From assembly GCF_004010195.1 (NCBI RefSeq), contig NC_057718.1, positions 101,342,629-101,406,628 of the forward strand: 64,000 nt of DNA. Reading direction: 5' to 3'. The notes under the pieces are model-generated. The model saw only the letters and a program-made list of their open reading frames with translations, was not told the DNA's origin and ran no database searches. How positions within the stretch are numbered: the stretch's first letter is position 1; each line of letters starts with the position of its first letter. A program made the position numbers and the translations under genes. The stretch is from Chiloscyllium plagiosum (taxonomy: Eukaryota). This document shows, in pieces, positions 1 through 64,000 of the stretch.

Positions 1-319
1 TTCCAAATGCAGCTGAACTAAAGTCCTATACAACTGTAACATGACCTGCCAACTCTTGTAATCAATACCCTGTCCAATGAAGGAAAGCATGGCGTATGCC
101 TTCTTGACCACTTTACTGACCTACATTGGCACTTTCAGGAAACAATGGACCTGAACACCCAGATCTCTCTGTACATCAATTTTCTCCAGCACTTTTCCAT
201 TTGCAGTATAGTTGGCTATTGAATTGGATCTTCCAAAATACATCACTTCGCTTTTGCCCGGATTGAACTCCATCTGCCATTTCTCTGCCCATCTCTCCAG
301 TCTATCTATATTCTGCTGT
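1..319 (-). mobile_element. CR1 LINE ORF2 (RT C-terminal) fragment
   Basis: Reverse strand matches the CR1 WQMEFN..KC / DLGVQVH..LKV / KKAYAMLSFI region seen in other copies here. Confidence 0.8.
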
Positions 320-614
320 CGGGAGTTGGACTATAACCTGATGTCATGTGACTTCTGACTTGGTCCATGCATGCTGGTACACCTGCTGAGTTTCTCCAGC
401 AATTCCTCTTTCCTTTCAAATCTCCACCATCCACTGTTCTTTGTTTTATTTAAGTGTATTTGTCTTTGGGGGCACAGGTGATATCAAAGAACTGAACATT
501 ACTGTAATCGAAGTGCACGTAGGAACTGCAAGAGTATATATAAGGGCTTTCTAAAGTTGGGAGCAGGACCTATAAGTGAGGTCATGAGCTACAACCTTGG
601 GGTCTTGAATTCTG

Positions 615-1013
615 TTGAAACTTTATTGCTGGAACAGCACAGCAGGTCAGGCAGCATCCAGGGAACAGGAGATTCGACGTTTCGGGCACAGGCCCTTCTT
701 CAGGAATGAGCAGAGAGTGTTCAGCAGGAGAAGATAAAAGGTAGGGAGGAGGGACTTGGAGGAGGGGCGTTGGAAATGTGATAGGTGGAAAGAGGTCAAG
801 GTGAGGGTGATAGGTCGGAGTAGGATGGAGGCGGAGAGGTCAAGAAGAAGACTGCAGGTCAGGAAGGCGGTGCCGGGCTGGAGGGATCCGGCTGAGACAA
901 GGTGGGGGGAGGGGGGATGAAGAAACTGGTGAAGTCCAAGTTCATCCCCTGCGGTTGGAGGGTTCCCAGTCGGAAGATAAGACGCTCCTCCTCCGACCGT
1001 CGGGTTGTTGTGG
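615..1013 (-). mobile_element. Young 5'-truncated Penelope-like element (Neptune-type): GIY-YIG C-terminus plus pseudo-LTR
   Basis: Minus strand translates TTTTRRSEEERLIFRLGTLQPQGMNLDFTSF, a typical PLE GIY-YIG C-terminal motif. Hammerhead core at 672-707. 13-bp TSD gtcttgaattctg at 602-614 and 1149-1161. Confidence 0.85.
672..707 (-). ncRNA. Minimal type-I hammerhead ribozyme motif (PLE-associated)
   Basis: Minus strand: auuc CUGAAGA a gggc cugu gccc GAAAC GUC gaau; stem I auuc/gaau, stem II gggc/gccc. Confidence 0.75.
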
Positions 1014-1344
1014 TTTGATCAGATCCTCCACAGGAGATGACCTCCTAACCCTAACAATGTACCAACATGGATTAACGCCTGACTAGCCACCAGGATACAT
1101 GAACATCAACTAACCACAAAACAACAAGACCCACTCTCACTAGAACTTGTCTTGAATTCTGACCTGTAACAGCCATGCTCCTGCTGTATTCCCCACCTCT
1201 CTATCCCAGTTCTCACTTTTTGAGAGGGGGGGGGGGGGAAGGAGTTGAGTCACGGCATTTTCCAATCCTCCAAAGGGGCTTGCAGTAGGAAAAGGTTTGG
1301 GAAGCCCTGAATGATTAAGGGGGTTGTGTAGAGGAAGAGGAGTA

Positions 1345-1770
1345 AGCCATTCAGCCCATCAAGCCCGCTCTGCCATTTAAATACGATCATCACAGAATCG
1401 CACTGAATTGTTATGGTGCAGAAAGAGGCCATTTGGCCCATCCTACCTGCACTGATCCTTCGTATGAGCACCATTCCCTAGTGCCAGTCTCCTGCTTTCC
1501 TCTCATATCCTTGCACGGTATTTCTTTCCAAATAACCATCCAATGTCCGTCTTGAATGCCTCAATTGAACCTGCCTCCACCATATTTCCAGGGAGTGCAT
1601 TCCGTGCCCTAACCACTCACTGAGTGAAAAATATTCTCAATTCACTCTTGCGGCTTTTAAACATCCCTTTAAATCCACGCCTCTCTCATTTCTTGTTCCT
1701 TGTGTGAGAGGCAACAGCTTCTTTCTTCTACTCTCTCCAGCCGCCTCATAATTTTGAAAATCTGTATCGA
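1345..1770 (-). mobile_element. Degraded CR1 3' end / 3' UTR fragments
   Basis: ggccattcagccc.. and cctgcctccacca.. motifs shared with other CR1 3' ends in the window. Confidence 0.6.
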
Positions 1771-2069
1771 ATCTATCGCCGAGCGAACACTTCAATGCTT
1801 TTTACCCATACTATGGGTCATTGGCAGTCAGACATGTATCAATCTCTGTTTTTTTACACAGACTAAAGGCCTCAGCTTCCTCAGCTGTCTGTGGGGCACC
1901 GTTCCCTATACATGGTGCAGCCACTGGAGGGTTCCACAAAAGCAGAACAGTGCACTGATGCATTGGCTTCCTCAAAACACTATTGTGCACTCTGTGCAGC
2001 AAGATAAACAGTGAGAAGGAGTGTTACTCTGTGGTGGAGAATTCCAAAAATTCACAAACCTCTGAGTAA

Positions 2070-3187
2070 ACCCAACATCTTCTCATCCTGGTCCTCAATC
2101 GCATCCTTCTTGTTTTTAAGTTGTGCCATGGTTCTGCACTCCCCAATCGGGAAACATCCTACCTATATCTACCCTGTCTATGTCCTAGAGTCATAATCAT
2201 TGAGGTCTATAGCTTGGAAACAGGCCTTCAGCCTAACTTGCACATGCTGCCCAATTTTCACAATTAATCTAGTCCCATTTGCCTGTGTCTGGTCCATATC
2301 CCTCCATCCCTATCCCATCCCTGTACCTAAGTGTATCTTAAATAATGAAATTGTACTCACCTCCACCACTTACTCTGACAACCCATTCCAGACACTCACC
2401 ACCCTGTGTGTGAAAACACTACCCCTCTAGCACCTTTTGTATCTCTCCCCTCTTACCTTAAACCTATGCCCTCTAGTTTCAGACTTCCCTGTGACTTGTA
2501 TTATTTTGTAGGTTGCATTGAGACCATCCCAAATTTTCAAAACTCTTAGAGAATACAGGCCCAGTTTGCCCAGTCTCTCTCCCAGAACTAAATCTGGGTA
2601 ACCTTCATTGCACTCCCCCAATGACAGTAAGAGCTTTACTGAGATAAGGAGACCAAAACTGCACATAACGCTCGGGTTGTACTCTAATCAAACTCCTATA
2701 AAATTGAGGCAAAACTTCACCATTCCTGTAATCAAATTTTCTTGTGAAAAACATTAACATTACATTCACCTTCCGAATAACTTGCACACACCTATGTGTT
2801 AGCCTTCAGCGACTTACCAACAATGACATTCAAGTTCCTTTGCACATCTACGTTTTCCAATTTCTCAACATCTAAGAAATACTCTGCCCATCTATTTCAC
2901 TTACAAAAGTAGATACTTTGACATTTTTTCCACACTATATTCTACCTGCCATGTTCTTGTCCACTCACTAAGCCTGTCAAAATCCCCCGAATACATTTTT
3001 CATCACCCTCACAACACAATTTTGATTAGCTTTGTATCATCTGCAAATTTGGAAATACTACATTTGGTCCTCGCATCCAACTCATTGATATATCAAACAG
3101 CTGGGGCCCAGTCTGGATCCTTGTAGGACTCCACTAGTTTCGCTCAGCTGTTGTGAAAATAACCCAATTATTCCTCTTCTGTGTAAT
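2070..3187 (-). mobile_element. CR1 LINE 3'/RT fragments (nested)
   Basis: ORF track shows VQFWSPYL, LGLYSL, TRGHRFKVRGERYK, GVLQGSRLGP. Confidence 0.8.
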
Positions 3188-3628
3188 TGTGAGGCATTTG
3201 TATGTAGGTTTGCTTGCTGAGCTGGAAGGTTCGTTTTCAGATATTTCGTCACCATATTAGGTAACATCTTCAGTGGGCCTCCGAATGAAGCACTGGTGGT
3301 GTAGCCCACTTTCAATTTATATGTTTGAGTTTCCTTGGGATGGTGATGTCATTTCCTGTAGTGACATCATTTCCTATGGTGATGTTATTTTCTGTTCTTT
3401 TTCTCAGGGGGTGGTAAATGGGATCCAAGTCAATGTGTTTACTGATAAAGTTGAATTGGAATGCCATGCTTCTAGGAATTCTCAAGTGTGTCTCTGTTTA
3501 GCTTGTCCTAGGATGGATGTGTTGACCCGGTCAAAGTGGTGTCCTTCCTCAACCGTATGGAAGGGTTCTAGTGAGAGTGGGTCTTGTTGTTTTGTGGTTA
3601 GTTGATGTTCATGTATCCTGGTGGCTAG
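3188..3628 (-). mobile_element. Penelope-like element (Poseidon-type) 3' fragment with GIY-YIG C-terminus
   Basis: Minus strand reads LATRIHEHQLTTKQQDPLSL..EEGHHFD..NTSILGQAKQRH.*EFLEAWHS; hammerhead core near its 3' end. Confidence 0.75.
3238..3275 (-). ncRNA. Minimal hammerhead ribozyme motif (Poseidon-type PLE)
   Basis: ca CUGAAGA u guuacc uaauau ggugac GAAAU AUC ug; 6-bp stem II, very short stem I. Confidence 0.6.
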
Positions 3629-4690
3629 TCAGGCGTTAATCCATGTTGGTACATTGTTAGGGTTAGGAGGTCATCTCCTGTGGAGGATCTGATCAAAAAA
3701 CCTTCTGAAATTCCGAGAACATTGCATCCAGTTTTATCAGTTTTGTTTGTAAAATCCTCAAAACACTCCAACGAATTTGTCAAACAGGATTTCCCATCCG
3801 CAAATCCATGCTGACTATGAAAGGACACTAGTTAGGCCAGTATTGGAATAATGCATGCAATTCTGGTCTCCTTCCTATCAGAAAGATGTTGTGAAACCTG
3901 AAAGGGTTCCAAAAAGATTTACAAGGATGTTGCCAGGGTTGGAGGATTTGAGCTATGGGGAGAGGCTGAACAGGCTGGGGCTGTTTTCCCTGGAGCACCG
4001 TAGGCTGAGGGGTGACCTTATAGAGGTTTACAAAATTATGAGAGGCATGGATAGGGTAAGTAGGCAAAGTCTTTTCCCTGGGGTTGGGGGAGGACATAGG
4101 TTTAGGGTGAGAAGGGAGAGATATAAAAGAGACCTAAGGGGCAACTTTTTCACACAGAGGGTGGTACGGGTATGGAATGAGCTGCCAGAGGAAGTGGTGG
4201 AGGCTGTTACAACTGCAACATTTAAGAGGCATTTGGATGGGTATATGAATAGGAAGGGTTTGGAGGGATATGGGCCAGGTGGTGGCAGGTGGGACTAGAT
4301 TCGGTTGGGATATCTGGTCTGCATGGATGGGTTGGACCGAAGGGTCTGTTTCCATGGTGTACATCTCTATGACTCTACTGTTGGACATCTCACAGGTCAA
4401 TAGTTCGCTGCTTTCTCTCTCGCTCCTTTCATGAGCAGTGGGGTAAAATTTGCTTTTGGGTCACCTGCAGGAATGGTTGTTGGACTGTTGGAATTTTGGA
4501 AGATGGTTACCAGGCATTGATTATGTCTGACCACCTCCTTCAACATTCTGGCATGTAAACGAACAGACCCTGGAGACTTACCAATTTTGATCCCATTAAT
4601 TTCTCCAGTTACAACATTCTTACAAATAATAATAATTTCTTTCAACTCCTCATTTCCCCTTCGTCACTCAGCCCTCTAATTCTGGGAAAG
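3629..4690 (-). mobile_element. Old CR1 RT fragment, interrupted by a younger CR1 at 3828-4377
   Basis: SQHGFADGKSCLTNSLECFED (3625-3828) and KSPG..LHARMLKEV..IFQNS (4397-4645). Confidence 0.75.
3828..4377 (+). mobile_element. CR1 LINE 3' end
   Basis: ORF 3855-4298 QFWSP..RFTRMLPGLEDLSYGERLNRLGLFSLE.RRLRGDLIEVYKIM..FFTQRVVRVWNELP, then 3' UTR ending ctctatgactcta. Confidence 0.92.
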
Positions 4691-4699
4691 CCGAAAGAA

Positions 4700-4877
4700 G
4701 TGCGGATGCTGTAAATCAGAAACAAAAACAAAAATTGCTGGAAAAGCTCAGCATGTCTGGCATCATCGGGTCCGCCGACCCTTCCTCAGAACTGACCCGA
4801 AACGGTAACTCTGATTTCGCTTCACAGATGCTGGCCGACCTGCTGAGCTTTTCCAGCAATTTCTGTTTTTGTCTCGA
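4700..4877. mobile_element. PLE-derived inverted-repeat element, family C (ctgaggaagggtc..gacccgaaac)
   Basis: Arms aaattgctggaaaagctcagc / gctgagcttttccagcaattt with partial hammerhead cores at the centre. Confidence 0.65.
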
Positions 4878-4907
4878 ATTCTGGGAGTTTTCTTGTGTAT
4901 GGGGGAA

Positions 4908-5000
4908 CGAATGTGTGGTGCTGGAAAAGCACAGCCGATCAGACAGCATCCGAGGGGCAGGAGAATCGACATTTCGGGCATAAGCCCTTCATCGGGAACC
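4908..5000 (-). mobile_element. PLE pseudo-LTR fragment, family A (older variant)
   Basis: Similar to 615-710; degenerate core ccgaugaagggcuuaugcccgaaauguc. Confidence 0.65.
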
Positions 5001-5054
5001 CTTCATCACTTTCTCCTGGTTTTCTTGTACATAATCCTTGGTGAAGCTCAGAAA

Positions 5055-5233
5055 TCCTCAAACACCAGCTTATGGTCTGTCAGGTTTATTTGAAATCATG
5101 AGCTTTTAGAGCACGGGTGAACCTGATGAAGGAGCAGTGCTCTGAAAGCTTGTGATTTCCTATTGGACTATAACCTAGTGTCATGTGACTTCTGACCTTG
5201 TCCACCTCAGTCCAACACTGCACCTCTACATCA
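5055..5233 (+). mobile_element. PLE-derived inverted-repeat element, family B, with hammerhead core at 5119-5155
   Basis: ac CUGAUGA a ggagc agu gcucu GAAAG CUU guga, followed by the ttggactataacct..gtgacttctgac tail. Confidence 0.7.
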
Positions 5234-6754
5234 GTACTGGTGAAAATAGTCTGGCAAACAGTCAGAATCTTCAATAGTTAAAGCCTAAGTAAAATTATGA
5301 AGTTGCACTTTACTTACCAGCTAATACTGAGGAGCAGATTAAATAAACTGAATCGCCTTTGAGGTATTGTCGGACATTTTGCATCACCATGGGATGGCAA
5401 CTGACTATAATTCTGATTTTGTGCAACCTCTTCTGCAATTGGCTTTAACTGTGCAACTTCAAAGTAACAATGAGGACAAATGCTGAGGGCAATATAAATT
5501 TAATTTTCACTGGGGCGACTCTGTGAAAAATGAGCACCGGCCAATATTTTTACATGCATTAAAGGAAAGCACAAAAAAATCCATATTTCTTTCTGTCCCT
5601 TGAACACCCACTTCATTAGGTATTAGATACAGAATCATAGTCAGTAGTACGGATATGATAAATATCTTGATTTATGGGGATGAATCACAATCCCTGTCAC
5701 TCAAGAGATACCCAGCTGGCTTCACTAGTGGAGGTATTGATTTTGTTACATTGCTGACCATGGTTTAACGCTGTGTAGGAGTAGTGCAATAAATGAAGTT
5801 TATCATTTCGGTATCACGTTCTGCCTTATATGCTTAGCATTATCTCATTTCCACTTGTAATGAACAGAGTTTGGAACCTGTGTCAGACCAGTATTACTTT
5901 AGCCATCTCAGTGACTGGTAGCAGTTTTATGAAGAAAGGTTATTATTGATGCAGGGCAGTTAGGGAAAACTAATATGTACATACAGAAGGAAACATTTAT
6001 TGCTGATAAATTGGTACTGTTGAAATTTCTCTGCAGCTGAATTAATGTGCTGCTGCTGATTGAAGTGTGTGGCACGTCTCTGGTTTATATATCAAATAAA
6101 CTTGAGATGGCCTAAACAGTGTTGAAAGAATTTTCAAGTGCTATGGAGAATGGAACCTGATGTTGCATTCACATTACGGAGGAGTACATGTAGCTGTGAC
6201 CCAGAGGTTTCAAGATTAAGTCCCTGCGCTCCACAGCCAGGATATAAGATGTAGATCGCATTCAGCCTTGTGTGTGCTGGACCACCTGCAGTGCTTCATC
6301 CAGTAAATTAATTCTGATGGCTCGAAATTATAGTCCTCATGGATTCCAGGTCAGCACACACATCAGCTTCCCTCACCTGTCAACCCACTGAAAGGGCTAG
6401 AATGAACTGTCTGAATAGCATTGATTCCCTCTGCCCCTGCAGTCTGATGCTTAAAACGTGTGACTCCCCATTAACCACTTGATTAGATTTGGACCCAAGT
6501 TGTATTACGATTTCACAAACGAGCAAAATGAGTTCATGACGGGTGATTCAAATTGTACTAACTCTTGAAGAAGAGGGTTTATATCTCGCTTAATCCTGTT
6601 TTGCATCTGTCCTCCATGATTGTGCCTGTTACCTGTGACAATACAGATTCCAAGGTCTTTCAGTGATACAGGGGGTTCTTCTGATTAAGTGATATGTTGA
6701 GTTGAAAACAACATCATATTTAAGCTCCTCACACTCTACCAGTGCTGGCTTATG

Positions 6755-6985
6755 AACACAAGGAATGCTGGACGAACTCTGCAGGATCTGTAGAGAGAGA
6801 AAAACAATTATCGCTTCGAGTTCAGTGCGACTCTTCTTCAAAACTCATCTTCAGTTCTGAAGAAGGGTCAACTCAAAATGTTAACTCTGTCTCTCTCTCC
6901 ACGGGCACTCCCAGACTTGCTGAGTTCCTCCAGCATTATCTTCCTTTGTTTCTGATTTCCAGGAGCTGCAGTATTTTGTTTGTAT
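6755..6985. mobile_element. PLE-derived inverted-repeat element, family C
   Basis: agtt ctgaaga agggtca..aaaatgtt aact with an inverted partner arm. Confidence 0.6.
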
Positions 6986-7184
6986 TGGAGTCTGTACCTT
7001 CAGCTTGTGCCTTGGCCTTACGTTGTGACATTTCCCACCAAACCCTTTTCAATGACCTCACATTGTATAAGCCCCTTCTTGATATCCATCTTGTAGACTA
7101 ATCTCTTTGCTACCCCTCCTAATATCACCTTCCTTCACCCAGCGGTTAAGATGGTGTGGCTGTCACGAATTGCCCCAGGAGTGT

Positions 7185-7640
7185 TTAGGAATCAACCACC
7201 TTACTGTGGGTCTGGAGACACATGTAGGCCAGACCAGGTGAGGATGGCAGATTTCCTTCCCTAAAGACCATGAGTGAACTAGGTGGGCTTTTATCACAAT
7301 TGACAGTGGTTACATGGAGAAGAAAGTGAGGACTGCAGTTGCTGTGGAGAGTCAGAGTTGAAAAGTGTGGCACTAGAAAAGCACAGCAGGTCAAGCAGCA
7401 TCCGAGGAGCAGGAGAATCGATGTTTCGGGCATAAGCTCTTCATCAGGAATGTAGTTACATGGTGGCCATTGGACTAGTTCTGGCCATTGAATCTGTATC
7501 CTTAGAAAATGGAGTATAGGTTTACTAGTCCAGTGACAGTACCACTATGGTATTGCTACCCCAACTAGAGTTTGGAGTCACATGTAGGCCAGACCAGGAA
7601 AGGGTAGCAGATTTCCTTCCTGTTAGAACCAAAGTGGAAG
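7185..7640 (-). mobile_element. SINE-like interspersed repeat (cacatgtaggccagacc..cagatttccttccc family), with a PLE inserted at 7318-7452
   Basis: The same motif recurs at ~28640-28850, ~30000-30220, ~47470-47800, ~48000-48350 and ~58000-58300. Confidence 0.6.
7318..7452 (-). mobile_element. PLE pseudo-LTR family A with tail; hammerhead core 7416-7451
   Basis: auuc CUGAUGA a gagc uuau gccc GAAAC AUC gauu; flanked by the approximate duplication gttacatgg. Confidence 0.7.
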
Positions 7641-7894
7641 GAGTTCACTGTCTCCCTCAAGTCCCACACATCCACAAGTCACAACATGTGCATAAACGAC
7701 GTTTAAGGTAAAGAGTTTAACTCAATTGTCAATATAGCCATTTATGTATGTTCATCTTTTTCCTACATAAATACAAATCCACCAATCAGATTTGTTTAAT
7801 AAACAGCAAAACTATTGATCTATTATAAAACAAAACCTATTGAATATAGTTTGAATTATGACATCATAAGCTCTTCTCAGTAATCTAAGCCGCC

Positions 7895-8300
7895 TGTTTT
7901 CGGAAGAATATCATCAAACTGGAGAGGATTCAGAGCAGATTTACCAAGATGTTGCCAGGTCTGGAAGGTTTGAGTTGTAAAGAAAGGTTGGATAGGCTGG
8001 GACATTTTTCACTGGAGCGAAGGAAGTTGGGAGGCAACCCTTTAGAAGTTTGTAAAATAATAAGAAGTATAGGTAGAGTTAATGGTAGTTGTCTTGTCTC
8101 GGATGGAAGATTTCAAGACGAGGGAGCAGATTTTTCAGATGTGAGGAAGGAGATTTATTGAAGACATGAGAGGCAAATATTTTACACGTGTGTGGAACAA
8201 ACTTCCTGAGGAAGTGGTGAATGTGGGTAGAATTACAACATTTAAAAGACATTTGGATAAGTATGTCAATAGGAAAGGTTTGGAGGGATTTCGGCCACGA
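7895..8300 (+). mobile_element. CR1 3' fragment
   Basis: MLPGLEGLSCKERLDRLGHFSLERR. Confidence 0.8.
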
Positions 8301-8911
8301 TTTGTTTCTTCAGCTCTTGAGTAGAAATTTAAGCAGTCTTTTCAAACCGGGTGAAAGAAAATGAGTCTGTGATCTCTCTCAGCAGGCTACACACCGACTG
8401 AACTCTTCACAAATTCAAATGGCTACATTTCCTGACAGCCGTAGACTCAGACATGTGACCTCAAGTAAAGAAATCCAATCAGTTAGCTTCAGACATATGA
8501 CTTCCAGTAAATGTCCTTTAAGTGATATTTTATAAAGTCCAAGTTCATACCTCTTTAGTCTTTCAAATCAAAATAAAAGTCACAGTCCTTTAAACATAAG
8601 TCCTCAAAAAAATAAGAGTAATGGAAGCATCATCATAGCATTCCCTCAAGGGCATTACTAGACCTGTTGAAAATGAACAATAATCTGTCATTGTGAGTCT
8701 TCCTGGGACTAGCTTTCAGGTTTTATTAATTGCATTGAATCAAGATTCCACAAGCTGCTGTGATGGGATTTGAACCTATGAATTAGGGAATTCATCCCAC
8801 ACCTCTGGATAACTGGTCCTATGGCACACCACACCACCCTCTTCTGATTAGATGGAGAAGGATGGGTGAAGGTTTGTGTGAAGGCTTTAATACCAGTACA
8901 AGACAGTTGGA

Positions 8912-9026
8912 AGGCACCTTTGTGGCATTGTAGTAGTGTCCCTATCTCTGAGCCAGGAGGCCTGATTTCAAGTCCGCTCCAGAGGTGTATAGTTACATCT
9001 CCAATCAGGTTGATTAGAAAATATCT
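8912..9026 (+). mobile_element. Short (~110 bp) tRNA-derived SINE
   Basis: A/B-box-like head, ends gattagaaaatatct; relatives at ~50645-50762 and 63263-63373. Confidence 0.55.
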
Positions 9027-9159
9027 GAAACAGTTGGAACTAGTGGGTTTTTTCTGCACAAGGGTTTGTTTCGGACCCTTTAACATCCCAAAGTATGAAA
9101 CAATTGATTTCATACTTCTGTTGTGAAACTCTGTCATGTCAATAATTGGGCAAAAAGTT

Positions 9160-9346
9160 AGCAATCAAGGAGCAAGAGAGTCGATGTTTCAAGTATAAGC
9201 TGTTCATCAGGCTTTCTCCTGATGAAGAGTTTATACTTGAAACGTTGACTCTCCTGATCCTCGGATGCTGCCTGACCTGCTGTGCTTTTCCAGCACCAGA
9301 CTTTTCGACTCTGATCTCTAGCATCTGCAGTGCTCACTTTCTCCTA
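9160..9346. mobile_element. PLE family A inverted pair (degraded)
   Basis: ttcatcagg-ctttct-cctgatgaa centre with opposed hammerhead-like cores; tail ctgcagtgctcactttctcc. Confidence 0.7.
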
Positions 9347-9838
9347 AGCAATTAGCAGTCAGCTTGTGCCACCATCAATAAAGTAATGACCCGATAATTT
9401 TTCACTGCTGATGACTTGGGGATAAATATTGTCCAGGATACTGAGGTAATTCCCTGACTTGTCTTCAAATTGTAACGTGTTAATCTTTACAGCTGCCAGA
9501 GAGGTCTAAAGGAACCTTGATTTAACCATTCTTCAAAATGATTGACCCCTCGCTGAATGCAACAGTTCCTCAGCGCTTGTCCTACACATGTAACAATGGA
9601 AGGATTCCATCTCGCCCTAGTTTTGATTTCTCTCTGAGTGAACTTATTCGCAACTTGTTGTTTCTGAGCTTGACTCTTTAAGCTCCTTGATTCAAAATCT
9701 GTCTCTTCTATGCCATTCTTTGTTGGGGACACAAATAAATAACTCTCAGTGTCAATGAAGTGTTGTGTAAGACAGAATTCACCTGGGATATGTAACGAAG
9801 AAGTGGCAGATGAGAGTACAATTGCAACATTCAAAAGA

Positions 9839-10110
9839 TTGAAACTTTATTGCTGGAACAGCACAGCAGGTCAGGCAGCATCCAGGGAACAGGAGATTCG
9901 ACGTTTCGGGCACAGGCCCTTCTTCAGGAATGAGCAGAGAGTGTTCAGCAGGAGAACACTCCTGCTGAACACTCTCTGCTCATTCCTGAAGAAGGGCCTG
10001 TGCCCGAAACGTCGAATCTCCTGTTCCCTGGATGCTGCCTGACCTGCTGTGCTGTTCCAGCAATAAAGTTTCAACTTTGATCTCCAGCATCTGCAGACCT
10101 CACTTTCTCC
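9839..10110. mobile_element. Young PLE family A inverted insertion: perfect 116-bp palindrome plus 36-nt tail, inside a CR1 3' end
   Basis: 9839-9954 is the exact reverse complement of 9959-10074 (loop aaca). TSD caacatt(c/a)aaaaga at 9825-9838 and 10112-10125. Confidence 0.9.
9982..10017 (+). ncRNA. Minimal type-I hammerhead ribozyme motif (mirror copy at 9896-9931 on -)
   Basis: auuc CUGAAGA a gggc cugu gccc GAAAC GUC gaau. Confidence 0.75.
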
Positions 10111-10265
10111 CCAACATTAAAAAGAGATTTGAACCGGTACATGGATTGGAAAGGTTTAAAGGGATGTGGACCAAATGCAGGCAAATGGGACTGGTTCGAT
10201 TTAGGAAACCTGGTCAGCGTGGATGAGTTGGACCGAAAGGTCTGTTTCTGTGTTGTATTAATCTA

Positions 10266-10472
10266 TCAGAAGTCACACGACACCAGGTTATTGCTCAATT
10301 ATTTGAAATGACAACCTTTTGGGGCGCTGCTCCTTCATCACATGCACTTCAACTGATGAAGGGGCGGCATTCCAAAAGCTTGTCATTTCAAATAAACCTG
10401 TTGGACTATAACCTGGTGTCATGTGACTTCTGACTTTGTCCACCCCAGTCCAACACTGGCACCTCCCCATCA
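10266..10472. mobile_element. PLE family B inverted pair (degraded hammerheads)
   Basis: tcagaagtcacacgacaccaggtta / taacctggtgtcatgtgacttctga arms; central ctgatgaaggggc..aaaagcttg. Confidence 0.7.
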
Positions 10473-10496
10473 TTTCTGACTCTATGAGCATCTGGT

Positions 10497-10804
10497 GGGC
10501 GGCACGGTGGCACAGTGGTTAGCACTGCTGCCTCACAGCGCCAGAGACCCGGGTTCAATTCCTGACTCAGGCGACTGACTGTGTGGAGTTTGCACATTCT
10601 CCCCGTGTCTGCGTGGGTTTCCTCCGGGTGCTCCGGTTTCCTCCCACAGTCACAAAGATGTGCGGGTCAGGTGAATTGGCCATGCTAAATTGCCCGTAGT
10701 GTTAGGTTAAAGGGGTAATTGTAGGGGTATGGGTCAGTGTGGACTTGTTGGGCCGAAGGGCCTGTTTCCACACTAAGTAATCTAATCTAATCTAATCTAA
10801 TCTA
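10497..10804 (+). mobile_element. Full-length young tRNA-derived SINE (HE1-like)
   Basis: A box tggcacagtgg, B box ggttcaattcc, CR1-like 3' tail gggccgaagggcctgtttcc, (taatc)n end. Confidence 0.9.
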
Positions 10805-11054
10805 TATACCTGGTGGCAGCTGAATGTGAAGCTTAATTAAAATGATGTCAATTGTTTTTGGTATAAAATGATTCATTCCTTTCTTCTGCCATGTTAGAAA
10901 TCCTGTTTGCATTGGGATTGAACAAGCAGAATTCCCAGAATTTGTATTATCGAAGGGGAAAACCATGCCTTGTGTTGTTTGCTAATAAAAACATGATTGA
11001 GCATTTGACAATTAAATTGTCCTGAAATATGAGCTTATGGAGAATAAAAAGGCA

Positions 11055-11730
11055 AATGATCATTGAAACGTAGAGATGCTCTGGTGCAGAGGGATCTGAG
11101 AGTCCTTGTGCATGAATCGCAGAAAGCTAGCATGCAGGTACAGCAGGTAACAGGGAAGGCAAAATGGATTTTGGCCTTTATTGCAAAAGGAATGGACTAT
11201 GAAAGTAGGGAAGTGTTGTTGCAACTGTATGAGGTGTTAGTGAGACCGCACCTGGAGCACTATGTACAGTTTTGGTCCCTTTACTTGAGGAAGGATGTAA
11301 ATCCATTGGAAGCGATTGAAGTAGATTAATTCCAGAGATGAAAGGCTTGTTTCTCGACTTTAGAAAAATGAGAAGAGACATAATTAAGGTATCAAAGATT
11401 GTAAAGGGAATTGACAAAGTGGATGTAGAGAGGATGTTTCCTGTTGTAGGGCAATCTAGAACGAGGGGTCATAGTTTTGGGATAAAGGGTAGCAGATTTA
11501 AAACAGTGATGAGAAATTACTTCTCTCAATGGGTCATGAATCTGGGAACTACTCCCCCAGCTTGCAGTGGATGCCTGGATACTGAATAAATTTAAAATGG
11601 AGATAGACAGATTTTTAATTAGTAATGAGTTAAAAGATTATGGGGAAGTGGTAGAAAAGTAGAGTTGAGGCTGAGGTGAGGTCAGCCATCATCATATTAA
11701 ATAGCAGAGCAGGCTCAAGGGGCTGAATGA
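11055..11730 (+). mobile_element. CR1 3' fragment
   Basis: QRDLRVLVH..LLQLYEVLVRPHLEHYVQFWS..TRGHS. Confidence 0.85.
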
Positions 11731-12228
11731 GCACAGCAGGACAGGCAGCATCTGAGGAGCAGGAGAATCGATGTTTTGGGCAAAAGCCCTTCATCAGGAA
11801 TGAGGCTGTGAGCTGGATGGTGGGGGGGTGGAGGTGGTGGAGAGACAACTAGGAGGGGGTTGGAGCTGGGGGGAATGTAGCTGAGAGTGCAATAGGTGGA
11901 TGGAGGTGGGGGTAAAGGTGATAGGTCAGAGGGGACGGTGGTGCAGATAGGTGGGAAGGAAGATGGACAGGTAGGACAGGTCATGAGGGCGATGGAAGGT
12001 TAGAAGTGGGATAAGGTGGGGGGGAGGGGAAATGAGGAAACTGGTGAGTGAGGAAACTTTATCTCAGCTCCTCTATTTATCTGTCCACCCCCTCACCTCA
12101 CAGCCTCATTCCTGATGAAGGGCTTTTGCCCGAAACATCAACTCTCCTGCTCCTCGGATGCTGCCTGACCTTTTCTAGCACCACACTCTCGACTCTAATC
12201 TCTAGCATCTTCAGTTCTCACTTTTGCT
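11731..12228. mobile_element. PLE family A inverted pair (older); hammerhead core 12108-12143 (+)
   Basis: Purine-rich 3' region like 730-930; auuc CUGAUGA a gggc uuuu gccc GAAAC AUC; mirror core ~11766-11801. Confidence 0.8.
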
Positions 12229-13872
12229 GATGGACCGAATGGCCTACTACAGCTCCTAGTTCTAATCTTTTTATATACATCATATTTATAGTAATCGACA
12301 AGGTTGTTGGAATGCACCACCACTTAAGTTCCACTGGTCCATGGGTTACAACTTAAAATAAAAATCTTCGACCAGTTACCAACGTGAACACTTAGATACC
12401 TTATATCAAGTTTCAGACAAAATGATTTTTCAATTACATTTCTTCGTAAGCACAATTATTGCTTTATTATCAAAACAAAATGTAATCAATGAAGATGTAA
12501 TAATCGGTTAACATGCATAGTTAGTAATATAGAAATATAAATGTTTATCCCTGTAAACATCCCTAAAGCAAACAGGCGTGCACACATTCTGTAGAAAATG
12601 GAAATAAAAAGAACAGATTTTTTTATACAGAATTAGGTTTTCTGTGAAAAAAAATGCTTTGACTAGTAGGTTATTCTTGATGGCAAAAGGATAAGATGGA
12701 TGACTTCCCAGAGTATATTGTTCTGACAATGTGGTCAAGACACTCATAAAGTAGAGTTACCCGACACAAAATGTTAATTTTGCCTCCCAGTACAGCAGCA
12801 TCTAAATTTCTCTAACAGTGTCAGTTTTCATCACGACCAAAGCACAGTCGTGTCTGAAATCTTACAGACTCAACATACACCTAAATTACAATTTGCGAGA
12901 CATTCTGTCCATCACTCTTTCAAAAGGACAAGTGGGTTTCATCCTGAACTGATGCAGAGGGCTTTATTTTCAGAAATGGGACAGATCAGCTGGGCTGCCT
13001 GTTCAAAGCAGGCCTTCCTCCAACTCAGCTTGTTCTTTGCAAGCTGCCTTCCAGCTGAACCAGATAAAAAAGAATCTCTCAAAACCAGTCACTGTTCAGA
13101 AAGGGTCCACAGCAAAGCAGGTAGTTATCACTGGTCAGTTGATTTTGAGGAAGCATCGTTTTTTTTTTAAAAATCACTGATAACCATACAGGATTTCAAT
13201 GATTGTTTTAAAAGAAAACTTGAAATAAATTTATTTTTCAAACTTTTAGTCTTCCGAGCAATATTAAATGTGAAGACACTTGCTCATATTTCAGACAAAC
13301 AAAATTCTGGAGATTTTCTAATCAACTTGTTCAGAGATGTTATTACACATCTTTGGGCAGGTACAAGTTATGCTGAACAACAGGAACATTTTAATTAAAA
13401 ATTAACATTTTAATTTCTTCTGAGAGTCCCTCCCTCCTTTACTGCTGAGTCTTCAGACCTCAACTTGAGTTGTAGTTTGTCAGAATAAAAAACAAATATA
13501 TTGTAGTTAACAGCATCCATCCTCCCAGTGTAGCTGTGCTTTCTGGTGTTCAGGGATTTTCTTTTTCCCTTCAGACTGCTCCATTGGCCTTCACTTAACA
13601 CAGCAAAGAATTGCTGTTCGAAATGAGTATGCTCATGCTGGGTCCTCCAATTCACCAGAGGATTGAGTCGGTGGGTCATACTCATATGTAGACACACTCT
13701 TAATCCTTTTCTTTGAGTGATGTACAGGGCTTGTTCAATCCAGCCAAAACCCACAAATTGTAAATCTGATGTTAATCCTTCTTGGCATGCACCACTATGG
13801 CTATTCAGATAATAAGGTTTGATGGTCCTTGTTGTCAGACTTTAATGTTATATTCCTTCCCTGCTCCACGTA

Positions 13873-14010
13873 ATCACTCACTCGCTCACTGACTCACTCA
13901 CTCTCTCTCTCCCTGTTTTTTTTCTCTGTCTCTGTCTCTGTCTCTCTCTCCCACACACACACACATGCGCACAAACAGACACACACACACACACGTGCAG
14001 GAACACACAT
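13873..14010. repeat. Compound microsatellite (tcac)n/(tc)n/(ca)n
   Basis: Read directly from the sequence. Confidence 0.85.
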
Positions 14011-15904
14011 GCTTCATAAGAGAACTCTGGGTGGGACCCACTACTCCCTGGATATTAGCCAACAGGAAGGTACCTGGACCAGTGATTCTGATTTTTTTCC
14101 TCTCTCTCTCTATAACAAAGCTGATTACCTCCACCCTGCCAGTGGCCCAATAAAGAACAGGGTTGCTCTCTGAAGTTCTGTTATACTGCATCAAATCGTT
14201 TTGCAGGCCAGCATTACGTTTCATTACTACAACATGGTTGTGCAACCAAATATATTTTAGATGAATGGCTATAACTGCATACACAATGTGAACACAAGGG
14301 TAAATTTGAATGATTTAAGGCAGAGAGCAGATGGGATCTCTTCACACAAAGAGTTTATGAGGTGCGGGAATGTGTTACTGGAGCTGCCAGTTGAAACTGA
14401 GACCATGACAGCTTTCAAACTATGTTTGATGATTCATGGAAAAGGGATAACAGGAATAGGGTAGCATGTCGGAGTATGACACTGGCTAATGTGCAGGGTT
14501 TACGTGGTTTCAGACACACTGTCAAAGTGTGACCACTTCTATGTGATTCCACCTCAAGGTGAACAAGGAGCCAAATGTTCAGTATGAAATTCCAAGCTCT
14601 CATTTCATCGAAGGTGAAGACGTCTCATCTAAATGGCTCACTTCTCAATTCTCCCGAGTTTACCAGGTCCTTTAGCTGTGAGCTGAATGGGTGCCTGTAT
14701 TATCTATTGGCCTGCCTCACTCCCAGAGAGATGCAGAGGGTCTGCTCACAGGCCAACCAGTTTGCTAAAGTAGAATGATTGCATTGATGAACCGAGGGTT
14801 CAAACAGTATTGAAACTGTCGTAATGATGTGTGCTTTCATAATTGTCTGCAAATCCGTCAGAGCTCATTATTTCTGTGTTTTTATTATTCAAAAGAACTT
14901 CTCTGAAATATTATTGATGAGCCTGCACGGAATTCCAGTGAGAAATGGCACTTCCAGTCAGTAGGCACATGAACATTTGTATAAATTTTCACCCCCTAAA
15001 ACCGTTCATTCAGGTCACCTTTAGAGGAATTGTATGCTTTTAGGATAATAAAGCAACTTGCAAGTCAATTACTTGTTTTATGTGTTTCAAATAATATTTC
15101 ACAATGAGAGCATCTATCTTTCCTTCTCAGAGTGTGGAATTATTTATAGAGAAAATATTATGGAGTAGAATTCTACAACATTTGGGCCATGGCTTTTATG
15201 CTTGGTTTAGAATTGTCGTTACACTGATATGTATAAAACAGTTTCCATTATATGTCAGCCATTATATGGTGAGGGAATTGCTTCTACTCCCCAAATATTA
15301 GTAGATACAGAAGAAACAATAACTCAGTTTGGTGACACTCAGTGTTGTTCTACCATGGTTCGGAGTGCTCTGAATGTAAGCATTTTATGGATAAGTCAGG
15401 TCATCCAGTCATATGTGACTATCATCGAAATTTGTCCAGAATTTCAAAGGAGAAATTTAATCCTTTTTGCTTGTTATCATTGCACTTTTTCTTCATTTGC
15501 TCAATTTAGATAACTTTAAGGCGGCTGAAATTTCATTCCCAAATAACCTGCCGTTGAACTTTAAGTTACACAAAGTCAAGTCAATTTATCTGTCTCCATT
15601 TACGTCAGTAATGTGGATCAAACTTACCTCCACGCCATTTATTGTTACAGCAATGAGGGGAAAATTAACTGGAATTTCTGGTTAATATCCTAGCAATTTG
15701 CCACAGCATTCATGTTACGATCACTTTTTGTGCAGTAGCTAAATGGGCATGGCAGGATTATCTGGGTACCGATTAGAAGAAAGAAATGTTTGCCCCTTTC
15801 AGCACCCCAGGATAAGAGTGATTTATAGCCAAAAAATACTTTGGTGCCTGTCATAATGGAGGAAATGCAGCAGCTAATTAGCTCACAGCAGACCGGAATA
15901 CTTT

Positions 15905-18650
15905 TTAAAATTCATTTATAGGACTTGGATGTCACTGGCTGGCCAGAATTGACAACCCATCCCTATTTGCCCTTGAGAAGGTTGTGGTGAGCTGCCTTCT
16001 TGAATGACTGTAGTCCACTTGCTGTGGGTTGACCCACAATGCCAGTAGGGAGGGAATTCCAGGATTTTGACCCAATGACTGTGTGAAGGAACAGTGGTTT
16101 ACTTCCAAGTCAGGGTGGTGAGTGGCTTGGAGGGGAACTTGCAGGTGGTGGTACCTGCTGCCCTTGTCCTTCTAGATGAAAGTGGCCATCGGTATTTGGA
16201 TCTTTGGTGAATTTTTGCAGTGCATCTTGTGACAGTACACACTGCTGCTACTGAGCTCTGGTGGTGGAGGGATTGGATGTTTGTGGGTGTGGTGTCAGTC
16301 AAGCGGATTGCTTTGTCCTGGATGGTGTCAGCTTCTTGAGTGTTGTTGGAGCTGCACCCATCCAAGCAAGTGGGGAGTATTCCATCACACTCCTGACTTG
16401 TGCCTTGTAGATGTTGGATAGACTTTGGGGTGTCTGGAGGTGAGTTCCTTGCTGCAGTATCCCTCATGTCTGACCTGCTCTTGTAGCCGCTGTGTTTATG
16501 TGGTGAGTCCAGTTGAGTTGCTGGTTAATGGTAACCCCAAGGATGTTGACAGTGGGGGATTCAGTGCTGGTAATCCTGTTGAATGTCAAGGGGCAGTGGT
16601 TAGAGTGTCTTTTATTGGTGATGGTCATTGTCTGGTATTTGTGTGGCATGAATGTTCCTTGCCACTTGTCAGCCCAAGTCTGGATATTGTCCAGATCTTG
16701 TTGCATTTGAGCACGGACTGCTTTAGTATCTGAGGAGTCACGGATAGTGCTGACCATTGTGGAATCATCAGCGAACATTCCCACTTATGACTTATGACAG
16801 AGGGAAAGTCATTGATGAAGCAGCTGAAGATTGTTGGGCCTAGGACACTACCCTGAGGAACCCCTGCAGAGATGTCCTGGAGCTGAGATGACTGACCCTC
16901 ACAACCACAACCATCTTCCTTTGTGTCAGGTATGACTCTAACCAGTGGAGTGTTCGCCCCCTGATACCCATTGATTCCAGTTTTGCCAGGGCTCCTTGAT
17001 GCCATACTGGGTCAAATGTGGCCTTGATGTCAAGAGCTGTCACTCTCACCTCACCTCTGGCATTCAGCTCTTTTGTCCATGTTTGAACCAAGGCTATAAT
17101 GAGGTCAGGAGCTGAGTGGCTCTGGAGGAACCTAAACTGGGCGTCACTGAGCAGGTTAGTGCTGAGCAGGTGCTGCTGGATAGCACTGTGGATGACCTAT
17201 CACCTTATTGATGATGGAAAGTAGACTGATGGGGTGGTAATTGGCCAGGTTGGATTTGTCCTGATTTTTATGTACAGGACATACCTGGGCAATTTTCCCC
17301 ATTGTTGGGTAGATGCCAGTGTTGTAACTGTACTGGGACAGCTTGGCCAAGGGCGTAGCAAGTTGTGGAGCTCAAGCTTTCAGTACTGTTGTTGGAATGT
17401 TATCAGGGCCCATTGCCTTTTCAGTATCCAGTGCCTCCAGCCATTTCTTGATATCACGTGGAGTGAATCCAGTTGGCTGGAGACTGGTAGCTGTTATGCT
17501 GGGGACCACTGGAGGAGCCCGAGATGGATCATCTACTTGGCACTTCTGACTGAAGATTGTTGCGAATGCATCAGCTTTATCCTTTGCACTGATGTGCTGG
17601 GCTCCCCAACCATTGTGAATTGGGATATTTGTCGAGCCCCCTCCTCCAGTGAGTTATTTAATTGTCCACCACCATTCACAACTGGATGTGGAAGGACTGC
17701 AGAGCTTAGATCTGATTGGTTGGCTGTGGGATCACTTACCTCTGCCTATAGATGCCATTTGGCATGCAAGTCGTCCTGTTTGGTAGTTTCACCAGATTGA
17801 CACCTTGTTTTTAGCTATACCTGGTGCTACTCCTTGTGTGACCTCCTGCACTCTCCATTGAACCAGGGTCGATGCCCTGACTTGATGGTTATGGTTGAGT
17901 GGGGGATATGCCGGGCCATGGTGCCACACAACACGATGGAGGTTATTCTCAATGTGAAGATGGGACTTCACCTCCACAAGGACAGTATATTGGTCATTTT
18001 TGTCGATACTGTCATGGACAAATGCTTTTACAGCCGTCAGATTAGTAAGGATGAGGTCAAGTATGTTTTTTTCCTCTTGTTGCTTCCTTCCCCACTTGCC
18101 ACAGTCCCAGTCGAGCAATTATATCCTTCAGGACCTGACCAGCAATGCTGCTGCCGAGCCATTCTTGGTGGTGGACATTGAAATCCCCCACCCAGAGTAC
18201 ATTGTGCGTCCTTGCCAACCTCAGTGCTTCCTCCAAGTGTGGTTCAACATGGAGGAATACTGATTTATCAGCCAAAGAAGCCAAAACCAATAAGAGGTTT
18301 CCTTGCCCATGTTTAACCTGAAGCCATGAGAATTCATGGGGTCTGGAGTCAATGTCAAAGGCTCTCATGGCAACTCCTTCCTGACTGTATCCCACAGTGC
18401 TGCCATCACTGCTGGGTCTGTCCTGCTGGTGGGACAGGACACATCCAGGGATGGTAATGGAAGTGTCTGAGGTGTTATCTGTAAGATTTGATTCTGTGAG
18501 AATGACTATATCAGGCTGTTGCTGGACTAGTCTGTGAGACAGCTCTCCCGATTTCGGCACTAGCCCCCAGATGTTTGTAAGGAGGACTTTGCTTGGTCGA
18601 CAGGACTGTTTGTGTTTTTGCTGTTGTTCCTGTCCCAAGGTCAATTCCAG
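15905..18650 (-). mobile_element. Large degenerate CR1/L2-clade LINE ORF2 (APE + RT) with 3' UTR
   Basis: LLTNIWGL..QPDIVILTES and VGDFNVHH (APE); ILDLILTN, NYHPISLLS, ALDIKATFD, GVPQGSVLGP, MFADD (RT); many frameshifts. Confidence 0.9.
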
Positions 18651-18657
18651 GTGAGGT

Positions 18658-18917
18658 CAGACCCATTCCCCTACCCTATTACTCTACATTTACCCCTGAC
18701 TAATGTACCTAACCTACACATCCCTGAACATTATGGGTAATCTAGCATGGCCAATTCATCTGTCCTGCACATCTTTGGATTGTGGGATGAGACTGGAGCA
18801 CCCGGAGAAACCCACACGGACACGGGGAGAATGTGCAAACTCCACATAGACAGTTGCCTGAGGCTGGAATCAAACCTGGGTCCCAGTAGTGCTAACCACT
18901 GAGCTACCGTGCCACCC
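18658..18917 (-). mobile_element. HE1-like tRNA SINE
   Basis: Reverse complement of the 10497 family. Confidence 0.85.
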
Positions 18918-18929
18918 ACTGTTTTTGAC

Positions 18930-19330
18930 TGCTTTTTAAGGTTAAATTTATGGGGTTGACTATTACATGGATACTATTTTTGAGGGGCTGAAATTCACAC
19001 CCATTAACATTCATACCACTTCATTAGCAGAAGCCCAATTGATCTCTAAACGAATGAAAAAAACAGTGAATTATGGTAATTCTGAAAAGCTGGAGTGGCA
19101 TAAACAGCCAGTGGACTGGAAGACTGGGAGCGGAACGAAACAACTGGCTGACTGGAATCCTGGAGTGGGACGTGATGGCCAGCACACTGACTCATGAACG
19201 TTAATCTGTTATCTGTGAAGAACTAGGGTCGACTTTTACACGTGATATATGGAAAATGTCAGGTTATTTGGCCAAAAATAGAGGGGTCAACTTTTACATG
19301 AGATTGACTCTTACTCGAGTATACATGGTA
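18930..19330. mobile_element. Partial pogo/Tc2-like DNA-transposon MITE (right end)
   Basis: Repeated ggtcgacttttacac subterminal motifs and terminal tactcgagtatacatgg-TA; left end not found. Confidence 0.5.
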
Positions 19331-19399
19331 GTTCTGAGTCCGAATGGTTTGTAGCTTGGATTGGAGCTTGCAGACGGTGGATTTGTGATATATTGTGTT

Positions 19400-20243
19400 C
19401 ATTTCTGGAATCTGAATTTTTAAAATAGAGACAGATTTTGGTTTCATATCTGTGAAGGTTTTTTTTTAAGATCAGAAAGTAATTTGGAACAGTGACCAAA
19501 GCACATTTCCAAGAAACTGTGTAATTCAGACAAGTGCTGAGCGGGATAGCTATAGTCCTAATTGAGGAAATGCTTATTCTGCTCAGTTTATGACAGACAG
19601 AGCAACACAGCTAAGGAATCATTAGCTTTTGTTTTGACTTCACCTGAGAAGAATGAGGAGTGGAGGTCAGAAGGGTCAAGGTTTCAGTTCGAGAGAACAT
19701 TTGGACTCTAACAGCTAGGTTTTAGTTTATGACGTCTGTAACTTCTGAGGGTTTGTGCTGAGGTTCCCACATTGTCAGAACCGAAAAGGAGTTTAAACCA
19801 GAAGTCCGAGAAGGTCAATGAGAAACAATTCATAAAACATTTGCAAAAATCCCAGAAGGAAAGCTAGATCAAGCCAATTAAGTAAGAAATTTAAGAGTTG
19901 AAATAGAAGTGATATTGTTCTGGTATCTGAGCATCTACATTGCTGGGAAACCAATTAAAACTTTGTTTACTGTTAATGTGAAGATCTTTCTAAACTGTCT
20001 TTTACCTGTACTTCGTATTTTTGGCTTATGTTTAAATCTTTTAAAACTGCAATACATCTTTTTTTATTTCTCTTTTATATAACAAATGTCTGCTTTTGTA
20101 AAAGATCGTTTGCATTCACATTTGGATTGTGTTCTAGTGACTAACCACTGTGGTAACCAAAAATTAAATCTATGATTTACCAAGCCAGGTTTTACTCTGG
20201 GATATTACTTGCCCAGTATTGCTGTCAACTGGGATCACAACAG
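19400..20243 (+). mobile_element. LTR-like interspersed repeat (possible solo LTR)
   Basis: Shares the 3' end ..gtatt..ctgggatcacaaca and internal aatgt(g/t)aagatctttc with 44882-45633. Confidence 0.4.
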
Positions 20244-20244
20244 T

Positions 20245-21330
20245 GTCCCCATGTGTCTATTGCCCTTGTCCTTCCAGGTGGCAACAGTCACAGGTTTGGA
20301 AAATACGATTGGAGGATCCTTAGTGAGTTACTACAGTGCATCTTGTAGATGGTACATACTGCTGCTACTGTGTGAGGGGAGTGAATGTTGAAGGAGGTAG
20401 GCAGAATATCAATCAAGAGAGCTGCATGGGCCTGGATGGTGTCAACTGTCTTGAGTATTGTTGGAGCTGCACCCATCCAGGCAAGTGGGGAGTATTCCAG
20501 CACCTAGAGGCATGAAGTCATACAGCACGGAAACAGACCCTTCAGTCCAACCAGTCCATGCCAACTATAATCCCAAACTAAACTGACTTCGAGTGTCTGA
20601 GCTCGGCCCATACCCCTCCAAACATTTCATATTGATGTACTTATCCAAATGTCTTTTCAACGTGGTAACTTTACCGACATCCACCACTTCCTCAGGAATT
20701 CATTCCACACACGAACCAGTTGGTGAAAAAAAAAGTTAGTCCTCATGACTTTTTAAAATCTTTCTCTTCTCACCTTAAAAATGTCCCTAGTCTTGAAATT
20801 CCCCCACCCTAAGACTCTGGCATTCATCTTACCTATATCTCTCATGATCTTATAAATCTCTATAATGTCTCCCTTCAACTTCCTACACTTGCACCTTGTA
20901 GATGGTGGACAGGTTTTGGGAGTTAGGAGGTGAGTTACTTGCTACTGAATTCCCAGCCTCTGCCTTGCTCTTGTAGCCACAGTATTTATACAGCTGGTCT
21001 GGTTTGGTTTCTGGTCAACGATGACCTTTTGGGTATTGATGATGAGGGACTTGCAGATTGTGATGCTGATGAATGTTGGGGGAAATGTTTTGATTCTTCT
21101 CTGGGGGAGGTGGTTATTGTCTGGTATGTGTGCAGTGTGATGATGATCTGCCACTTCTCAGGCCAATTCTGAAACCTGCCCAGATCTTGTAGCACTTGGG
21201 TAGGGACTGCTACATGGCTGAGGAGTTGTGAATGGAACTAAACAGAGAAACACCTTTAGCAAATGTCCCCATTTCTGATTATTTAATGGAGGGAGAACAT
21301 TGATGTCTGGGCCCAGGACATGGTCCAGTG
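20245..21330 (-). mobile_element. L2/CR1-clade LINE 3' fragment with a nested CR1 3' end (~20505-20885)
   Basis: MLEYSPLAWMGAAP, same family as 15905-18650; the nested piece carries the CR1 3' UTR. Confidence 0.7.
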
Positions 21331-21949
21331 GTGCTTGGGGCTAAGATAAGGCTATCATCCTTGAGTATGGGATCATTCCTCTGAATCGAAAGGAATTACA
21401 TTGAAGACATTAAACCGTCCTCTCTCCATGCAGGTGCAATCTGACCTGGATATTTCCAGTGTTTTCTGTGTTTTTTCAGACTGCAAGCATTAATAATTTT
21501 TTTATAACCACATTGACTTTATTTGACTTCTGAATATCATTATATTTAATGGACAGGTACATCAAGTCCTGTCTTCTGTAAGATATTGGTGCACTTGAGT
21601 GCAGGGTATATCTGCCAGATTGTGGGACTTTCTAATATGCAAATACATGATATAAATCCTGTCTTTTTAAGCATGTCATCAGTATGGGAGGAATGACAAT
21701 TGGCCATTTTACATCATTCTCTAACTCCTGACCTTAGGAAGGTTTGCGAAACATTGCTGAAAGTTCATTATTTCAGACTCCACGGGCCATCTTCATTCAG
21801 TCTCCTATCCTTCATGTTGTACAGTTAAGTTTTTTAGCTCATTCAAGTATTTGATGCTTTCAAATGACAGTGATTGATTATTGAGTTAGTGGCAGACACT
21901 ACCAGAGGACAATAAATGGAACCTGGAACCTGTATCTGCAATGCATACA

Positions 21950-22056
21950 AAGACACACACCACACTCTCCCTCTCTCTCTCTTTCACACACGCACAAACA
22001 CACACGCAGTCTTTCTCTCATGCACACACACACTCTCTCACACCACACACACACGC
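21950..22056. repeat. (CA)/(CT) microsatellite
   Basis: Read directly from the sequence. Confidence 0.8.
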
Positions 22057-22387
22057 GTACATGTATGAACAGCTGAAAGGTATTCTCATATATTTCTCCC
22101 GATTTGAAGGTCTGACAAGTTGAGTCCAGTGATGGATATTAAACGTCGCTCTCTCTATGAAAACCTCTTCTGCACAGATGGTGTTTGATTGCACCTTTTT
22201 CGATTTTCATCCAGCTACACTGTATAAAAATACAGTGAGCTAATGAGTGCCTTCTTGATAAAATACTTCAGAGCAAATGCTACTCTTCTAAAAAAAGGGT
22301 AGCTAGCTCTAAAAATACTTTTATTTCATGAATATAAAATATAAATATAAAGTTAATAGGATAGTTTGTTTATTTGCATTTGGTATT

Positions 22388-22570
22388 TTGCCTCTGCCTT
22401 TCTCTGTCCCTCCCTTTCTCCCTTTCTCTATTGCTATCTCTCACTGTGTCTCCCTCTTCGTCTCTCTCTCTCTTTCTGACTATCCCTGTGACTCTCTCAC
22501 ATTTTGACTCTCCATCTTTCTCTCTCTGTCTCTCTCTAGTTCTGTACCTCCTTCTAGGTCCGTACTTCTG

Positions 22571-22603
<33 letters not shown>

Positions 22604-22800
22604 TGGTCTCTTGGTCTCTCTCTCTTTCTGTCTCTCTCTCTGGATGTGTCCTTCTCCCTCCCTCTCTGTCTCAATCCCTCTGATTCTCTTTACCTCTTTG
22701 TCTCCGTCTCCCTCTCTCTCTCCTTCTCTCTAATTCTGTTCCTTTTGTTCTCTATTCTCTATTCTCTCTCTCAAGTTCTGCTTCTTTCTCCTTCCCTGTG
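22388..22800. repeat. Degenerate (CT)n pyrimidine-rich low-complexity tract
   Basis: Read directly from the sequence. Confidence 0.85.
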
Positions 22801-23145
22801 CATCTGTTTCTGCTGAAAGGTGGTGCAGTCGATGCAGCTGTTCCCTTATCCTGGAGTGTTTGAAGCTATTAGGCCTGGAACTTTTTTCGGACATTGTAGA
22901 TAAGCCATCAGATGACAAAGTGCCATAAGCCATCAGACTCTGGCGGCTGACGACAAGAGCATGTTTATTAATCAAGCTCTTGAGCATGCCATGCTGATTA
23001 GGCTGTACCCTGGGCCTCCCAGCCTGTTTAAGCGTCAGTTCCCAAAACTGAGTGAGTTTCCATGGTTTTGTATTGCTAAGGATGGACAGAGTGGCGATAC
23101 TTTTGTTGCAGCTTCAAAACAATGTGTTTGTGTTGTTTGTAGCTA

Positions 23146-23348
23146 CAGGTAGTTCTTTCATAATGCGATGGTTGCATTCTTGTTTAACCCACATGATAGA
23201 AAAATCGCACTTTAGAAACAGCACTTAAAGTTTCAGCGATGCAATCACCCTATAGCCAACGCATGTTTTAAAACTTCACGCTTTAGAAACAGTGCCCGCA
23301 ATTTGTCAATTCGTGTCAACGAAACGCGCGTTATAGCTGAACGACCTG
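23146..23348. mobile_element. Tc1/mariner (Tigger/pogo-like) MITE, 203 bp
   Basis: TA TSDs at 23144-45 and 23349-50; imperfect TIRs caggtagttc..ataatgcg vs reverse-complemented caggtcgttc..ataacgcg. Confidence 0.75.
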
Positions 23349-23694
23349 TATAACTTGACCCGGTGGCTCTGCATTTTGTTTGGTATTTATCCTGCACCTC
23401 TCATGTGATAAAACATCTCAAAGCTCTTCACAGGGGCATTGCAAAGCAGAATGTGACACCAAGCCACATCAGGAGATAGTGCAACAAACAGACACAGGTT
23501 TGGCCAAGGAAACAAGCAGAGGGAGAGAGGCCGAGAGGTTTTATGGGATATTCCACTGCTTGGTGTGCAGGCAATTCAAGGTCTGCAAGTGGAGGATTGA
23601 TTCAGAGAGGCTGAAATTGGAAGTGCACTGCTTGTTGGAGGGTCATGGCTAGTGATCATTTTAATGAAGGATAAAGCAAAGCATTGCAGTCAAC

Positions 23695-23904
23695 AAGATC
23701 TCTGAAAGTTGCCACCCAGGTAAATAATGCGGTGAAGAAGGCATATGGCCATACTGGCTTTTATTGGTAGAGGAATTGAGTTCCGGAGCCCTGAGGTCAT
23801 GTTGCAGTTGTATGGGCTAGTGTAGGTTAGGTGGGCTTGGATCGGCGCAACATCGAGGGCCAAAGGGCCTGTACTGTGCCGTATTTTTCTATGTTCTATG
23901 TTCC
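23695..23904 (+). mobile_element. Internally deleted CR1 3' fragment
   Basis: ctgaaagttgccacccagg..ggtcatgttgcagttgta fused to a 3' UTR ending (ctatgtt)n. Confidence 0.7.
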
Positions 23905-24599
23905 ATATTGGGAAATGTTGGTTCAGGAGTGGGAAAGAGGTGAGGCTGTACAGTGATTTGCAAACAAGGATACAAATTTTAAAATCAAGCTGTTGTTTAA
24001 GTTGTATCCAATGTAGGTCAGCAAGGTCAGGGGTGATGGATGAACACTCAGTGTGAGTGAGGTAGTAGAGATTTGAATGATTTCAAGTCTGCAGGGGTTA
24101 CGATGTGGGATACCGGCTAGGAATGCTTGAGGATATTCAAGGGAATAGAGGCGTAGGTAAACAAAATGCATTCTCGTTTCCTGCAAAAAGTTGAATTGAA
24201 GACATCCTCTGCATTCTACAACAGAATAAATAGATGTCAACGAGCAGTATTAATTTCACCAAACGGCATTGGACAGGAAGATTGATACCAGCTCTGTAAA
24301 GCCTTAGTTCAACAGAATAACTTGTCAACTGTACGTTTGTAAAATTTGTTCTAAAGCAACATGCCGTGATAATTAGTACTCGGCACATTCTTACTTGGAG
24401 TCTGCAGCTGACTGATAATCAAAGTATCTGAAATGTGGCAGAATATATTATTTCCCTCATTCCACACGGTGTCTCTATTTTTTTTACGTGCCAGCAGAAA
24501 AATAACCATTCCATTAGCTGCAAAGATTAATGGTCTTTATTTTGAAGCTGTTTATAGTCGAGGTGCGTCTCATTTAGACCAAGAACTCTGATCAATTCT

Positions 24600-24850
24600 T
24601 GGAATCAAAACAGAAATTGCTGGAGAAACTCAGCAAGCCTGGCAGCATCTGTGGAGAGAGGAACAGAAGTTAACGTTTGAAGTCCGGTATGACTCTTCTC
24701 CACGTTTGAAGTATTGAAGTGTAAGTCCAAAGAGGAGTCATAGCAACGCAAAACGTTAACTCCGTTTCTCTTTCCACAAATGCTGCCAGACTTGTTGAGT
24801 TTCTCCCGCGATTTCTGCTTTTATTTCAGCTCTCCAGCATCCACAGTACT
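24600..24850. mobile_element. PLE family C inverted pair
   Basis: gctggagaaactcagca../..ttgttgagtttctccc arms; aaaacgttaact core remnant. Confidence 0.65.
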
Positions 24851-24951
24851 TGGGCTCAAATTCAGGAATTTGTCAGAGCGCTTCCATTCTAAACGTTTTA
24901 CAGCTTTAAGTTACGAGCAGTGATAATTTTAAGCAATGGCAATGAAGGATA

Positions 24952-25226
24952 GAACATAGAACAATACAATGTAGAATTGGCCCTTCGGCCCTCGATGTTG
25001 CGCCGACCTGTGAACTATTTTCAGCTCGTCCCCCTACACTATCCCAAAATCATCCATGTGCTTATCTAAGGAGTGTTTAAATCTCTCTAATGTGGCTGAG
25101 TTGACTACATTAGCAGGTAGTGCATTCCACGCCCTTACCACTCTCTGCGTCGAATCTGTCTTAAGTCTATCATCTGTCTTAAGTCTATCACCCCTCAATT
25201 TGTAGTTACGCCCTCTCCTACATGCT
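24952..25226 (-). mobile_element. CR1 3' end insertion
   Basis: agaacatagaac tail, ggcccttcggccctcgatgttgcgccg; gata duplicated at both ends. Confidence 0.8.
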
Positions 25227-25769
25227 GATAAAGCAAAGCATTGCAGTCAACTGGATATTAGAAAATCTTGGTCACGCTGAAGTGGGTGCACTTGAACATC
25301 TTAAAATGACACAGAAAAGGAAGGAGGTTGTTGTATGAGGGAGTTAGAGCTGAAAGAGATAGCTCTGCACATCTCTTCTGGGAGAAGCTAACCAGGGCTT
25401 CTAAAGATTAACCTGTTTTGTGTACCAGAATGTTTCCCCAGAAGCAATATGAACTTACTCTTAAATTGAGACTGATGTCTCATCTCACATACAATGCAAG
25501 GTAAAGTCACACAGTCCCACTCTCACCTTAGAGACAGACAATTGCTGGGAGTTTAACCTGAGGGTCACCACACCTCACGGACAGTGGAGAAGGCAGGAAT
25601 TGAACTCCACTGTTGGTGTCACTCTGCATCACAATCCAGCCATCCAACCAACTGAGGTATCCAATCCCCATATGTAATGTAACCAGCTATTAAGTGATGT
25701 GTAATAAACACATTCTGATTAAGAAAGACTGAGCCTACCTTCTATCTCGTTCATCCTGGTCTGTGCATT

Positions 25770-26375
25770 GAGTATAAGAGTTGGGAGTGCATGTTGAGGC
25801 TGTACAGGGCATTGGTCAGGCTACTTTTGGAATACTGTGTTCAGTTCTGATCTCTCTGTTATCGGAAGGATGGTGTGAAACTTGAAAGGATTCAGAAAAG
25901 ATTTACAAGGATGTTGCCAGGATTGGAGGGTTTGAGCTATGAGAAGTGGCTGACTAAGCTGGGGCTGTTTTCCCTGGAGCATCAGAGGCTGAGGGGTGAC
26001 ATTATAGAGGTTTATGAAATCATGAGGGGCATTGATAGGATGAATAGCCAACATCTTTTCCCCAGGGTGGAGGAATTCAAAAATAGAGGGCATAGGTTTA
26101 AGGTGAGAGAGGAAAGATATAAAAGGGACCTAAGGGGCAACGTTTTCACGCAGAGGGTGGTGTGTGAATAGAATGAGCTGCCAGAGGAAGTGGTGGAGGC
26201 TGGTATAATTACAACATTTAAAAGGCATCAGGCTGGGTATTTGAATTGGAAGGGTTTGGAGGGATATGGGCCAAGTGCTGGCAAATGGGACTAGATTAAT
26301 TTAGGATATCTGGTCAGCATGGATGAGTTGGTCTGAAGAGTCTTTTCCAATGCTTAGTAACTTTATGATTCTATG
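25770..26375 (+). mobile_element. CR1 3' end
   Basis: KLERIQKRFTRMLPGLEGLSYE..LGLFSLE..RGHRFKV; 3' UTR. Confidence 0.9.
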
Positions 26376-27323
26376 TGGGTGACTTTCCCCACTGCCTGTC
26401 AATAATGTAGACTAAGAAGGATTGATGCTTCATCATAACACTATATAAGATGGGAATAGCTGTGGGCACCTCTCCCTCAGATCGGTAAGTGGGGTCATTC
26501 TGTTCTTTGTGATTATGCCAACTCTTTAAACTTGCTGTCCCAATTCATCCCAGTCTCTGCTGTTTCCCCAATGCCCTGAAATGTTTCTCTTGAAGTCATT
26601 ATCAAATCCCCTGTATTTCCACATCTGCCACCACCCTTCCAAGCAGCTTCAGAGAAATTATTTCTCTTCATCTCACCTTCCAATTCCTTTTGGTTTAGCT
26701 TTGGCCTTTGAAAACATACAGTGTTTACAGCTGTTTCAGGGCAAGTGATTGGTAACTTATTGTTGGATGGGCTGTTGAAATGACCTTGCTCTAATCAATG
26801 TCACAGACATTGTTTAAGAGGAGTGTCTAGATAACCAGACGCCTTAGCCAATATTTGGCTTGCAGTGTTGGCCCTTTGCACAACCATCTGATGCAATTGA
26901 AATACATTGATAACTAACAGCAGATGAGCTGGGATTTATTGAAGAACCCAAAGCATTGTTCAAAACACTCACATCACTTCAGTGTGGACCAAGGTTTAAC
27001 ATGAACGTTCTCGAGGTCAGTCGATATGTGCAGATATGGGACTTGAACTGTTGCTGAGCAGAACAACTTCATGACAGTTCTTTGATATGTCATCACCACA
27101 AAGGTAGCCTGATGCAGAAATGTGTATTACAGGAGGTGCTATCGTTTTATGGGCAGTTAGAGAGATCACTGAGAGCTATATTCCTGGAAATGCCATCAGT
27201 GTGACCTTCTGAAACCCCCCTCCCCCTCACAGGCACATAGCAAAAGGCAATTCAATGGGATTAGTAGGTTATTCAGTCAGATCAAGGTTGATCTGTGGCC
27301 TGACTCAACATCCCTGCCATATT

Positions 27324-27648
27324 GGGGCAGCACGGTGGTTCAGTGGTTAGCACTGCTGCCTCACAGCACCAGGGACCCGGGTTAGGTTCCAGCCTCAGGC
27401 AACTATCTGTGTGGAGTTTGCATATTCTCTCCGTGTCTGCATGGGTTTCCTCTGCTTTCCTTCCACAATCCAAAAGATTAAGTGAATTGGCCATGGTTTT
27501 CAGTGATTGTGTAGGTTAGGTGCATTAGTCAGGGGTAAATGTTGAGTAATAGGGTAGGTGAGTGTGTCTGGGTGGGTTACTCTTCAGAGGTTCATTGTGG
27601 ACTTGTTGGGCTGAGGGGTCTGTTTCCACACTGTCGGGATTCTATGAT
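27324..27648 (+). mobile_element. HE1-like tRNA SINE
   Basis: A/B boxes and CR1-type tail. Confidence 0.85.
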
Positions 27649-28859
27649 CCCTTAATACCTTTGATTAAGAAAAATGTATCTATCTCAGATTTAAAATTAA
27701 CAACTTATCCAGCATCCACTGCCGTTTCTGGAAGAGAGTTCCAAACCTCTCCCACCCTTTTGCGTGTAGAACGTCCATTCTTAAGGACTCCCATCCCCAC
27801 TTCCTAAACCAAGCTGATTGTGAACAAATTCTTCATTATCTGTTTGGGTGACGCTGCACTGTCAGTCAAACAGCTTTTCCTTCTTATGTCTGATGTTTGT
27901 GATTGACAAATGTGTTCAAAGAGAATTTTGACAGAGGCACACTTCTGACCTTGCCCCTTCCTTCGATGTTTCTCCTGAAGCTGCTGTAGCAACATCCTTG
28001 AGATGAGCCTTCGATTCCTGGAGACTCCTAGGCAGTCAGATGTGAATGCTGATTATACAGTCACAGAGATCTACAGCCCAGAAAAAGGCCCATTGTGTTG
28101 GGTCCAGTTAAAAACAACCACTGAACCATTCTTATCCTACTTTCTGTGGGGTTCAATGGTCTAACTTCTATTGCACTGGAAATGTAATTTTACAAACATG
28201 GTATTGTATTCCTTAGAATTCAATTATTGTTGTAAATCTAAAAGAAAACATTTTAAACAGTTTTTATTTGTCTCACTCTTAATCCCAGCTTTCAATCCCT
28301 CTGGTCATTTTGCTTTCTGCACATTAATTACGTGGACTTAAATATTCCACTTTGAATTTATCCTGACTGGTTTTAAGTCTGAGAGTCTCTGGCGTGAGTT
28401 TTGAAATCCTAGTTGTTGCCTGGTTCTCAATGGCCTTGATGCCCTACAGTACAGGTCTCCCACAGAGGGCACTACATTGGCTGAGATACCAGACAATGAC
28501 AAGTTCCTACTCAAAAGGCTGGGGTAATTCGGCCAGCAGCAGTAAGTACTTGTCCTCCGCTGCTAAACTCCAAGAGACAATCTGAAGTCAGGTCAGACGT
28601 AGCTGTTCCTCAGACGTAGCTGTTGCCCATCCTAAATGACCAGAAAGCAGTAAGTAGTTAAATACATTGTTGGCAATCACGTGAATGCTAGAAACTTTCC
28701 TTCCCCGAACATGAGCGAACCAACTGGGCTTTTTCAATACTTGACAATCAGTTTCATGGTCATCGTTAGACTCTTAATTCCAGATTTGAACTGAATTCAA
28801 ATGCTACTACGGCAGGATTTGAACCCAGGTCCCCAAAGTATTACCTAGGTATCTGGATT

Positions 28860-29065
28860 AGAAACTGCTGGAAAAGCCCGCAGGTCTGGCAGCATTTGTG
28901 AAAAGAAAGCAGAGTTAAACTTTCGGGTCGCGTGACCCTTCCTCAGAATCCACTCGATCCGAAGCGTTAACTCTGATTTCTCTCCATGGATGCTGCCAGA
29001 CCTGCTGAGCTTTTCCAGCAGTCTCTGTTTTTGTTTCTGATTTCCAGCATCTGCAGTCCTTTCAG
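28860..29065. mobile_element. PLE family C inverted pair inside a SINE-like repeat
   Basis: Minus-strand core CUGAGGA a ggguc acgc gaccc GAAAG UUU aacu. Confidence 0.7.
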
Positions 29066-30384
29066 CTTTCTCTGGATGAGTATCTGGTGATAATCCCACT
29101 CTCCCGAGCTGCTGCTATGTCTTGTTCAGTAAATCCAGCATGTTAGTGCAGGGACCCAAAAGCAGAAAAGCACAAGGTCAGTAGGGTTCTGACAAATTTA
29201 AAGCCCCCCCTCCACCTTCCTTCCCTGCTCATTTTCCACTTCCAGCAGCGTCACTTAGTACAGTGGATTGAGCAGTCGGGAGAACTAGGCTTTCTCAGCA
29301 GGAGAGCTTTCCCGTCTCCCACATTGCATTAGCTTGATTAATTTGATCAGATTGATGATAACCGTGTTATTATTTGAGATCCAGAGTGTCTGATCATGCC
29401 AGTCGTGTTAACAGCAACATCATAAACAAGTGCTCGAACATTACTGTAGCAGTGACTAAATCAGAGTGAACTTAACAAAGCTTGCTCTGACACTTTAGAC
29501 TCTCATTAAAGCAGCTCACTTTTTATTTTACCCAGAGGAGCCGTGTTCTTCCTTTACAGCAGATTTGGTAAGGAATACCAAGGACCTGACTGTGCAGTGT
29601 AACACACTGCCTGCCACATTCCACCTCAGAGACCTCGGTTTGATGTCAACCATACATTAAGGTAAAATGCACACAGGCAATCCTGCCCAGTGTATCTAAC
29701 AGGCAAGGATCCACTGCCATTAGCATTTTTACCTTGAGGCTGGTCAGGACTGTAAATGCACATAATGCGCACAGTGGGGCAAGAGGTGACACTTGACTGA
29801 GAATCGAATTGAGCATATTATTTGTGGAGTATCTGCCCTGTGCTCTCCCTGACTTACGAGTCTATGGGATTGCTGCTAGATGCAGCTACAACACAAACTT
29901 CTGCCTGTTCAGGTCGCAAAAGGCACCTGGAGGTGGAGGGGAGGGAGGTTATTATCATCCAGAATTAACCTGCCACGACAGAAGGGAGGAAATAGTCTTG
30001 TGGTTTTCCCATGGCAATCTAAATACTCAGGTAATGTTCTGGGGAGCTGGGTTCAACCCTGGGTGGAATTTGAACTCAATAAAAAAAATCTCAAATTAAG
30101 AGTCTAATGATGACATTGTTAAATTATCAGGGGAAGGTTCGATCTGGTTACATCCCTGGTGTACGTTTGACTCCAGACCCTGGGTAATTAGAGATGGACA
30201 GTAAAGGAGATGCCTCCACATGAATCAATTTATGACAATTATACATGGCCAAGACTAGACTCAGTGAGGAGGGTTTAAGGAAAGGTGGAGAGATTTAGGG
30301 AGGGATTTCTAAATCTTAGGGGTGTGGATGGTTGAAAGTGAAGCAATTACCCCTTATGCAAGAGACCAGAAATGGAGGAGGAAG

Positions 30385-30950
30385 ACAGCTGGGAGCAGAA
30401 TGGGAGTTACACCATCCGGGAGCTGGGAGCAGGATGGGAGTTCCACCATCTGGGAGCTGGGAGCTAGGAGCAGGATGGGAGTTACACCAGCAGAGAGCCG
30501 GGAGCAGGATGGGTGTTACACCAGCAGAGAGCCAGGAGCAGGATGGGAGTTACACCAGCAGGGAACTGGTGATAGATTGGAGTTACACCAGCAGGGAGCT
30601 GGGAGCAGGATTGGAGTTCCACCAGTAGGGAACTGGTGATAGATTGGAGTTACACCAGCAGGGAGCTGGGAGCAGGATTGGAGTTCCACCAGTAGAGAAC
30701 TGGTGATAAATTGGAGTTACACCAGCAGGGAGCTTGGAGCAGGATTGGAGTTACACCAGCAGAGAACTGGGGGTGGAGTGGAGTTCCACCAGTAGGGAGC
30801 TGGGAGCTTGCTTGGAGTTCCACCAGCAGGGAGCTGGGAGCAGGATTGGAGTTACACCAGCAGGCAGCTGGGGATAGATTGGAGTTACACCAGCAGAGAA
30901 CGGGGGTGGATTGGAGTTACACCAGCAGAGAGCTGGGGCAGGAGTTGGGG
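30385..30950. repeat. G-rich minisatellite, ~33-34 bp unit, ~17 copies
   Basis: Unit ggagttacaccagcagggagctgggagcaggatt, with alternating variants (gtgatagatt). Confidence 0.9.
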
Positions 30951-31974
30951 GCTGATTGACCCTTTGGTCTCCTTTGACTGAACTTATGCAGCTAAATAAT
31001 TGAGGGAGTGGAGTATGGGCGTGGGAGTGTGTGAGTATTTCCTTTGATGGAGTTGCAAACCTGTACAAAATCCCATAAAAGGCTGAGTATTGTTTGCATC
31101 GATTATTGTAACTGACTGGTATTATACTGTAAAATACAGTCGCAGTGTAAAATTCCCACTCCCCAATTCAGCCCTGCTCTATGGCTTTTTGAGTCAAATT
31201 GACCATTAACTGCCAATTAGCTGGAAGTTAAAGTCGTTTTTATTTTGGCTGTGGGACTGAATTCACTTGGATCGTGCCCTAATTCAATCCAGAAATGCAT
31301 CCAACAATTCCCTGGCAAATTTCATAGGTGACTGAACCCTACCTAACCCAGTTTCTTTTACATTTCATTTTAAGATGTTTCTGTTATGAGTCTTTCTTGA
31401 AGTGGTTTTCCTTATTTTATTGACCATATGGAAGTGCTTCAGTTGAACAAAGTTCTAATTATTGAAAGCCCACTTTGATAACTTTTAAAGTTGTATTTTA
31501 CAGTTCTTTAAAAATTTATGACTGAACTGCACCCCTTCCAAATCATTTCAAAGTATCATTATATTTTCCCAGGGAAATGTCTGGTGTCTAAACATACAAA
31601 AGCTGGGGATAAAATGTCTCAGGATTCTAGGCATGTGAAGTGTTGCTGATTATTGAGAGTTAGAGAACCAGGAAAGGTGGGTGAGTGGGCAGGCATGGTG
31701 GTGGGGGGCTCGTGCGCGGGAGCTGGAGGGGGTGGTGGGATGGTGACCTGAGCATTCCTGAGACCGCAGTAAAGACGGCAGTGAATTGATAAGGAAATAG
31801 ATTTACTCTCTAAATGATACACCATTAGAAAATGTCAGTACTGGTACCAAATTCAGCTTAGTGGGAAGTCAACTGCCTGTATTTGCCGTGCAGATAAGAA
31901 CTAATACCTGAAGCCTAACTTAGTGAAGGCACTTTCAAGTCAATCATTAAAAAGTAGTTTGTCATTAACCCTTT

Positions 31975-32325
31975 GGGGTGGCACAGTGGCTCAGTGGTTA
32001 GCACTGCAGCCTCACAGAGCCAGGGACCTGGGTTCGATTCCAGCCTCGGGTGACTGTCTATGTGGAGTTTGCACATTCTCCCCATGTCTGTGTGGGTTTC
32101 CTCTGGGTGTTCGGTTTCCTCCCACAGTCCAAAGATGTGCAGGTTTAGGTGGATTGGCCATGCTAAATTGCCCATGGTGTTCAGGGATGTGCAGGCTAGA
32201 TGGGTTAGCCATGGGGAATGCAGCGATAAGGTAGGTGGATGAGTCTGGTTGGGATGCTCTTTGGAGTGTGAATATACACTCAATGGGCAGAAGTTTCTGC
32301 TTCCACACTGTAGGGATTCTTGTAT
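31975..32325 (+). mobile_element. HE1-like tRNA SINE
   Basis: tggctcagtgg A box, ggttcgattcc B box. Confidence 0.85.
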
Positions 32326-33189
32326 GGATATGTTTTGTTCTAATTCTGACTTCTTGAACGTTCTCAATCCCACCACTCCACTGTTCGTCACCATGGCCTG
32401 CAGCTGCCAGGGCCCAAAAGCTGCAGAATTCCTTCTCCACCCCTCAAGTCCTCCTTTAAAAAGCTCCTTAAAAATCTACCTCTTTGACCAGGCCTTTGGT
32501 CATCCAATCTATTCTCTGCGTATGTCACATGCCCAGACAAGGGAGCACCGTTTGAAAAATAAGGCATAAGTAAGAAGGAATGTGTTGTCTGGGAGGGTTG
32601 TGTGCCTCAGGGCGGTGGGTGGGCCGGTCAAGTGAATATTCTTAAGGTACAAGTAGTTTCTTGTTAGGCAGGAGAATCGTGGGTTATCGAGGTGGGGAGG
32701 ATGTGCAAATTGAAACATGAACAAATCAGCTGTGATCTTATTGAATTCCGAAGGGGAGAACCAATAAAACGAAGTAATACTGCTAAGTAATCATACTGGT
32801 CATAGTGGAGCACAGTCCTGAGCTATACAACTCCGGTCAGGATGTGTCAGTTGCATGTCTTGTTAGTCTTTCATTCTAATATGGCGGCGAGAGATGAAGA
32901 GCCTGGAGGGCCTAGTTGAGTTCCAATATGATATGTTTGTAAGATATAGAAAATTGGAGCAGGTGTAGGCCATTCAGCCCTTTGAGCCTGCTCTGCCATT
33001 CAGTAGGATCATGGCTGATTATCCAGCTCAGTCACCTGCTTTCTTTGTTTAACTCACAAAAACTTGCCTCACTGATTCTTTTACAAACACAGTATGTCAA
33101 AGGTTAAGTACTCAAAGCATTTAAGTCTGGCCTTCATGAACAAAACGTGGATCAGGTGGTAATCAAGGTGCTCGCTTTCCTCAGCTGGG

Positions 33190-33995
33190 AGCGTTGAGGA
33201 TAAACGTCGGCAGGTCAAATTGCTGCTGGATAAAACTGCAGTGAGGCCACATTTGGAGTATTGTGTGCAGTTCTGCTCCCCATTCTATCGGAATAATGTG
33301 GAGGTTTTGGAGAGGGTGCAAAAGAGGTTTACCAGGACGTTGCCTAGATTGGACTGTATTAGCTAATAAGGAGAGGTTGAATTGTTTCACTCAAGCATCA
33401 GAAGCTAAGGGAACGACCTGATAGAGGTGTGTAAAATAATGAGAGGAATGGATAGTCAGAGTTTTGTCCCCAGGGTGGAAAATCAGATACCAGGGAGCAG
33501 AGGTTTAAAGTGAGAGGGGGAAAGTTGAAAGGAGATGTGTGAGAAAGTTATTTACTGTGGGGGTTGTAGGTGCCTGGACTGCTGTACCAAGGGATGTGGT
33601 AGAAGCAACATGGCAGCAACATTTAAGTAGCCTTTAGACATACACATGAACAGGCAGGGAATCGAGTCATGTGTAGGCAGGTGAGATTAGATTAGATTAG
33701 ATTCCCTACATTGTGGAAACAGGCCCTTCGGCCCAACTAGTCCACACCGACCCTCCGAAGAGTAACCCACCCAGACCCATTTCCCTCTGACTAATGCACC
33801 TAACACTACGGGCAATTTAGCATGGCCAAGTCACGTGACCTGCACATCTTTGGATTATGGGAGGAAGCTGGAGCACCCGGAGGAAACCCATGCAGACACG
33901 GGGAGAATGTGCTAACTCCACATAGTTATCGCCCGAGGCTGTAATCGAACCTGGGACCCTGGTGCAGGATGGGCCGAGGGGCCTGTTCCTGTGCT
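33190..33995 (+). mobile_element. CR1 3' fragment with an antisense HE1-like SINE (33685-33965) inserted in its 3' UTR
   Basis: CR1 RT C-terminal motifs; the SINE has an (agatt)n tail. Confidence 0.8.
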
Positions 33996-34121
33996 GTATT
34001 GTTCAATGATCTAAAAAGAATCCTGTTACTGTCAAACAAGGAGAGTATTTGACCCCTCTCCTCACGTGACCATAATATCTCCCCCACTCCGATTCTTTCC
34101 TTAAATTCCTCACACTCTCTC

Positions 34122-34383
34122 ATCGAATCCCTACAGTGGGGGAGCAGATCATCAAGTCCACACAGACCCTCTGAAAGCATCCCGCCCAGACACAACCCCC
34201 GAACCCAATCCTATAACCCTGCATTTCCCAAGGCGAATCCACAACTTCTGAAGGAAACCGGAGCAAACTCATGCAGATGTGGTGAGAATGTGCAAACTTC
34301 ACACAGGCAGTCGCCTGAAGGTGGGATCGAACCGGAGTCCCAGGGGCTGTGAAGCAGCAGTGCTAACCACTGAGCCATTGTGC
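34122..34383 (-). mobile_element. HE1-like tRNA SINE (degraded)
   Basis: agcagtgctaaccactgagcca head on the minus strand. Confidence 0.75.
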
Positions 34384-34656
34384 CTCATTGCCTGACCAGC
34401 AAGCCTCTCCTCCTCTCAAAACCCTTTTGGCAACCTACTTCTGACCAAAGCTATACCTTCCTCCATTTGACTGCCTTTAGCTCAGTATTGTCTGAGTGCG
34501 GGGCTGTGAAGCAGCAGTGCTAACCACTGAGCCATTGTGCCTCATTGCCTGACCAGCAAGCCTCTCCTCCTCTCAAAACCCTTTTGGCAACCTACTTCTG
34601 ACCAAAGCTATACCTTCCTCCATTTGACTGCCTTTAGCTCAGTATTGTCTGAGTGC
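34343..34656. repeat. Perfect 157-bp tandem duplication
   Basis: 34343-34499 equals 34500-34656. Confidence 0.9.
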
Positions 34657-35069
34657 AAAATTGTAACGGCATTTTTTCTCTGCACAATATTGTTCAGATT
34701 TAAAAGGCAGCCTCTCAGACTTCTTGTGATACTAAGTAAGCAGATTAAAGAAAGGAAAAGAAGTAACTAAAGTTATTTTGAATAGTAATCTTCATGTAAT
34801 GATAACCTTGTATTGTTAAAAAAATCCCCTTAATGATAGCCTCTGCTGTCTTCCTATTTTCTAAGAGCCACTACAGATTACAAAGTGACATGATTTGTTA
34901 TCGCAGAGTCTGCATTTATGTCTATATTTAGGTGGTGTTTCTGCATGGTCCCAGAAATAATATCGGGACTTCTGAAATCATTTTAATGTTCACATTCTGG
35001 CTTCTCTCGGGTGAATGTCGTCAACTTCGTTCCTTACCCAGTTCTTTCTCTTGCCTTCAAAAAAAATGT

Positions 35070-35270
35070 GAACCGCTGCAAATCTGAAACAAAATCAGAA
35101 AGTCCTGGAGAAACTCAGCAGGTCTGGCAGCATCTGTGGAGAGAGAAACAGAGCTAAAGTTTCAGGTCCAGTAACCCTTCTCCAGAACCTTGATTCATTC
35201 CGAGTAAGGGACACTGAATGCAAAGTATGAACTTGTGCTTCTCACTCCACAGATGCTGCCAGACCTGCGT
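35070..35270. mobile_element. PLE family C inverted pair (degraded)
   Basis: aggtctggcagcatctgtggag / ctccacagatgctgccagacct arms. Confidence 0.65.
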
Positions 35271-37764
35271 TCCTCCTCTCTCTCACCTTTCTGTTTCAAT
35301 GCTATGTTGCCATGGATCGTATTCCTGGAAGAAGCATTTGCGACTCCGTAAAGTGGTGAACTTGTGTGATTCAAACTTTTCTTTTTGTCAAAGATATTTT
35401 TAAATAATGTGCCTTTTTAATTAGAAACTTAGCAAATTCATTTTGCTTTTTGGAAAGACTAACTTCCTGGATTCCGGAAGAAGTTTAAAGTTGGAATGGT
35501 GTCAGTGGTGACATGAAGGATGATGAAACATTGTTCTCTAAACGTGGTCTGTAAGCCTGTAACGCTAGGCCATGATGCTGGTTTGGGCTGTAATCTTTAC
35601 TGACTCACCTTTCAACATTTCCACTTGAAGTCTGCATGAGGAAACTCCTTTGCCCCGCTCCCCCACACCTCCGTGCAATGGAGGTGATGCCGTGTGGATC
35701 TTTTTACTGAGCTTTCAGCATCAGGGGGTGGAAGAAATCTCCAGTTAGTCCACTGCCCGACCACCATCTCTCTCCAAACTCCCTGGAGCCGAGATCAAAG
35801 GGACAAAGATGGGAATGCCAAGTCACAGTGCTGTTTGAATCAATGGATGAGCCAGGTCTGCCCTGGACATATTGGCATGTTCTGCTCTCTTGTGTCAAGT
35901 GTGCAGAAGCCTTGAACAGGCCTCAGGGGGAGTTGCCTCAATCAGTTACCAATCAGAAGACTCACAAGGCCATGAATCTCTTCCCAGCTGGCTACGTGGC
36001 CGCTGTTGGATACCAGACTCTAGTGGACAACACACATCAATGCAATCACCATCAAGCACCAACACTTGTAATTCTGTAGATCTTTTAACGTGGTATGTTG
36101 TCCCAAGGCACTTTGCAGGAGTATCATCTCTCAAACCGAGCTAAAACTGTTGGGGTAGATCATCAAATGAGCTGCAGAAAAGGCAGTTTTAAGGAGCATC
36201 TCTGAGAACAAAAATATGTTTGCGGAGAGTGTCCCAGGGCTTCTGGGCCAGAGAGTTGACAGCACCACTGCAGGCGGCAGAGTGACTATAATGGGAAATA
36301 CTCAAGCAACCAGAATAGTGGGTGCATGGAGAAATCAGAGGGCTGTGGCTGACAGAGATTGGGAGGGGAACGGGGATGGAGGGGGTGAAGACAATGGTGA
36401 GAATTCTCAAACCAGGAGTCATGGAACTGGGAGCCAGAGGGGGATAGGGTGAACTGCAGCTGATTCAAGTTACAACACAGGCACTGGAGTTCTGAATGAA
36501 CTGAAGATTGCGGTAGGCAGATGTAAAACTAGCCAAAATAAGAATCAAGTTGAGTGTAACGAGTGCGAAATCCTCTAGATAGGCTGGAACAGTGCGTAAA
36601 ATACAGTGTCCACGTCTGAAGCACATGTTAAAATAGAAAATTGGATAAAAGGTCTGACTAATAAATTGGTCCATTGGCATTCTTGAAGTTTCCTGATTTG
36701 CTAATTTTTTATTCACTCATGGTGCACGGGCATTACTGGCTAGGCCCAACATTTATTGCCTGTTCCTAGTTGCCCCTTGAGAAAGTGGGGGGTGAGCTGC
36801 CTTATTGAACCGCTGCAGTCCAATTGCTTAAGAACATTTCTGGGTAAGTTCTTGAGGAATCAATGGATTTCGAAAAAGAAAGTGTAATTTAAAAAGTTTC
36901 CACAAGGTCTGGACCTTTAGTGGAATCTAACCTGTAACAGCTCCAGTGGGGACAGAAGGCTGTGCTGTTTTCACTCAAACAATTTACACATTCAAGATGC
37001 ATTGTTTGTCGCCTCAGTAGTGAGCGTACAAGTGAATCAAATCAAAACACTGTCTTTAATCGCAGCCAAACACTTTTACAATCCCTATAATTGCTTTTCT
37101 CCTTCCTGTGTATATCACACTGCGCTTAATAGATTGCCATTTGCTTTTATTGTTGCCTGGGAGAGAGTATTCTGGGGAGGCACAGGGAGCTAAAACACCG
37201 TGCGAATTCCAGCTGATGATCTTGAATCCCATTATCACTGAGCCATGAAACTGAATTATCAGTGACGTACAACTTGCATTATTCTGAACAATTTGCACAC
37301 TGTACATTTTAAAACATTGACAGTTAATTATGTTGTCCGAGAGTAGATCAACTTTTGCAGCAGCAACAAACAATTAAAACCAATTTGTCTCCTAAGGGGA
37401 ATGCAGAAGGGTACCTTGACACTGACAGAACAGCAATGGTTGGCAGTGATTTCACTCGGAAAATGTCAGGAGGTTTGCAGTGACGTGAGGAAAAGTGTAT
37501 TCACACAGCGAGTGGCTAAGGTCTGCAATGCGCCGCCTGACAGTGTGGTAGAGGCTCAATAGAGGTGTTCAAGAGGAAATTGGATTGCTATCTGAAAGGG
37601 CTAGAGGCAGAAGATAGGGAGGGGTTGGGTGACTCGCTCCTTCAGAGAGCCAGCAGACACATTGGGCTGAATGGCCACCTGTGCTGTTAGCATTTGGCGA
37701 TTGTTATTGATGGAAAGTGTAGTTTTTCTTTCTAGGTTTGTACCTTTTATTGTATTGTCATTGG

Positions 37765-39650
37765 AAAGAGTAAGTCCACTGAAGGACAAGGGAGGGAAAT
37801 TATGTGTGGTGCCAGAGGAAATGGGTCTGATCCTTAATAAGTTCTTTACATCAGTATTCACCAAGGAGAGGGACATGGGAGACGTTGAGGTTAGAGAAAC
37901 AGTGTGAATACTCTTAGGCAGGTCAGCGAAGGAGGAAGTGTTGGGTGTCTTGAAATACACTAAAGTAGACCAGTCCACAGGACCAGACAGGATTGTGGAG
38001 GCAAAAGAAGAAATAGCTGGGGCCTTAATTGATATATTTGCATCCTCTTTGGCCTCAGGGGAAGTTCCAGAGGGCTGGAGAATGGCCATCAGTGTTCCAA
38101 TGTTTAAGAAGGGAAACAGAAATAATCCAGGTAATTATAGACCGGTGAGCTTGACTTCAGTGGTGGGGAAGCTGTTGGAGACGATACTGAGAGACAGGAT
38201 TTATTCACATTTGGAAGCAAATGGCCTTGCTAGTGATGGGCAGCATGCTTTTGAGGGGGAAGGTCATGTCTCACCGACAAAGAACTACAGATGCTGTAAA
38301 TCAGAAACAAAAACAGAAATCGCTGGAAAAGCTCAGCACGTCTGGCAGCATCAGAGAGAATGGAGAGAAATCAGAGTTAATGTTTCGGGTTGAGTGACCC
38401 TTCCTCAGAACTTCCTCATGTTTCAACAACTTGATTGAGTTTTTTAAGGAGGTGACAAGAATGATTGATGAGGGTAGGGCAGTGGATATTGTCTACAGGG
38501 ACTTTAGTAAGGCATCTGATAAGATACCTCATGGAAGACTAGTACAGAAGGTGGGATCTCATGGGACCTGGGGGTGAGCTGGCTAAATAGATATAGAACT
38601 GGCTTGGTCGTAAAAGACAGAGAGTAGTGATGAAAGGGTGATCTTCAGAATGGAGATCAGTAACTAGTGTTGTTCTGTAAGGAATCAGTCCTGGGATCTT
38701 TGTTGTTTGTAATATATATAAATTATCTGGAGTGAAATGTGGGTGGTCTGATCAGTAAGTTTGTGGATGACTTCGAAATTGGCAGAGTTGCAGGAGGATT
38801 ATCAAACAATATAGCGAGACATACATAGATTGCAGAGAAATGACAGATGGAATTTAATCCAGACAAATGTGAAGTGATGCATCTTGGAAGATCAAATTCA
38901 GGTACGAATTATGCAATAAATGGCAGAACTTTTATGACATACAGAGGGATCTGAGCATGCAGGACCAAATATCCCTGAAAGTGGTAACACAGATGAATAA
39001 GGTGGTCAAGAAGGTATGCAGCATGCTGGCCTTCATTGGCTGGGGCATTGAATATTAAAGTTGGCAAGTTATATTACAGCTGTACAAAACGTTAGTTAGA
39101 CCACGTTCAGAATATTGCATGCAGTACTGGCTGCCACACTACCAGAAGGACATGGGTGCTTTGGAGAGGATGCAAAGGTGGTTTACCAGGATGTTGCCTG
39201 GACTGGAGGGTTTTAGTTATGAGGAGAGGTTGGATAAACTCGGATTGTTTTCATTGGAAAGATAGAGGCTGAGGAACAACGAGATAGAGGTCTAGAAAAT
39301 TATGAGAGGCATAGGTAGGGTGGTTAGTCAGAGGCTTTTTCCCAGGATGGAAAAGTCAATTGCAAGCGGGCACCGGTTCAAAGTGAGAGGAAGAAGGGTT
39401 AGGGGAGAAGTGGGGAGAAACTTTTTCCCACAGCGAGAGGTGGGTGCCTGGAACACACTGGCACTGGAGGTGGTGGAAGCAGGCGGCTTAGTTACATTTA
39501 AGGCATATCCTGATAGACACATGAATGTGCGATGAACAGAGGGATAGATACCACGCTTGGGCGGTAAATGGCAGGTCTAAATAAGGGCTAGGGATTAGTG
39601 CAGGTTTGGTGGGCTGAAGGGCCTTTTCCTGTGCTGTATTGTATTGTATA
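37765..39650 (+). mobile_element. CR1 LINE ORF2 RT to 3' end (degenerate), with a PLE inserted at 38279-38415
   Basis: PLKDKGG..FFTSVFTKE, FKKGNRNNPGNYRPVSLTSVVGKLLE, ..SGHRFKVRG; (tattg)n tail. Confidence 0.9.
38279..38415 (-). mobile_element. PLE family C terminus; hammerhead core 38375-38412
   Basis: aguu CUGAGGA a ggguca cuc aaccc GAAAC AUU aacu; approximate 15-bp TSD (12/15) at 38264-38278 and 38416-38430. Confidence 0.7.
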
Positions 39651-39705
39651 AAGCAGTCTGCTGCAGTGCCAACTACAAACTTCACATCCTCACCTCTGAT
39701 CTCCA

Positions 39706-39893
39706 TTTGGCCGATTCACCCTGACCTGCACATCTTTGTGACTATGGGAGGAAACCGGAGCACCCGGAGGAAACCCACGCAGACACGAGGAGAATGTGCA
39801 ACCTCCACACAGACAGTCGCCCGAGGCTGGAATCGAACCGGGGACCCTGGTGCTGTGAGGCAGCAGTGCTAACCACTGAGCCACCATGACGCC
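39706..39893 (-). mobile_element. HE1-like tRNA SINE (5' part)
   Basis: A/B boxes on the minus strand. Confidence 0.85.
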
Positions 39894-40921
39894 CCCCTGT
39901 TTAAATAAATTCTGCTTTTTTTTAAAGCTGACTGGGTTGACCAGCTGCATCACTCCTCGAATGTCCACCGTACATCTGTCTTAAAAAAACTAAGAAGTTA
40001 GGGTCTGGGCTACTCTCTTAAAACGTTTTGAGGGGGTCAGGCCTGGTCCATAACACCTCGACTGTAGCCATCCATTGCCTAGTGTCTCAGTATTCTCTCT
40101 ACATTTGAACATCCTTTAATTGTATCTGAACCTTCATTGGAGTTCATGGAAATCTTAAGAAGCAACCTTGCAAATCACTGACTTTAATTATCTTTTGCAA
40201 TTTGATTTTTTTTTCAACTTGTTAATCTTGCATGGATCTAATACAAGACTCAAGGTAGCCCACACATACCAATTAAAGGTTCCTTTCTCCTGAAATCTTC
40301 TATAAATTGTCAGTCATTATGTGCTTTGTTGATTCTTTGAGTGCATAGATGATTGCAATGGGCAACACAAAAGTGGTTTTAATCACAGCTTGTCAGCTCT
40401 GGTGAATTCTAATAAGTCTAATTGCACAGCATCATTTTATCATCTTCAACACCACTCCAGGTTTTTTTGGCTCTAGATATATATGTATATTTGTACAATA
40501 GTTCTTATATTTAAACTTTTCACATGCTTACAGGCTTTGTGTGAGTTTAAGCATCCACATCAACGTTTTGCTTTTAAGTGAAATTAGCTGCAGTCAGCTC
40601 TGAGCAAATTGGCAGCTCTTCCCAGTGATTCAGGCATTTATCAGTGCATTCAACAGGCGGATGTGTGGCTCTGGGCTTTTTCTACACTCCAGCTTGCCAA
40701 GTGCAGCAAGTTTCACTCGTTCCCAGCTAAGTCTTCCAGGAGAACAGTTGGGTGGTGTATCGCATCTGACTTCTGTGCAGATTTCTTATTCCTCGTAAGT
40801 AATGTTCCATATCTATTCTTCTGAGCAGGAGGTGATGGCCTAGTGGCATTATTTGGGGCGGCAGGGTGGCTCAGTTGTTAGCACTCTCAGCGCTAGGGGC
40901 CTGAGTTTAAGTCCCACCTCA

Positions 40922-41421
40922 NNNNNNNNNNNNNNNNNNNNNNNNNNNNNNNNNNNNNNNNNNNNNNNNNNNNNNNNNNNNNNNNNNNNNNNNNNNNNNN
41001 NNNNNNNNNNNNNNNNNNNNNNNNNNNNNNNNNNNNNNNNNNNNNNNNNNNNNNNNNNNNNNNNNNNNNNNNNNNNNNNNNNNNNNNNNNNNNNNNNNNN
41101 NNNNNNNNNNNNNNNNNNNNNNNNNNNNNNNNNNNNNNNNNNNNNNNNNNNNNNNNNNNNNNNNNNNNNNNNNNNNNNNNNNNNNNNNNNNNNNNNNNNN
41201 NNNNNNNNNNNNNNNNNNNNNNNNNNNNNNNNNNNNNNNNNNNNNNNNNNNNNNNNNNNNNNNNNNNNNNNNNNNNNNNNNNNNNNNNNNNNNNNNNNNN
41301 NNNNNNNNNNNNNNNNNNNNNNNNNNNNNNNNNNNNNNNNNNNNNNNNNNNNNNNNNNNNNNNNNNNNNNNNNNNNNNNNNNNNNNNNNNNNNNNNNNNN
41401 NNNNNNNNNNNNNNNNNNNNN
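40922..41421. other. Assembly gap (500 N)
   Basis: Run of N; preceded by a SINE head at 40855-40921. Confidence 1.
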
Positions 41422-41588
41422 TCACTGATAAGCTCATTCTTTTCTAAATATAAACAGATCCTATCTCTTAGTACCCTCTCCCAGAAACTTCCCCACCACT
41501 GACGTCAGGCTCACTGGTCTGCAGTTACCCGGAATTTCCCTACTACCCTTGTACAGGGGGACAACATAAGCTACCCTCCAGTCCTCTG

Positions 41589-41919
41589 GCACCTCACCTC
41601 TGTTTAAAGATGCCACAAAAATATCTGTCAGGGCCCCAGCTATTTCCTCTTTCCCCTCCTTCAGCAACCTGGGATAGATCCCATCCAGTCCTGGGATTTG
41701 TCCACCTTAATAACCCCTAGCCTACCCAACCCATCTTCCCTACTTATACCAACGCACCTCACCTCTGTTTAAAGATGCCACAAAGATATCTGTCAGGGCC
41801 CCAGCTATTTCCTCTCTCACCTCCTTCAGCAACCTGGGATAGATCCCATCCAGTCCTGGGATTTGTCCACCTTAATAACCCCTAGCCTACCCAACCCATC
41901 TTCCCTACTTATACCAACG
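41589..41919. repeat. 165-bp tandem duplication inside the CR1 RT
   Basis: 41589-41753 vs 41754-41918, about 3 mismatches. Confidence 0.85.
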
Positions 41920-42086
41920 TGATCCAGACTAATCAAACTTATATCTCTAATCTCAAGATTCATCATGTTCCTCTCCTCAGTGAACACTGATGCAAAGTAA
42001 TCATTCAGAATCTCACCCATTCTCTCAGGTTCGATACACAGCCTTCCTTCATTATCTTTTAGTGGACCAATCCTTTCTCTAGTTAC

Positions 42087-42803
42087 GTCACCCTGTAACC
42101 ACACCCACACCGTCAGATACTCACCCCCACACCCCACCCACCGTCACCCTGTAACCACACCCACACCGTCAGATACTCACCCCCACACCCCACCCACCGT
42201 CACCCTGTAACCACACCCACACCGTCAGATACTCACCCCCACACCCCACCCACCGTCACCCTGTAACCACACCCACACCGTCAGATACTCACCCCCACAC
42301 CCCACCCACCGTCACCCTGTAACCACACCCACACCGTCAGATACTCACCCCCACACCCCACCCACCGTCACCCTGTAACCACACCCACACCGTCAGATAC
42401 TCACCCCCACACCCCACCCACCGTCACCCTGTAACCACACCCACACCGTCAGATACTCACCCCCACACCCCACCCACCGTCACCCTGTAACCACACCCAC
42501 ACCGTCAGATACTCACCCCCACACCCCACCCACCGTCACCCTGTAACCACACCCACACCGTCAGATACTCACCCCCACACCCCACCCACCGTCACCCTGT
42601 AACCACACCCACACCGTCAGATACTCACCCCCACACCCCACCCACCGTCACCCTGTAACCACACCCACACCGTCAGATACTCACCCCCACACCCCACCCA
42701 CCGTCACCCTGTAACCACACCCACACCGTCAGATACTCACACCCACCCACCGTCACCCTGTAACCACACCCACACCGTCAGATACTCACCCCCACCCACC
42801 GTC
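42087..42803. repeat. Homogeneous C/A-rich minisatellite: 11 x 56 bp + 2 x 49 bp
   Basis: Unit gtcaccctgtaaccacacccacaccgtcagatactcacccccacaccccacccacc; starts at 42087, 42143, 42199 ... 42703, 42752. Confidence 0.95.
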
Positions 42804-43108
42804 CTGTCTGAAGCGTCTATATCCTGGAACATTTAGTTGCCAATCATCATGCCCTTTCCTCAACCAAGTCTCTGTGATGGCAATAACGTCATACTCCCAG
42901 GCACCAATCCAAGCCCTAAGTCCATCTGCCTAACACACTATACTCCTTGCATTAAAGTAGATGCATTTCAGGCCACCAGTTCTTTTGTGTTCACCTGCTC
43001 TCTGCCTATTCTTCCCATTATTAATACTATCTTCATAATTCTTACAGTCTCCAGTCTCCACCTCGCTGCCGACTTGTTTTCTCTTCTGGCTCCCAGCCCC
43101 CTGCCACA

Positions 43109-44048
43109 TTAGCTTAAAACCTCCCCAACAGCAGTAGCAAAAATTCCCCCAAGGACGTTGATTAAAGTCTGGTTTAGATGTAGACTGTTCCTTTTGTAAT
43201 AGGCCCACCTTCCCCAGAACCGGTCCCAATGTCCAACAAATCTGAACGCCTCCCTCCTACACCATCTCTCAAGCCATGTGCTCATCCTGCCTATTTTTTC
43301 ATTTCTACGCTGGCTAGCACGTGGCACTGGTAGTAATCCCGAGATCACTACCTTTGAGGTCCTCCCCTTTAACATTTCTCCTAGCTCCCTGAATTCTTCT
43401 TTCAGGACCTCTTTTCGCTTTCTACTTATATCGTTGGTGCCTATATGCACCACAACCACTGGCTGTTCACCCTCCCCTTCTAGAATGCTCTGCAGCCAAT
43501 CGGTGACATCCCTGACCCGTGCACCTGGCAGGCAACATACCATCCGGGAGTCCCGTTTTCTGCCACAGAACCGCCTATCTACTCCCCTCACAATAGAATC
43601 CCCTCTGATTATGGCCCTACGAGTCTTTTTCCCGCCCTTCTGAACAGTAGTGCCCGCCACGGTGCCATGATCTTGACCACTGCTGCCCTCTCCTGGTGAG
43701 CGATCTCCCCCAACAGTATCCAAAACGGTGTACCTGTTTTGGAGGGAGATGACCGCTGGGGACACCTGCACTGCTTTCCTTATCTTTTTCTGTCTTTTGG
43801 TCACTGTCTCCCTCAGCAATTCTAACCTGCGGTGTGACCAGTTCACTAAACGTGCTATCCAAGACCTCCTCAGCATCGCGGATGCTCCACAGTGAGTCCA
43901 TCTGCAGATCCAGAGCCGTCATGCGGTCAAACAAGAGCTGCAGCTGGACACACCTCTTGCAAGTGTAAGAGTCAGGAACATCAGACACGTTCCCAAGCTC
44001 CCACATCAAGCAAGAGTCACATGCCATGGGTCTGAGGTCCCCTGCCAT
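43109..44048 (-). pseudogene. CR1 ORF1 (zinc finger + SGNH/GDSL esterase domain), frameshifted
   Basis: MAGDLRPMACDSCLMWE..YTCKRC (CxxC..CxxC); GDSIVRG, CLPGARV, VVHIGTND, LHLN esterase blocks; split over two frames. Confidence 0.88.
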
Positions 44049-44431
44049 TGTAAGCGTAGCTTTACATGAACTAACTGAAACCAAACAATGCACTTAACTA
44101 AATGAAAAAGAAAGATAAGAAATAAAAGCCTTACCTTGCAGGGTCTTTTTCTTCCGGTTAGAGGAGGGGGTGGGGGGCAGGAGGGAGATACTACACGTGT
44201 GTTATCTCGGGCTTAGCCACTGCCCAAATATATATTAAACCCTTACCTTCCCGGCAGCCTTTACTTCACTCCTCGCCGCCCTGCCTAAATGGAGGCCCGA
44301 CTCCCGAGGTAAGTACCTTTTAATGCGGGAAAATGTACCCTTCCCAGCAGCCTTTGCTTCACTCCTGACACTTCGAAGGGTCAGTGTGAACTTCCTTGGT
44401 CAAAAGGCCTAGTTCTACACTGTTGGGATTC

Positions 44432-44872
44432 TATGATGAAGACCTGGACAACATTCAGGGTTCAGTTACTAACATTCATGCCACATGAGTACCAGACAAT
44501 AACCATCGCCAACAAGGGAGATTCTAACCATTCTCTCCTAGGCATTACTATTGTTGAATCCTCCACCACTAACATTCTGGGGGTTTCCACTAGCCAGAAA
44601 CTTAACTGGAGAAGCCAGATAAGTACCTATGGATTCAGGAATCAGTTTCGAGACTGGAAATTCTGCGGCTAGTAACTCACCTCTTATCTTCCGAAAGCCA
44701 TCCACTATCTACAAGACTTAAGTCAGAATACTCCCCATTCATCTGGATGAGTGCAGCTCCAAGACAAGCATCCTGTTTGGCTGCACCCTGTTCACCATGT
44801 TGAACTTTCACTCCCTCCACCTCTGATGCATAGGAGAAGTAGTGTGTACCATCTACAAGATGCACTGGTGCA
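44432..44872 (+). mobile_element. L2/CR1-clade LINE 3' fragment (continues at ~45634)
   Basis: Same family as 15905-18650 (acattcatgccac, gtgtaccatctacaagatgcactg). Confidence 0.65.
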
Positions 44873-44881
44873 CTCTAGGTT

Positions 44882-45633
44882 TGTAATATGTTGTTATTAT
44901 TTGGGAATCTGGAGTGAAAATAGATTTTACTTTTCAGTTCTGTGAAAGTTATTTTTATATACAAAAATCATAAAGTCAGTTTGGACATTGAACCGAAGAC
45001 AACTTTTCCAAAACAACACGTGACTTAAGTGACTCAAACTGCTGCCTGGGAGTTAATCATTAAATGTTTACAATGTGGTGCTTCATGACACAGCAACACA
45101 AGAGCAGAGGCCACTACTATGTTGAGTTCAGAGAAAGCGAGGTCATCCTAGTAACAGTTCTGTAGCTTTTAGAAGTCTTTTGGCTGTGAAAGTTGGTGGA
45201 AATCTCCCGTGTGTCAGAATTTGGAAGCAATGTGCAGGCCATCAGAGCTGTCAAGATGCCATAAGTTGCTACAAAGAGAAGGACTGGGTGGAGGCATTTG
45301 AGTTAGAAGTTAAAGAGCTGAGATAGAAATCAGCATTCATTGGGATTGAGTGTTTGTGAAGGATATTATTTGGAAAAGAGTTGAATATTCTTTTCCTGTT
45401 AATGTTAAGATCTTTCAAAATTGATCTATCTATGTGCAATATACACATACCTATTTCTTCTATGTAATAAACTTGTGTACCTTTGTTAAGAGATCACTGA
45501 CAACCTTTTGTGAACATGCTCAATGATTGAACACTTACAGTGACCAAACTTAAATAAATATTCTAACCTGTTAAGCCATTTTTCGCTCTGAGTTATGGCC
45601 TGTCTGGTATTATCATCAGCTGGGATCACAACA
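44882..45633 (+). mobile_element. LTR-like repeat (TG...CA, internal AATAAA)
   Basis: Begins tgtaat, ends gatcacaaca, interrupts a LINE fragment; related to 19400-20243; no clean TSD. Confidence 0.45.
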
Positions 45634-45860
45634 GTGCAAAAACCTACCAAGCCACTTCCAACAGCACCTTCCATTCTATGTCCCCTATCACCTACAGGCC
45701 AAGACAGGTACAGGGAAATATTACCACCCACAACCTCGCATCCAAGTCACACATTTTGTTGTTCTTTCCATGTCACTGGGTCAGTATCCTGGAATTAACT
45801 TCCACATTATGGGTGGCCCTACCCCACCAGTACAGCAATGGCTACAGAAGGTAGCCTTAG

Positions 45861-46056
45861 TGTGGAGGTGCCAGTGTTGGACTGAGGTGGGGAAAATCAA
45901 AAGTCACACGACACCAGGTTATAGTCCAACAGGTTTATTTAAAATCACAAGCTTTCGGAGCATTTACGTCAAGCAAAGTTGCAGTGATCCAAAAGCTTGC
46001 GACTTCAAGTAAACCTGTTGGACTATAACCTGCTGTTGTGCGACTTTTGACCTTGG
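45861..46056. mobile_element. PLE family B inverted pair
   Basis: caggttatagtccaacaggtttat / taaacctgttggactataacctg arms. Confidence 0.7.
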
Positions 46057-46333
46057 CTGCAGAATGCAACTCACCATCCCCTCCAAGGGCAATTAGGGCT
46101 GGGTGAATTGCATATCCCATGCATGAATAAATGGAAAACAGTAAAGGTAACAATGCAGTGATTTAGTGGAGGAATTCATTTTTGGAATGGCTTATTTATG
46201 ATGAGTGTGAGAGATTTAAGAGAAATTGCATAATGGCTGGAGGTGACACAGTCACAGTGGGCTAGAGGGTTTCCTGCTTTGCTGTTACGTTCCACGATCC
46301 TGATGGAATATCTTTGTTCCTTTTTGTTTTCAG

Positions 46334-46455
46334 ATATCATCCACACCGTGGGACCTATAGCAAGAGGGAGCTGCGATGAGCGTCTCAAACGTCAGCTGAG
46401 AAACTGCTACGAGGCTTCCCTCAAACTGTTGGAGACGCAGGGGTTGAAATCTATT
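46334..46455 (+). CDS. Internal coding exon of a MACROD1/MACROD2-family mono-ADP-ribosylhydrolase (macrodomain) gene; paralog not resolved
   Basis: Polypyrimidine tract + cag acceptor (46331-46333) and gtaagt donor (46456). The 122 nt read (xAT)-IIHTVGPIARGSCDERLKRQLRNCYEASLKLLETQGLKSI, matching the MacroD motif YVIHTVGPI..L..CY..SL.L....L(R/K)S(V/I), which precedes AFPCISTG. Phase 1 in / phase 0 out, as I recall for the vertebrate MACROD exon. Confidence 0.9.
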
Positions 46456-47162
46456 GTAAGTGTTACTCAGGGAGGTGTCTAGCTCGCTCAAATCTGTTAA
46501 TGATTTGTATAACGGAGTTGGGCCTCCTGAATCTCAAAGTGAGAACTTCAAAGGAGCCTCAGTTTATCGAGAAAATTAGGGCATGGAACTGCAGATCCTC
46601 CCACATGGAGTAGAAATTGACTGTACCATTAATTTAGCATGTGTTAAGTAACAATTGTAGGTTCACATCATTAATGTTTCTTCTGCAATTTAGAGCAATC
46701 CAGTTTTCTGGTCTCTGAATCTGACAATTTTAAGCCGAATGAGCTTGGATGGTGTCCCTGTCAGCCCACTCTGTACATACCCCACGCATGGATTCTGTGC
46801 AATTGTTCGTATTGCATTTGTAATGCTGTGTGGGCGTACAGTCTGCTGTCTACATGTGGGCTAATGCACTATGCTCGGTGCACTGTGTGCAGATACTAAA
46901 TCCTACACGTTCAGATTACATGGGACTGCCAAGTGGTCTGGACAAATGCTGCTAAAATCAAACCAGATACCTGAGGTAACAAGCACAGTCTCACAGAGAT
47001 TATACCAGACACTGCAGCTTGTTTCATTCTGTTCAATGAAATTGTGCAATCCTCCTTGGTCGGAATTCTTGGTAAAGCTTTAGTGATTCCACTGATCTCT
47101 ACCAATCTTTTTGAGCTTAATTGGGGCAATATACTCTGGCCACAAGCCTAGTTGGGAACAAG

Positions 47163-47420
47163 GAGTGGCATGATTGGCTCAGTAGTTAATACTGATTCCA
47201 CACAGCACCAGGGACCCCGGTTCAATTCCATCCTCAGGTGACTGTCTGTGTGGAGTTTGTACATTCTCCCCGTGTCTGCGTGGGTTTTCTCCGGGTGCTC
47301 CGGTTTCCTCCCACAGCCCAAAGATGTGCAGGTTAGCTGGATTGGCCATGCTAAATTATCCCGGGATGTGCGGGCTATGCATTGGAAATGCATGGTGGCA
47401 GAGGTGGGTATGGGAGGGAT
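47163..47420 (+). mobile_element. HE1-like tRNA SINE
   Basis: B box ggttcaattcc and conserved core. Confidence 0.8.
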
Positions 47421-48829
47421 TGGAGGAGACTCATGTGGAATACACACACCAGCACAGATTAATTTTACTTTTCTTTATTCTTACATGGGATGTGGGGATC
47501 ACTGGCCAGGCTGGCATTAATGCCAATTCCTAATTGCCCCTTGAACTGTGTGGCAGTTAAGAGTCAACCACATTGCCATGGATCTGGAGTCACATGTACC
47601 CAGACAGCATAAGGATGTAAGATTGCCTCCCCTGAAGGGGATTAATAAATCAAATGCTGTTTTTGTTTGTGACAATCAACAATGGTTTCATCGCCATTTG
47701 TACAAGGGCTGGGTTTTAAAGACAGATTTTCAATTATAATCCTGCCATGGTGGGAAATAAAGGCAGAACATTTGAAAGCCTGGGCAGTTCTAACCCTGTG
47801 ACAATATATGGCACCATCTTCACTCCCAACCTCCGGACTGGGCTATTTCAGTGCTGTACGCCTGAGGTAATTTCTCTGTCCAGGACACAAAGTGCAATTC
47901 AACCTCCACAAACAAAATGAAGGTTGGAATGTGATGTAGAACATATTTAAACGCATTATATCCAGTGACATAACTTTTTAAAATATTTTTTATTTTTATT
48001 ATTCATTTTTGGGCTGTGGGTATCCTGGCTGTGCCAACATTTATTGCCCATCTCCAATTCCCCTTTGATCTGAATGACCTGCTGTATAAGAGATAAGAGT
48101 CAGCCATTTTACAGTCACATGTAAGCCTGACCAGGTAAGGATGACAGATTTCCTTCCCTGAAGAGTATTAGTGAATCAGATGGGTTTTTATGACAATCGT
48201 CAATGGTTATGTGTTTGCCATTAAGGTAGGTTTTTCTTCCAGAGCTTTGTTGAATTCACCACCATTTGCCAAGATGGGATTCAGCAGAGCATTAGTATGA
48301 GTTTCTGGAGTATTAACCCAGTGACATTACAATTACGTCACTTTGCCTCCCCCAGATATTCTCTACAGAGAGCTGGTATGAACCAAATAGCCCCCTTCTA
48401 TACATTTTTATACTTTCTGATCAACCTGTTGAGAAATGTTATTTACACACCTCTGAAGCAGGTGGGATTTGAATGGTTCACCTGACAAAGCAACAGCCCT
48501 CCAAACGCTAGTGATTTCAAATCAACCTGTTGGACTATAACCTGGTGTCAGGTGACTTCTGACTTCCTCCTCCAAGTGCAACTTACAACAGGTCGGATTT
48601 TCCAAATTCGGCTCAATTTGAAATCCTGACAAAGCACGCTAACAGTTAACAGAATCATGGTGATCTATGTTTGGCCGATGGCAGAGTGAGCAGGGATTAG
48701 ATGGGGCGTGATTTAAAAGGTGATTAGAAAAGGGTTAGTACAAGAATGCTGCAGATTTATTGAACATTTCCATCACTGCGTTCTGTCCTCTATCCCATTC
48801 CCTGCCCTCTTGGAAAAGGTTTCCTCGAG

Positions 48830-49027
48830 TCATAGTACAGCATGGAAACAGACCCTTCGGTCCAACTCTTCCATGCCGACTAGACATGCTAAACTAATCT
48901 AGTCCCATTTGCCAGCACTTGGCTCATATCCCTCTAAGCCTTCCCATTCATAGACCCATCCAGATGCCTTTTAAATATTGTATTGTACCAGCCTCCACCA
49001 CATCCTCTGGCAGCTCATTTCCATACA
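48830..49027 (-). mobile_element. CR1 3' end fragment
   Basis: ggaaacagacccttcggtccaac..agtcccatttgcc. Confidence 0.8.
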
Positions 49028-50827
49028 CTTCTACTTCATGATCTGAATGAGCAATAGAGTCTGACACTCGTGTGACTTTCTACTGGACCCTTCTGCTGCC
49101 ATTTGCTGTGACTTTGAGGAGGGCATTGTAAAACAGGATGAAAAGCATTCTGCAAATTCCTGATGATTGAGCTGATAAACCGCTGTGTCAGCGTTTACAA
49201 TTTCTGCCGGAATTGCTGCTGTGGGAGTCGAGGCTGGGTTTTTTTCAGTGTGAAGAAAGCATAATTCACCACTTAGCTGTCACTTACCCCCATGCCACCT
49301 CTTCCACTGCTAGTAAAGAAGTCTGAGACTTTTTTTAACGCAATGTTTACATTGCTGTTAGCCAAGAAGCTTTAAGTGCCTACATTTTACAAACTGAAGA
49401 GGCCTCTTGAGGAACGCAAAGTCATTCCATAATCAAGGCATCTTGAAAACTTAATACTGAGCAATCTTCCTGCTGTTTGAACAGCCCTCACTTTGTCAAC
49501 TTGGTGACCCTGAAACCCTGCTCTATCTGTTGGGTGAAGAAGCCATTCCTCAATTCCTCAGCCTGTTGTACCTTTTATCTACGGTGTCTGCCAACACAGA
49601 GGTTAGATTACAGCAGAGTGAAAGTGCAGCGGATCAGAATTGAGTGGGCCACTCCATTTGAACAATCTACAAACACAAGCTTTGTGAGACTGACCACAGA
49701 CAGGGGAGTGCAAAGTCGATTCTGACAAACGGTGATATGAACCCAGCAAGTGTCCAGGCTGTAGCTTGTAAGAATCTGTCAGAATTGGTGATCAACTCAA
49801 GAGCTCCTTCGTGAGAAAAAAACAAGAGATTGTCTCGCTGCCAAATTCATGATAATAAAGAACCCATTACCAGAGGTGGTCTTATTGCTGAAAGTCACAG
49901 CAGCTCTCAGAGAGCTTGTGTATCTAATCTGAATATTTTACTTGTCTGCCTTCCTTATATCCCCAGGACATGTATAACCCTAGCTCACACTTTGTTTATC
50001 AGTCACTGTGCAAAGTGCTGCCTTGTGCCACAGGCACCCAATACAAATTTAGAACTGTCAGTGTCCAGTGTATGGCATCTGTACAAACACTCAGCACTCC
50101 TCACAAATTCCTACAGGTGGTACAAATGTTTTATGGGATCTTTGGTAATGATTAGTGTTTGTGTTAAAGGAGAGTCATGGGGGCTGGCAGCAGCCTGAAG
50201 GGGATAATTGGTGGCATGGTTGACAGGACGGATGTCAGGCAATACTTTGGACATTGTCTCCTAATTAATATTTGTGGAGCTCCTAAAGGTCATTTAAAAA
50301 TGCTGCACCATCATTTATTGCTCCTTATTACTGAGCTGTGTACTGTTTGAATGTAAATTGTTAATAATAAGTGCAGTCTAGACCCAATTAGCACAATTAA
50401 AGGTTCTAGCAATATGTTGTTCAGCTTCAATTAACATTCAAGTGAAAGTTAATTATCACTTTTTAACCAAATAAAATGTTTAATTAGGTCTGCGTTCTAG
50501 AAAAGGAACCAAATTAACTTTATGTTTTAAATATACAAGTCATAAGAGACCAGAGAAATGGTCGATTCAATTCTTCTGTTTCTCTTTGTAGTGATGGGTT
50601 GGGAAAGCAACATATAGCAGGCCCATGCTATCAAAACAGTAAAGGGACTCTTCAGTTGCAGTGGTAGAGTCCCTACCTCTGAGCTAGACAGCGCTGGTTT
50701 AAGTCCCACCTCCTGCAGAGGTGTGTAATAACATCTCTGAGCAGATTGGTTAGAAAATCTCTATAAATGTAGCAAGCCAATGATATAAATTCATGGCTGT
50801 GAATCTTGAATATCACCTTTTCTTTGA

Positions 50828-51013
50828 TCTGGAGGTGCTAGTGTTGGACTGGGATGGACAAGGACAGAAGTCACATGATACCAGGTTATAGTCCAACAGG
50901 TTTATTTGAAATCACAAGCTTTCGGAGCGCTGCCTCTTCATCAGGTGAAGTGAACGTGATGAAGGAGCAGTGCCTGTTGGACTATAACCTGGTGTCGTGT
51001 GACTTCTGACCTT
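50828..51013. mobile_element. PLE family B inverted pair; hammerhead core 50912-50948 (-)
   Basis: ucac CUGAUGA a gaggc agc gcucc GAAAG CUU guga; stem I ucac/guga. Confidence 0.75.
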
Positions 51014-52310
51014 TTCTTTGACCAGCCTCCTGACACTTCCTGACTCAAATCCCTACAGTCCTTCAGCTCTGGCCTCTTGCTCGCCTCGCCTTTATTCTTG
51101 GAAGTCTGCCTTTGTCTATATAGACACAAGGTTGGTCTGCCTTAACTTCAATCTCCTCCAATCAGAATTGTTCCTGCGGCCTACCCTTTCACCAAGCTTT
51201 TGGCCACTCCTCCTTCAGTGGCTGGATGTCATGCCTGGTCTGATAAGGTTTCTACGCACTGACTTGGGAGTGTTCTACCTCCTTCGAAACGATTTGAAAA
51301 CATAGGAAATAGGAGCAGAATGAGGCCGTTCAGCCCCTCTAGAGTGTAAAGCCATTCAAAGAGATCATGGTTAATCATCTGTCTATATGTCACTATTCCA
51401 GTTTCCCTTGATGGCATCTCCAGATGTTTATCAGTTTCCGTGTTGAACATGCACAATGATTGAGCTTCCTCGGCCCCCGCAGACGATCACTCATCAGTGA
51501 AGAAATGCCTCCTCATCTCAAGCTTAAATAGTCTCCCTCTTATTTTGAGACTGTGCACACTCTTTCTGGACTTACCAGCCTGGGGAAACATCCTGGCAGT
51601 CTCTGTACAACTGCAGCAAGACATCTTCCCTCCTGCACTGGACATATAAATGTGATTTGTTGTTGCTGAGGGTCACACGTTAGGCATGTGGATAAGACCG
51701 AGTCCCGAAGCAAGGTTGGCACCAATTATATAACGGGGAAAGAGGAAAATATTACCAGAAGAGAGAGTAAGAGGCTAAACTGCATTATGGACGTTTACTT
51801 GTTTCCTGTCAAAACACTTGCCAATTGAGTACTGATTCTGGGCAATGTCGGGGAATTTAATTGTGTTAATTTTCAAACACTGACAAGGGGGTAATTTTGC
51901 CAGAAGTTCCATTTTCAACAGATGTGATGAACCTTTTAAACACATATAGGCAATTTTAATCACAGGACTAAGCGCTTCAATTAAAAATGCTCTTTTTTTT
52001 GCGATAAGCCCATTTTCAGCTGTATTAATAAAATTTCACCAAGCTATCACTCTTCTCGAGGAATATTTTTAAACCAACTTTTAAAAATCACGTTCAAATT
52101 CTGAGTTGCATAGCCTGAATTTTGACTAGTTCAGAGATAAGGACACTGCCGCTGCAACAGAAGAACCCCATTGGCTATTCTGCTCTCAAGGGTTTGCCAT
52201 ATGATGTTTTCCCAACCCCATCAGCCCTATTTTAGAACTGGTTAATTCATCATAAATAGAAACAGGAGAATTGAACATGCGCATCATTGATTAAATTGTC
52301 AAACTCCGAA

Positions 52311-52570
52311 GGTGGCACGGTGGCTCAGTGGTTAGCAATGCTGCCTCACAGCGTCAGGGACCCGGTTCAATTCCTGCCTCGGGCAACTGTCTGTGTGGAG
52401 TTTGCACGCTCTCCCCATGTCTGTGTGGGTTTCCTCACAGGTGAATTGGCCATGCTCCATTGCCTGTAGTGTTAGGTGCATTAGTCAGGGTGGGTTGCTC
52501 TTGAAGGGTCGGTATGGACTTGTTGGGCCAAAGGGCCTGTTTCCACACTGTAGGGAACCTAATCTAATCT
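52311..52570 (+). mobile_element. HE1-like tRNA SINE
   Basis: A/B boxes, CR1-like tail, (ctaat)n. Confidence 0.85.
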
Positions 52571-53699
52571 GCAAATTTGGGGTATCTCTAAAGTTTCAAC
52601 ATCCCAGGAGCAGATATATCAATGCAGCAGTTTGACACTTTCTTTGTACTGTATGCTGAAAACATGTAACAGAGATACTCCAAGTTTCCAAACTAGAAGT
52701 GGGATTTCATTGACAACGCATTTTTAAAACCAGCATTAACATTTCTGCCTTTCAGCTCACATGATTTAGGTGTAATTGTGTCCGGCCTTAAATGATTTCA
52801 TCAGAATAATCAGTTGGAGTAATATACCTTTGATGGCAACTTTTGTAAATGTGAGCAATGTAGATTTGTCACTTTGACCTGGGAGTTTGAGTGTTATACT
52901 CTTATAGATCCTCGATGGCTTTTTTTAAACCGGGGGTGGGGATGTGTGTGGGAGTTAGGGGGGACAGGCAGTCCTGCAATGAGCCACGGATAAAAAGTTC
53001 ACCTTCTGACCATCAGAGCTTTTAGTTATCTGAAGATTAAAATGGTTGTGCGGGAGGTACTTCTCAAAGGCTGCCAAGGTCATATTTGCTTTCTTGCAGA
53101 ATGTCACGAGTTGGTATTTATTTATCTCGTCCTGGGGTTAAACTAGCACTCCTAATGCACTTCAGTTAAAGAGGCTCGAATACTATCTCACTGTTGTCTG
53201 CATTTAGAATTATTTGTCTAAGTGCCTTGTGGCAGGAAATGTTATACAAATGGCTCACGTCTTTTTGTTTCAACCACTTTGACTGCCTTCCTGATCTCTG
53301 AGTTGTACCTTTTGTAGCAAATTTCACCCAGAGATTCTACACCCTGTGATACATTGAATGTGAGTCCGTATTTATTTTCTGCACCGGGTTTGTTGAAATT
53401 GCTATTGTGGTGAAGTTTGAGACATCAGTACGCTAGCTTTGAGAAATACTTATTTTTCACAAATCCATTTGCTTATTGCTACAAACAAGGTTGACCATAA
53501 ACCATCAGAACTGGGCAGCAGTTTTCTTTATAAAAGTTGCCTTATAAACATTCCTTTATAAGAGTGATAATTTGGTGAAGTTTTATTAATGCTGCTGAAA
53601 ATGGGGTATTGTGAAAAAATAAGCAATTTAATCAGTGTTCAGTGCTGTGAATAACTCTATCACCAAACACTGAATTACATTTTGAAAGTTATAAAAGCA

Positions 53700-54050
53700 A
53701 GCAGATTACTGCAGATGCTGGAATTCTGAATCGGAAGCAGAAAGTGCTGGAGAAACTGAACTGGTTTTGCAGCATCTGTGGAGAGATGTCTTCTGAAGAG
53801 GAGTCATATTGCACTGGAAACATTAACTCTGTTTCTTACTTCACTGGTGCCTGCTGAGTTTCTCCAACAATTTCTGATTTTGTTCACAAGTCATATACTT
53901 GCTGGCTGCATTGGGGGACTTCATCCACAAGATGCAACTTACCATATTGAACTAAAAGCAGAAATAGCTGGAGAAACTCAGCCGATCTGTCAGCATCTAT
54001 GAAGAGAAATCAGAGTTGACACTTTGAGTCCAGTGACCCTTCTTCAGAAC
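53700..54050. mobile_element. Two PLE family C remnants
   Basis: ttctgaagaggagtc..gaaacattaact (+); agagttgacactttgagtccagtgacccttcttcagaac (-). Confidence 0.6.
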
Positions 54051-55643
54051 CCTTAGAACATAGAGCATTCCAGTGCAGTACAGGCCCTTTGGCTCTTGAT
54101 GTTGCACTTCTGGTTGGTTCCACATGTCAGCACATCTAACCTACACTGTTCCATTTTCATCTATACATTTATTCAATGACCCAAATTCAATGCCCTTAAA
54201 GTTGGTGAGTCTACCACTGTTGCAGGCAGTGCATTCCACGCCCCTCCTACTCGCTGCGTACCTCTGACATCTGTCCTGTGTCAATCACCCCTCAATTTAA
54301 AGCCATGTCCCCTTGTGATAGCCTTCACCATCTGAGGAAAAAGGCTCTCACTGTCCACCCTATCTAACCCTCTGATTATCTTACATGTCTCGATTATGTC
54401 ACCTCTCAACCTTCTTCTCTCCAACAAAAACAGCCTCAGTTCCCTCAGCCTTTCCTCGTAAGACCTTTCTTCCATACCAGGCAACATCCTAGTAAATCTC
54501 CTCTGAACCCTTTCCAAAGCTTCCACATCCTTATAATGCGGTGACCAGAACTGTACATAATACTCCCAAGTGCGGCCGCACCAGTGTCTTGTACAGCTGA
54601 AGCATGACCTCATGGCTCCAAAACACAATCCCTCTACCAATAAACGCCAATGCACTATATCCCTTCTTAACAACCCTAGCCACCTGGGTGGCAACTTTCA
54701 GGGATTTATGCACCTGGACACTGAGATCTCTCTGTTCATCTAAGCAGCCAAGAATATTACCATTAGCCCACTACTCTGCATTCCTGTTACTTCTTCCGAA
54801 GTGAACTACCTCACATTTTTCCTCATTAAACTCCATTTGCCACTTCTCAGCCCAACTCTGCATCTTATCTATGTCCCTCTGTAACCCACAACATCCTTCG
54901 GCACTATCCACAACTCTACCAACCTTAGTCTCATCTGTAAATTTACTAACCCATCCTCTAGCCCACCTCCAGATCATTTATAAAAATGACAAACAGCAGT
55001 GGCCTCAAAACAGATCCTGGTGACACACCACTGGTAGCTGAGCTCCAGGATGAACATTTCCCATCAACCACCACCTTCTGTCTTCTTTCAGAAGCCAATT
55101 TCTGATCCAAAACACTAAATCACCTTCAACCGAAACTCCTTATTTTGTGCAATAGCCTACCGTATAGAACCTTATCAAACGCTTTACTGAAATCCACATA
55201 CACCATGTTAACCGCCTTACCTTCATCCACCTGTTTTGTTGCCTTCTCAAATAACTCAATAAGGTTAGTGAGGCATGACCTACCCTTCACAAAACCGTGT
55301 TCATTATCCCTAATCACATGATTCCTTTCTAGATGATTATCCTATCTCTTATAACCTTTCCCAACACCTTACCCACAACCAAAGTAAGGATCACCTGTCT
55401 ATAGTTACCAGGGTCGTCCTGACTCCCCTTCTTGAACAAGGCAACAACATTTGCTATCCTCCAGTCTTCTGGCACTACTCCTGACGACAATGATGACATA
55501 AAGATTGAAGCCAAAAGCTCTGCAATCTCCTCACTGGCTTCCCAGAGAATCTGAGGATAAATCACATCTGGCCCCAGGGTCTTATCTATTTTCAAATCTT
55601 CCAAAATTGCTAAATCCTCCTCTTTGTCAACCTCAATCCCATC

Positions 55644-55777
55644 CCTTCATTCCTGAAGAAGGGCCTGTGCCCGAAACGTCGAATCTCCTGTTCCCTGGAT
55701 GCTGCCTGACCTGCTGTGCTGTTCCAGCAATAAAGTTTCAACTTTGATCTCCAGCATCTGCAGACCTCACTTTCTCC
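55644..55777 (+). mobile_element. Young PLE family A terminus with tail
   Basis: 55647-55777 is identical to 9980-10110; 13-bp TSD cctcaatcccatc at 55631-55643 and 55776-55788. Confidence 0.9.
55649..55684 (+). ncRNA. Minimal type-I hammerhead ribozyme motif
   Basis: auuc CUGAAGA a gggc cugu gccc GAAAC GUC gaau. Confidence 0.75.
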
Positions 55778-57269
55778 TCAATCCCATCTAACCTTGTAGC
55801 CTATATCTCCATATTCTCACTAACATTGCCCTTTTCCAATGTGAATATTGATGAAAAATATTCATTTAAGCACTTCCCCTATGTCCTCAGATTCCACACA
55901 CAACTTTCCACTACTATCTTTGATTGGCCGTAATCTTTCTCTAGTCATTCTTTTATTCCTGATGTACCTATAGAAGGCTTTAGGATTTTCCTTGATCCTA
56001 TCTGCCAACAACTTCTCATGTCCCTTCCTGGCTCTACTTTGCCCTCTCTTTAGATCTTTATTTGTGTTTCCAGGGTGTATTAAATGAGCACAATTCTTTT
56101 ATTTTAATTGAACATAGGTATTGTATACCATAGCCTTTTGAGATGATGTTCAATGGAGAAAAATACTCAGATTTCCACATACATGTTAAAACAAAATTCT
56201 GCGATTCTGTAATTTGTTGCTGTCTAAACATTGAATTGTAACTTTAAAACTGGACGTAAAAAATGAATGTGCAAGCTTGCCACCTCACGAGATCTGAAAT
56301 TCCATCCCAGAGTTGGGGAGGTATGACTTTGCTTATATAAAAGCTATTTTCTTTTTGGATTCCCCCAGGATTGATTTGTTGACTGTACCGGCATTGTCTA
56401 CAGCAGTCTGGCTGATTAAAAAGCTGGCTGAATTCAGGAACCTGATACTGTGATGTTTGGCATCTGCTTGGCACCAACATCAGTGAGTAAATCTAACAAT
56501 AGCACAGTTGACATGAGATGTGTTCTGAGTCCCTTCGGCTGGTTAATGTCCAACTATCTCACCTTTTGACCAAATGTTAGAATGTTGGAATGATAGCTGT
56601 TTTTTGAGCTTTTCACCATTGAGAGCGTCCAACCAATGCTTTTAATGAGAATCACAATTATTCTGGGATATTCAGTGTCCTTGTGATCTGATCCAATCAC
56701 CAATGTCATCCCTTAGATTACCGGGAAGCAATTGTCACTTATTCAGGAAATGACTAGCCAAGTCTGCAGTCTAAATCTTTAAAGAACTCGCCCTTTTGGT
56801 CTTGTTTATTTAGTTGATAAATTGATGCTAACATTCATCTTTTTGCTTAATTTCCAAAATTCAATTATTTTAAATCTCTTAAATTGTTCTTATCGCTAAA
56901 TGAGAAAAGTCGAAATTGCACGAATTTGAGAAAGGCTTTACTGCTCTTTTATATTCCATTGTTCACACCATTGAATTGTGATCAAATACTACAGGATAAT
57001 GACAATCATTATTTTAATAATATGACAATCAATTAGTTAGTGGTATCAGTTCCCTTTAAAAAACATTCGTTCAATTTAGTGGCTGAGATTCAAGAAATTG
57101 TAGTGAGCAATAATGATTATTTTTAATTACTTTCTTCAATGGTAAGCACCGCATGATACAACAGAAGATATGAAGGGGGGAATATTGTAGAGGTGGTGGT
57201 AGGCTGCATTCTTCTGCCACTACAATCATTAAATTGTAGGTATCTCCACAATGCTGATAGGAAGAGAGT

Positions 57270-57975
57270 TCTAGGGTGTTAGTTCAGTGACAGTGAAGGA
57301 CTGAATATATACTTCCAACTCAGGACGGCATACAGCTGGATCAAAACTTGGGGATGGTGTTCCCAAGCATCCATTGCTCTTGTTCTTCTCGGTGGTAACT
57401 AGTTATGTCACAGGTTCAGAAGCTGCAATAGGAGCTTCTGAGCTGTGTCAGGGTAACTTGTGAATGGTGCGCACTGCGCCAGATCAAGATGACTGTTTTG
57501 TCCCTGGATGGTGTAGAGCTTCTTGAGTGTTGTTGGAGCTGCACCCACCCAGGGCAAGTGGGGAGTGTTCCATTACATGGAGATGTAAGCTTGTCGATGG
57601 TGGACAGGCTCTGAGGAAACTGGAGTTGAGTAACTGGTCGTAGCTTTTGTAGTCACTGTATTTTTATGGCTGGACAAGTTCAGTGTCGAGCCCCAGGATG
57701 TTGATAGTGGTGTCGGCAAAAGTGAGTACTGCAGATGCTGGAAACCAGAGTCTAGATTAGAGTGGTGCTGGAAAGCACAGCAGGTCAGGCAGCATCCAAG
57801 GAGCAGGAAAATCCTGATGAAGGGCTTTTGCCTGAAATGTCGATTTTCCTGCTCCTCAGATGTTGCCTGACCTGTTGTGCCTTTCCAGCACCACTCTAAT
57901 GTTGATAGTGGCATATTCAGCATTGCTAATGCCATTGAATGGTTCGATCCTCTCGGATTGGAGATGGTCATTGAC
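57270..57975 (-). mobile_element. L2/CR1-clade LINE 3' fragment
   Basis: agcttcttgagtgttgttggagctgcaccc, as at 16331-16360. Confidence 0.7.
57711..57898. mobile_element. PLE family A inverted insertion with a single central hammerhead core
   Basis: 13-bp TSD atgttgatagtgg at 57698-57710 and 57899-57911; CUGAUGA a gggc uuuu gccu GAAAU GUC. Confidence 0.85.
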
Positions 57976-58944
57976 ATTTTAGAAAGATTCTGGATGTGAT
58001 ATCACTTATTAGGCCAGCGTTTATTGCCCAGAGGGCATTTAAGGGTCATCCACATTACTGTCGGTCTGGAGTCATGTGCAGGCCAGACTGGCTGTTCCCT
58101 TCCCTAGTATACGTTGGTGAACCAGGTGGGTTTTTAGGGCAGTCAGATTCATGGTTATCATTCGATTCTTAATTCCAGATATTTATTGAATTTGAGTTTT
58201 ACCATCTGCCATGACAGGATTCAAATGCAGGTCCCTAGAACATTACCCGAGTCTCTGGGTCACTAGTCCAGTGATAATATCCACTAGGCTATCGCCTCCC
58301 ATTAGCAGCCCATTCTTTTTCCATGTGGCCTTATTTCATGACCCTCACCGTAGCTTCACCATAGCCATGTAAAACTGAAACCATTCAGATCCCTTTCAGC
58401 ATGAAAAGCGATGTTACAATATGCTGAATTCACAACAAGCCTTCTGGTGCAGTCAGGTAAATTATTCAGTGCATCAACGGAAATATAAGGGGAGGAAATC
58501 AGGCTATTACACAAGGTGGATTTACCCTGTTGATCCCTTAAGTGATTTACTTTCCAAAGGTAAGTAAGGCAGTTTCTCAATCTTCGTGAGTATTCTGAAC
58601 CAACTGCTGCCTTCTGTAATTTGCAGTGCAAAATAAGGAGAGATCTGTGGCTTGTTTGCTTTTCCATCTTACGTGTCTCTGGAGCAAACACATTATTAGT
58701 ATTGTGGACTGTGGAAATGTTGCAAGGAACATAATTTAAAATATTTAAAAATGACTTTAAAGTTATTGTAATGCTGAATGCATGCAGCAAAGCGATCAAA
58801 GATAATTTGTTTAGAGAAGTCTTATAGCCAGGAAATGTGGTTTTTTTGATCACTTACACATCGCGTCCAAAGTGACCCTTTCATTGTGCTCCACATGGTA
58901 TTTTAATTTTGTTTTGCTGAACCGATTACTGGTACCCTCAAGAT

Positions 58945-59490
58945 TACAGAGTCGTAGAGCTGCACAGCACAGAAACAGACCCTTCAGTCCAACTCGTCCT
59001 TGCCGACCAGATATCCAAAACTTATCTGGTCCCATTTGCCAGCACTTGGCCCAAATCCCTCTTAATGGACGGCACAGTGGTTGGCCTCACAGCGCCAGAG
59101 AGCCGGGTTCAATTCCCGCCTCAGGCAACTGACTGTGTGGAGTTTGCACATTCTCCCCGTGTCTGCGTGGGTTTCCTCCGGGTGCTCCGGTTTCCTCCCA
59201 CAGTCCAAAAATGCGCAGATTAGGTGAATTGGCCATGCTAATTTGCCCATAGTGTTAGGTGAAGGGGTAGTGTAGGGGAATGGGTCTGGATTGGTTGTGC
59301 TTCGGCGGGTCGGTGTGGACTTGTTGGGCCGAAGGGCCTGTTTCCACACTGTAAGGAATATAAGTCTTTCTATTCATGTACACATCCTTTTAAATGTTGT
59401 AATTGTACCAGCCTCCACCACATCCTCTGACAACTCGTTCTGTACATGCACCACCCTCTGCGTGAAAAAGTTGCCACTTAAGTCCCTTTT
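58945..59490 (-). mobile_element. CR1 3' end with an HE1-like SINE (+, 59068-59358) inserted
   Basis: FFTQRVVHVQNELSEDVVEAGTITTFK; SINE B box ggttcaattcc. Confidence 0.85.
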
Positions 59491-60661
59491 GTCAGAGGCC
59501 AAACAGGGGTATGTTGGAATGGCTGTGTCCATCAAGGGGGATGGGGATACAGTGAGAATACAGCATTGAGGTAGAGGATCAACCACGATTGTGCTGAATG
59601 GCACAGCAGGCTTGGATGGCCAAATGGCTCGGTTCTTTCTCATCCTCTCCCAGAATCTGAGAATCATTGGCAAGGCCAGAATCAGGAAGTGTCCTGAAGG
59701 AGGTGCTGGTGAGCTGCCTTCTTGAACCGCTTCAGTGAGCATTCCGGGAATGCCGCTGGGAAGGGAGATTTTTACCCAGTGGCGATTATGGTTCCAAGTC
59801 AGGACAGTGGGCGATTCGGAAATTGGAGACAGTGGTGCTCTGACAGGAACTGTTGCCCCTGCCCCCCCCCCCCCCCCCCCCCCTCCCCACTACTGGTTGA
59901 GGTGGGTATGTCACTCTGCTCATGAACTGAGGACCAGGATGAGACCATGTATGTGACCAATAGGCAGGATGTTTCTGACCCTCTCACGTAAGGATGTGGA
60001 AATAACTCACTTTGTAGCTGCACATTAAGCAAACCTACCGGAGATTTTCAAAACATTGAAACCACTTCATTTGCCAGACCTGAGTGAGAATGCATCAGGG
60101 ATGGGAACACAGAAGCAATACATTATTTATTCCTCAGGTTGATTGTTCCATGGTCCGCACAGGACTTGTTGTCTTCACCAGGGTATTTAATCATTTTCTG
60201 TATGCTTAACCTTCTCATTGTCAAATCTCCTTCCTCCCCCATTCTACCCTCTGCTTAACATGCACACCAATAACTGGCAGTCATGGGGCCACTTATTTCC
60301 ACACCCTCACTGTAGCACTTTGCTGCTCAGATTCCTCCTGAGTGCCTGTCATGTGGTGTCTTCCTGCTGCTTGGCTCTTAAATGAGGAATGGAACAGAGT
60401 TTGTCCATTTGGAAGGTGCTACCAGAGAAGCCTTGGTAACTTCCTGTGTAGTCACTACCATGCTGATGGTGCACACTGCTGTAGGCACTGAGGATCAGCG
60501 CCAGAGCAATTGGATGAGGTCGGTAGGGAGCGTGGTGCTGATCAAGTGGCCTGGGCTGCTCAGTCCTGGAAGGTGCTGAGGTTCTTGAGTGAGCTGAGTA
60601 TTCCATCAGATTCCTGGTGTGCTTTGGATATGGTACACAGACTTCCAAGATGATCTGATCT

Positions 60662-60991
60662 GGGACAGCGTGGTAGCTCAGTGGTTAGTATTGCTGCCTC
60701 ATAATGCCAGGGACCTGAGTTCAATTCCAGCCTTGGAGTGTGGAGTTTGCACATTCTCCCCATGTTCCCTCTGGGTGCTCCAGTTTTCTCCCACAACCTG
60801 AAGATGTGCAGGTTAGAGTGGATTGGCCATGCTAAATTGCCCATAATGTCCAGAGAAGTGCCGACTATGTGGGTTATCCATCGGAAATGCACGATTACAG
60901 GGATGGGGTGGATCTGGATGGGATGCCCTTCAGAGGGTTGGTACAGGCTCAACGGGCCAAATGGCCGCCTTCCACAGTGTAGGAATTCTAT
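60662..60991 (+). mobile_element. HE1-like tRNA SINE
   Basis: tagctcagtggtt A box; conserved core and tail. Confidence 0.8.
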
Positions 60992-62792
60992 GGCCCTGCC
61001 AGCGATGCAATGATGAGGTTTTTACCTTCAGCAGGGTATTTGCACCTGAATATGTGATGCTTATTTTGCCTCCCATTACATCAGAAGAAGGCGGTACTGA
61101 GAGATTCGATAGACGTTTATTATAATTCCTGGTACCAACATCCATTACAGTCAAAGGCAGTCCTGCGTTCCGAGCACAAACTGGGTACAAAGTAGAGGAT
61201 GATTCCCTCAGGGTACTGTGCTACAAGTGGCTCCAGTATGATGGACCCTGAGCACTTTATACCATTGGGTCACATCCTGTGAAATGGTGATAAATACCTC
61301 TTAAAGGTGGCAATGACAGGGTGATTGTGGTATACTGCAGACTAGCTGAAGGCGTTACACAACAGAGGAGACAGGAGATGTCCAGGTCACTGATCATCTC
61401 TTCCATCCACTGTATTTATGTGTCTGGTTCAGTTATCAGTTGTGACCTCCTGCCCCCCATCTCACCCCAGATGTTGTTGGTGGTGGGGGAGCCTAGCTTG
61501 GTTGCACTGCTCAGCCCTAAGCCCTGAGTTGGACGCTGTCTCCTTCACCACATGTGCCAGGCCTGGAACGGCACCATCTCATCATCACTAGGCCCAGCTC
61601 GCCACTGGGCCACTGATGCCGGGTCCCGTGGTGGACCCATACTTGCCCCACAGCCAGGAGTCCCTGGGTTTGCTGCCACTACTGCCTCACCAATTACCAG
61701 GGAGTCTCTGATCCAGGCCTACCAGCACCAGGACACCCTAGCTCCACTGCCTCCAATTCGCTGATTAGTGCCAGACCCTGGATACGGGCCTACTGCAACA
61801 TCCATGCCCTAGCTCTGGGCCTACTGCTACCAGGAGTCCTTGGTTCCACTGCCAGGCCAGGCTGCCTCTCTAAGGATCCCAATCCGCCCACCCACCTCTG
61901 TGATGTCACTTTCTCCACTGCCGCTGACAGGAAGAAGCTGAAGGAAAAGGAAGAAGACAAACAGGATAAGGAAAGAAGAGAGGAAGTGGCCAGTCTGGAG
62001 TAGATGGGACCAGGAGCCTGAATGCTGCCTACCTCACTGGCATCGCCATCTTGGAAAGGATTGTGCACTGCCTTTCTAGTACGAGAACATCGTACCATAA
62101 CGATAACAGCTCCAAATCCTGTGTTCTATGCAGAAATATATCTGTACACATGTTGAGTCAATGATGGCTCCAGTTGAAAATTTGTTATCACTGGAAGTTG
62201 AGTTCAATTGTCAACTTGGCCCCAAGTCAGACAGATATGGTCTAATGAGTAGCAGCAAGCTGAGGTTTTTTTTTTGCTAAGAGTTTTGGTGCCTCTCTTT
62301 CTCAGAGAGTTAATCAGTCAGTGGCAGACAATTTGGTCTGTGAGGATAATTAATCATTCTTTTCATTGTCTATATGTCAATGCAGCTCTTACCTCTTGAT
62401 AGCCATTGGGAGAGGATAGATAACTCATTTGACCCAAACATGTTTTCATCAGGTGCCTAGTGTGATGCATGTTGGAAGTTCCAGCTGCTTCACTTCCCCA
62501 GCCCTGGCTCATGTTTACATTAGTCCCTGTAACTTGAATGCAACTTGAACCACTTAGTTTTCCACTTTATTCTTTGTTTTTACTCATAGAGGCATTGGAC
62601 AGTACAATGCTAAATATTTTTGTTAAAAATTGGCCAGTTAAGTGAGCACCAAAGTAATGGTGACACAAGAAAAATCCTTTATCACCCAGCCCGAGTAGTT
62701 AGGGTGTGGAATGCACCGCCTGGAAACGTGGGGGAGGCAGGTTCACTTGAGGCATTCAAAAGGAACATTGGATGTCTTTTTGGATAGCAATA

Positions 62793-62885
62793 AATGCAGA
62801 GAGTACTGGAGAAACTCAGCAGGTCTGGCAGCATCTGTGGAGAGAGAGGAACAGAATTAACGTTTCGACTCTTCTTCAGAACTGG
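62793..62885 (-). mobile_element. PLE family C terminus
   Basis: aguu CUGAAGA agaguc GAAAC GUU aauu (stem II partly deleted). Confidence 0.55.
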
Positions 62886-63074
62886 AAGGTATTGGGAAAA
62901 TAGATTGTTTTTTTATACTTTTGAAAGAGGCAGAGGATGAGCAAGAGGACATTTGGTGTAGAGGCCCTGTCCAAAAGACAGAGGTTGTAATCATGGAAAA
63001 AGGAAAACAAAATGTAAAATGGATGTAATTCTTTCACTGTGTGACACGAATGTTACTGACCACTTTTACGTCTA

Positions 63075-64000
63075 AGTCTGGATATTGTCCAGGTCTTGCT
63101 ACATTTGGGCATGAGCTGCCTCATTGTCTGAGGAGTCATGAATGGTGCTGAACATTGTGCAATCACAAAACAGATATCCCCACTTCTGACCTTTAGATGG
63201 AGGGAAGGTCAATGATGAAGCAGCTGAAGATGTTTGGGCCTAGGACACACTACCCTGCGGAACTTGTGTTGCTGTGGTAGTGTTCCTACTTCTGAGCCAG
63301 GAGCCCTGGGTTCAAGTCCCGACTGCTCCAGACACGTGGAAGAACATAATTAGTCATGGTTAATCGAGAATATCTACCCTGAGGAATTTCTGAAGCGATG
63401 CCCTGGAACTGAGATGACTGACTTCCAACAACCACAACTATCTTCCCATGTGCAGGTATGACTCCAACCAGCAGAATGCTTTCTCATTGATTTTAGTATT
63501 GATAGGGCTCCTATGATGCCATGTTCAGTCAAATGTAGCCTTGATATCGAGGACTATTGCTCTCCCCTCACCTCTGGAATTCTGCTGTTTTGTCCATGTT
63601 TGAACCAAGGCCGTAATGAGGTCAGGAGCTGAGTGGCTCTGGGGGAACCCAAACTGGGCATCACTGAGCAGGTTATTGCTGAGCAGGTGCTGCTGGATAG
63701 CACTGTGGACGATCCCTTCCATCACTTAACTGATGATCGAGAGTAGACTGATGGGGGCAGTAATCGGCCGTGTTGGATTTGTCCTGCTTTTTGTCTACAG
63801 GATACTTTTGAACATTGAGGCAGGTGCACATGTTGACGCTGTACAGGAGCAGCCTTGGTAGTGGTTCGGCAAGTTTGAGAGCAGTGTTATGGAAATATTG
63901 TCAGGGCACATTATCTTTGCAGTATCCAGTGCCTCCAGCCATTTCTTGGTATCATATTGCGTGAATTGAATTGGCTATAGACTGGCATTTGTGATGCTGA
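63075..64000 (-). mobile_element. L2/CR1-clade LINE RT fragment with a short tRNA-SINE inserted (63263-63373)
   Basis: LLSDAQFGF..SAPDLITALVQTWTK..LDIKATFD; SINE TSD ctaccctg(c/a)ggaa at 63250-63262 and 63374-63386. Confidence 0.85.

Follow-up and report, generated by a model that had tools for sequence, protein, structure and literature searches.

The kind of event described here is already published for L1 elements, as templated insertions, as inverted duplications and as pre-mRNA co-insertion. In the available text of Zumalave et al. (10.1101/2024.08.27.596794), templated insertions number 22 among about 3,600 L1-solo insertions, are shorter than 250 bp and are typically templated within 15 bp; cases at kilobase distance may be present in the supplementary data. 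According to the accessible part of another report (10.1101/2024.12.14.628481), inverted duplications at the reciprocal end of L1 insertions keep the target-site duplication and need 2 bases for priming; resection is held responsible for deletions within 10 kb, and an inversion is found 2.7 kb from a break. Furthermore, the accessible part of Nam et al. (PMC10191854) gives, for normal colon clones, 4 L1 insertions with duplications of 52-220 bp by fold-back, versus one pre-mRNA case. For zebrafish LINEs, extra bases at 5' junctions are described as copied, in the course of end joining, from element DNA or from the flanks (available text of the review PMC4760211).

For Penelope-like elements, the available text of Frangieh et al. 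(PMC11167929) presents as a hallmark an optional tail of 30-40 nt resulting from two reverse-transcription start sites. In the same text, the later steps that complete the 5' junction are given as unvalidated and fillers at 5' junctions are not mentioned. A literature search conducted mostly outside subscription journals found no comparable capture by Penelope-like elements.

The insertion, its empty site and its age

The window, which is the whole stretch of 64,000 nucleotides of shark DNA that was analysed, carries a single event of this kind. This event is real and well supported, and very probably represents one integration with local capture of neighbouring DNA. Four of the 24 listed runs of public short-read data were compared with positions 300-1700: X1 and X2 (two samples of organism A from one study), X5 (organism B, a related species) and X19 (raw reads, 4% of the run). 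Depth of X19 on single-copy flank is nil, so the locus itself is not covered in that animal. The features of the window are the following:

602-614, no strand: left copy of the target-site duplication, 13 bp; its last base also fits the element end (1-nt overlap); single copy at the X5 empty site
615-1017, - strand: young Penelope-like element, 5'-truncated, without the optional 3' tail (window identities, frame relatives, X19 depth)
672-708, - strand: hammerhead-like minimal core motif (recognised by eye)
about 862-1014, - strand: C-terminal end of a GIY-YIG-type frame (protein relatives)
1014-1017, no strand: 4-nt microhomology between element and donor (X19 reads)
1014-1146, - strand: filler, exact inverted copy of 3565-3697 (sequence match; X19 depth)
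1147-1148, no strand: two extra bases that separate the filler from the duplication (templated matches no better than chance)
1149-1161, no strand: right copy of the target-site duplication, crossed by X1 and X2 contigs 1117-1434
3565-3697, + strand: donor, with context continuous on both sides; present in organism B with 6 differences
9839-10111, no strand: sibling insertion with two 3' ends head to head; 14-bp duplication 9825-9838 / 10112-10125 with one mismatch
46336-46458, + strand: MACROD1/2-like exon, residues 140-180 of 385, Macro domain (protein match)
55644-55775, + strand: sibling insertion with tail; 13-bp duplication 55631-55643 / 55776-55788

As a previous reading of the sequence alone had stated, the filler is the exact reverse complement of the donor (133 of 133 bases). 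A blastn search of the window with the filler returns only two matches, 1014-1146 and 3565-3697 (E 2e-66), and these inverted arms are spaced by 2,418 bases. The 13-mer at 602-614 is identical to that at 1149-1161, identity stops beyond 13 bases either way, and this one target-site duplication encloses both the element and the filler. The sequence-only reading had limited the young 3' end of the element to 615-1013; the element is there, but its family sequence continues to 1017. Given that 1014-1017 are common to element and donor, the unambiguous filler amounts to 129 bases.

An empty allele with a single 13-mer, which that reading had anticipated in other species, occurs in organism B: one X5 contig runs from 428-601 into 1149-1353 with no gap (record positions 177 to 178) and carries the 13-mer once, in agreement with the two copies having been called target-site duplications. 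Since this contig passes directly from 601 to 1149, the duplication is real and no target bases were deleted at insertion. A second X5 contig carries 1014-1146 on the minus strand with 6 differences in 133 bases, together with a further 35 and 153 flanking bases, and we read it as the donor locus. Over five low-copy X5 pieces, organism B differs from the window at 34 of 838 bases (4.1%); at the donor's divergence, the probability of 0 differences in 133 bases is 0.002. Because organism B has the donor without the insertion and the copy is perfectly identical to its donor, the donor is older, and element and filler postdate the species split. Hence, the filler was copied from 3565-3697 and not the reverse, which is the direction already proposed.

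In organism A, contigs of X1 and X2 (381-636 and 375-635) span the flank, the duplication and the element end with 0 differences, and a contig 1117-1434 in both samples spans the filler, the extra bases, the right duplication and the right flank. The right-junction contigs show one substitution and a G-run length difference. On their short sides, the outer-junction contigs extend over 22 and 30 bases, below the 31-base rule, which is no surprise given that contigs break at repeats. Among the contigs and pieces listed for X1, X2, X5 and X19, none carries the element/filler joint. No empty-site joint is among those listed for X1 and X2, whose contigs drop rare variants and either of which may be the source of the assembly.

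We also considered an inversion of 1147-3564 with staggered breaks. It was rejected because the duplication is direct, the donor has unbroken context to its left and right, and the empty site of the relative is collinear.

The element family, the donor and the host gene

The family of the element is very young and abundant. Three other stretches of the window are 100% identical to the element over 95-118 bases, X19 depth at element positions 958-1004 is about 3,800, and the 64-kb window holds three very young insertions of the family, flanked by duplications of 13, 14 and 13 bp. The frame at the 5' part of the element has 12 protein relatives at E up to 0.001, one of which has a YIG motif upstream of the region that matches; Pfam gave no match for the 51-residue frame piece and no GIY-YIG match in the 6 relatives scanned. 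As to a reverse transcriptase (RT) in the same frame, a search for longer relatives found none, and the copy is 5'-truncated. Both tailed and tail-less copies are present in the window, the optional tail being of about 35 nt and without poly(A). The copy at 615-1017 is tail-less, and 5,726 X19 reads have the tail directly before 614, showing that the family carries it. By eye, 672-708 resembles a minimal hammerhead core. Its fold z-score of 0.53 lends this no support, and Rfam returned 0 matches in the window at the gathering score, this motif included.

The filler is foreign to the mobile consensus of the element, since 2,639 X19 reads agree with the window up to and including 1017 and from there pass into one common other sequence (agreement 0.99), and X19 depth along the filler is 0 at 1052 (3 at 1083). 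Family copies with the filler make up less than about 0.1%, a rough bound as some reads would stop short of 1052. These reads bear out the earlier view that the donor sequence was unlikely to belong to a mobile consensus, and contradict the opposite possibility that it had raised, namely that the 133-bp chimera is attached to many Penelope-like copies. In addition, the filler as a consensus part or a 5' transduction was rejected: X19 reads lack it and no young element adjoins the donor. The first 7 bases of the filler (1014-1020) equal the first 7 of the tail missing here (10076-10082); this 7-mer occurs 15 times in the window, on both strands, and the match may be due to chance.

The donor has continuous context on both sides and is intact in the window. 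It joins three parts, namely an old GIY-YIG remnant of Penelope-like type, low-copy sequence and the margin of an RT remnant, and its ends coincide with homopolymers, an A6 run and a G3 run. Positions 3565-3628 are 77% identical to the shark proteins P0020 and P0021 (RT plus GIY-YIG), which match RVT_1 at E 1.8e-8 and GIY-YIG only weakly (E 0.0027, below the cut-off). With RT and GIY-YIG in one frame of these proteins, the old donor remnant is classed as Penelope-like. In the RT remnant just past the donor, 14 of 28 residues are identical to an RVT_1 frame of the window. The labels previously given to the donor parts, CR1 for the RT and Poseidon for the Penelope-like part, are names that we treat as assumptions. 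X19 depth goes up at the old Penelope-like remnant, and because it is nil near 1052 the donor junction is low-copy. A stretch 77% identical to the same remnant is found in P0022, a shark 'CUE domain-containing protein 2 isoform X1', and would be an exonised repeat or an annotation error.

A scan of 216 frames gave one host exon, the Macro domain exon 46336-46458, which is 98-100% identical to bamboo-shark MACROD1/2-like proteins; no other exon of such a protein was found in the 64-kb window. Since it is the sole one, the insertion locus probably lies in a long MACROD intron (at least 46 kb) of a plus-strand transcript. A scaffold gap of 500 N at 40922-41421 separates the locus from the exon, and the strand relation spans this gap; across it, the filler polarity is compatible with the host transcript. 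Tandem arrays lie close to the right edge of the gap, at 41589-41919 (a pair of about 165 bp) and 42086-42795 (56-bp period). Elsewhere in the window, 34343-34656 is a perfect 157-bp tandem duplication, either a recent event or an assembly artefact, and 43112-43918 on the minus strand is an open frame of 269 residues with a GDSL esterase match (E 2.5e-11), presumably ORF1 of a LINE.

Two sibling insertions also carry extra bases. At 9839-10111, one 3' end is tailed and the other tail-less; therefore, this pair is not a simple fold-back of one cDNA, and both target strands were probably primed. Its centre holds two extra bases inside an 8-mer that recurs 13 bases away, whereas 55644-55775 has 3 extra bases at its 5' junction. 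The extra bases at the 5' junctions of both siblings, in one of them with an 8-mer match that may be due to chance, look like repair synthesis and thus speak for the fold-back route described below. The pair 9839-10111 also forms a near-perfect 117-bp hairpin in the intron.

Routes to the filler

The two joints of the filler differ. The joint with the element shows 4-nt microhomology at 1014-1017 (chance of 4 or more, 0.016), and the joint with the target end shows 0 bases of clean microhomology plus the two extra bases 1147-1148, which fit the donor only if two bases of the G3 run are skipped. Since both donor ends lie at homopolymer runs, slippage at the A6 and G3 runs could be the source of either junction. 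A templated origin of 1147-1148 was rejected: within 6 kb, no match across the junction exceeds 7 bases, which is less than chance usually gives, as a match of at least 7 is attained at 362 of 400 random positions. The likeness of 588-598, in the flank left of the duplication, to the donor end 3561-3571 was also set aside, as 3.7% of random 15-mers score equally and two further deletions are needed.

The weights that we give below to the routes and to an artefact are a matter of judgement, not of calculation. The likeliest route, whose chances we put at about even, is fold-back repair synthesis on the resected target end during one integration. Staggered nicks 13 bases apart and a cDNA primed at 614 would be the common start for all routes. 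From the plus-strand end at 614, reverse transcription would begin at the start site that leaves no tail, and the cDNA would halt about 400 bases in. The right-hand target end would be resected over more than 2.5 kb, and its free minus-strand 3' end would acquire two bases, fold onto its own strand near 3565 and copy about 133 bases. The new end would pair with the cDNA end via the 4-nt microhomology, and gap filling would complete the insertion and leave the donor unharmed. Under fold-back the copy can only be inverted, to the 5' side of the element and within resection range; all three properties are seen (3/3), and the L1 inverted duplications ascribed to fold-back provide a precedent. Against this route, a priming end with 0 bases and a cDNA end with 4 fit a switch led by the cDNA at least as well. 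Moreover, published L1 cases prime from small hairpins on the side of the break, the host polarity would suit an RNA template, and the donor distance of 2.4 kb would be far from the 15 bp within which L1 templated insertions typically fall.

The sequence-only reading had proposed a template switch at the 5' junction, onto nearby DNA or intronic pre-mRNA. Local capture at the 5' junction of the element stands; a switch by the growing cDNA does not follow, as fold-back gives equal geometry. Pre-mRNA as the template agrees with the orientation of the host gene, which is read on the plus strand, but gains no direct support. This route, which we consider possible but clearly less probable than fold-back, would have the cDNA end switch to nascent MACROD intron RNA by the 4-nt match beside A6, copy 133 bases, add two untemplated bases and jump bluntly to the target overhang. 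It is consistent with a microhomology that sits exactly at the cDNA end and with the plus-strand orientation of the host gene, as this strand would have to serve as template for the cDNA; this polarity agreement is, however, expected by chance half the time, and the gene strand relative to the locus is read across the scaffold gap. A template jump to the target 3' end is a published model (PMC2912911), and co-insertion of local pre-mRNA is reported in one L1 case (accessible part of PMC10191854). On the other hand, with an intron of at least 46 kb, a donor distance of 2.4 kb is not specially predicted, and the halt after 133 bases is left without explanation. A broader form of this route is somewhat more doubtful still: the Penelope RT would switch in cis to host nascent intron RNA by a 4-nt match, and a young high-copy family would in this way plant local inverted repeats and chimeras across shark introns, by a route separate from transduction.

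We hold it unlikely that, at the 4-nt match, the cDNA end entered the duplex next to it or a displaced plus strand, was extended by 133 bases, came free and was end-joined to the target, as in synthesis-dependent strand annealing. Four bases are little homology for strand invasion of a duplex, and resection of the right end would remove the plus strand that is needed. Furthermore, invasion predicts neither side nor orientation, so agreement with the geometry of fold-back would be a coincidence (about 1 in 4). The junction asymmetry is the same as for the RNA template, and the model is cited for L1 templated insertions in the available text of 10.1101/2024.08.27.596794. Finally, we consider it very improbable that the assembly is wrong here, that two events took place separately or that the filler travels with the element. 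In favour of these readings, the inner joint is absent from the listed contigs, the assembly may derive from S1 or S2 and a scaffold gap lies elsewhere. Against them, both outer junctions stand in short-read contigs of two samples, the relative has the exact empty site, the microhomology of the inner joint is with family sequence missing from the window, and family reads lack the filler.

Comparison with known systems

The sequence-only reading had described the locus as capture driven by Penelope-like elements. Capture at this locus holds, but a general process does not follow from one event (n=1) of a kind published for L1. It is a single event, for which no function is shown. Nevertheless, the locus shows that Penelope-like elements can acquire over 100 bases from their surroundings at the 5' junction. 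L1, with a different endonuclease and RT, does likewise, which points to shared host repair. Since the family is young and abundant, the side and orientation of fillers can be counted genome-wide, and such a count would separate DNA fold-back from RNA switching.

The following comparisons hold as far as the available texts of the sources go. As in L1 templated insertions, DNA foreign to the element was copied into the insertion and a genomic segment was duplicated; unlike these insertions, which are somatic and typically templated within 15 bp, the present one is a germline Penelope-like copy with a donor 2.4 kb off. With L1 inverted duplications at the reciprocal end (10.1101/2024.12.14.628481; Nam et al., PMC10191854), it shares an inverted copy of the 5' flank at the 5' junction, a duplication that is kept and a length in the 52-220 bp range. 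However, those duplications involve small hairpins and 2-bp homology beside the break, whereas the loop here would be 2.4 kb and two extra bases are present. As in L1 pre-mRNA co-insertion (Nam et al., PMC10191854), sequence of a gene near the site was inserted with the element, and the polarity is compatible here; in contrast to that one somatic adenoma-clone case, the shark donor is intronic, no splice mark is possible and an RNA origin is putative.

The extra bases of the two sibling copies fit those at the 5' junctions of zebrafish LINEs (PMC4760211), in which the template flanks the junction, whereas the donor of the filler is kilobases distant. Like the Penelope-like elements of Frangieh et al. 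(PMC11167929), the family has an optional 30-40-nt tail, and the cutting and extension of both strands described there can be compared with the head-to-head sibling. What sets this locus apart is its element class, its germline setting and the 2.4 kb over which it reaches; it is one clean natural example and not a new system.

What the first reader, a model, noticed from the sequence alone, without database searches (positions are those of the whole stretch)
615..62885. Dense population of hammerhead-ribozyme-bearing Penelope-like termini from four families, with covarying stems
Seen: about 20 short elements, many retaining CUGA(A/U/G)GA-stem II-GAAA-NUH. The stems differ between families but keep pairing. 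Family A: stem I auuc/gaau, stem II gggc/gccc. Family B: ucac/guga, ggagc/gcucc. Family C: aguu/aacu, ggguc/gaccc. Poseidon-type: stem II guuacc/ggugac. All have an extra nucleotide between A9 and G10.1, and in the best copies helix III is reduced to a palindromic tetramer (ACGU in A and C, AGCU in B). Established: PLEs carry minimal type-I hammerheads thought to act as dimers, and an extra residue at that position occurs in the CChMVd (+) hammerhead. Inference: several parallel ribozyme-carrying retroelement lineages exist in this shark, and families B and C appear here only as non-coding termini.
Basis: partly seen in the sequence, partly recalled or inferred. Interest (0 to 1): 0.75.

Follow-up and report, generated by a model that had tools for sequence, protein, structure and literature searches.

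The report
Penelope run-off stubs carrying minimal hammerheads
These short repeats are the hammerhead-bearing ends of several Penelope-type jumping genes, a known pairing, and most copies begin just in front of the motif rather than at its predicted cut site, so they are likely dead-end copies of uncut RNA that mark where the element's transcript starts.

Summary
Confirmed: 39 arms at 25 insertions, 14 with an intact minimal hammerhead core; strict motif 11 hits against 0.16 in shuffles. Minimal hammerheads in Penelope-like element (PLE) termini are published, with every listed trait (PMC4209133). B and C are not merely non-coding: longer copies elsewhere carry PLE coding sequence. Density is about twice a genome sample. 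In young subfamily A1, 55 of 100 arms start at -6..+3 around an initiator-like A at the base of helix I, 6 of 100 near the cut site; genome-wide counts agree. In B, C and P the start lies about 30 nt behind a TATA box. In 24 of 24 head-to-head pairs exactly one arm has the 34-nt tail. Best reading: run-off copies of uncleaved RNA, primed from both target strands. RNA reads did not show the start. The scan has noted this reading on other DNA of this and other genomes.

The parts
614..1013 (-). Young A1 copy: end of GIY-YIG endonuclease frame (..RLIFRLGTLQPQG..), 3' UTR, initiator-like A at 707, hammerhead core 703-676, ends at the tailless start point (+90); 13-nt target duplication
1014..1146 (+). 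133-nt filler identical to the reverse complement of 3565-3697, between the A1 5' end and the target duplication
3192..3697 (-). Family P (Poseidon-type, name recalled): decayed endonuclease end, TATAAA, hammerhead core from 3273, stem II guuacc/ggugac
325..379 (+). Family B stub without hammerhead
363..445 (+). Family C stub without hammerhead
4687..4887 (.). Family C head-to-head pair (4687-4794 minus, 4793-4887 plus); cores damaged
4908..4998 (-). Older family A arm, core changed (CCGAUGA)
5041..5227 (.). Family B head-to-head pair; plus arm has an intact core
6752..6978 (.). Family C head-to-head pair, decayed
7323..7452 (-). Older family A solo copy starting at the initiator, intact core, with tail
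9160..9340 (.). Older family A head-to-head pair, both cores intact
9834..10110 (.). Young A1 perfect palindrome (116-nt arms, 4-nt spacer): minus arm tailless, plus arm with tail; target duplication of about 14 nt with one mismatch
10226..10471 (.). Family B head-to-head pair, decayed
11716..12224 (.). Older family A head-to-head pair with upstream UTR; TATA-like TATTTAT at 12074-12080, initiator-like A at 12108
24599..24856 (.). Family C head-to-head pair, decayed
28844..29070 (.). Family C head-to-head pair; minus arm has an intact core
35066..35268 (.). Family C head-to-head pair, decayed
38279..38413 (-). Family C solo copy starting at AGUU (-4), intact core
45856..46064 (.). Family B head-to-head pair, both arms lacking CUGA
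48477..48581 (+). Family B solo arm, decayed core
50824..51016 (.). Family B head-to-head pair; minus arm has an intact core and the tail
53701..53897 (.). Family C head-to-head pair, decayed
53948..54051 (-). Family C solo arm, GAAA damaged
55646..55777 (+). Young A1 solo copy from about -6 to the tail end, inside a LINE-like reverse transcriptase remnant, flanked by a target duplication
57719..57900 (.). Older family A pair joined through the helix I complementarity: the minus arm begins at the 3' strand of helix I
62784..62884 (-). Family C solo arm with stem II deleted

Best explanation
The repeats are the hammerhead-bearing ends of at least four Penelope-like retrotransposon lineages, and the short ones are likely run-off DNA copies of uncut element RNA, running from one of two internal copying start points back to the likely transcription start. 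SHOWN: each family's terminus follows PLE coding sequence in longer copies; 3' ends fall at two fixed points (+90/91 and +125 in A1, numbering the C of CUGA as +1); 5' ends pile up at the base of helix I; pairs are head-to-head with one tailed and one tailless arm inside a target duplication. INFERRED: (1) the terminus holds a TATA box and initiator that start a capped RNA a few bases before CUGA, so the hammerhead is the RNA's first fold; (2) the enzyme starts internally, as shown in vitro for the anole element (PMC11167929), so on a unit transcript it can copy only 95-130 nt, much like retroviral strong-stop DNA; longer copies need read-through RNA; (3) both nicked target strands can prime, one at each start point, and the two cDNA ends join by 2-8 nt of self-complementarity; (4) the ribozyme, kept by selection in the parent elements, had usually not cut the RNA that was copied, and the stubs are inert by-products.
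For: Coding links: A (Pfam GIY-YIG above cut-off), C (endonuclease upstream in L116 and L105), B (reverse transcriptase, zinc-finger-like linker and endonuclease in L061; endonuclease in L012, L013), P. Exact-word counts for A1: +61..+90 18,614; +1..+33 12,020; -23..+7 5,223; -62..-33 4,876: a 57% fall over 24 nt, then 7% over 39 nt. Of 100 arms picked by a downstream anchor, 55 start at -6..+3, 14 at -18 or beyond, 6 at +25..+30. Starts at -4 preceded by a purine number about 2,100 (1,307 G; 79 of the 100 listed of 1,021 A/T are A) against 135 at the cut site. The start follows the TATA box, not the core: TATAAA at -33 in C (25 of 30 loci start at -12..0), -40 in B1 (12 of 30 B loci start at -9..-4), -48 in P (2 of its 4 short copies start at -21, -18). 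24 of 24 pairs have one tailed and one tailless arm; 16 of 24 have a 12-17 nt target duplication. In 8 of 24 pairs (7 independent) the tailless arm reaches 7 nt or more further upstream than the tailed arm, so neither arm can be a copy of the other. In vitro, uncleaved RNA is the main substrate and both strands are extended (PMC11167929).
Against: No RNA evidence for the start: 541 reads of a single-cell polyA run were laid, 88% ran on into unrelated flanks, and no place with many molecule starts was listed. A1 has only a weak TATA-like word. Cap-G support is modest: G precedes -4 in 56% genome-wide against 26% expected, but 52 of 114 (46%) on contig C1, 19-20 of 30 G cases are inverted junctions where the other arm can supply the G, and only 2 of 30 show target duplication plus one extra G. 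Target ATT microhomology blurs solo 5' ends. P mostly reads through (16 of 20 loci extend 46 nt or more). Some fold-back units were recopied, so arms are not all independent. One W-set pair has the tail on both arms (L259). After removing copies that merely carry a substitution, ends at the cut site are about twice the control site (27 of 30 of 135 vs 12 of 30 of 150), though about 14 of those 27 are microhomology junctions.
Confidence: 0.7

Rival explanations
1. Ordinary 5' truncation: the enzyme stalls or falls off at the folded hammerhead, and inverted pairs arise by self-priming fold-back, as proposed for rotifer PLEs on an antisense template (PMC3846280).
For: Stem II is predicted to form with probability 0.91-1.0. 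Some junctions use the helix I complementarity (window 57810; 8 of 30 loci). No RNA 5' end was seen.
Against: A stall should leave ends at the 3' side of the fold (+20..+33), yet ends lie after the whole fold has been read; helix I is predicted weak (0.10-0.16 in the full module); the start shifts with the TATA box across families; fold-back cannot give pairs in which each arm holds sequence the other lacks (8 of 24).
Confidence: 0.15
2. The RNA 5' end is made by another processing step, such as a splice acceptor at the base of helix I (as in Drosophila virilis Penelope) or a nuclease, or the peak is inflated by the endonuclease's ATT target preference.
For: The D. virilis intron ends at the 5' end of helix I (PMC4209133); family C has AG at -4/-3; target ATT often overlaps the first bases of solo A1 copies.
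Against: No shared upstream exon in short copies; A1 has no AG there; C copies usually keep the AG; the peak is as strong in inverted pairs, where no target DNA lies at the junction.
Confidence: 0.08
3. The stubs are independent non-coding mini-elements (retrozyme- or SINE-like) that are transcribed, self-cleave as dimers and spread on their own; B and C would be such families.
For: Very high copy number (about 320 arms per Mb); tandem non-LTR retrozymes derived from PLE termini are reported in vertebrates, one chondrichthyan included (bioRxiv 10.64898/2026.07.22.740005); some fold-back units here were recopied.
Against: No direct tandem among 39 window arms; copies do not begin or end at the cut site; B and C have coding parents; stubs lack the upstream TATA box.
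Confidence: 0.07

Closest known systems
[quoted passage not shown]
   Same: [quoted passage not shown]
   Different: The parts read name fishes, coelacanth, Xenopus, turtle and snakes but no shark, and do not map copy ends. Supplements not read.
Anolis Poseidon element PAc (Frangieh et al. 2024, PMC11167929; read parts 1-2 of 4)
   Same: Two internal copying start points that define the tail; both strands cut and extended; uncleaved RNA the main substrate; no RNA-seq ends at the cut site.
   Different: In vitro, one Poseidon element; the parts read do not report run-off at the transcription start or the one-tail rule in pairs. Here three families are Neptune/Nematis-type.
Canonical EN+ PLE insertion unit: pLTR, inverted 5'-truncated copy, 30-40 bp tail (PMC8557442 and PMC3846280; passages)
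   Same: Head-to-head inverted termini, tail on one end, target duplication, putative TATA plus initiator in the pLTR.
   Different: Those papers ascribe the tail to endonuclease resolution and the inversion to self-priming; the counts here favour priming from both strands.
Non-LTR retrozymes (bioRxiv 10.64898/2026.07.22.740005; part 1 of 5 and passages)
   Same: Type I hammerhead, derived from PLE termini, dispersed monomers exist.
   Different: Defined by tandem units each with a hammerhead; the window copies are solo or inverted.
Retroviral minus-strand strong-stop DNA; twin priming of L1 (both recalled)
   Same: Short cDNA from an internal start to the RNA cap; two primers on one insertion giving an inversion.
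   Different: Analogy only: no tRNA primer, target-primed, and both arms copy the same 5' module.

Membership tests
Minimal type I hammerhead of PLEs | CUGANGA and GAAA boxes with stem II, G10.1-C11.1 | tested here: met
   14 of 39 window arms intact; 24 of 32 strict hits have G-C
Minimal type I hammerhead of PLEs | Extra nucleotide after A9; palindromic ANNU; NUH cut site | tested here: met
   30 of 32; 21 of 32 exact (27 with CpG decay); H17 not G in 32 of 32
Minimal type I hammerhead of PLEs | Short helix I with covariation | tested here: met
   Different 3-4 bp helices in A1, B, C, P; C-G/U-A swap in P, 17 of 19 distinct rows paired, one subfamily split; older A has a U-U mismatch
Minimal type I hammerhead of PLEs | Self-cleavage as dimer or with protein help | not testable with these tools
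   Co-folding gave a partial dimer without the intermolecular helix III; no clear excess of copies starting at the cut site
EN+ Penelope-like element | PLE reverse transcriptase and C-terminal GIY-YIG endonuclease upstream of the terminus | tested here: met
   Endonuclease for A (Pfam 27.5 bits, cut-off 22.6), C and P (below cut-off, 17.2 and 22.3 bits), B (no Pfam match; tblastn and motif only); reverse-transcriptase motifs read by eye for B only, no Pfam match; no intact full ORF seen
EN+ Penelope-like element | Inverted terminus, 30-40 nt one-sided tail, target duplication | tested here: met
   24 of 24 pairs one-tailed, 34-nt tail, 16 of 24 with a 12-17 nt duplication
Neptune/Nematis clade (A, B, C) versus Poseidon (P) | Zinc-finger-like linker before the endonuclease; placement on a tree | tested here: inconclusive
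   Cysteine linker seen in A (L062), decayed in C (L116) and B (L061); not examined in P; no tree with named references was built, clade names are recalled
Non-LTR retrozyme | Tandem repeats, each with a hammerhead | tested here: not met
   0 direct tandems among 39 window arms; a few short tandems exist elsewhere (L062, L118)

The most novel reading that the evidence does not exclude
PLE transcripts in this genome start at the first base of the hammerhead, the element's enzyme primes on both cut target strands at its two internal start points, and both copies run off the capped end of uncleaved RNA. Roughly a million stubs would then be a genomic record of the start site, explain the head-to-head, one-tailed shape of PLE insertions, and show that the conserved ribozyme acts off the copying path, for instance by removing the capped first 32 nt.
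Probability: 0.55. Interest if true: 0.62.

Novelty: new member of a known kind. Interest (0 to 1): 0.4.

Why it matters
The motif-element pairing is known, so the finding as written adds shark-type examples. The anatomy of the copies bears on two open questions: what the PLE hammerhead does, and how the inverted, one-tailed insertions form. A young family with 12,020 exact copies of a 33-nt word gives in vivo counts that match the in vitro results for the anole element and yields exact predictions (start at -4, priming at +91 and +125) for 5' RACE and priming assays. It also tells annotators that these 95-130 nt repeats are PLE by-products, not SINEs, MITEs or microRNA hairpins.

Tried and rejected
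Rfam scan: no hammerhead family; five microRNA-precursor matches are far below gathering scores and come from the palindromes. DNA search of the own genome returned nothing because common words are skipped; exact patterns were used instead. Sequencing runs: no RNA holder listed; of four runs laid, X22 gave 0 reads, X21 541 mostly chimeric reads with no start pile-up, X9 and X1 are contigs: no evidence either way. A permutation test of helix I partners was uninformative because family A dominates the 32 hits (10 observed, mean 5.0, max 9 for 3 or more pairs; 7 observed, max 8 for 4 or more). The first control for the cut site (+37, 150 matches) was inflated by a sister subfamily: 18 of 30 loci continue upstream. 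Folding put helix I at low probability and gave no clean dimer. Three long A1 copies were interrupted by runs of N, so no full frame was read. AAUAAA in A1 and B was considered as a poly(A) signal and dropped: older A and C lack it. Ungapped end mapping misplaced at least 2 of 100 arms with small indels; they were left in the count. The 12 arms of six overlapping palindromes among the first 42 A/T cases were not fetched (one search examined 30).
Full report
Observation. A strict hammerhead scan finds 11 sites in the window against 0.16 in shuffles (one search lists 12 with a looser spacing, one of them a chance hit at 20630-20710). Profiles built from natural copies find 39 arms at 25 insertions: 12 A, 10 B, 16 C, 1 P; 14 of 39 keep all core letters. 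Twenty-eight arms form 14 head-to-head pairs and none is a direct tandem. Traits outside the search pattern recur: extra nucleotide 30 of 32, U16.1 30 of 32, H17 not G 32 of 32, palindromic ANNU 21 of 32. Helix I is short, and in the commoner older A copies it is broken by a U-U pair. In P, column 6 and column 45 swap together between C-G and U-A (7 and 10 of 19 distinct rows, 2 unpaired); this is one subfamily split, and stem II could not vary because it was in the search pattern. Core columns are more conserved than downstream columns in A, B and C, with an upward bias from core-intact training copies. Thirty-six 10-kb pieces at round coordinates of contigs C1-C8 hold 110 arms in 343,737 bases, about half the window's density; extrapolated, roughly a million arms (my arithmetic).

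What they are. The A1 copy at 614-1013 carries the end of an endonuclease frame about 210 nt upstream of the core, and the same family's frame in L062 matches Pfam GIY-YIG above cut-off. Family C copies L116 and L105 run back into a related endonuclease. Family B in L061 has decayed reverse-transcriptase motifs, a cysteine linker and an endonuclease, also seen in L012 and L013; Pfam did not recognise these B pieces. P follows its own endonuclease. So all four are termini of endonuclease-bearing PLEs; clade names are recalled.

Where copies begin and end. Numbering the C of CUGA as +1, the predicted cut follows +28. Exact-word counts for A1 fall from 18,614 (+61..+90) to 12,020 (+1..+33), 5,223 (-23..+7) and 4,876 (-62..-33). 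The first 100 matches of the downstream word on contig C1, all fetched, start at -6..+3 in 55 cases (mode -4/-3), at -18 or beyond in 14, and at +25..+30 in 6. Position -4 is the A of an initiator-like word (consensus YYANWYY, recalled) and the first base of helix I. In loci chosen for an intact core, short copies start about 30 nt behind a TATA box wherever it lies: -33 in C (25 of 30 start at -12..0; two of the 30 are one locus), -40 in B1 (12 of 30 B loci start at -9..-4), -48 in P (4 of 20 short, at -21, -18, -8, -2). Purine-preceded starts number about 2,100 at -4 and 135 at +29; a control at +37 gives 150, of which 12 of 30 checked are true ends against 27 of 30 at +29, about 14 of those being junctions fixed by microhomology (read by eye). 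A small excess at the cut site is therefore not excluded, but it is at least tenfold below the -4 peak. An extra G before -4, expected if the cap is copied (known for L1, recalled), is enriched genome-wide (56% against 26%) but less on C1 (52 of 114), and most G cases are ambiguous junctions; 2 of 30 show target duplication plus one G, against none of the 14 solo A/T cases with a single extra base.

Pairs. Among the 100 arms, 76 sites include 24 close head-to-head pairs, all with one tailed (+125) and one tailless (+90/91) arm; 16 have a 12-17 nt target duplication. In 8 pairs the tailless arm reaches 7 nt or more further upstream, so neither arm templated the other. Junctions often use the near-palindrome around CUGA or the AT of two -4 ends (14 such overlapping pairs among 100 listed matches). 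Some fold-back units were recopied with flank (L051 and L063 share junction and more than 130 nt of flank; six loci share one junction, one of them tailed on both arms), so independence is incomplete.

Mechanism. Most likely (0.7): transcription starts just before the hammerhead; the enzyme primes on nicked target DNA at one or both internal start points and runs off the RNA's 5' end, leaving a 95-130 nt stub or a head-to-head pair. Fixed ends, pair geometry and coding links are shown; the start site, the cap, twin priming and the uncleaved template are inferred. Rivals: structural stall with fold-back (0.15), another processing step or target microhomology (0.08), independent mini-elements (0.07). 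RNA reads were uninformative.

Literature. PMC4209133 (parts 1-2 of 4) describes the motif, all its listed traits, opposite-strand pairs and low activity in vitro. PMC11167929 (parts 1-2 of 4) shows two internal start points, extension of both strands, protein-assisted cleavage and uncleaved RNA as main substrate. PMC8557442 (passages) and PMC3846280 (passages) describe the inverted, one-tailed unit, and the latter a putative TATA and initiator and a self-priming model. PMC2377424 (passages) finds a TATA-less internal promoter in D. virilis, with the intron 46 bp after the start, so the layout here is not universal. The retrozyme preprint was read in part 1 of 5 and passages. Searches listed no paper on run-off at the start site, twin priming in PLEs or shark hammerheads; none of the listed PLE papers holds the words 'twin priming'. 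The library lacks most subscription papers, and no supplements were read; those of PMC4209133 and PMC11167929 may bear on shark motifs and copy ends.

Earlier notes of this scan (55 hold the search words) reach the same reading on other DNA; my run-off and one-tail results were noted before that look-up, while the extra-G test, the cut-site test and the either-arm-longer argument followed it. They are not counted as support.

Verdict. A real feature and a new member of a known kind; interest 0.4, carried by the testable copying model rather than by the hammerheads.

Noticed in passing
window 1014-1146 and 3565-3697: The A1 insertion at 614-1013 has, between its 5' end and its 13-nt target duplication, a perfect 133-nt inverted copy of DNA 2.4 kb away (the 5' end of the P fragment), with a 3-nt overlap: a templated capture at the junction.
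   Followed up: partly
L051 and L063; L252, L259-L262, L265; L264 and L268: Identical fold-back junctions recur at different sites, in L051/L063 with shared flank and in four loci with a shared variant: fold-back stubs appear to be recopied as units. Pairs with the same 259-, 207- and 202-nt spacing recur in the list.
   Followed up: partly
genome-wide: G-preceded starts are 56% genome-wide but 46% on C1, with strand imbalance (718 vs 589): one such copy may be amplified in an array elsewhere.
   Followed up: no
L120, upstream of the family C terminus: A further hammerhead-bearing stub with a different stem II and downstream module, suggesting a fifth family.
   Followed up: no
L105, L120, L061: Stubs of one family sit inside the UTR or coding remnant of another PLE family.
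   Followed up: no
window 41974-42889 and 30349-30943: Tandem arrays of 56 nt (near-perfect) and 33-34 nt units.
   Followed up: no
window 10495, 27323, 31974, 47162, 52308, 59085, 60661 and inverse copies: Abundant tRNA-like SINE family (HE1-like, name recalled) and LINE 3' ends.
   Followed up: no
window 43109-44093 minus: Frames resembling a LINE ORF1 with an esterase-like stretch (GDSIVR.., recalled motif).
   Followed up: no
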